28,892 nt of DNA from a virus (taxonomy: Duplodnaviria; Caudoviricetes), in IMG/VR virus record IMGVR_UViG_3300037423_000178, positions 1 to 28,892 of that record. One strand, written 5' to 3'. The stretch's first letter is position 1, and each line of letters begins with the position of its first letter. The notes beneath the pieces are model-generated. The model saw only the letters and a program-made list of their open reading frames with translations. It did no database searches and had not been told where the DNA came from. Position numbers and translations under genes: made by a program. Shown here one piece after another: positions 1-28,892 of the stretch.

Positions 1-2
1 AG

Positions 3-233
3 CCTTACCAGATTCAGGTCGAGGCAACGCTGACCAATGCGGACGCCCTCGCGGCGTCCATTCCGGGGCTCGCTGCCCGGATCAATGGAGGCATTGCCCT
101 GCCGACCGAGGAGGCCGCGTCTATCCACATCGACAACATCACCATTCCGCTTGAGGACTTGGAGCAGATCAAGACGCTTGAGGAATTCCTCAACATGCTC
201 CGCGTCCGTTCCCGACAGGGGGTCACTCGCTAA
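3..233 (+). CDS. C-terminal end of probable tape measure protein (partial)
   Basis: Open frame PYQIQVEATLTNADALAASIPG...IHIDNITIPLEDLEQIKTLEEFLNMLRVRSRQGVTR* ends in TAA overlapping the next ATG (TAATG); lies directly before the minor tail genes. Confidence 0.6.
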   Translation, partial: PYQIQVEATLTNADALAASIPGLAARINGGIALPTEEAASIHIDNITIPLEDLEQIKTLEEFLNMLRVRSRQGVTR

Positions 234-2689
234 TGCCAACGTTCATTAGCGCGCCCAAGGCGCCGACTAACGTCACCGCCACGCGCAATGACGACTCGCA
301 GGCTCACATCACGTGGACCCGAAACCCTGAGTCGGACAGGCCGTACGACTCCCAGCGCATTTCGCGCTGGGACAATGTCTCCAACGCCTATGGCGATGAG
401 ACCACGCTGAGCGGCACCGATAACGACCGCAACGCCCCGATGGGTGCGAACCGGCGTTATCGGTGGCGCGTCCGCGCCAAGAACGAGGTTGGGTTCTCCG
501 ACTTCGGCTACTCCAATTACCTGCAGACGACCCCCGGCGATCCCTATTCGCCCTCGGTCACGTGGACCTCTCCGACTTCGGCGGTGGTCCAGTGGGGTAT
601 TGGCGCGACCGGCAATGGCTACGTCTACACGACCGAGATTTTCGTCTCGGTCAATGGCGGTGGCTGGACCCTCGTCGCTGAGGTCGGCGCTGGCGTAGGT
701 GCGTGGGGCCACTCGGGGATGACTCCCGGCTCCACGTACCAGTACCAGATTCGGCACAAGTCCACGGTCAGCGGCACGCTCTACTCGGCTGGGGTGTTCA
801 CCCCGGTCCTCCTCATGGAGGCTGCGCCCGCTGCGCCTTCCGCCTTCACGGCGGTGCGCAATAGCGACGCCTCAATGACGCTGACGTGGACCGACAACCC
901 CACGGGCTCCGCGCCCTACAGCAGTCTCACCGTGCAGCGGTGGGACAGCGCCTCCAATGCGTGGAACACGGTTGGCGAACTGTCGCCTACGGCGACCAGC
1001 CTGACCGACACGGGCGCGGTTGCGAACCGCAAGTACCAGTACCAGATCAGGGCTAATAACCGAGGCGGCTCCTCGTCTTGGGTCCAGTCTGGATTCCTCT
1101 ACACCACGCCGTCCGCCCCGCAGAATGCGACGGCGCTCTACGTCACCGGCAACTCGATCACGGTGTCCTGGGAGAACACGGCCACCTACACCGAGTACGG
1201 GCTGCGCGTGCAGCCGGTCAAGGATGGGGTCGCGCAGACCACGGTCACCGTTGCGGGTGGCTCGACTTCGTACACGCTGACGGGCGCTGACCCGCTCGCC
1301 ACGTACACGTTCAATGTCTGGGCCGTCAGCAATGTCGGGGCTCTCGCCTCGGCTTCGGTGGCGTCGAATCAGGTCAGGGGCGCGGCTGCGCCCAATGCGC
1401 CGATCAATGTGAAGTTGGCTGAGGGTGAGCCGATTGACTTCACGCGGTCGGTGACCCTGGTCTGGCAGCACTCGCCGTCGCAGGACATGTCGGCAATGAC
1501 GAAGTTCCAGTACCGGCACCGTCCGGCTGGCAACCCGGCATGGACCGAGAGTGCCATCATCACCGGCACCGATCCCAGCAAGGCCACTCCGTGGCCTGCT
1601 GGCACCTACGCCAATGGCACGGCGGTCGAGTTTCAGGTGCGCACGTGGGGTATCCACGCGGACCCGTCGCCCTACTCCGCGACGAGTACGGCGAACGGAC
1701 GCACCACGCCGACGCTCTCCCTGAACACCCCGACCACGGTGCAGTCAACCTCTCTGCTCATTGTCGATTGGGACTTCCTGCAGGCGCAGGGTTCCGTGCA
1801 GGCTGAGTGGAAGTTCGACGTTACGGACACCACGACCGGGACGCTCATCGAGTCTCGGCAGGGCGCGGACACCACGGACCACGTGACCGTCAATGCGGCG
1901 GTCGAGCACCTGCACAACTACGAGTTGGTGCTGTCCGCCCGCGCGGCCAACGGAATGTGGACGGACGTTCTCACCAAGTCCTTCTCCGCGTTCTTCGTCC
2001 CGCCCGCTGAGTCGGTGCTCATTGCCGACCTCGACTCCGAGTCGGGAGCGGTGGTCCTGACGCTCAACCCCACCGAGGACGACGGCGGCGTTACGACGCG
2101 GCCTGCTGTCAGCGTGGACATTGAGCGGCGCCTCTGGGACGAGGAGACCGAGAGTTACGGGGACTGGGAGCCGGTAGCCCTGGGGGTCGCGCCCAACGCG
2201 ACCATCATTGACACCACCGCCCCGATCCACGGCGAGGGTGAATACCGCGCGACGACGTACTCCGATGCGCCGTCGTCCTACCGGCCTCCGGCCAATGTGC
2301 CGCCCTCGACGGTTGAGGCTCAATGGGCCTACCTCTCGGCTGGCCCGCAGTTCGATGTGGTCGCTCGCATGTGGGCGAACATCAATGTCAGTTGGACGAG
2401 CAGCCGGTCAAAGGCTCTGCACTACTTCGCAGGCCGGAAGCGCCCGGTTATCTACTCGGGCGAGAGCGCCGAAAAGACGCTCAACGTCACCGGCATCATC
2501 ACCGCTGGCGACGGGGCCTCCCCGCCCAAGCGATGGATTTACCTCGCTCAGCAAGAGGGTGCGGTTCTGTTCCGCGCTCCGGGTGGCGTCCGCATCTATG
2601 GGTCGCTGTCCGAAGTCAGCATCGAGCGCATTGAGAACACGGACCTGCATCAGGTCTCGTTCAATATTCAGGAGGTCTACAAGCCATGA
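233..2689 (+). CDS. Minor tail protein with tandem fibronectin type III domains and a possible distal-tail-like C-terminus
   Basis: 818 aa with repeated FN3 signatures (APxAPTNVTA...ITW...YRWRVRAKN, YQYQIRANN, YTFNVWAVS, VEFQVRTWG); first gene after the tape measure. Confidence 0.8.
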   Translation: MPTFISAPKAPTNVTATRNDDSQAHITWTRNPESDRPYDSQRISRWDNVSNAYGDETTLSGTDNDRNAPMGANRRYRWRVRAKNEVGFSDFGYSNYLQTTPGDPYSPSVTWTSPTSAVVQWGIGATGNGYVYTTEIFVSVNGGGWTLVAEVGAGVGAWGHSGMTPGSTYQYQIRHKSTVSGTLYSAGVFTPVLLMEAAPAAPSAFTAVRNSDASMTLTWTDNPTGSAPYSSLTVQRWDSASNAWNTVGELSPTATSLTDTGAVANRKYQYQIRANNRGGSSSWVQSGFLYTTPSAPQNATALYVTGNSITVSWENTATYTEYGLRVQPVKDGVAQTTVTVAGGSTSYTLTGADPLATYTFNVWAVSNVGALASASVASNQVRGAAAPNAPINVKLAEGEPIDFTRSVTLVWQHSPSQDMSAMTKFQYRHRPAGNPAWTESAIITGTDPSKATPWPAGTYANGTAVEFQVRTWGIHADPSPYSATSTANGRTTPTLSLNTPTTVQSTSLLIVDWDFLQAQGSVQAEWKFDVTDTTTGTLIESRQGADTTDHVTVNAAVEHLHNYELVLSARAANGMWTDVLTKSFSAFFVPPAESVLIADLDSESGAVVLTLNPTEDDGGVTTRPAVSVDIERRLWDEETESYGDWEPVALGVAPNATIIDTTAPIHGEGEYRATTYSDAPSSYRPPANVPPSTVEAQWAYLSAGPQFDVVARMWANINVSWTSSRSKALHYFAGRKRPVIYSGESAEKTLNVTGIITAGDGASPPKRWIYLAQQEGAVLFRAPGGVRIYGSLSEVSIERIENTDLHQVSFNIQEVYKP

Positions 2690-3843
2690 TCGTGATTCCC
2701 AATGGTCTGATCCGCAATGACGCGGTTGACCCGCTCAGGGACCCGACCTACGGGAATCGCATCCAGTCGTTCACCTACCACCTGCTCGACAGCAATGACG
2801 ATCACGTCGGCGCTCTCGATCAGGTGCTAGGTGGAACGCTGGAATGGCACGCCAACGCCCCCATTCATGGGGGCGGCAAGATCACCGTGGTCCAGAAGGG
2901 GCGAGACAACCACAACTGGCTCAAGCGCCGCATCAAGATCGTCATGCACATTGACGGGATTGGGGACACGCCGCTCGGCGTGTTCATCCCCTCGGCTCCG
3001 GTCGAGAAGTGGGACGACATGAACCTCACTCTCGAAATGGACCTGCTCGACAAGTGCTCGGTCCTCGACAATGACTACGTTGAGCACACGTACTCCGCGC
3101 CCGAGGGCGCGAATGTGACTGACCGGGTGCGAGACCTCATCACTTCTACCGGCGAGAATGCCGGTTCCATTACCGACTCCAATGCCACGCTAAACAAGGC
3201 GATGGCGTGGGACGCGGGCACGTCCAAGTTGCAGATCATCAATGACCTGCTGGACGCGGCCAACTACTTCTCCCTGTTCGCGGACGGCGACGGACGCTTC
3301 CGGGTCGAGAAGTACCGGCTGCCGAAGGACCGCCCCAATGAGCACTTCTTTAGCGATGGCTTCCAGTCCATCTACCTGCCGGAGTTCGATTACGAGAAGG
3401 ACATTTACTCGGTCCCCAACAAGGTCATCCTCGTCGGACAGGGCAGCGGCACGAATGAGGCTCCGGTTGCGGTAGCCACCAACACGGACCCGAACTCGCC
3501 GTACTCCCGCCAGTCGCGGGGCCGCTGGATTACCGACGTGGTTTCCGGTGTCGAGGTCGCGGGTGACGACCTGACCGAAGCAGAGATTCAGGCCGCGCTC
3601 GACAGCAAGGCCGAGAAGCGGCTGCACGAACTCACCAGCCCGACCGGCACCATCACCATTGACCACGCTCCCCTGCCCTGGCTGGGCATCAATAGCGCGG
3701 TGCGCTTCAAGCGCATCGAGGCCGACATTGACATTCGGGCCGTGGTCACTTCGACGCAGATCAACCTCGACCCGATGGAACTGCAGCGCACGGAATTGCA
3801 GGAGGTTGTCGAGATTGCCAATCAGGAATGGGTGGAGCCTTAA
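2686..3843 (+). CDS. Minor tail protein (baseplate hub/Tal-like)
   Basis: 385 aa, ATGA overlap with the upstream gene; LGVF..., WDAGTSKLQIINDLL, SLFADGDGRF, VPNKVILVG, NTDPNSPYS pattern typical of actinophage minor tail proteins. Confidence 0.75.
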   Translation: MIVIPNGLIRNDAVDPLRDPTYGNRIQSFTYHLLDSNDDHVGALDQVLGGTLEWHANAPIHGGGKITVVQKGRDNHNWLKRRIKIVMHIDGIGDTPLGVFIPSAPVEKWDDMNLTLEMDLLDKCSVLDNDYVEHTYSAPEGANVTDRVRDLITSTGENAGSITDSNATLNKAMAWDAGTSKLQIINDLLDAANYFSLFADGDGRFRVEKYRLPKDRPNEHFFSDGFQSIYLPEFDYEKDIYSVPNKVILVGQGSGTNEAPVAVATNTDPNSPYSRQSRGRWITDVVSGVEVAGDDLTEAEIQAALDSKAEKRLHELTSPTGTITIDHAPLPWLGINSAVRFKRIEADIDIRAVVTSTQINLDPMELQRTELQEVVEIANQEWVEP

Positions 3844-6350
3844 TGAACAACCTTGATCTTCTCCTCCCGGCAGAGACCCCGGAGACCGACACGTGGACCT
3901 GGGCCACGGTCGAGCAGGTCAGCCCGCTCCGTATCCGCATTGACGGTGAGCCGGACGCACTGGACATGACGCCCGAGTGCCTGTACGCGGGCATCGAGGT
4001 CGGGCAGCGCGTCTGGGCTCAGCGCATTGGTCGCCGGGTCATCGTCCACGCCCCTTCCGGGGGCGTGGCCTCCGGGGGCAGCGGCACCGTGGATATCTCC
4101 GACGTGGTTGGCCTGCAGGCCGCGCTCGACGGGAAGTCGGCCACCACCCACACGCACGACGACAGGTACTACACCGAGACGGAGACCAATACTCTCCTCG
4201 CAGGGAAGTCGGACACGACCCACACCCACGACACCCGGTACTACCAGCAGAGCGTGGCAGACGGGCGGTTTGCGAGCCTTACAGCAGACCAGACGCTCTC
4301 GGGTAAGCAGACCTTCTCCAAGGCGCTTGTACTGGCTGAGCAGGGCTCTACGCCTGCGGACCCGGCCAGTGGCACGGGGCTCATCTACTTCAAGAGCGAC
4401 GGCCTGCCGTACGTCAAGGGTGACGACGCCATTGAGCGTCCCCTCATTGCGCTCTCTCCGGCAATCCATGAGAACCCGGACTTTGAGGCGTGGCAGAACT
4501 ATGACGACCGAGCGGCTGGCGCGGCCAGCACGGTCTTTCCGACTCGATGGAGCGCGTTCTGGTCAAACCAGAATGTCGTGTTTTCATTCGAGGGCACGGA
4601 CAAGGTGAGCGGGCAATACGCGCTCAAGGCCGTCCGGCCTGTCAACCAGATCACTCGGGTCCACTCATTGACGATCTTCCCTGTGTCGGCGGGCAGCACC
4701 CTGACGTTCTCGTTCTGGGCAAAGGCTGATCGGTCGGGCACGACGAGCACCGTTACCCTGCTGTCCACGTCGGACGGCAGCATTCCCGAGTTCTTTGGTT
4801 CTGGAACCTCACAGACCGCAGTGAACGTGAACCTCTCGACGGTCTGGCAGAAGTACGAGGTCTCCATTTCCGCGCCGACTGGCGCGACCAAGGGTCGGTT
4901 CAGCGTTTCCTTCCAAGACCCGAGCGAGACGGCCACCACCACGTTCTGGTTTGACAACACGGGGTCCGCGACAAAGGGCGCTCAGACCGACGCGATCCGC
5001 TTGAAGCAGATGACGACGCCGAACACTCCGGCCAGCGGTGAGCAACTGCTTTACCCGAAGTCGGACGGCAAGTGGTACACCAAGGACGCGAGCGGCATTG
5101 AGACCGCCATTGCCGGATCAGCCAACCTGCCGGTTGGCTCGATTGTCCCCTGGGCAGCCGCAACCGCGCCCACGGGATTCCTCATTGCGGACGGCGCGGC
5201 TGTTTCTCGGGCGACGTACTCCGCGCTGTTCGCTGTCATTGGCACCACCTATGGGGCGGGCGATGGGTCCACCACGTTCAATCTCCCGAACATGGTGGGT
5301 CGTGTCCCGGTCGGTCTGTACTCGGGCGGCTCCTACGCCAACGGGCTCGGCGTGTATGGCGGTGAAGCCACGCACGTCCTGACCGCCTCCGAAATGCCGG
5401 TCCACTCCCACGCGCAGAACGTCCTCGCCAATGGCGCGGCGGGCTCCGGCTGGCGCGTGGACTACGCGGGTGACCGCTTCGCCCCTGGCGCATTCCCGCA
5501 GGGCGTGAACACGGGCGACGCTGGTGGCGGCGCTGCGCACAACAACCTGCAGCCGTACACCACGGTCAACTACATCATCCGGGCATTGCCCTCGGCCTCG
5601 GTAGACACGGCCACTTTCCAGTATTTCAAGGGCGCGGTCCTGCCGAACTCGTCGGTGTCGTTCGCGGCCACAACCAACATGGCACTTCCCAGCCGGGTTG
5701 ACCCGGCCAATGGCTGGAACACGGGCGGCAGTTATTGGGTCGTGCCCCAGCCGGGGCGCTACCGGGTGACCGTTGCCTTCAAGGCGAACACCACCGTTGG
5801 CTCCACGTCGGCGCGAATCATGAAGAACGGTTCCGTCGTCGCCTCGTCCGGCATTAGTCCCAATGCGGCCAATACCGGCGTCATGTTTAGTGACGTGCTG
5901 GAACTCGTGGCGGGCGACACCATTGCTGTGCAGCCAAGCGCCGCCTTCACATCGCAGAACGATGGGGCGGGGGTTGAGAATACCTACCTCATCATTGAGA
6001 GCGTCGGACTCAATGCCGCGCCCACATACAGCGCGGACTCGGGCTGGATCAATGTCACGTTCAATGCGGGATGGAGCCAGTACCCCGGTTGGGATACGTG
6101 CGCATACCGAAAGAAGGACGGCATCGTCTACCTCCGGGGGTTGGCGATTGGCCCGAATACGACCGGAAGCGTGATGTTCACTCTCCCTGTGGGATTCCGG
6201 CCCGCAGGCAATCAGCACGTCGTTACCGCAGGTAACGCGACCTACGCGGCGTGGAACATCATGGCCGATGGCCGGGTGATGTTTAACAGCGGTGGTCCGC
6301 CTACGTCGTGGATTTCACTGCAGGTCGCCCCGTTCCCCGCAGACAACTAA
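3843..6350 (+). CDS. Tail fibre/receptor-binding protein (HTHD repeats, CBM-like domain, phage tail collar domain, C1q/TNF-like domain, C-terminal head)
   Basis: ATG at 3843 (TAATG overlap); collar motif PVGSIVPWAAATAPTGFLIADGAAVSRATYSALFAVIGTTYGAGDGSTTFNLPNM; AHNNLQPY..VNYIIR; C-terminal SGWINVTF...YRKKDGIVYLRG. Confidence 0.85.
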   Translation: MNNLDLLLPAETPETDTWTWATVEQVSPLRIRIDGEPDALDMTPECLYAGIEVGQRVWAQRIGRRVIVHAPSGGVASGGSGTVDISDVVGLQAALDGKSATTHTHDDRYYTETETNTLLAGKSDTTHTHDTRYYQQSVADGRFASLTADQTLSGKQTFSKALVLAEQGSTPADPASGTGLIYFKSDGLPYVKGDDAIERPLIALSPAIHENPDFEAWQNYDDRAAGAASTVFPTRWSAFWSNQNVVFSFEGTDKVSGQYALKAVRPVNQITRVHSLTIFPVSAGSTLTFSFWAKADRSGTTSTVTLLSTSDGSIPEFFGSGTSQTAVNVNLSTVWQKYEVSISAPTGATKGRFSVSFQDPSETATTTFWFDNTGSATKGAQTDAIRLKQMTTPNTPASGEQLLYPKSDGKWYTKDASGIETAIAGSANLPVGSIVPWAAATAPTGFLIADGAAVSRATYSALFAVIGTTYGAGDGSTTFNLPNMVGRVPVGLYSGGSYANGLGVYGGEATHVLTASEMPVHSHAQNVLANGAAGSGWRVDYAGDRFAPGAFPQGVNTGDAGGGAAHNNLQPYTTVNYIIRALPSASVDTATFQYFKGAVLPNSSVSFAATTNMALPSRVDPANGWNTGGSYWVVPQPGRYRVTVAFKANTTVGSTSARIMKNGSVVASSGISPNAANTGVMFSDVLELVAGDTIAVQPSAAFTSQNDGAGVENTYLIIESVGLNAAPTYSADSGWINVTFNAGWSQYPGWDTCAYRKKDGIVYLRGLAIGPNTTGSVMFTLPVGFRPAGNQHVVTAGNATYAAWNIMADGRVMFNSGGPPTSWISLQVAPFPADN

Positions 6351-6368
6351 CTTTGGAGGATTGAACAA

Positions 6369-7157
6369 GTGAGTGCTCCCAAGGGGTTCGCGCCCTTTGC
6401 CATCAACAAGAACATTCCACCGGGGTCTAGCGACCCCGCCATTAAGCCGCGCATTGCGATCCTGCATGTGGACGCGGGCAATGCCGAGTCGCTGTATGAC
6501 TTCTTCAAGAACCGCAGCGGCGGCATTGAGTCCCACTTCTTCGTGAAGAAGGACGGGACCATTGAGCAGTACCGCAGCATCTACTTCCAGGCGGACGCGA
6601 ACCTCGACGCCAATGACTTCGCCGTGTCCATTGAGACGCAGGGTCTTGGCGAGGGTGAGTGGACCAAGGAGCAGATCGCCTCGATCAAGCGGCTGCTGCT
6701 CTGGCTGCACGAGGAGGCTGGCATTCCGCTGGTCAAGGTCCCCAAGTGGGACGGCGCTGGCGTTGGCTACCACACCCTCTTTGGCGCGCCCTCGCATTGG
6801 ACCCCGCACGTGAAGACCTGCCCCGGTCCTGACCGGGTGAAGCAGTTCAATGACGTGCTGGTCCCCTGGCTGGCCGAGGCTGGCAAGCCGAAGGGCAAGC
6901 CGGGTCGTCCTCCGCACTCGACCGTCTCCCTGCGCAAGGTGGTCCGCGCATCGAAGATCGCGGGCTGGGCTCGCCGCATTGGCAATGTCGCCGTCCGCGA
7001 GGACGCCGCCGTCGTCAAGGCCGCGCTCAAGGCCGAGGGTGTGCGCAACTACGCCGACTGGCAGCGCGAGTGCGGCGTCCTTCCTGTCAATGGCGTGCCG
7101 GACATGGAGTCGCTGACCGCGCTCGGCAAGGCCCACAAGTTCAAGGTCAGCGAGTGA
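6369..7157 (+). CDS. Endolysin, N-acetylmuramoyl-L-alanine amidase with C-terminal cell-wall-binding region
   Basis: GGAGG RBS 9 nt before GTG; ILHV, SHFFV..DGTIEQY, SIETQG, GYH, KTCPG amidase_2 motifs; located after the tail genes. Confidence 0.88.
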   Translation: MSAPKGFAPFAINKNIPPGSSDPAIKPRIAILHVDAGNAESLYDFFKNRSGGIESHFFVKKDGTIEQYRSIYFQADANLDANDFAVSIETQGLGEGEWTKEQIASIKRLLLWLHEEAGIPLVKVPKWDGAGVGYHTLFGAPSHWTPHVKTCPGPDRVKQFNDVLVPWLAEAGKPKGKPGRPPHSTVSLRKVVRASKIAGWARRIGNVAVREDAAVVKAALKAEGVRNYADWQRECGVLPVNGVPDMESLTALGKAHKFKVSE

Positions 7158-7162
7158 GCGAC

Positions 7163-7399
7163 ATGTCTGAGCCCAATGCACAGGACGCGACCGAGGTTCG
7201 CGTAATGCTCGCTCGCTTTGAGACCAAGTTGGACATTGTTCTCGGCCAGCACAGCGCGACCCTCAAGGACCACGAGTCCCGCCTCCGGGTGGTGGAGGAC
7301 CGCAAGACCGTCAGCCCGACCGCGCTGCTCGCATCGAGCGCGACGGTCATCGCCCTGATCGGCGGCGTGTTCACCATCCTCGACCGCGTTTACGGCTGA
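7163..7399 (+). CDS. Lysis-cassette membrane protein (coiled coil plus C-terminal TM helix)
   Basis: MSEPNAQD...LARFETKLD...DHESRLRVVE...ALLASSATVIALIGGVFTIL; lies between endolysin and holin. Confidence 0.7.
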   Translation: MSEPNAQDATEVRVMLARFETKLDIVLGQHSATLKDHESRLRVVEDRKTVSPTALLASSATVIALIGGVFTILDRVYG

Positions 7400-7422
7400 T
7401 CTGAGCCACTGAAAGGAATCCA

Positions 7423-7620
7423 ATGGAGAAGTTCACCGAGTACATGACTCCGGCCCGCAGGAAGCGCCTTTACGCGGCTCTGATCCCGGTGTTTGCCATC
7501 CTCGTCGCGCACGGACTCGTGACCGCTGAGGACGCAGGCAATGTGATCGAGAGCCTGGGCTACCTGCTCGGCATTGGCGCCGTCACGGTGGCGCGCAAGA
7601 ACGTCAACGAGGACGAGTAG
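7423..7620 (+). CDS. Holin
   Basis: 65 aa, two hydrophobic segments, basic N-terminus (RRKRLY), charged C-terminus; AAAGGA RBS. Confidence 0.75.
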   Translation: MEKFTEYMTPARRKRLYAALIPVFAILVAHGLVTAEDAGNVIESLGYLLGIGAVTVARKNVNEDE

Positions 7621-7630
7621 TCCCCCAACA

Positions 7631-7666
7631 AGAGAAGGCCCCCGGCACTAGCCGGGGGCCTCTCTT
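7631..7666. terminator. Intrinsic terminator, probably bidirectional
   Basis: GGCCCCCGGC-ACTA-GCCGGGGGCC stem followed by TCTCTTT and preceded by AGAGAA; lies between the convergent holin and lsr2 genes. Confidence 0.85.
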
Positions 7667-7677
7667 TGCGTCTCTGG

Positions 7678-7989
7678 TCAGGCGTTCGCGTCCTGCTTGG
7701 ACTTCTCAATGTCCTCGACAGTGGCGGTGCGCTTCCGACCGCGACGACTGCTCGTGGTCTTCGCTGCGGCCTGCGCCTGGGCGAGGGCAGCGGGCTTGCG
7801 ACCCCGACGACGCTGAGTCGCCCGAGCGACCGCGAGGTACGGCGCGAATGCCTGCCGCATCTTCGCCGCGTTCTCCTCGGTGAGGTCAATCTCGAACTGG
7901 TCCCCGTCCATGCCGAACGCAATCGTCTCGGCAGCCCCCTCCGTTCCGTCGAGGTCATCGACCAGAACGATGTTTACCTTCTGAGCCAT
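7678..7989 (-). CDS. lsr2: Lsr2-family protein (dimerisation domain with atypical C-terminus)
   Basis: MAQKVNIVLVDDLDG...ETIAFGMDGDQFEIDLTEENAAKMRQAFAPYL matches the Lsr2 N-terminal domain; AAAGGGG RBS. Confidence 0.88.
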   Translation of the reverse strand: MAQKVNIVLVDDLDGTEGAAETIAFGMDGDQFEIDLTEENAAKMRQAFAPYLAVARATQRRRGRKPAALAQAQAAAKTTSSRRGRKRTATVEDIEKSKQDANA

Positions 7990-8043
7990 GTTCTATTGCC
8001 CCTTTCTTTCGACGTTCACGTGCAACACGTCTAGTACAGGTCA

Positions 8044-8073
8044 TTGCGCAAGTGCTTGTCAACCCTCTACCCT
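8044..8073 (+). promoter_or_regulatory. Candidate repressor promoter overlapping a CAAGTG site; a minus-strand TTGACA (8057-8062) may serve lsr2
   Basis: TTGCGC-N18-TACCCT in the divergent lsr2/repressor gap. Confidence 0.4.
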
Positions 8074-8128
8074 GCTCTCATGCCAACCAAGTTCCAACCT
8101 ACGGGGGAACTTCCAATGAGGGGGGATC

Positions 8129-8590
8129 GTGCCAGCACACAGCAAAGTACAGGACATGCAAGAGGCCATACGTTGGCTTGAGGAGGGACGCACGTATCAG
8201 TGGTGCGTTGACGAGTACCTTCGCAAGTACAACATCGAGACGACCATCAGCATGTGGGCTGCACTGCGGCGTCGGCACGGCATTGACAACCGTATCGTCC
8301 GCGATGAGGCGCTGATCCCCTGGGCCGTCAACTCCGAACACCGGCACTCCCACGCCGTCTCAATGCTGCGCGCTGAGGCGCGCAGGCGAGCGGGCAAGGA
8401 ACTCACTCCCCTCATGGAGGACATGCTCGACACGTGGCTCCGTGGGCTGCGAGAGGACGGCACGGTGGTTCATTACGACCCGGACACGGATGAGGGTTGG
8501 TGGTACGTGCCCCGTCGTGAGGGCGTGGACCTCGATCTGATCCGCGAGCCGGAGCGCAGGACGGGTCGCCGCTCTGGAACCGACGAGTAG
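8129..8590 (+). CDS. Immunity repressor, L5 gp71/R4-like family
   Basis: IRWLEEGRTYQW...LIPWAV..EH...MLRAEARRRAGKEL...VVHYDPDTDEGWWYVPR is the pattern I recognise for this family; GAGGGGG RBS. Confidence 0.82.
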   Translation: MPAHSKVQDMQEAIRWLEEGRTYQWCVDEYLRKYNIETTISMWAALRRRHGIDNRIVRDEALIPWAVNSEHRHSHAVSMLRAEARRRAGKELTPLMEDMLDTWLRGLREDGTVVHYDPDTDEGWWYVPRREGVDLDLIREPERRTGRRSGTDE

Positions 8591-8724
8591 CCACCCCAAG
8601 GGGTGAGCGCCGGGTCCAACGCACGGGTGGTTGGCATGACCCGTTTGGACTATCTTGCTCGGTACAGCCAGCCTGCGTGCAGGCTGCGCGCAGACGCCAT
8701 GTAATGTCTCCGTCTGGGGGGAAT

Positions 8725-8760
8725 GCCCCGGCTCCGAATTAAGGGGTCGGGGCTTCTTTC
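8725..8760 (+). terminator. Intrinsic terminator downstream of the repressor
   Basis: GCCCCGGCTCC/GGGGTCGGGGC stem (two G-U pairs) followed by TTCTTTC. Confidence 0.7.
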
Positions 8761-8863
8761 TGCCCAAGGCGCGGAGAGGTCATTCGGGGACCCGCCGATC
8801 ACCTAGGCTTCTCTGGCGTACCAATCGGGGCGTGCGCCATAACCTGAGGGAGGCAAGAGGGAG

Positions 8864-9193
8864 TTGTTCTCGCAAGCATCAGCAACGGCGAACGCGGTGC
8901 GTAGTCGTGGTGGCGGACTTGGTTGTGACGAGGCGTCAGCCTCGGCAACTGTGGTCGGCATTCTTGCGACCATTGACAGGGAACGGGAGGCGGTCTGCAT
9001 TTGCTGGTCCGCCATCGTCCCGATGGACGTAGTGATCCGCTGCATTCAGGACGTGGAGCGGTTGTATGACGTGGTGTTTGACGTGGACGACCCCGACCTT
9101 TGGGAGTCGCTGGACGGCGGCTACCGAATCTGGGGAATGCTCAAGGAAACCATCAACGGATACGAGCACGACAGGGTGCCCGTAATGGGGTGA
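8864..9193 (+). CDS. Hypothetical protein
   Basis: 109 aa ORF filling the gap before the exonuclease; purine-rich RBS-like sequence before TTG; start uncertain. Confidence 0.55.
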   Translation: MFSQASATANAVRSRGGGLGCDEASASATVVGILATIDREREAVCICWSAIVPMDVVIRCIQDVERLYDVVFDVDDPDLWESLDGGYRIWGMLKETINGYEHDRVPVMG

Positions 9194-9207
9194 GAGGAGA
9201 GTGAGCA

Positions 9208-10206
9208 ATGGGATTGGTTCGCGTAGGCGAACTCAATGGCCCGAAGCGCAAGGCGGGCGGCGACGATAGCGTTCCGCGCGATGGCAAGGGCAGACCCAGA
9301 CTGCTTACTCAATGCTGGCTTTGTGTGGGGGAGGGTCGTAGGCCCTCCCCCACTGGCATTGAGGGGCGGACTGTGAAGTGTCAGGGGTGCGACGGCACGG
9401 GCGTACGGGAGAAGACGTACAAGCGGGTCACGTCGTTCATTGACGTGCTTGAGGACAAGAAGTTCGTCCAGGCGTGGAGTGAGCGCATGGTCCTGCTGGG
9501 CTGCGCGGAGGACCCGACGTTCCTGCGAGGCGTGCTCGACTATGACGCCGAGTCCAGGGATGGCAAGGACGCATTGAACCGACGCGCCGAGGCCGCAAAG
9601 GAATTGGGCGGCGCCAATCGCAAGTCGGATCAGGGCAGCCATCTTCACGAACTGTCCGAGATTGTGGACAAGCACGAGCCGCTGCCGTCTGAGTGGGAGG
9701 GCAGGCCGGTCACCGACGCCGACGTTCTGGACATGCGGGCGTACGCATTGGGCACGCACCCGTTCTTCAAGATCGTCCGCATGGAGGACTTGGTTGTCCA
9801 TGAGGGGCTGGGTGCCGCAGGCACGCCAGACCGGGTGTCCTCGTGGATCGGTGAGGGCGAACTCATTGCGCCGGACGGCTCGATCATCCTGCCGGACGAA
9901 CTGCTCATCACCGACCTCAAGACGGGACGAGTGGACTTCGGCGCGCTCAAGATGGCAATGCAGTTGTCCATCTACAGCCGGTCGGAATTGTGGGTGCCGG
10001 ACACCCACATTCGGGAGGCTATTGGCAAGGTCAATCAGAAGTGGGGAGTCATCATGCACCTTCCCGCTGGGTCGGGCGTGCTCACCCTCTATTGGGCTGA
10101 CCTGGCTCTCGGCTGGGAGGCCGTGCAGGTTGCCAATGACGTGTACGGAATGAGGAAGCAGGAGAAAAGCGCATTGACAGTTCTCATTCCTCCAACGTGC
10201 AAGTGA
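9208..10206 (+). CDS. Cas4/RecB-like PD-(D/E)XK exonuclease with Zn-finger insertion
   Basis: GSHLHELSE, AGTPDRV, ITDLKTG, MQLSIYS motifs; CWLCVGEG and CQGCDGTG near the N-terminus. Confidence 0.85.
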   Translation: MGLVRVGELNGPKRKAGGDDSVPRDGKGRPRLLTQCWLCVGEGRRPSPTGIEGRTVKCQGCDGTGVREKTYKRVTSFIDVLEDKKFVQAWSERMVLLGCAEDPTFLRGVLDYDAESRDGKDALNRRAEAAKELGGANRKSDQGSHLHELSEIVDKHEPLPSEWEGRPVTDADVLDMRAYALGTHPFFKIVRMEDLVVHEGLGAAGTPDRVSSWIGEGELIAPDGSIILPDELLITDLKTGRVDFGALKMAMQLSIYSRSELWVPDTHIREAIGKVNQKWGVIMHLPAGSGVLTLYWADLALGWEAVQVANDVYGMRKQEKSALTVLIPPTCK

Positions 10207-10284
10207 TAGTTTAATGACTCGCCGGTTGGGGCGGGCGTGTGGAACCCCTCGCCCCGACCGGCATTCAAGTGAGAGGAGAAGACA

Positions 10285-10776
10285 TTGGGAGACCCGAATG
10301 AGCCGGGACGCATCAGCGTCACGCTCAAGCAGGATGAAGTCAGGGGGCGGGACTTCTCTAGTCCCGGTACGTGGATCGTGTTCCACGGTTCCCCGGCTGA
10401 GGTTCGGTCGCAGATCACGGAGACGTTCGGCATTGCCGACGAGGGGTCCCTTGCGGACCTCATCAGCGCCGCTACCTCGGAGTTCAAGGCAACGGGAAAC
10501 GTCAGCACCGGCCTGGGCGGTCGGGTGATCGGCAATGGCTCCAAGCAGACCGGGCCGACTGGCTCCGGCTCGGCGTGGGATCGTGCGGCTGGCAATGGGG
10601 CTGAGGCTCCGGCTGAGCCGGAGGTTGACCCGAATGTGACCCGCGTGCTGGCCGAGATTGAGGCCGTGACGGACGTGCCTGCGCTGCAGCAGGTCTATGC
10701 CCGGAACAAGGCCGTCTTCGACGCCAATGAGGACGTGCTCGCCGCCTACAAGGCGAAGGGCAAGAGCCTGTCCTGA
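10285..10776 (+). CDS. Hypothetical protein of the replication/recombination module
   Basis: GAGAGGAG RBS before TTG; strong GC3 coding bias. Confidence 0.7.
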   Translation: MGDPNEPGRISVTLKQDEVRGRDFSSPGTWIVFHGSPAEVRSQITETFGIADEGSLADLISAATSEFKATGNVSTGLGGRVIGNGSKQTGPTGSGSAWDRAAGNGAEAPAEPEVDPNVTRVLAEIEAVTDVPALQQVYARNKAVFDANEDVLAAYKAKGKSLS

Positions 10777-10830
10777 CCGGACAGGCATCAGCAAAACACC
10801 GAATGAACAAGTGAGAGAGAGGTAATTAGA

Positions 10831-11268
10831 TTGGCACTCAAGCGCACGAGTGAGGTCGCGGGAGGCGGCTCATTCTTCAAGCCCAAGGACTACGCGGACG
10901 CGGTGGCGTTCCTGTTCGAGCCGAAGTCGGTCCAGCGGGACGTGCCCAACACGTACAAGGGCGTCACCCGCAACCGCGATGAGGTCACGACCGACGTGAC
11001 CGTGTTCGAGTCGGCTGCCGACCTTGCCGCAGGCAAGGGCGTGGAACTCAAGAGCGTCGTGGTGACTCACCCCGGCATTGGCAACAGCCTCAAGAACGCC
11101 ATTGGCGAGTCTGTCGTTGGCGCGGTCGGGATGAAGGAGTTCAAGAACGGCGACGGCTGGGCGCTTCTCGATGTGGACGACGCCACGTACGAGAAGGTCG
11201 CGGCTTACTACGAGGGTCGTGAGGCTGCCGTTCAGGCTGCCCTCGCCTCCGCTCCGGGCTTCGACTGA
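10831..11268 (+). CDS. Probable single-stranded DNA-binding protein
   Basis: 145 aa, GGSFFKPKD N-terminus, beta-rich core, C-terminal PGFD tail; lies between exonuclease and helicase. Confidence 0.6.
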   Translation: MALKRTSEVAGGGSFFKPKDYADAVAFLFEPKSVQRDVPNTYKGVTRNRDEVTTDVTVFESAADLAAGKGVELKSVVVTHPGIGNSLKNAIGESVVGAVGMKEFKNGDGWALLDVDDATYEKVAAYYEGREAAVQAALASAPGFD

Positions 11269-11453
11269 TGACCGGGCTGGGCATTGTCGTCGGCATCGTC
11301 CTGATCGTCCTCAAGTTGGCGGGAGTTGCGGACCTTGGCTGGTTCCTCGCAACCCTGCCGCTGTGGCTGGGCCTCGCCATCGACGTTGTGCTGACCGCGA
11401 TCTTCGGGAGCATTGCCGCCGCCTTTGCGGCGGCTGTCCACCGTCGATTCTGA
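11268..11453 (+). CDS. Small membrane protein
   Basis: 61 aa hydrophobic, LIVLKLAGV...W...LPLW motif; TGATG overlap. Confidence 0.75.
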   Translation: MTGLGIVVGIVLIVLKLAGVADLGWFLATLPLWLGLAIDVVLTAIFGSIAAAFAAAVHRRF

Positions 11454-11466
11454 GAGGAGAACCTGA

Positions 11467-12285
11467 GTGCTGACGCCAAGTCGGTCGCTCAGGCAGAACG
11501 CCAATAGCGGCAAGCCGCTGCCCTATGTTCCTGGGCTGCAGAACTTGTACGAGATTGGGTTTGCGCCCCGACACGGCCAGATCATTATGGTGGCTGGCCG
11601 GTCGGGGTCGCAAAAGTCTGGCTTCGTAATGTGGTGGGTGGACCAACTTGATCTGCCCACCCTTTACTTTTCCGGGGACATGTCTCCATTCACGGCGTCG
11701 AGCCGTATTGCTTCCACGCGGTACGGATTGCCGACCGATGAGATTGAGGCGATCCTCGCAAGGAATGACGAGCAGACCGTTGACCTGATGCGAACCCTCG
11801 AAGGGTCCAAGATTCAATTCTCATTCGGCTCGCCCATTACGTGGCGTGCGGTTGACGAGGAGATTCGGGCCTACGTCGAGGTCTACAACCAGTATCCGTC
11901 CGCCGTGGTCTTTGACAACCTCATGGACTTCGACGGCGCCGAGGCTGATTACTCGGCACAGATGGAGACAATGCAGTACATCACGGAATTCACCCGTGAG
12001 ACCGGCTCCACGAGCATTGTCATGCACCACGCATCCGACAAGGCGATGGACCCCCGTCGTCCGTGGAAGCCGCCCGCTCGAAACGAGATTAAGGGTGGTC
12101 TGGCTGAGAAGCCGGAATTGGCATTGGGCGTCGCCCTCGACAACGCCACCCTCGATTTCAACATTGCGGTGCTTAAGCAGCGCATGGGTCCGCAGGACCC
12201 GAGCGGTGAGCAGTACGTCTCAATCAAGTGCATCCCCGAATTGACGCGCTTCGAGTCCAAGACTCTGCAGTCAATTCACAAGTGA
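11467..12285 (+). CDS. DnaB-like (RecA-fold) helicase
   Basis: Walker A variant AGRSGSQKS, Walker B VVFDNLMD, VMHH, VLKQRMGP arginine-finger region. Confidence 0.85.
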   Translation: MLTPSRSLRQNANSGKPLPYVPGLQNLYEIGFAPRHGQIIMVAGRSGSQKSGFVMWWVDQLDLPTLYFSGDMSPFTASSRIASTRYGLPTDEIEAILARNDEQTVDLMRTLEGSKIQFSFGSPITWRAVDEEIRAYVEVYNQYPSAVVFDNLMDFDGAEADYSAQMETMQYITEFTRETGSTSIVMHHASDKAMDPRRPWKPPARNEIKGGLAEKPELALGVALDNATLDFNIAVLKQRMGPQDPSGEQYVSIKCIPELTRFESKTLQSIHK

Positions 12286-12298
12286 GAGGAGGAAAGGA

Positions 12299-12553
12299 AT
12301 GCTCAAGTTTGTCGCGGCAAAGGAAGTCGCCAATGAGCAGGGAATCAACCTGACCCAGCCGGTGGACTCCGGCCTGTCGGGTGCCGAACTCGGAAGCCTG
12401 ACCATGATGGTGCTCAACCGCTTCATGGAGCAGGTCGAGTGGGACGACATTGTCTCGATCTACCTGACCGGGCTCTGCGACTCGGACGACATTGCGCTGA
12501 TCCAGCGCGCCGTCAAGGCCCTGGTCGCCGGAGGGGTTGAGTTCAATGTCTGA
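12299..12553 (+). CDS. Hypothetical protein
   Basis: GGAGGAAAGG RBS, 84 aa, in operon. Confidence 0.7.
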   Translation: MLKFVAAKEVANEQGINLTQPVDSGLSGAELGSLTMMVLNRFMEQVEWDDIVSIYLTGLCDSDDIALIQRAVKALVAGGVEFNV

Positions 12554-12758
12554 GCACTTCCGCGCCAACCTGGGCGAAAAGAATGGGGCGGTCGAGGTCG
12601 ATAGGTATTGCGGGGGCGAGGTCTTCCTTGAGGTCTTCGACTACTCGCGGTTCGACGGCGAGGTCGGCACGGCTTGCGTGTCGCTCACCGTCCAGCAGGC
12701 GCGCGACATTGCCAACTCCCTGCTGCGCGCCGCCGCCGAGGAGGCTGTCAATGTCTGA
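12546..12758 (+). CDS. Hypothetical protein
   Basis: GGAGG RBS, ATG at 12546 overlapping the upstream gene end. Confidence 0.7.
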   Translation: MSEHFRANLGEKNGAVEVDRYCGGEVFLEVFDYSRFDGEVGTACVSLTVQQARDIANSLLRAAAEEAVNV

Positions 12759-13323
12759 GGAGAGCACCCGCTTCATTGTTGGGCTCGACCTGTCACTGAC
12801 CGCTGCTGGTCTGGCTGAGTACAACCTTGACCACGAGCACTTCGCGGTCGAGACCTACGGGACCAAGGGCAAGCGCACCGACAAGTACGCACAGCGCGGG
12901 GGTCGCCTGCAGACGATGGCTGACCACATCATTGCGTGGGCTACAGCGGGTTCTAGCGATCCGGTGATGGTTGTGGTCGAGGGACCCGCGCTGGGCTCTC
13001 AGAACGGCTCATTCTTCGACAGGGCTGGCCTCTGGTGGCTGGTCGTGTCCGGGCTGCAGGCACGCGGTATCCGCGTGCTCGTCGTTCCGCCGAAGACTCG
13101 GGCCAAGTACGCGACCGGCAATGGCAATTCCGGCAAGGACGTTGTGCTCGCTCATGTCATTGAGCAGTACGCCGACTTCATGGACAACTGCTCGATCCGC
13201 AATGACAACGAGGCCGACGCCCTGGTCCTCGCTGCAATGGGCGCTCGCTACATCGGTGAGCCGCAGGAGGAGTCGCTGCCGGAGGGCAACCTCGCGGCAA
13301 TGGCCGGAGTGGAGGCGCTGTGA
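12751..13323 (+). CDS. RuvC-like Holliday junction resolvase
   Basis: IVGLDLSLTAAG, VVVEGP, KYATGNGNSGK, DNEADALVLA; true start ATG 12751 after GAGGAGG. Confidence 0.88.
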   Translation: MSEESTRFIVGLDLSLTAAGLAEYNLDHEHFAVETYGTKGKRTDKYAQRGGRLQTMADHIIAWATAGSSDPVMVVVEGPALGSQNGSFFDRAGLWWLVVSGLQARGIRVLVVPPKTRAKYATGNGNSGKDVVLAHVIEQYADFMDNCSIRNDNEADALVLAAMGARYIGEPQEESLPEGNLAAMAGVEAL

Positions 13324-13694
13324 CCGTCACGATTGCCGAGGATGGCAGCATCCACTTCGACACCCCGCCGTCGTGGGAATTCCTCGGCAAGGTTGAGGAG
13401 GAACTGTCGGCGCAGGACGAGAAGTGGGGAGAGCAGAACCACCCGCTAATCGGCGGCGACCGGCGTGGCCGGGGCGCGCTTCGTGAGCACTACGCCCTCC
13501 TGGCGAGCGAGGAGAAGGAACGCAATGACCGCCGCGTCCAGAACGGCACGATGGGCTGGGATTCGATTCTGCTTGAGGAGGTCTTTGAGGCCCTTGAGGC
13601 CGAGACCCCCGAGCAGCAGATCGAAGAACTGATCCAGAGCGCGGCGGTCTGCCTACAGGCAGCAATGTCCATTGCCCGAGGGGAGGCGGCATGA
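13320..13694 (+). CDS. MazG-like nucleotide pyrophosphohydrolase
   Basis: QDEKWGEQNH...ILLEEVFEA...EELIQSAAV all-alpha NTP-PPase pattern. Confidence 0.65.
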   Translation: MTVTIAEDGSIHFDTPPSWEFLGKVEEELSAQDEKWGEQNHPLIGGDRRGRGALREHYALLASEEKERNDRRVQNGTMGWDSILLEEVFEALEAETPEQQIEELIQSAAVCLQAAMSIARGEAA

Positions 13695-13879
13695 CGCATT
13701 ATCGACCGAGCCCTCGCGTGGCCTACTGCGACGAGGCCCCCGAAGGGGAGCCGTGCTGCGACACCTGCCACGAGGAGGCTGACCAGGGCGTCTACCCGCT
13801 CATTGACATTGAGGTCAACGGCGTGGCGTGGATTCTCTGCTGCGCTCGGCTGCGGAACCTTGAGGCGGCGGCGACATGA
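13691..13879 (+). CDS. Small Cys-rich hypothetical protein
   Basis: 62 aa with CCDTC and CC; ATGA overlaps at both ends. Confidence 0.65.
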   Translation: MTHYRPSPRVAYCDEAPEGEPCCDTCHEEADQGVYPLIDIEVNGVAWILCCARLRNLEAAAT

Positions 13880-13953
13880 TCGACTTCCTCATTGGAATCC
13901 TGGCGGGCATTGCCGGAATGCTGACCGTGCTGCGGTTCAAGGGCGTGTTGTGA
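13876..13953 (+). CDS. 25-aa membrane peptide
   Basis: MIDFLIGILAGIAGMLTVLRFKGVL*; ATGA overlap upstream and GTGA overlap downstream. Confidence 0.6.
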   Translation: MIDFLIGILAGIAGMLTVLRFKGVL

Positions 13954-14378
13954 GTTGGCGGGATAAGGCCCGCCCCCAGCAGGGGGCGGATCACGAACTG
14001 CCCCTTGAGGACGTGCTGTCGCATTACGGCGTGCGGCACGGCTCTCGTCGGAAGCAGATGGTCAGTTGCCCCATTCAGGTGGATGACAGCCGACCGTCAT
14101 TGAGCATCGACCTCGACAAGCAACTCTGGAAGTGCCATGCGTGCGGAAAGGGCGGCGACGTTTGGGTCCTAATTCAGGAAATGGAGGGGATTGCAGATTA
14201 CGGAGGAGCAAGACGATTCGCTGAGACCACTTTCGGAATTGCAGATAGCGACTCTGGACGAGGCGCTGATGCAGTACGAGGCGGCTCTCGGGGAGGACGA
14301 CGAGGCCGTTCGCTTTCTGCTGGCTCGCGGTCTGGACAAGGTGACCGTAAGTACGCACCGTCTTGGCGTCGTAACTGA
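13950..14378 (+). CDS. DNA primase, zinc-binding (CHC2-like) part
   Basis: CPIQVDDSRPSLSIDLDKQLWKCHACGKGGD; probable GTG start at 13950. Confidence 0.8.
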   Translation: MSWRDKARPQQGADHELPLEDVLSHYGVRHGSRRKQMVSCPIQVDDSRPSLSIDLDKQLWKCHACGKGGDVWVLIQEMEGIADYGGARRFAETTFGIADSDSGRGADAVRGGSRGGRRGRSLSAGSRSGQGDRKYAPSWRRN

Positions 14379-14871
14379 GGACTGCCTGCCGGAGCACCGT
14401 CGCTTCATTGGCTGGCTGGCAATCCCCTACCTCGGCCTCGATGGGAGGCCCGTGCAGATCAGGTTCAGATGCCTGAGAAACCACGAGCACGTCGGACACG
14501 GCAAGTACATGACATTGGAGGGAGACCCGGCACGGGTCTTCAATGTCCAATCCATCATTACCGCCGACTTCGACATTCACATCACCGAGGGCGAGGTTGA
14601 CGCAATGATCCTGACCAAGTTGGGATACCCGGCCATTGCCATTCCTGGCGCGTCCGGCTTCCAATCCCATCACCGGCGAATGCTGGCTGGGTTCGGCAGG
14701 GTCTTTGTCTGGGGCGACCCGGACGAGGCAGGCGCTCAGTTCACCGCAAAGATCACGCGATGGATGGGCACGGCATTGGGCGTCCGGCTCAAGCACGGAG
14801 ATATCAACGAAACCTATGTGGCCGAGGGCGAGGACGCGATTCACGCGGCTCTTGCCAAGGCCATTGTTTAG
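14191..14871 (+). CDS. DNA primase, catalytic TOPRIM part
   Basis: FLLARGL, LAIPYL, IRFRCL, KY, ITEGEVDA, WGDPDEAG, DIN motifs. Confidence 0.85.
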   Translation: MQITEEQDDSLRPLSELQIATLDEALMQYEAALGEDDEAVRFLLARGLDKVTVSTHRLGVVTEDCLPEHRRFIGWLAIPYLGLDGRPVQIRFRCLRNHEHVGHGKYMTLEGDPARVFNVQSIITADFDIHITEGEVDAMILTKLGYPAIAIPGASGFQSHHRRMLAGFGRVFVWGDPDEAGAQFTAKITRWMGTALGVRLKHGDINETYVAEGEDAIHAALAKAIV

Positions 14872-14886
14872 AGGAGGAATGCACAA

Positions 14887-15171
14887 GTGAGTGAGAAGAT
14901 GCTGCACTACCACCCGCCGCACGTGTTCGCGCAGTCGCGCGACTACTGGCGCGAGGTCAATGAGGTCCGCGCCGCGCAGGAGAGCACGTCGCACGACGGC
15001 CTGCTGATGGAGGCCAACCTCGCCGCCCTGGCCGAGGACGAGCCGGAGGTCAAGGTCGCGCTGCTGCTGCACCTTGCCGAGGTTGCCACCGAGTTCGCCG
15101 AGGCTGTCCACGAGCAGACGGACGCCCTCAATGCGGAGGAGGACGAGCCCAAGGCCAAGGGGGGCAAGTGA
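14887..15171 (+). CDS. Hypothetical protein
   Basis: GGAGG 9 nt before GTG; acidic helical 94 aa. Confidence 0.7.
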   Translation: MSEKMLHYHPPHVFAQSRDYWREVNEVRAAQESTSHDGLLMEANLAALAEDEPEVKVALLLHLAEVATEFAEAVHEQTDALNAEEDEPKAKGGK

Positions 15172-15353
15172 ATGATCTGCCCCCTGTGCTGGCCGAGGCA
15201 TTGCGCGCTCTCCCCGAGCACGTCGCTCAGCGATTCATCGAGCACGTCCGAGAGGACACATCTGCGGATTACCTCTCTGACTGGCTCCGTCGTGCGGGTC
15301 ATCCAGTATCCGCCACCACCATCAAGAGATACCGGAGCGCACTGAATGGATGA
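15168..15353 (+). CDS. Small HTH-like protein
   Basis: SADYLSDWLRRAGHPVSATTIKRYR; coupled to the phosphoesterase gene. Confidence 0.65.
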   Translation: MNDLPPVLAEALRALPEHVAQRFIEHVREDTSADYLSDWLRRAGHPVSATTIKRYRSALNG

Positions 15354-16530
15354 CCTGTTTGAGGAACTGCTGTCCCGCCCCACGGGGCGGGCAGTAGTCC
15401 CCACTCTCGATGACGATAAGGAATACACGTCGTCAATCTCAATGGTGGGCAACAAGGTCGAACTCTCAATGCACCTGCCCGAGGGGCAGGCCAATGAGGG
15501 AACGGGCCTCGCCTTCCTTGAGGAGGAGGGGCTGAACCCTGACGAGTGGGAGGCAACGTCCTTCTCCAAGTCGCGGTACGGCTCCGAGGAAAAGCCGATG
15601 GAGGCCGTGAAGTTCGGCTACAAGCGGAAGGTCATTGACAAGCCGCTTGCCGTACCGATGGACGACCTGATCCGGGCGGTTGAGAACTACGAGCCGCCAG
15701 TCAAGATCGAGACTCGGGTTAATGGCACTGAGGTTGGCGTTGTCGTCGGCATCGGTGACATGCAGTTCGGCAAGATCGACGGCGACGGGCCGGAGGGCAC
15801 GCTGACGCGGACCCTCTTTGTCATTGCCATGATCCGCGCTGAGATTCAGGAACTCTCAAAGCGGTACACCATCACCCACATTCATGTGGTGTGGCTGGGC
15901 GACCACATCGAGGGCTTCGTGTCTCAGGGTGGGGCCAACACGTGGCGCACTCAGTTGACGCTCAATGAGCAGATTCGTCTCACTCGTCGGGTGATGATGA
16001 AGATGCTTGAGTCCATCGCTGATCTGGCGCCGCGCGTGACAATGGCTGCCGTTCCTGGCAACCACGGTGAGGCTGTTCGTTTCAATGGCAAGGGCATCAC
16101 TCGTTACGACGACAGTCACGACACCGAGTCACTGATTGCCGTTGCCGAGCGGGCTGGCGATAGGCCGGAGGTCTTCGGGCATTGCGAGTTCTATGTGCCC
16201 GACAATGACGAACTGCTCGTGTTCACCGAGGTCCAGAACACCATCATCATGCAGGGCCACGGTCACGCCCACTCCCCCGGTAAGCATTTCGATTACTGGG
16301 AGGGGCAGGCGTTCGGCAATCCCCTCGCGTACAAGGCACACGTCCTCATGGAGGGCCACCTTCACCACGAGGAGGTTGACACACGGGGATACCGCACGTT
16401 CATTGGCGTTCCGGCGTTGGAGTCGGAGTCAACGTGGTATCGCCACAGGACCGGCGTCACGGGAGCACCCGGCGCATTCATTGGAATCGTGAAAGACGGG
16501 CTCATGCCCGTCAAGCACATCATTCGATAG
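15346..16530 (+). CDS. Metallophosphoesterase (calcineurin-like/Mre11-like)
   Basis: GDMQFGK, LGDHIEG, VPGNHGE, HGH, GHLHH motifs. Confidence 0.88.
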   Translation: MDDLFEELLSRPTGRAVVPTLDDDKEYTSSISMVGNKVELSMHLPEGQANEGTGLAFLEEEGLNPDEWEATSFSKSRYGSEEKPMEAVKFGYKRKVIDKPLAVPMDDLIRAVENYEPPVKIETRVNGTEVGVVVGIGDMQFGKIDGDGPEGTLTRTLFVIAMIRAEIQELSKRYTITHIHVVWLGDHIEGFVSQGGANTWRTQLTLNEQIRLTRRVMMKMLESIADLAPRVTMAAVPGNHGEAVRFNGKGITRYDDSHDTESLIAVAERAGDRPEVFGHCEFYVPDNDELLVFTEVQNTIIMQGHGHAHSPGKHFDYWEGQAFGNPLAYKAHVLMEGHLHHEEVDTRGYRTFIGVPALESESTWYRHRTGVTGAPGAFIGIVKDGLMPVKHIIR

Positions 16531-16543
16531 GAGGAATGTATAA

Positions 16544-17347
16544 GTGAGAGGGAATCAGTCGGCGGCGTGGGTGGTGCTCGATGAGTACCACCCCGCCTAC
16601 GACAAGGAAGTTGCCGGGGTTGTCGAGCAGACGGCGAAGTACGTGCATGGCAAGTACGAGCGGTTCATTGAACTGCCGGACCTGATGCAGGAGGCGTACC
16701 TCATTGCCGCCACCAAGCACGACCTGAACACCGAGGACTACGGGCTCCTGGCGTACCGGCTTGAGCGGGACCTGATGAACCATTGCGAGAAGGCGTTCAC
16801 TACGCCGCGCAATGACTCCAACGGGGAGGTCGCTCGACCGGACCACAGCGCCATTGCTCGCACCGGGACCATCACGATTGACGCCGAGGGCAACAAGTCC
16901 TATGCGCCGAACAATGTCCCGCACGAGGAGTACCTAGAGGCCGAGGACGAGGAGCGCATTGACCTGTACCCGGAGCACGTGCCGGGGGGCTACACCGAGG
17001 ACGATGTGAAGTTCCTGCTGCCTGCGGTGTGGGACGAGTCCTACGCCTACAGCCTGCCCGAGCGCGATGACGCACCGGAGAAGGGAATGCCGAGGGCCGC
17101 GAGCAACAAGGCCCGAAGCAATTCGCATTGGGCGTTCATCGCGGATATCAAGACCGGCTGGAACAAGACCGATCTGACCCGGCCCGAGCGGCGCGCTCTG
17201 CTCATGCGATACGGGCTTGCTTGGCCTCAGCGCGACATTGCCTTCCACGAGGGCGTGACGCAGCAGGCCATCAGCACTCGACTCAAGGGCGCCATCACGA
17301 AGATCACCGCACGCCTCAACGGCGTGCCCGTCACCGAGGAGGACTAG
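16544..17347 (+). CDS. Sigma-factor-like / sigma region 4 HTH transcription regulator
   Basis: DLMQEAYL (region 2-like); LTRPERRALLMRYGLAWPQRDIAFHEGVTQQAISTRL (region 4 HTH). Confidence 0.75.
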   Translation: MRGNQSAAWVVLDEYHPAYDKEVAGVVEQTAKYVHGKYERFIELPDLMQEAYLIAATKHDLNTEDYGLLAYRLERDLMNHCEKAFTTPRNDSNGEVARPDHSAIARTGTITIDAEGNKSYAPNNVPHEEYLEAEDEERIDLYPEHVPGGYTEDDVKFLLPAVWDESYAYSLPERDDAPEKGMPRAASNKARSNSHWAFIADIKTGWNKTDLTRPERRALLMRYGLAWPQRDIAFHEGVTQQAISTRLKGAITKITARLNGVPVTEED

Positions 17348-17353
17348 GAAGTA

Positions 17354-19006
17354 ATGTCAGAAGCACTCTCCACCTTTGCGAACACGATCCTTGAGGGCAA
17401 GTACCTCAAGGGCGAGGAGAGTGACTGGCGGGACATTGCAGGGCGCGTGGTGGGGGCCGTCGTCGGCCCCCACTTCCCTGAATTGGTGGACCCCATCACT
17501 GAGGCCATTGCAAACCGGGAGTTCATGCCGGGTGGCCGCTACCTTGCCAATGCGGGGTACTCCAACATGCTCAACAACTGCTTTCTCTACCGGGTGGGTG
17601 ACTCCAAAGAGGAGATTGCTGACTTCTACCGGAAGGGGACCGTCACCGGAATGACGGGCGGCGGCGTAGGCGCTGTGTGGTCGGACCTCCGGCCCCGTGG
17701 TGCAGCCGTCAAGTCCAATGGCGGCACGAGCACTGGCCCGTGTGCGTTCATGTACTCGTTCAACGAGATTGGCCGGGGTGTCGTCAATGGCGGCTCGCGG
17801 CGAATGGCGATCTGGGCGGGGCTGCACTGGTGGCACCCTGACGTGTTCGAGTTCATGGCGCTCAAGGATTGGGACGAGGACATTGTTGCCCGCAAGGCTG
17901 CGGACTTCTCTGCCTACGCCTCAATGGACATGACCAACATCAGCGTCATTCTGGACGACGACTTCTTCACGCTCATCAATGGCGACGCTGATGAGGTCGA
18001 GATTCAGACGGCGTGGGGCACGATCACCGTGGACCGGGACTGGGCCGAGCGCGTGTACTGGACTGCCGTCGAGAAGATGCTCAATGGTGGCGAGCCGGGA
18101 TTCTCCGTGGACCTGGGCGAGAACAAGTTCGAGAACCTGCGGAATCCCTGCTGCGAGATTACGTCCGAGGACGACTCGGACGTGTGCTGCCTCGGCTCAA
18201 TCAACATGGCCCGCATTGACACCATTGAGCGCATGGCTAAGGTGACCGAACTTGGCACGGTGTTCCTGCTCTGCGGCACCCTTGAGTCCGACGTTCCGCA
18301 CGAGGAAGTCCGGGTCACCCGCGAGAAGAACCGGCGCCTCGGGCTGGGCCTGATGGGCATTCACGAGTGGCTGATTCAGCGGGGCTATTCCTATGACCCC
18401 AACGACGAACTCGCTGAGTGGCTTGACGTGTGGCAGTACGCCTCGGATGGCGCTGCCGCGCACTACTCCTGGGAGTTGAGCATCAGCCAACCCAAGAAGG
18501 TGCGAGCCATCGCACCGACCGGCACCATCGGCATCATTGCCGAGACGACCACGGGAATTGAGCCGCTGTTCGCGGCTGGGTACAAGCGCCGCTACCTCGA
18601 CAATGGCGTGTGGAAGTACCAATACGTCGTGGACGCCACGGCTCAGCGAATGGTGGAGCAGTACGGCATTGACCCGGACGAGATTGAGACGGCGTACGAC
18701 CTTGCCAATGACCCTGGTCGGCGGCTGAGGATGCAGGCGTTTGTTCAGCAGTTCGTGGACCACGCAATCTCCTCGACGCTGAACCTGCCGAGCAAGGCGG
18801 ACCAGTTATTCACCACCGAGGAGTTCGGCTACCTCCTGCTCAATGTGCTGCCGCGTCTGCGGGGCGTCACGGTCTACCCGGACGGCTCCCGTGGAGGCCA
18901 GCCGCTCAACGTCGTGTCCTATCAGGAGGCGACGGACTGGGCTGGCTTCGAGTACGAGGAGGTCGGGCTCGACCAAGCGTGTGTCGGCGGTGTCTGCGGG
19001 GTGTGA
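17354..19006 (+). CDS. nrdJ: Ribonucleotide reductase, probably class II (B12-dependent)
   Basis: FMPGGRYL, NNCF, NPCCEI, CCLGSINM, LGLGLMG, IAPTGTI, ISSTLNLP, C-terminal CVGGVC; 550 aa with no adjacent beta subunit. Confidence 0.88.
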   Translation: MSEALSTFANTILEGKYLKGEESDWRDIAGRVVGAVVGPHFPELVDPITEAIANREFMPGGRYLANAGYSNMLNNCFLYRVGDSKEEIADFYRKGTVTGMTGGGVGAVWSDLRPRGAAVKSNGGTSTGPCAFMYSFNEIGRGVVNGGSRRMAIWAGLHWWHPDVFEFMALKDWDEDIVARKAADFSAYASMDMTNISVILDDDFFTLINGDADEVEIQTAWGTITVDRDWAERVYWTAVEKMLNGGEPGFSVDLGENKFENLRNPCCEITSEDDSDVCCLGSINMARIDTIERMAKVTELGTVFLLCGTLESDVPHEEVRVTREKNRRLGLGLMGIHEWLIQRGYSYDPNDELAEWLDVWQYASDGAAAHYSWELSISQPKKVRAIAPTGTIGIIAETTTGIEPLFAAGYKRRYLDNGVWKYQYVVDATAQRMVEQYGIDPDEIETAYDLANDPGRRLRMQAFVQQFVDHAISSTLNLPSKADQLFTTEEFGYLLLNVLPRLRGVTVYPDGSRGGQPLNVVSYQEATDWAGFEYEEVGLDQACVGGVCGV

Positions 19007-19065
19007 GCCCGCAGAGGCCACGATGCCAACGGACAAGTGAGAGACTTTACCTGTCCGCAAAGCAT

Positions 19066-19100
19066 GAGGGACCGGGCGTTTTCCACGCGCCCGGTCCCTC
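19066..19100. other. 13-bp perfect hairpin between CAAGTG motif copies
   Basis: GAGGGACCGGGCG-N9-CGCCCGGTCCCTC; no U-tract. Confidence 0.7.
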
Positions 19101-19160
19101 GTTGCAACAAGTGAGAGGAGTTGCGGGGCCTACGGTACCCGCTCGGTGAGAGGAGCACAA

Positions 19161-19382
19161 GTGGACGGAGAGGAATTCACGCTGGCCGTTTCGACCAGCA
19201 GTGACAGCGCCGCGCTTTTCCATCGCGGCAAGCGCGTTGACTGTGGGCACATTGACGACGTGCGCGAGCGGCTTATTGACCGGCTCGGTGTCTGCACCGA
19301 GTACGTGCCGAGTGTCGTCGTGGACATTGCCAAGAGCGGGTGGCTCGGTGTCGCCTCGAACATCGAGGAGTTGGGCCTGTGA
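19161..19382 (+). CDS. Hypothetical protein
   Basis: GAGGAG RBS before GTG 19161; TGATG overlap with the next gene. Confidence 0.65.
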   Translation: MDGEEFTLAVSTSSDSAALFHRGKRVDCGHIDDVRERLIDRLGVCTEYVPSVVVDIAKSGWLGVASNIEELGL

Positions 19383-19546
19383 TGGACGACTGGCCCACGG
19401 TCTGCATCGCGCACGGGGCGTTCATTCCCTGTCGCAAGAGCGGAGAGCACCGCTACACCAGTAATCCCTACTGGGTGAAGTCGGTTCGGGACTATCACGG
19501 AAGCACCATCCCTGGTCTGACGTGGGAGCCAGCATGGGACCGATAA
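19382..19546 (+). CDS. Hypothetical protein (Cys/His motif)
   Basis: MDDWPTVCIAHGAFIPCRK...; GAGGAG RBS. Confidence 0.65.
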   Translation: MDDWPTVCIAHGAFIPCRKSGEHRYTSNPYWVKSVRDYHGSTIPGLTWEPAWDR

Positions 19547-19551
19547 AGCGA

Positions 19552-19650
19552 ATGGATGAAGTGAGTTACCTCCCCGGCATTGCCATGTGCCTTTTCGGGG
19601 CGGGGCTCATCTGGATTGGGCGCGCATTGAGCGCGCCAAAGAACAAGTGA
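19552..19650 (+). CDS. Small membrane peptide
   Basis: MDEVSYLPGIAMCLFGAGLIWIGRALSAPKNK*; fills the gap; stop lies within an ACAAGTGA motif. Confidence 0.45.
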   Translation: MDEVSYLPGIAMCLFGAGLIWIGRALSAPKNK

Positions 19651-19663
19651 GAGGGGAATACCA

Positions 19664-19858
19664 ATGCTGACCAAGACAGAGCGCATCTACACCCACGAGC
19701 CGCAGAGGTTCGGTCCGCTTGAGCGGTTCGCTCAGCGGGACGAGGACACCCAAGACCTGCTGTCCTCGGTGTGGGTCAACAAGCAGACCTTTGACGACCT
19801 GGGCCAGCCGGACCAGATCACCGTCACCATCGAGCCCGGAGACCGTCTCAATGGCTAG
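19664..19858 (+). CDS. Hypothetical protein
   Basis: GAGGGG RBS; 64 aa. Confidence 0.7.
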   Translation: MLTKTERIYTHEPQRFGPLERFAQRDEDTQDLLSSVWVNKQTFDDLGQPDQITVTIEPGDRLNG

Positions 19859-20309
19859 GCGCAATCTGCTCAGCCTGCTCGGCGAACTCGTCACCATGAA
19901 GGTGACGCAGTGGGCCGTGGACTCGGACGGAATGGACAACTGGGAGGACGACCGCGAGCCTGCCGACATTCTTGACGGAGCCAATGTCGTCACGAGCAAG
20001 CGCATCCCGCCAAAGGCACCCCATTGGTACGGCGAGAAGCAGGCAGCGGAATACGCGGCGGGGGTCAAGTCCAACCACGCGATCCTGCTGGACATTGACG
20101 TCCCGGCTTGGCTGGTGCCGTCCTCGACCGAGGGGCACTCGCACCTGTACGTCGATGTGCATTGCCGCGAGGAGGACTACTTCGCCTTCCTCGATGCTGC
20201 CGCAAAGGTCGGGCTCATTCAGTACGGCTACGCCTCGGCATCGAAGAAGAAGGGCGCGACGTTCCTGCGCCTGCCGTGGGTGAAGAAGCCAGTCGCGGAG
20301 CCGTTCTGA
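19851..20309 (+). CDS. Hypothetical protein with DID and HxHLY motifs
   Basis: HAILLDIDVPAWLVPSSTEGHSHLYVD; start chosen from the 8-nt overlap with the upstream gene. Confidence 0.7.
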   Translation: MARRNLLSLLGELVTMKVTQWAVDSDGMDNWEDDREPADILDGANVVTSKRIPPKAPHWYGEKQAAEYAAGVKSNHAILLDIDVPAWLVPSSTEGHSHLYVDVHCREEDYFAFLDAAAKVGLIQYGYASASKKKGATFLRLPWVKKPVAEPF

Positions 20310-20518
20310 TGAGCGTCCAGATTCATTGCGACAACTGCGACGACTCGCTTGCCACCATCGAGCCCTCAATGGGAGGGCGGGCGGACACGGAGCACGTCAT
20401 CATTCTGGACGGGAAGCCGGACAGTTACTTCGGCGGCGAGTTTCCGCCTCACCGTCGTGACTTCTGCGACTACCCCTGCCTTTCACGGTGGGCAAAGAAG
20501 CGGGGTGAGGCCGCATGA
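20309..20518 (+). CDS. Small Zn-binding hypothetical protein
   Basis: CDNC...FCDYPC; TGATG overlap. Confidence 0.65.
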   Translation: MSVQIHCDNCDDSLATIEPSMGGRADTEHVIILDGKPDSYFGGEFPPHRRDFCDYPCLSRWAKKRGEAA

Positions 20519-20760
20519 AGCGGCCCACCTTCCACATCACCACTAGCGACGGCAGCACGGTCTTTCCCGACGTGGAGATTGTCGAGCGATGCCGCACCGA
20601 CGTTGGCGGAATCATCCCCAATGACGTGCGCATCAATGGCGTCTCGATGCACGTCCCGATTGACGCGCCAATCACCGTCGATACCCACCCCGAGGAACTG
20701 ACCACGGTCACGGTCACCCTCGTCGTCAATTCCGTTTCGATCAAGAGGGAGGCAGCATGA
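20515..20760 (+). CDS. Hypothetical protein
   Basis: ATGA overlap, GAGG RBS. Confidence 0.65.
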   Translation: MKRPTFHITTSDGSTVFPDVEIVERCRTDVGGIIPNDVRINGVSMHVPIDAPITVDTHPEELTTVTVTLVVNSVSIKREAA

Positions 20761-21044
20761 GCATCGTCATTGACCCAATGGTGCCGGATGACAGGGTGTG
20801 GGTGATCCCCGGCGAGATTCCCGTCATCGACATGAGCCCGCTGACTTCCGCATTCAAGCGGATCGGGGAGAAGGCAGCCGAGACGGCTGCCGCTGTCCAG
20901 CGGTTCATTGATTCCCTGCCACCCATTCCCCCGGAGGTCCGGTGCGATTACTCGTGGCTGTGGGAGAGTCAGTGCGCTCATTGCCTGGGTCACGTCGCTG
21001 ACTGGGAGGAGCCCCGGCGCAAGCCCAAGGTCTACGGCGAATGA
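20757..21044 (+). CDS. Hypothetical protein with C-terminal Cys/His cluster
   Basis: ATGA overlap; CDYSWLWESQCAHCLGH. Confidence 0.65.
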   Translation: MSIVIDPMVPDDRVWVIPGEIPVIDMSPLTSAFKRIGEKAAETAAAVQRFIDSLPPIPPEVRCDYSWLWESQCAHCLGHVADWEEPRRKPKVYGE

Positions 21045-21202
21045 TCGGGGTTCAGGTTCACCTTCTGTCGCAGTCGCAACCCATTGAGCGCGAGGCCATC
21101 AACACGTACACAAAGGACGGGCTGTTCTGCGTGTACCTGCGGGACGGGACGGTGGAGAAGTACCCCCTGGTGGGCATCTTCCGAATCGTGGAGAAGTCGT
21201 GA
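21041..21202 (+). CDS. Hypothetical protein (53 aa, not in the ORF track)
   Basis: MIGVQVHLLSQSQPIEREAINTYTKDGLFCVYLRDGTVEKYPLVGIFRIVEKS*; ATGA and GTGA overlaps. Confidence 0.65.
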   Translation: MIGVQVHLLSQSQPIEREAINTYTKDGLFCVYLRDGTVEKYPLVGIFRIVEKS

Positions 21203-21393
21203 CGTTCATGGACGGGGACGTGGTGAGCAATGGGTTCACCACGGTCCTCGTTCGTCAGGCCGGTGAGTGGTATCAGGTCAGCGCGTTCGGCACGACCAAG
21301 ACCAATGACTTCACGGTGATGCAGGAGATTGCAGCCGGTCGTCTGCAGGTTGAGCGCAAGCGGGTGCCTCTCACGTTCCGCAATGCGGCGTGA
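21199..21393 (+). CDS. Hypothetical protein
   Basis: GTGA overlap, GGAG RBS. Confidence 0.6.
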   Translation: MTFMDGDVVSNGFTTVLVRQAGEWYQVSAFGTTKTNDFTVMQEIAAGRLQVERKRVPLTFRNAA

Positions 21394-21613
21394 CAAACGG
21401 GGACGGCGCATTGGTCGGAACCTCTGGCGCGAGTACGTAACCGACACCTGGGCGTGCGCCTATCAGGCGTGGTGGCTTGGCCTAGAGGAATCGGCAATGG
21501 GCTATGACACCGAGGCTGCCGAATACCGGGCCGAGAATCCGCCGCCCCGGCTCGGAGACTTCATGGTGGCGCTCTCGCCGTCGTGGTCTAACCCAATGAG
21601 GGATGCGGCCTAG
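21383..21613 (+). CDS. Hypothetical protein
   Basis: MRRDKRGRRIGRNLWREY...YRAENPPPRLGDFM; last rightward gene of the block. Confidence 0.6.
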   Translation: MRRDKRGRRIGRNLWREYVTDTWACAYQAWWLGLEESAMGYDTEAAEYRAENPPPRLGDFMVALSPSWSNPMRDAA

Positions 21614-21780
21614 CGGCGCGAGTTGCAGACCACTACTTCGGTCTCGCTGACAATCTCAATGCGCCGCCAGTCACCGTCCGCTAGATCGACGGCTGTTTGC
21701 CACACTCGGGGGTGGACCTGCATCGAATAGACCTCGCCATTGCGCCGGTCCCTGACCGGCGTCTTGCGAGCGAACTGCAA
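21610..21780 (-). CDS. Hypothetical protein
   Basis: GAGGG 9 nt before TTG; ...VHPRVWQTAVDLADGDWRRIEIVSETEVVV; start uncertain. Confidence 0.55.
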   Translation of the reverse strand: MQFARKTPVRDRRNGEVYSMQVHPRVWQTAVDLADGDWRRIEIVSETEVVVCNSRR

Positions 21781-21898
21781 GACCCGTCCCTCGGATGCGC
21801 GAGTGACGGTGTGAGGATGGACAGAGGCGACCTGGGGGAGGGAAGTCACCCGCCCACGGTAACCACATCTGAGCGCCTGATTCCAGCCCGGACACACG

Positions 21899-21941
21899 AA
21901 GCCCCCTCTCTTAGCCGAAAGGCCGGGAGAGGGGGCTTTTT
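21899..21941 (+). terminator. Intrinsic terminator
   Basis: GCCCCCTCTC...GAGAGGGGGC stem followed by TTTTT. Confidence 0.8.
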
Positions 21942-21958
21942 GTCGTTCTGGTGAGGCG

Positions 21959-22177
21959 TTATGCATCCATCACGTACGTCGCCTCGGCGTAGATGGACTG
22001 CCATGACCTGACCTGATCCTCAGCGAGCCGCTTGACCGGCTCGTCGTCGGCCTTGGCCGCAGCGTCCTGCCAGAACTCGACCGTTGTGCGGAGGGCCGTG
22101 AGCACTTGCTCCCCGTGCGCCTCCATGAACTCTGATGGCGTCATGCGGGCGACGGTATCCACGTGACTCTCACTCAT
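21959..22177 (-). CDS. Hypothetical protein
   Basis: 72 aa; ATGA overlap with the upstream minus-strand gene. Confidence 0.65.
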   Translation of the reverse strand: MSESHVDTVARMTPSEFMEAHGEQVLTALRTTVEFWQDAAAKADDEPVKRLAEDQVRSWQSIYAEATYVMDA

Positions 22178-22401
22178 GTCAATGAGGGGATCGGGTTCTC
22201 AATGGCGGGCAATTCGCGGTCGGGGTGCTCGAACACCCACAGCCCCTCCTTCCTGCCGCAGGACGAGCAGATGTGGGTCCTGTCGTCCACTCGGGACAGC
22301 GCGAAGTTCGGCCCCTCCATTGGCGTCTTGCACCGGGGGCACTTCGGCCACCCGCCTTCGGGCTCCTCATACATGAAGTGCCTCCTCTCATCGGTGTCCA
22401 T
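22174..22401 (-). CDS. Zn-ribbon hypothetical protein
   Basis: CPRC...ALSRVD...ICSSCG. Confidence 0.7.
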   Translation of the reverse strand: MDTDERRHFMYEEPEGGWPKCPRCKTPMEGPNFALSRVDDRTHICSSCGRKEGLWVFEHPDRELPAIENPIPSLT

Positions 22402-22529
22402 GCGGACAGCCTACCTGGGCAACACGCCGCTGACCTGCAGCAATGCGGGTGTCGGATGGGACCTCAATGCGAACCTGTTGTCCATCGGGTACCATTTGCG
22501 GGTCCAGTCTAGCGGAGGAGAGCCCTGCG

Positions 22530-23978
22530 TTGCGAGCCCTGATCTATACCCGTGCATCCCTTGACCGTACTGGCGAGGGGAAGTCCAACTCCCGGCAGCG
22601 GGAGGAGTGCTTGCGCCTCACCGAGTACAAGCGGTGGGAGGTCATTGAGGTCAATGGACAGCCGTCCATTGACGATGTGTCGATCAGCGCCTACGGGGAG
22701 AAGGACCGCCCCGGCTGGAACAAGGTACTCGCAATGATCGAGGCGGGCGAAGTTGACGTGGTGGTCGCTTGGCACCTTGATCGGCTGACCCGGAACATGG
22801 CCGACCTTGAGCGATTGATCCTGCTCTGCGAGAAGCACAACGTCTCGGTCGCCACCGCCACGGGGGACATTGACCTGACGAATGACACGGGTCGGATGGT
22901 GGCTCGCATCCTCGCGGCTGTGGCTCGGCAGGAGGTCGAGCGCAAGGCGGCAAGGCAGCGGCTCGCGCACGTCCAGCGCCGACAGGAAGGACGCCCGTGG
23001 GCGGGCGTCAAGATGCTGGGCTACTCCCGTACTGGCGAGGTCATCGAGGAGGAGGCAGCCGCCATTCAGGCGGCTGCTGCTGCGGTGCTTGAGAAGGACG
23101 TGTCACTCGCTGAGGTTGGGCGCCAATGGACCGAGAAGGAACTGCGCTCGCCGTACCAAGCAATCAGGGATGACCAAGGCAATGTCATCGGGTTCAAGCC
23201 CTGGTCTCCGCGCGGGGTGAGGAACGTGCTGACCAACCCCCGGCTGGCCGGATACATCACGCACGATGGCGTGGTCCTGGGCAAGGGGAATTGGGAGCCG
23301 ATCATTGACGACACGACGGCGACGCTGCTGCTCTCGAAGTTGAATGCGCCGGAGCGGACGAACGGCAAGAGCAAGGCGGGTCGGCGTGCTGCCAACCTGC
23401 TCACCGGCATCGCGCGTTGCGGTATCTGCGAGGGCACAATGCGGGCCGCTGTGAAGCGGGGGCGGGAGACGTACATCTGCGGCGACTGGCACGTCTCGGT
23501 GCCACGCGAGGACGCGGACAATCTGGTCAAGGTGTCGCTCGGTCTGGCCGTCCAGTCCATGCTTCCCGGCTCGGTGATTGCGCTGCCTGCCGAGGAGGAT
23601 TCCCCGGAGGCCATTGCCGCCGAGGTCGAGCAACTGCGAGAGCGCCAGGGCAAGATCGCAAAGTCATTCGCCGCTGGCCTGATCGAGGAGGCGCAGTTCG
23701 ATGGCGCCATTGCCGAGATTGCCGAGAGGATCACGGCACTGCAGGACAAGGTGACCCACCCCTCGGAGGACGTGGAGTACAAGCGGGCAATGCTCAAGGC
23801 GTACGAGGAATTCAATACCGACGACCTCGCCGGTCAGCGTTCGGTCCTTGAGCGACTGACCAAGGTGACCATCAATCCCGCTGGGGTGGGCAAGCGCATG
23901 AGCGCGCGCAGTCAGGTCAATGTGCAGGTCCGTCAGCGCATAGGCCAGACCGAGAAGTGGATTCAGGCATACCCCTAG
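22530..23978 (+). CDS. int: Large serine integrase
   Basis: ALIYTRAS catalytic Ser motif, DRPGW, WHLDRLTR, recombinase domain, LLTGIARCGICEGTM Zn ribbon, coiled coil; GGAGGAG RBS before TTG 22530. Confidence 0.93.
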   Translation: MRALIYTRASLDRTGEGKSNSRQREECLRLTEYKRWEVIEVNGQPSIDDVSISAYGEKDRPGWNKVLAMIEAGEVDVVVAWHLDRLTRNMADLERLILLCEKHNVSVATATGDIDLTNDTGRMVARILAAVARQEVERKAARQRLAHVQRRQEGRPWAGVKMLGYSRTGEVIEEEAAAIQAAAAAVLEKDVSLAEVGRQWTEKELRSPYQAIRDDQGNVIGFKPWSPRGVRNVLTNPRLAGYITHDGVVLGKGNWEPIIDDTTATLLLSKLNAPERTNGKSKAGRRAANLLTGIARCGICEGTMRAAVKRGRETYICGDWHVSVPREDADNLVKVSLGLAVQSMLPGSVIALPAEEDSPEAIAAEVEQLRERQGKIAKSFAAGLIEEAQFDGAIAEIAERITALQDKVTHPSEDVEYKRAMLKAYEEFNTDDLAGQRSVLERLTKVTINPAGVGKRMSARSQVNVQVRQRIGQTEKWIQAYP

Positions 23979-23982
23979 AAAC

Positions 23983-24020
23983 AAAAAAAGCCCCCGGCTA
24001 AAAGCCGGGGGCTATCTTTT
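23983..24020. terminator. Bidirectional intrinsic terminator
   Basis: A7-GCCCCCGGCT-AAA-AGCCGGGGGC-TATCTTTT between the integrase and the convergent leftward operon. Confidence 0.9.
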
Positions 24021-24161
24021 GTGGTGATGTGGTCCTTCCCCAAGTACCCATCACCGATTCAATTGTGTCATGCCCGTTAATCCCGTAGGCGGGAGTAGGA
24101 GCCCTCTCGCTTTCTGTCGTAGTTCCCACCCTTTGCGAGCGGACATTGCCGCCGCTCACCG

Positions 24162-24212
24162 TGCGCCGGTTGGGAGTCGAACCCAACTAGGCCATCCTCC
24201 CCGAGGCGGCGC
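24162..24212 (-). ncRNA. tRNA-like minihelix (acceptor-like stem plus T-arm, no anticodon arm)
   Basis: Minus strand: GCGCCG-CCTCGGGGAGG-ATGGCCTA-GTTGGG-TTCGACT-CCCAAC-CGGCGC-A. Confidence 0.55.
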
Positions 24213-24220
24213 GAGTCTTG

Positions 24221-24421
24221 CTATGCCGCTAGCGCGGCAATGATCTTGTCGGCCATCACTTCGGCCCGACTCTTGTTGTGCAGGCATTCGCCATCGTACG
24301 TGTGATCCTTCCACCCGTCTTCGGTTGGGCAGTCGTCACCGTCGTACGCCTCGGAATAGATGCAGCACCCACACCCGAGCAGGCCGGTCTCATTGATCGC
24401 CTTAACAATCAGGTCCCTCAT
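24221..24421 (-). CDS. Cys-rich hypothetical protein
   Basis: MRDLIVKAINETGLLGCGCC...; GGAGGG RBS; TGATG overlap. Confidence 0.6.
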   Translation of the reverse strand: MRDLIVKAINETGLLGCGCCIYSEAYDGDDCPTEDGWKDHTYDGECLHNKSRAEVMADKIIAALAA

Positions 24422-24993
24422 CACGCGACCCTCCCTTCGAGTTCGCCCCACGCCTTGAGCAATTCGGCGTTGGCCCATTCCATCTGCTGCAGCAGGTAGT
24501 CACGCTCAATGACCACCGCATCGTACGCCGCAGCGAGGCGGTCAGCCTCGCCGTCGTACTCGTCGCGCTTTGCCTCGGCCTCGCGGAGTTTGCCGGTCAG
24601 GTCGGTAATGGTGGACTCGTGCGCCTTGATCGTCTTTGCGTCGCCGCGCTGCTCCTCCCCCAGTGCCTTGATCTTCTCGTCCTTGCGCTTGCACTCGGCG
24701 CATCCCCTATCCTCCACCGATGGGGAGTAGGGCTGAACGTACGGGTCAATGGAGAATGTGGTGAATGGGTTCGAGTTCGAGTTGCCCGACCCGCAATCGC
24801 ATCCGGGCATCCCCAATGCGCAGTTCCCATTGCGGCGCTGAGGCTCGACCGGATCACCGCCCCTGACCTGCCGGTATCCGTAGGTGCCATCGGGCTTCAC
24901 GAAGGTCTCGAATGCAATCGGGTCCGGGTCGGAGCCGACGAGCAGGTCTTTCTCCCATTGGGCCAGGGGCTCAGTAGCGATACCGCTCGCCAC
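24421..24993 (-). CDS. Hypothetical protein with C-terminal coiled coil
   Basis: 190 aa; CAEC followed by heptad-rich helix. Confidence 0.65.
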   Translation of the reverse strand: MASGIATEPLAQWEKDLLVGSDPDPIAFETFVKPDGTYGYRQVRGGDPVEPQRRNGNCALGMPGCDCGSGNSNSNPFTTFSIDPYVQPYSPSVEDRGCAECKRKDEKIKALGEEQRGDAKTIKAHESTITDLTGKLREAEAKRDEYDGEADRLAAAYDAVVIERDYLLQQMEWANAELLKAWGELEGRVA

Positions 24994-25108
24994 GACTCAC
25001 CCCCGCAATGAGGAAGCCCACCGCGCGCGTCGCGTCAGCGGCAATGCGCGTCACGTCGGACGCGATGAGCACCGGGACAGCGGCAAAGAACCGAACGGGA
25101 TTGCGCAT
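24971..25108 (-). CDS. Small hypothetical protein (45 aa)
   Basis: MRNPVRFFAAVPVLIASDVTRIAADATRAVGFLIAGVSRGERYRY*; TGATG overlap. Confidence 0.5.
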   Translation of the reverse strand: MRNPVRFFAAVPVLIASDVTRIAADATRAVGFLIAGVSRGERYRY

Positions 25109-25473
25109 CACGCACGCCCCTTCTTCTCGTCGGCAATGATGGCCTCGGCAGCCGCGCGGAACGCGGCCTCGTCGTCAGACTGAGTGGCCGTACCCCGGCC
25201 CTTGCCCTTGCTCACGGTGGCCTTCGTCACACCATTGCCGTGCCGCTCATTGAGCAGGTCAGCCACGGCCTGAGCCTCGGTCACGCGCTTCTCAACGCTG
25301 CCCTCGGTGAACCACGGGAGGTAGTCAATGCCCACCGCCCGGAGCAGGGGACCGGCAGCGTGGTAGCAGCCGTCAACGGTGTCGTAGACGCCGACCTTCT
25401 TGCCGTTGTCATTCACCTTGACGATGAAGCGGGCGGCGTCCTTGTCGGTGCTGGGGGTGATGGTCAGGGTCAT
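25108..25473 (-). CDS. Hypothetical protein
   Basis: GAGAGGA RBS, ATG 25473, first gene after the repeated promoter. Confidence 0.7.
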   Translation of the reverse strand: MTLTITPSTDKDAARFIVKVNDNGKKVGVYDTVDGCYHAAGPLLRAVGIDYLPWFTEGSVEKRVTEAQAVADLLNERHGNGVTKATVSKGKGRGTATQSDDEAAFRAAAEAIIADEKKGRA

Positions 25474-25504
25474 GGTGGATTCCTCTCTCTCACTTGTTGC
25501 ATGA

Positions 25505-25535
25505 AGCCTAGCACACACTTGTTCGTTCGTGTCAA
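25505..25535 (-). promoter_or_regulatory. Sigma-70-type promoter, copy 1, with CAAGTG motif in the spacer
   Basis: TTGACA-cgaacgaacaagtgtgtgc-TAGGCT with TGn extended -10. Confidence 0.75.
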
Positions 25536-25536
25536 C

Positions 25537-25737
25537 TCAGTAGACGTTCAGAATGCTGGTCGGCATCCCTCCCCATCGAGAGACGGCCATACCTGCAGCG
25601 ACTTGCGCGGCAACGCGCCAGTCGGGGAATGCAATGCGCGAGATAGTGACTCGGCTCCGGTGACTGGCAATGATGCCGCGCTTTACGTCGTCGTGGTCAG
25701 CGGTAATCACATCAAAGGTCCAGTTCTCCGGGTCCAT
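25537..25737 (-). CDS. Hypothetical protein
   Basis: AAAGGA RBS; 66 aa. Confidence 0.6.
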   Translation of the reverse strand: MDPENWTFDVITADHDDVKRGIIASHRSRVTISRIAFPDWRVAAQVAAGMAVSRWGGMPTSILNVY

Positions 25738-25740
25738 TGG

Positions 25741-25899
25741 TCAGTCCTTTCCGTGTACCGTCCGGTCGTGCTTGCGAATTGACCGCTTGAAGAACGGCCA
25801 GACAATGCCGAGGATGAACACGTCAACGACGATGATGTTCGTGACCTCGACAAGCATGTGGGCTGGGTCGCCCAACAGGTGGGTGTACTCCTCAAACAT
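25741..25899 (-). CDS. Small membrane protein
   Basis: MFEEYTHLLGDPAH...IIVVDVFILGIVWPFFKRSIRKHD; GAGAGGAG RBS. Confidence 0.7.
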   Translation of the reverse strand: MFEEYTHLLGDPAHMLVEVTNIIVVDVFILGIVWPFFKRSIRKHDRTVHGKD

Positions 25900-25924
25900 T
25901 GGCGCTCCTCTCATTGCAGTAGTG

Positions 25925-25967
25925 AAACAAGAAAGGCACCCGCCCCTCCGATGATGGGGCGGGTGCC
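25925..25967 (-). terminator. Intrinsic terminator
   Basis: GGCACCCGCCCC/GGGGCGGGTGCC 12-bp stem followed on the minus strand by TTTCTTGTTT. Confidence 0.8.
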
Positions 25968-25982
25968 AATCCAATTGCGCTA

Positions 25983-26387
25983 CTAGGAACCGGGCTCGCT
26001 CTGGCTGGTGCGCAGGTCAATGTCCGGCACAATCTCCTCCGGCTTGAACGTCACCTTGTAGTGGTTCGGGTCGGCGTACGCGCCGTCGATCTGCTCCACG
26101 AAGTAGGACACATTGTCCGAGAGTCCGAGGAAGTGCTTCTTGTACTCGTGGTCGCCGGTCTTGCAGGTGACCTCCAACTGGTTGCCCTCGTCGCTGATCG
26201 AGCACGCGCCCTCAATGGAGAGCAGGTACTTGTCGGTGATGCCATTGAAGAACACCACGCGACGGTCGATCTTGAAGTTGTCGGCGTCCTTGCTCAGGTT
26301 CTCCGACACCACGTCGGCGTCATCCGAACAGGCGCTCAGTCCGATGAGGCCAAGGGCCAGGGCCAGGGCGGCAATGATCTTCCGCAT
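25983..26387 (-). CDS. Phage lipoprotein
   Basis: Signal peptide with lipobox LSAC; ADVVSENLSKDADNFKIDRRVVFFNGITDKYLL..EG.CS pattern seen widely in phages. Confidence 0.8.
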   Translation of the reverse strand: MRKIIAALALALGLIGLSACSDDADVVSENLSKDADNFKIDRRVVFFNGITDKYLLSIEGACSISDEGNQLEVTCKTGDHEYKKHFLGLSDNVSYFVEQIDGAYADPNHYKVTFKPEEIVPDIDLRTSQSEPGS

Positions 26388-26626
26388 CAGGCCACCAGCG
26401 CGGCGACGCGACCGGCAATGCGGTCGGCACGAGCAGCCTGCTCAAGCGCCTCGTCGCGCAGAGCGATCATGCGCTCGACCTCGGCCTGCGCCTCGGCGGC
26501 AATGGCGTCGTGGTCCTCGGCGACGGACTGCAGGTGCAGGGACACGGACTCGAACTGCTCAATGGCAGTGTCGAGCATTGCTGTGGACTGCGCGACGCGC
26601 GCAGCCAGGGTCTGCTTCTTCTTCAT
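26387..26626 (-). CDS. Coiled-coil hypothetical protein
   Basis: GAGGAG 8 nt before ATG; TGATG overlap with the lipoprotein gene. Confidence 0.65.
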   Translation of the reverse strand: MKKKQTLAARVAQSTAMLDTAIEQFESVSLHLQSVAEDHDAIAAEAQAEVERMIALRDEALEQAARADRIAGRVAALVA

Positions 26627-26651
26627 TGGCATTGCTCCTCTCACATGGGAA

Positions 26652-26678
26652 GGGAGGGGCGCATCGCGCGCCCCTCCC
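26652..26678. terminator. Intergenic GC hairpin, possible terminator
   Basis: GGGAGGGGCGC-ATCGC-GCGCCCCTCCC; weak U-tract. Confidence 0.55.
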
Positions 26679-26692
26679 AATGGGTCAGACGG

Positions 26693-27112
26693 TCAGAGGT
26701 AGTAGCCGACGCCAGCGGGCTCCGGCTCGACGGCCTCGTCCGGGGTGACGCCCAGCCGCTCGAACAGCGCATTGAGCGCGTCCTCGGCCTGCTTCTGCAT
26801 CGCCCGCTCAGCGGCGGCACCCACGGCCTCGTTGAAAGCGGTGATGCGCGGCTGCAGGATCGACAGCAGGCGGTCGAAGACCATGTCGAAGGACGCGCCA
26901 GCGACCTCAGCCGGGACGCCGCTGGCCTCGCCAGCGCGCACCGTCTCGTCCCGCAGGTCAGCGACGGACTCGGACACGAGGCCGGTCACGGTGATGGCGG
27001 CAGCCTCGATGCCCGCGAGCACCTGCACGTCGGTCAGGTCCGCGACCTGCTCGAACAGCGGGTTCACGTCGGCGGCAAGGCGGTCGGTCTCGGGAAGCAG
27101 GTAGTTGGTCAT
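26693..27112 (-). CDS. Hypothetical acidic helical protein
   Basis: GAGGGG RBS before ATG 27112. Confidence 0.7.
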   Translation of the reverse strand: MTNYLLPETDRLAADVNPLFEQVADLTDVQVLAGIEAAAITVTGLVSESVADLRDETVRAGEASGVPAEVAGASFDMVFDRLLSILQPRITAFNEAVGAAAERAMQKQAEDALNALFERLGVTPDEAVEPEPAGVGYYL

Positions 27113-27170
27113 TGGTAATTCCCCTCTCACTTGTTCAATGTTGGAAGTATTAAGTTGTGGGATGGTGCGA

Positions 27171-27572
27171 TCAGAACTGGTTGACGATTCCGTTGAAAGC
27201 CCGCTCGTAAGCCGGTCCCTCGATGACGGAATCAATGAGGCCCTGAATGGTGACACCCAGGAATTGGGCCACCGCCCTCGCCCCATCCCCGCAGCCCTCG
27301 GCGTAGAGGGCGAGGGCAGCCTCGGTGGCAGCCTCGCCCTGGTCGCTGGCGACCATCGTCGCCCGGAGAATTGCCTCCTGCACCAGCAGGTTCACGCACG
27401 CCGCTCCGAACAGGAACGCTTGCACGTTGTCGGCATTGACCTCGGCCTTGATTGCCTCGGCGTACTCGTGAGCGAATGTCCCCAGCGGGGGCATGTCGCT
27501 CGCGTTGTCGGAGTTCTGCGCAGCCTCGATCATCTTCACCACGTAGTCCATCGGTTGCGGCGTGTCAGGCAT
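27171..27572 (-). CDS. Hypothetical protein
   Basis: GAGAGGAG RBS; first gene after promoter copy 2. Confidence 0.7.
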   Translation of the reverse strand: MPDTPQPMDYVVKMIEAAQNSDNASDMPPLGTFAHEYAEAIKAEVNADNVQAFLFGAACVNLLVQEAILRATMVASDQGEAATEAALALYAEGCGDGARAVAQFLGVTIQGLIDSVIEGPAYERAFNGIVNQF

Positions 27573-27603
27573 GTCGTTCTCCTCTCGGTTGTTCGATGGC
27601 TAG

Positions 27604-27634
27604 AGCCTAGCACACACTTGTTCCATCGTGGCAA
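27604..27634 (-). promoter_or_regulatory. Sigma-70-type promoter, copy 2, with CAAGTG motif in the spacer
   Basis: TTGCCA-cgatggaacaagtgtgtgc-TAGGCT; last 20 nt identical to copy 1. Confidence 0.75.
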
Positions 27635-27635
27635 C

Positions 27636-28187
27636 TCACTTGCACTTTGGATCGTGTCTGCAATCTCCGGCCCTAATGCGAGCACCCCAACACGGCCACG
27701 GCTGATCCGCCTTGCGCTCCATTTCGCGGACGCGCTCGGCCCTCTCCTCGGCTTGGCGCTGGAACTTCTCAATGGACGCACGCAACTTCTCGCGCCGCCT
27801 CTCGTCGGCCTTTGCCTCCAATGCGGCGTAGTAATTCCGACGCTCGCTGTGCCACGCGGCAGGGGTACCGAAGAATGTGGGCACTACCCACGTCCTCAGT
27901 CGGTCCCCCTGCGCGCCGTGACTCAGAGCGGCAGCCGCCTCATTGGCTTTGGTGTCCGACTCAAAGAGCCCCAGGCACACCTTGACTGCCGCCTCGTGAT
28001 CCGGGGGAATCTTGCCGTGCTCCGGTGTCTCACACACCTGACCAACCACGGCCCACTTTCCCCGCTCCTCAATGATTCCGAGTGCAGTGTCAAGCGCCGC
28101 ATTAGCGGCGCCGTCCAGCGTTTCGTACTCCGCGTCGAGAGTGTCGGCCATTGCCGCGACGTGCTTCTTTGTCCACGACAGGCCCAT
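27636..28187 (-). CDS. Hypothetical protein
   Basis: 183 aa with coding-like bias; C-terminal coiled coil and Cys cluster. Confidence 0.7.
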   Translation of the reverse strand: MGLSWTKKHVAAMADTLDAEYETLDGAANAALDTALGIIEERGKWAVVGQVCETPEHGKIPPDHEAAVKVCLGLFESDTKANEAAAALSHGAQGDRLRTWVVPTFFGTPAAWHSERRNYYAALEAKADERRREKLRASIEKFQRQAEERAERVREMERKADQPWPCWGARIRAGDCRHDPKCK

Positions 28188-28190
28188 TGA

Positions 28191-28562
28191 CTACGCCGCG
28201 TCCGAGAGGGTGACCTCGATGACCTCGTACTCGCTGCTCTGCAGAGCGTCGGGCAGGTCGCCGTACTTGATCGAGTCGTCAATCCCGTTGCGAATCTCCT
28301 CGTCGGTCCAGTCCGCACCCTTGAGCCCGTAGCGGTAGGCGTCGAAGCCACTGATCCGGTACGTCTCGGTGACCACGCGCTGCACCTGCACGTCCACGTC
28401 CGGCACGGCAATGCCGATCTTGGCGAACGTCTCCTCAAGCACGTGGCACAGGTCGTGCTCGACTGCAGCCTCACCCGCAATGACGATGACTCGATCAATG
28501 AACTTCGCCTGCTGCTCCTTGAGCGCCGCGAGTTCCGCCTCGACCTCAGCCTTGGTTGCCAT
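28191..28562 (-). CDS. Hypothetical protein
   Basis: TAATG overlap with the DUF3310 gene; GGAG RBS. Confidence 0.7.
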   Translation of the reverse strand: MATKAEVEAELAALKEQQAKFIDRVIVIAGEAAVEHDLCHVLEETFAKIGIAVPDVDVQVQRVVTETYRISGFDAYRYGLKGADWTDEEIRNGIDDSIKYGDLPDALQSSEYEVIEVTLSDAA

Positions 28563-28789
28563 TATTCCCACTCCCCTTTCCGTCCCTCACGTCGGGCAAT
28601 CTCCCGACTGAGGTATTGCTTTGCCTTTTTCAGGTCCTCGATTGGCTTGCCTTTGCGGTCACACCGCGCGACGTACTTGACGACATTGCCCAAGCGGTAG
28701 TTCAAGTCCCACTCCTCGATGGCATCAATGACCTCGATGCGCGAGTGGGTGTAGTGCTCGGGCACTGCCACCGGATCGTGCTCGCTCAT
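28562..28789 (-). CDS. DUF3310 family protein
   Basis: DPV..P.HY...IEVIDAI...GNVVKYVAR..RKG..IEDLKKA..YL.REI. Confidence 0.85.
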   Translation of the reverse strand: MSEHDPVAVPEHYTHSRIEVIDAIEEWDLNYRLGNVVKYVARCDRKGKPIEDLKKAKQYLSREIARREGRKGEWE

Positions 28790-28890
28790 GCCACGAGCGC
28801 CATTGCGACCGGCTCGTCCGGCAGGTCGTGCATGTCGAACCAGACCTTGGCCTCGTACTCCTCGCCCCAGATTGAGTAGGGGTGCATGAG
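28786..28890 (-). CDS. C-terminal end of a hypothetical protein (partial)
   Basis: ...LMHPYSIWGEEYEAKVWFDMHDLPDEPVAMALVA*; ATGA overlap with the DUF3310 gene. Confidence 0.5.
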   Translation of the reverse strand, partial: LMHPYSIWGEEYEAKVWFDMHDLPDEPVAMALVA

Positions 28891-28892
28891 GA

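Follow-up and report, generated by a model that had tools for sequence, protein, structure and literature searches.

This phage DNA raises the question of why one short palindromic word, CAATG or CATTG (together CAWTG), recurs throughout it, and what would keep it there. The window analyzed here is the whole stretch of 28,892 nucleotides; the phage genome is incomplete (CheckV 57%), with approximately 40% of it missing. An exact count gave 260 CAWTG sites (133 CAATG and 127 CATTG), with 4–13 in each 1-kb bin and a mean of about 9 per kb, or one per ~110 bp. Base composition predicts 37.0 sites, which corresponds to a 7.0-fold excess, and a first-order Markov model predicts 51. Dinucleotide-preserving shuffles (n = 100) yielded 49.9 ± 7.25 sites, and the highest shuffle contained 67. 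When synonymous codons were shuffled, 72.9 ± 6.4 sites were expected in 29 genes compared to 193 observed (z 18.8), and 78.7 were expected in 34 genes compared to 213 observed (z 19.8). The palindrome is over-represented many-fold and genome-wide beyond composition and codon usage, as are words of the HIP type. A sequence-only reading had claimed this excess from hand counts, and the claim holds against the 37–51 sites expected. Its tallies were exact for the first three kilobases (9, 8 and 11) and for positions 26200–26700 (10), and one short for the integrase (about 13, compared to 14). The enrichment also survives the codon- and dinucleotide-preserving nulls that could have abolished it.

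The field covers all parts of the sequence at hand. Every called gene holds CAWTG at 3.2–20.4 sites per kb; genes average ~9 per kb and unassigned DNA has 7.1 per kb. It also extends upstream on the same IMG/VR contig (L096:1-4627, 4,627 bases), where the first 4,640 bases contain 33 CAWTG and no AGCT. The features considered below are collected in the table.

Features of the window relevant to the CAWTG excess.
Feature	Position	Strand	Basis and remarks
CAATG/CATTG field, 260 sites, ~9 per kb	1..28892	.	exact counts
Lsr2-like protein, N-terminal dimerisation domain and two RRGRK (AT-hook-like) stretches	7678..7989	-	Pfam PF11774 at 1.4e-23
RuvC-like Holliday-junction resolvase, 190 aa	12751..13323	+	phrog_159 at 1.6e-41; open frame back to 12583
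DnaG-type primase, two overlapping frames	13803..14871	+	Pfam Zn_ribbon_DnaG, Toprim_2; phrog_849 at 7e-62
MRE11-like exonuclease	15346..16530	+	marker that found L074 and L087
Ribonucleotide reductase (RNR), context test gene	17354..19006	+	Pfam PF02867 at 2.9e-53
Large serine integrase, 14 CAWTG	22443..23978	+	Pfam Resolvase, Recombinase, Zn_ribbon_recom; PHROG integrase 2.7e-91

Codon choice at the motif depends on the neighboring bases. Asn is encoded by AAT in 70 of 89 codons that lie between C and G (the C_G context) compared to 45 of 179 others (odds ratio 11, p 4e-17), and Ile by ATT in 77 of 102 such contexts compared to 81 of 226 elsewhere (ATA excluded; odds ratio 5.5). A recount of the RNR gene returned the figures given earlier for Asn: AAT accounts for 8 of the 11 Asn codons in the C_G context and for 1 of the 12 elsewhere. 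Across the 16 NNY codon families, T is preferred in the C_G context only for AAY and ATY (0.76 each), whereas the 14 others reach at most 0.45. The other two frames favor the same motif: NCA precedes ATG in 23 of 38 cases versus ~9% generally (odds ratio 17.5), and CAA or CAT precedes TGN in 13 of 18. Where a synonymous change could produce the motif, CAWTG occupies ~60–79% of the reachable sites in all three frames. These results support the earlier argument for a DNA-level signal over codon bias. Codon or codon-pair bias was rejected as a cause because the effect extends to unassigned DNA and to each of the three frames, and is absent from 14 other NNY families.

The preference also involves more than one base of the word. 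C precedes AATG in 84% of cases versus 46% before AACG, so position 1 responds, and the motif centre (CAS to CAW) and position 2 (NCG to NCA) are shifted in addition to the T at position 4; all five positions respond. The possible precursors CAWCG and CGWTG are barely depleted, at 0.85–1.02 of the shuffle expectation. A C-to-T process acting on CAWCG, which had been offered as one source of the motif, therefore fails as the sole cause, and context-dependent mutation signatures such as methyl-C deamination at CAWCG were rejected on the same grounds. The flanking bases of CAWTG are uncorrelated, indicating that the core of the motif is 5 bp.

Start codons had been singled out as places where the motif gathers. 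All eight starts named for this do carry it, but only 6 of the 24 ATG/TTG starts among the listed genes have a preceding CA. CA before starts is consistent with general CAWTG pressure rather than a start-codon signal.

We also considered that no special signal exists, and that codon bias, CpG avoidance at codon junctions, a single C-to-T process or an assembly or sequencing artefact produced the pattern. Some observations lean that way. The central codon is AAT or ATT in 147 of 193 coding CAWTG sites (76%), and T is already partly preferred when only the following G is in place (0.39 and 0.54 versus 0.18 and 0.27). AAT and ATT are also raised in all contexts, including outside CAWTG, where they are 4- to 10-fold more frequent than in relatives, and GC3 is only 0.80; part of the 41-fold contrast with relatives described below is therefore general composition. 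Nevertheless, the excess survives both shuffles, the frame and codon-family results stand against codon bias, and CAWCG is not depleted. As for artefact, reading frames are intact, and contig pieces from four independent soil/rhizosphere runs match its sequence with 0–1 differences. An origin without any special signal is thus scarcely credible: no codon, dinucleotide or single mutation step explains the excess, and the whole motif is favored. This has a price, since CAWTG brings in rare codons and alters some amino acids. Where the motif falls on Asn or Ile, the residue is less often conserved against relatives (21–22% versus 34–35%), and Ile is 1.32 times as frequent in the phage proteins as in those of relatives.

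Sites are scattered at random and without polarity. Over the 33.5 kb that the window and the upstream sequence make up, the two orientations stand at 144:149 (runs test z –0.87). Spacing is Poisson-like (coefficient of variation 0.86), and 3 is the only period. CAATG and CATTG are reverse complements, so two-fold symmetric recognition and one asymmetric word placed on both strands look alike. We also considered an orientation-dependent signal on one strand, either a Chi-like site for a host helicase-nuclease or a pentanucleotide primase site as in T7. T7 primase recognition sites are pentanucleotides, the Chi of B. subtilis is also 5 nt long, and this phage encodes a primase. No Chi has, to our knowledge, been described for the AdnAB or RecBCD of actinobacteria. 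Phages without recombination modules accumulate host Chi, according to the available text of PMC3784561 and PMC12315714, but Chi-rich phages are strongly polar (20:3, 32:0) with terminally clustered sites, whereas the sites here are balanced and occur at 4–13 per kb everywhere in this incomplete genome. The phage also has recombination genes of its own, with two exonucleases (phrog_466 and phrog_284) besides the RuvC-like resolvase, and relatives with primases at 39–55% identity have no excess. Moreover, W-centred palindromes make up ~3% of 5-mers, and an asymmetric reader would have no reason to pick one. A one-strand signal is accordingly very unlikely, and its Chi-like form is disfavored by the observed distribution.

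Among the loci compared, the excess is confined to a narrow lineage. Pooled Streptomyces-type relatives (68 loci, 1.2 Mb) contain 0.11 CAWTG per kb per strand compared to 4.5 here, a 41-fold difference that bears out the expectation that relatives lack the excess. Among ~174 non-self loci, some of them from the same contigs, the excess recurs in just two: L074 (ratio 6.8) and L087 (ratio 5.0). Both are short metagenome contigs (72% amino-acid identity), both lack AGCT entirely, as this phage does, and L074 has third-position T in 9 of 10 C_G contexts. The MRE11-like gene contains 12 CAWTG here and 13 in L074, with only 4 at common positions. Comparison with this diverged sister lineage thus shows that site positions turn over while density persists.

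Another explanation is that the host, which is probably not Streptomyces, has many CAWTG for reasons of its own and that a temperate phage has drifted toward its words. A serine integrase and a directionality factor mark the phage as temperate, and its tail proteins are closer to those of Arthrobacter and Microbacterium phages than to those of Streptomyces phages. Its restriction-site profile is also unlike that of relatives (CTGCAG 20 versus 0.7; AGCT 0 versus 138), suggesting a host other than theirs. However, no excess appears in other actinophage contigs with sibling sample numbers (L017 0.21, L058 1.34, L140 0.13), and mirroring supplies no cause for the signature. We consider this origin unlikely.

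We think that the CAATG/CATTG excess is best explained by weak cumulative selection, which would keep copies of a putative protein recognition site near saturation; we give this reading a probability of roughly 0.45. The word would be recognized by a putative DNA-binding or DNA-modifying protein, which might coat, modify or cleave the DNA, and as many copies as possible would be favored, with each added site giving a small benefit. Under a simple mutation-selection balance, odds ratios of 5.5–17.5 would correspond to a scaled coefficient of ~1.7–2.9. The reader would be indifferent to orientation, as would fit a two-fold symmetric enzyme or a dimeric protein on duplex DNA.

The same pattern could arise without benefit to the phage, if methyltransferase-linked or other motif-directed biased repair fixed mutations that complete CAWTG. 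Five responding positions, and sites that turn over without excess positional conservation, are what such a ratchet should leave. Motif positions are conserved at 10 of 34 sites compared to 368 of 1832 same-frame control 5-mers (odds ratio 1.66, p 0.20, from an alignment of only ~2.9 kb), and because they are not significantly more conserved than controls, a neutral drive would look the same as selection. Palindromes of 5 bp centred on W, as CAWTG is, are typical targets of type II systems. The available text of PMC4390886 has Elhai proposing this kind of mechanism for HIP sequences and tying iterated palindromes to cognate methyltransferases. However, the mechanism is hypothetical even for HIP1, where Xu et al. 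argue for selection (PMC5861425, as far as its available text goes), and the density here is ~10 times the ~1 site per kb at which Elhai's ratchet is expected to saturate (PMC4390886, same portion). The cost in rare codons and amino-acid changes also speaks against a neutral process. Searches of the window with Pfam, PHROGs and NCBIfam revealed no methyltransferase or modification gene, and none was found in the 33.5 kb, with ~40% of the genome lying outside. We consider drive without benefit rather unlikely.

Among the proteins encoded in the sequence at hand, no lineage-specific methyltransferase, nuclease or DNA-binding gene tied to CAWTG was found. The Lsr2 variant, put forward in the sequence-only reading as a genome-coating reader, proved a weak candidate: Lsr2-like genes match 21 related loci without the excess, and the motif offers only three A/T pairs. 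The DnaG-type primase is likewise a weak candidate; its frames comprise a zinc ribbon (13803–14378) and a Toprim part (14191–14871), and Nanodon has the same two-frame layout. The RuvC-like resolvase also qualifies as a candidate, since the RuvC consensus ATT↓G (arrow, cut) lies within CATTG.

This resolvase suggests a more specific alternative, in which the phage seeds its genome with cleavage sites for its own enzyme so that junctions are resolved after short branch migration. The canonical cut site is 5'-(A/T)TT↓(G/C)-3' in the text available from PMC6736871 and PMC11466669. CATTG contains it, and GC-rich DNA offers few such sites; in relatives, ATTG/CAAT is 26-fold less frequent. Only 6 of 93 related loci carry the gene, and its homologues (186–198 aa) include 28 clusters at 59–79% identity that form a distinct group. 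Seeding also predicts orientation independence, random scatter, turnover and a benefit per added site, all of which fit what is seen. On the other hand, the consensus is degenerate and only 4 nt long, and the 5' C of the motif falls outside every known RuvC consensus. In 80 other loci with RuvC-like homologues (identity at most 47%), the CAWTG ratio has a median of 0.53 and a maximum of 2.43, and homologue-bearing related loci such as L075, L083 and L092 also lack the excess. The one phage RuvC studied, from bIL67, has relaxed T↓(A/G) specificity in the accessible part of PMC3864405. GC-rich bacteria have adapted the enzyme and not the genome, with MsRuvC cutting at T↓C and DrRuvC at (G/C)TC↓(G/C). 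We are not aware of any genome that has been seeded for a resolvase, and this explanation seems to us unlikely.

Selection for a recognition site would have a further consequence. GC-rich relatives contain CAWTG at about one-fortieth of the density seen here, and a GC-rich host presumably does likewise, so a dense array would set phage DNA apart from host DNA. It is possible, if doubtful, that in this soil actinophage lineage a dense pentanucleotide barcode serves as a label on the phage's own DNA, and that a phage-encoded protein reads it to distinguish phage from host. Such reading might, for instance, steer the coating, replication, recombination or packaging of phage DNA, or protect that DNA from a nuclease. 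If true, self would be distinguished from non-self through word density and not base modification.

Literature searches turned up no phage precedent for this kind of saturation, and the known systems each resemble it in part. The comparison with HIP1 (GCGATCGC) made earlier is apt as a phenomenon. Like HIP1 and alternate cyanobacterial palindromes, CAWTG is a short palindromic word over-represented in all frames against codon preference, and both are lineage-specific; the function of HIP is disputed in the available portions of PMC4390886 and PMC5861425. Unlike HIP1, a GC-rich 8-mer of cellular genomes at ~1 per kb with 15- to 300-fold excess, CAWTG is a 5-bp word with an A/T centre in a phage genome, at ~9 per kb with 5- to 7-fold excess. 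It also differs in that no cognate methyltransferase was found within 33.5 kb, and in that conservation of its positions is not significantly above that of controls on ~2.9 kb of alignment. Chi-rich lambdoid phages and P1 (Bobay 2013; Zheng 2025) likewise carry many copies of a short word, theirs host-read and accumulated by selection, and codon usage was shown not to be the cause in the text available from PMC12315714. However, Chi is 8 nt long and asymmetric, and in phages without recombination genes it occurs at ~0.5 per kb with strong orientation and clustering near one end, whereas CAWTG has neither polarity nor clustering. The DUS and USS words of Neisseria and Haemophilus (9–12 nt, cellular) are read by an uptake receptor and mark DNA as "own". 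They too occur across whole genomes and become more useful as copies are added, but the phage has no uptake process. Finally, the restriction-site avoidance of phages is extreme in this same genome: most other short palindromes have been purged, with AGCT absent (86–138 expected) and 35 of 64 hexamer palindromes missing, whereas CAWTG has accumulated.

CAWTG (CAATG or CATTG) occurs 260 times in the window (133 CAATG and 127 CATTG), with 4 to 13 sites in each kilobase. Base composition predicts 37.0 sites and a first-order Markov model predicts 51, and 100 dinucleotide-preserving shuffles yielded 49.9 ± 7.25 with a maximum of 67. When synonymous codons were shuffled within genes, 193 sites were observed in 29 genes compared with 72.9 ± 6.4, and 213 sites in 34 genes compared with 78.7 (z 19.8); under the 34-gene shuffle CAWTG is the strongest deviation among all 5-mers. 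This null is conservative, because the motif itself largely accounts for the high AAT and ATT usage that the shuffle retains. The hand counts of the sequence-only reading were each correct or off by one on exact recount, and the excess it described persists beyond both codon- and dinucleotide-preserving nulls. For the first 20 kb there are Logan contigs from four independent runs, taken from soil or rhizosphere, and the listed pieces carry zero to one difference each (one difference entered the table of other letters), which rules out an assembly or sequencing artifact. Part of the phage is present in at least eleven runs. We regard a trivial cause of the excess as scarcely credible.

We then considered how the excess is distributed over reading frames. 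In genes, 147 of the 193 sites take the form xxC-AWT-Gxx. Asparagine is encoded by AAT at 70 of 89 positions in C_G contexts and at 45 of 179 positions elsewhere (odds ratio 11, p 4e-17), and isoleucine by ATT at 77 of 102 positions, with ATA left out of this C_G count, compared with 81 of 226 elsewhere (odds ratio 5.5). Across the 16 NNY codon families, T is preferred in AAY and ATY only (0.76 each, with all others at or below 0.45), and this confinement excludes a general avoidance of CpG at codon junctions. A mild T preference in C_G contexts was also seen for TTY, TAY and GAY codons. In the other frames, the third base of Ser, Pro, Thr and Ala codons preceding Met is A in 23 of 38 cases, compared with about 9% overall (odds ratio 17.5), and Gln or His before Cys or Trp is encoded by CAA or CAT in 13 of 18. 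C precedes AATG in 84% of cases and AACG in 46%. Thus, each of positions 1, 2, 3 and 4 is biased towards its motif base where the other bases match. Together, the shuffles, the NNY-family test and the multi-position response rule out codon bias, CpG avoidance and a single mutational step. The earlier proposal of a DNA-level signal holds, because all frames respond, the excess survives synonymous shuffles and the T preference is specific to AAY and ATY. In contrast, the proposed C-to-T process on CAWCG fails, since four positions respond and CAWCG/CGWTG stand at 0.85-1.02 of shuffle expectation, with no depletion.

DNA not assigned to genes contains 34 sites in 4,764 bases (7.1 per kb), and individual genes range from 3.2 to 20.4 per kb. 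Flanking bases add little: -1 is T and +1 is A in about 34-40% of cases, a weak preference, and there is no correlation between the left and right sides (chi-square p 0.23). We therefore rejected an extended motif and take the core to be five bases. Two related words are also over-represented in coding regions by synonymous shuffle, CAAGG/CCTTG (101 versus 71.0, z 5.1) and CAAAG/CTTTG (30 versus 17.0, z 3.4), and a putative protein recognizing CAWTG (the reader) may tolerate some one-off variants.

Related phages do not share this level of CAWTG. A pool of 68 related loci (1.2 Mb) contains 0.11 sites per kb per strand compared with 4.50 in the window, a 41-fold difference, and the pooled rate scaled to the window gives 6.3 expected sites. 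This pool leaves out the window's own locus (L001), a Mesobacillus locus (L073) and L067, L068 and L071, which have 34-42% identity. For 72 non-self loci, the ratio of observed sites to composition expectation ranges from 0 to 1.34. Among 22 metagenome loci, two short contigs stand out, L074 (22 sites in 2,186 bases, ratio 6.8) and L087 (12 sites in 1,550 bases, ratio 5.0), each of which encodes an exonuclease 72% identical to the window's. The contig L094 has a ratio of 3.1 on just 5 sites in 1,290 bases, and the others do not exceed 1.9. About 174 loci were compared in all, some of them the same contig reached twice. AAT and ATT outside the motif are also 4- to 10-fold above the relatives (window GC3 0.80). 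Part of the contrast is therefore general, and the force specific to the motif is fairly gauged by the odds ratios of 5.5-17.5 obtained within this genome. That force is directional, acts on the whole word and differs little in strength from one position to the next; in a simple model of mutation-selection balance, the odds ratios would correspond to a scaled coefficient of about 1.7-2.9.

Site spacing is near Poisson (coefficient of variation 0.86). A shortfall of spacings below 10 bases comes mostly from the inability of sites to overlap, and the largest gaps, 610 and 558 bp, lie inside Poisson expectation. The only periodicity in the spacing is 3, with no helical or other period. Over the 33.5 kb of the window and its upstream extension (L096, the same IMG/VR contig), 144 CAATG and 149 CATTG sites occur without a trend from end to end (runs test z -0.87), and the layout thus lacks polarity. 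Because CAATG and CATTG are reverse complements of one another, CAWTG is indistinguishable from one asymmetric word placed equally on both strands. An oriented, Chi-like single-strand signal is very improbable on these data. According to PMC12315714 and PMC3784561, Chi-rich phages have polarities of 20:3 or 32:0, terminal clustering and no recombination genes, whereas the sites here are unpolarized and evenly scattered without terminal clustering, and this phage has its own recombination genes. The special link to start codons suggested earlier disappeared on counting, with the motif at 6 of 24 ATG/TTG starts. Long one-orientation runs do occur in tail genes (L096:2000-4627 and window 1-5400), where 2-kb bins hold 13 CAATG to 1 CATTG and 0 to 11. 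These probably reflect Asn-rich versus Ile-rich protein segments, and the overall runs test is not significant.

Every layout feature is predicted by a model in which CAWTG is seeded as cut sites for the phage's RuvC-like resolvase, and CATTG includes the published RuvC consensus (A/T)TT|(G/C). However, 80 loci with RuvC-like homologues (≤47% identity) show no excess, with a median ratio of 0.53 and a maximum of 2.43. The literature also describes the one phage RuvC studied as relaxed in sequence, and GC-rich bacteria as having changed the RuvC enzyme instead. We consider this model improbable.

The two high-density contigs allowed us to follow individual sites. The exonuclease gene carries 12 sites in the window and 13 in L074, 4 of them at the same place. 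Over every alignable stretch with L074 and L087, frame-matched motif sites were kept in 10 of 34 cases and control 5-mers in 368 of 1,832 (odds ratio 1.66, p 0.20), and thus these alignments show no significant excess of positional conservation. Density is retained while individual sites turn over. Motif-carrying Asn and Ile residues are identical in relatives in 21-22% of cases compared with 34-35% for other Asn and Ile (counts pooled over many relatives, with no p-value), and Ile frequency exceeds that of aligned relatives by a factor of 1.32, which suggests that some sites may have arisen by amino-acid replacement. The turnover data are fitted equally well by a neutral methylation- or repair-linked ratchet of the kind Elhai proposed for HIP sequences (PMC4390886). 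This ratchet is hypothetical, and it has no methyltransferase to rest on, since Pfam, PHROGs and NCBIfam searches found no methyltransferase or base-modification gene within the window. In PMC4390886, the ratchet is also predicted to saturate near one site per kb, and we find it an unlikely explanation here.

The force is blind to orientation and position, is specific to the lineage, and overrides codon preference in structural and early genes alike. Such a pattern points to a benefit that rises with the number of copies, or to conversion bias. Our favored explanation, to which we assign a probability of roughly 0.45, is that CAWTG is the recognition site, selected for density, of a putative protein acting on duplex DNA. 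Each added site would benefit the phage, and the reader would act on the duplex regardless of orientation. Because only about 3% of 5-mers are W-centered palindromes, such a reader would most likely be two-fold symmetric. The word is so rare in GC-rich DNA that an array with a site every 110 bp would distinguish phage from host DNA. We think a mirrored host signature doubtful. An integrase search of genome contigs for a host returned a distant Mesobacillus as its sole match.

The Lsr2 variant named as a candidate by the sequence-only reading has a dimerization domain and then two RRGRK stretches where a C-terminal DNA-binding domain would normally lie. We consider it a weak candidate for the reader, because 21 related loci with Lsr2-like genes show no excess. 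Lsr2 is also known to prefer sites quite unlike three A/T pairs that lack a TpA step. The gene occupies the position of a small "DNA binding protein" (gp30) in the Streptomyces phage Nanodon.

Most other short palindromes are purged. AGCT is absent from the window, where shuffles give 85.6 ± 8.2 copies and the rate in relatives scales to 138. Nor does it occur in L074, in L087 or in the first 4,640 bases of L096 (including the 4,627 upstream of the window); it is present in L094. Its absence fits avoidance of an AluI-type restriction system. Of 64 hexamer palindromes, 35 are missing, including CCCGGG, CCGCGG, CGGCCG, GCCGGC and GGGCCC (27 expected each) and CGATCG, GTCGAC, GAGCTC, TCGCGA and TGGCCA (16-33 in relatives). 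CCWGG occurs 47 times, whereas the rate in relatives would give 174, and its z against synonymous shuffles is -7.7. So extreme a purge suggests that modification does not protect this DNA in general, which tilts the reader towards a binding or processing protein over a protective methylase. CTGCAG (20 versus 0.7 scaled from relatives) and CACGTG (13 versus 3.6) are tolerated here, whereas the related Streptomyces phages have purged them. This phage thus has a different restriction landscape from those phages, and so probably a different host.

CAWTG forms a genome-wide field of an iterated word with a putative reader. Judged by titles and listings, the literature on over-represented words and palindromes in phages, actinophages and Streptomyces phages yielded no report of CAWTG or of any short palindrome accumulated in a phage. 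The nearest known cases are HIP1 in cyanobacteria and the Chi-rich lambdoid phages, from which this one differs in word, density, symmetry and genomic setting. Words iterated genome-wide, such as HIP1, Chi and uptake sequences, offer a rare view of proteins that read an entire genome, and for HIP1 a 2026 abstract describes some three decades of debate between selection and neutral repair drive. Here the setting is a phage of about 51 kb that otherwise removes palindromes. Its genome is small enough to recode and its proteins few enough to screen singly, so the question of selection versus drive is directly testable. If the word does mark phage DNA as self, it would represent a new principle in phage-host conflict. 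CAWTG together with the AGCT gap also makes a distinctive mark by which this phage lineage could be binned from soil metagenomes and its host guessed.

Gene order from Pfam and PHROGs identifies the window as the right part of a temperate siphovirus-like actinophage, with a CheckV completeness estimate of 57% for the record.

Features of the window in gene order (Pfam and PHROGs)
Feature	Coordinates	Strand	Remarks
Tail proteins	233-6350		then amidase and holin
Lsr2-like gene	7678-7989	minus	repressor-like gene listed with it
Two exonucleases, DnaB-like helicase, RuvC-like resolvase, two-frame DnaG-type primase			after the Lsr2-like and repressor-like genes
RuvC-like open frame	12583-13323		246 codons
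Primase, zinc ribbon	13803-14378		overlapping frames
Primase, Toprim part	14191-14871		overlapping frames
Sigma-like protein, class II-like ribonucleotide reductase, large serine integrase			next in order
Integrase to right end	23979-28892		small minus-strand ORFs
Right-end gene block		minus	includes VG64-type directionality factor; last is a DUF3310 fragment

Among isolated phages, the closest are Arquatrovirinae of Streptomyces, for example Nanodon, which have gene order in common with the window and about 50% amino-acid identity in replication genes; the best identities to isolated phages are 51% (exonuclease) and 43% (RuvC-like). The window's tail proteins show weak similarity to their counterparts in Arthrobacter and Microbacterium phages. 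Viral contigs were searched with the tail protein, an exonuclease, the RuvC-like protein and a right-end ORF; the matches were to the phage's own contig, with one 40% relative in addition for the RuvC-like protein, or there were none. Pfam (E 0.1), PHROGs, NCBIfam and two Atlas look-ups shed no light on the ORFs of unknown function. No tRNA genes were found in the window, and the runs listed as containing the phage included no RNA data set. Between the integrase and the right end, the window has neither the DnaE-type polymerase nor the ThyX that Nanodon has there, and the small ORFs found instead have no relatives in about 90 related loci. The right window edge falls inside the DUF3310 (nucleotide-kinase-like) gene. 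Nanodon gp40/gp41 have the same two-frame primase layout, which could be a programmed frameshift or two subunits. All RuvC-like homologues among the 120 matches listed are 175-231 residues long, and the true start of the window's protein is probably the ATG at 12751, which lies within a CAATG. Contigs carrying 28 close homologues of it, up to 54 kb long, are on record. The exact RuvC-like protein is also on record in a contig of 51,230 bases, and a complete genome of this phage therefore exists in a public assembly.
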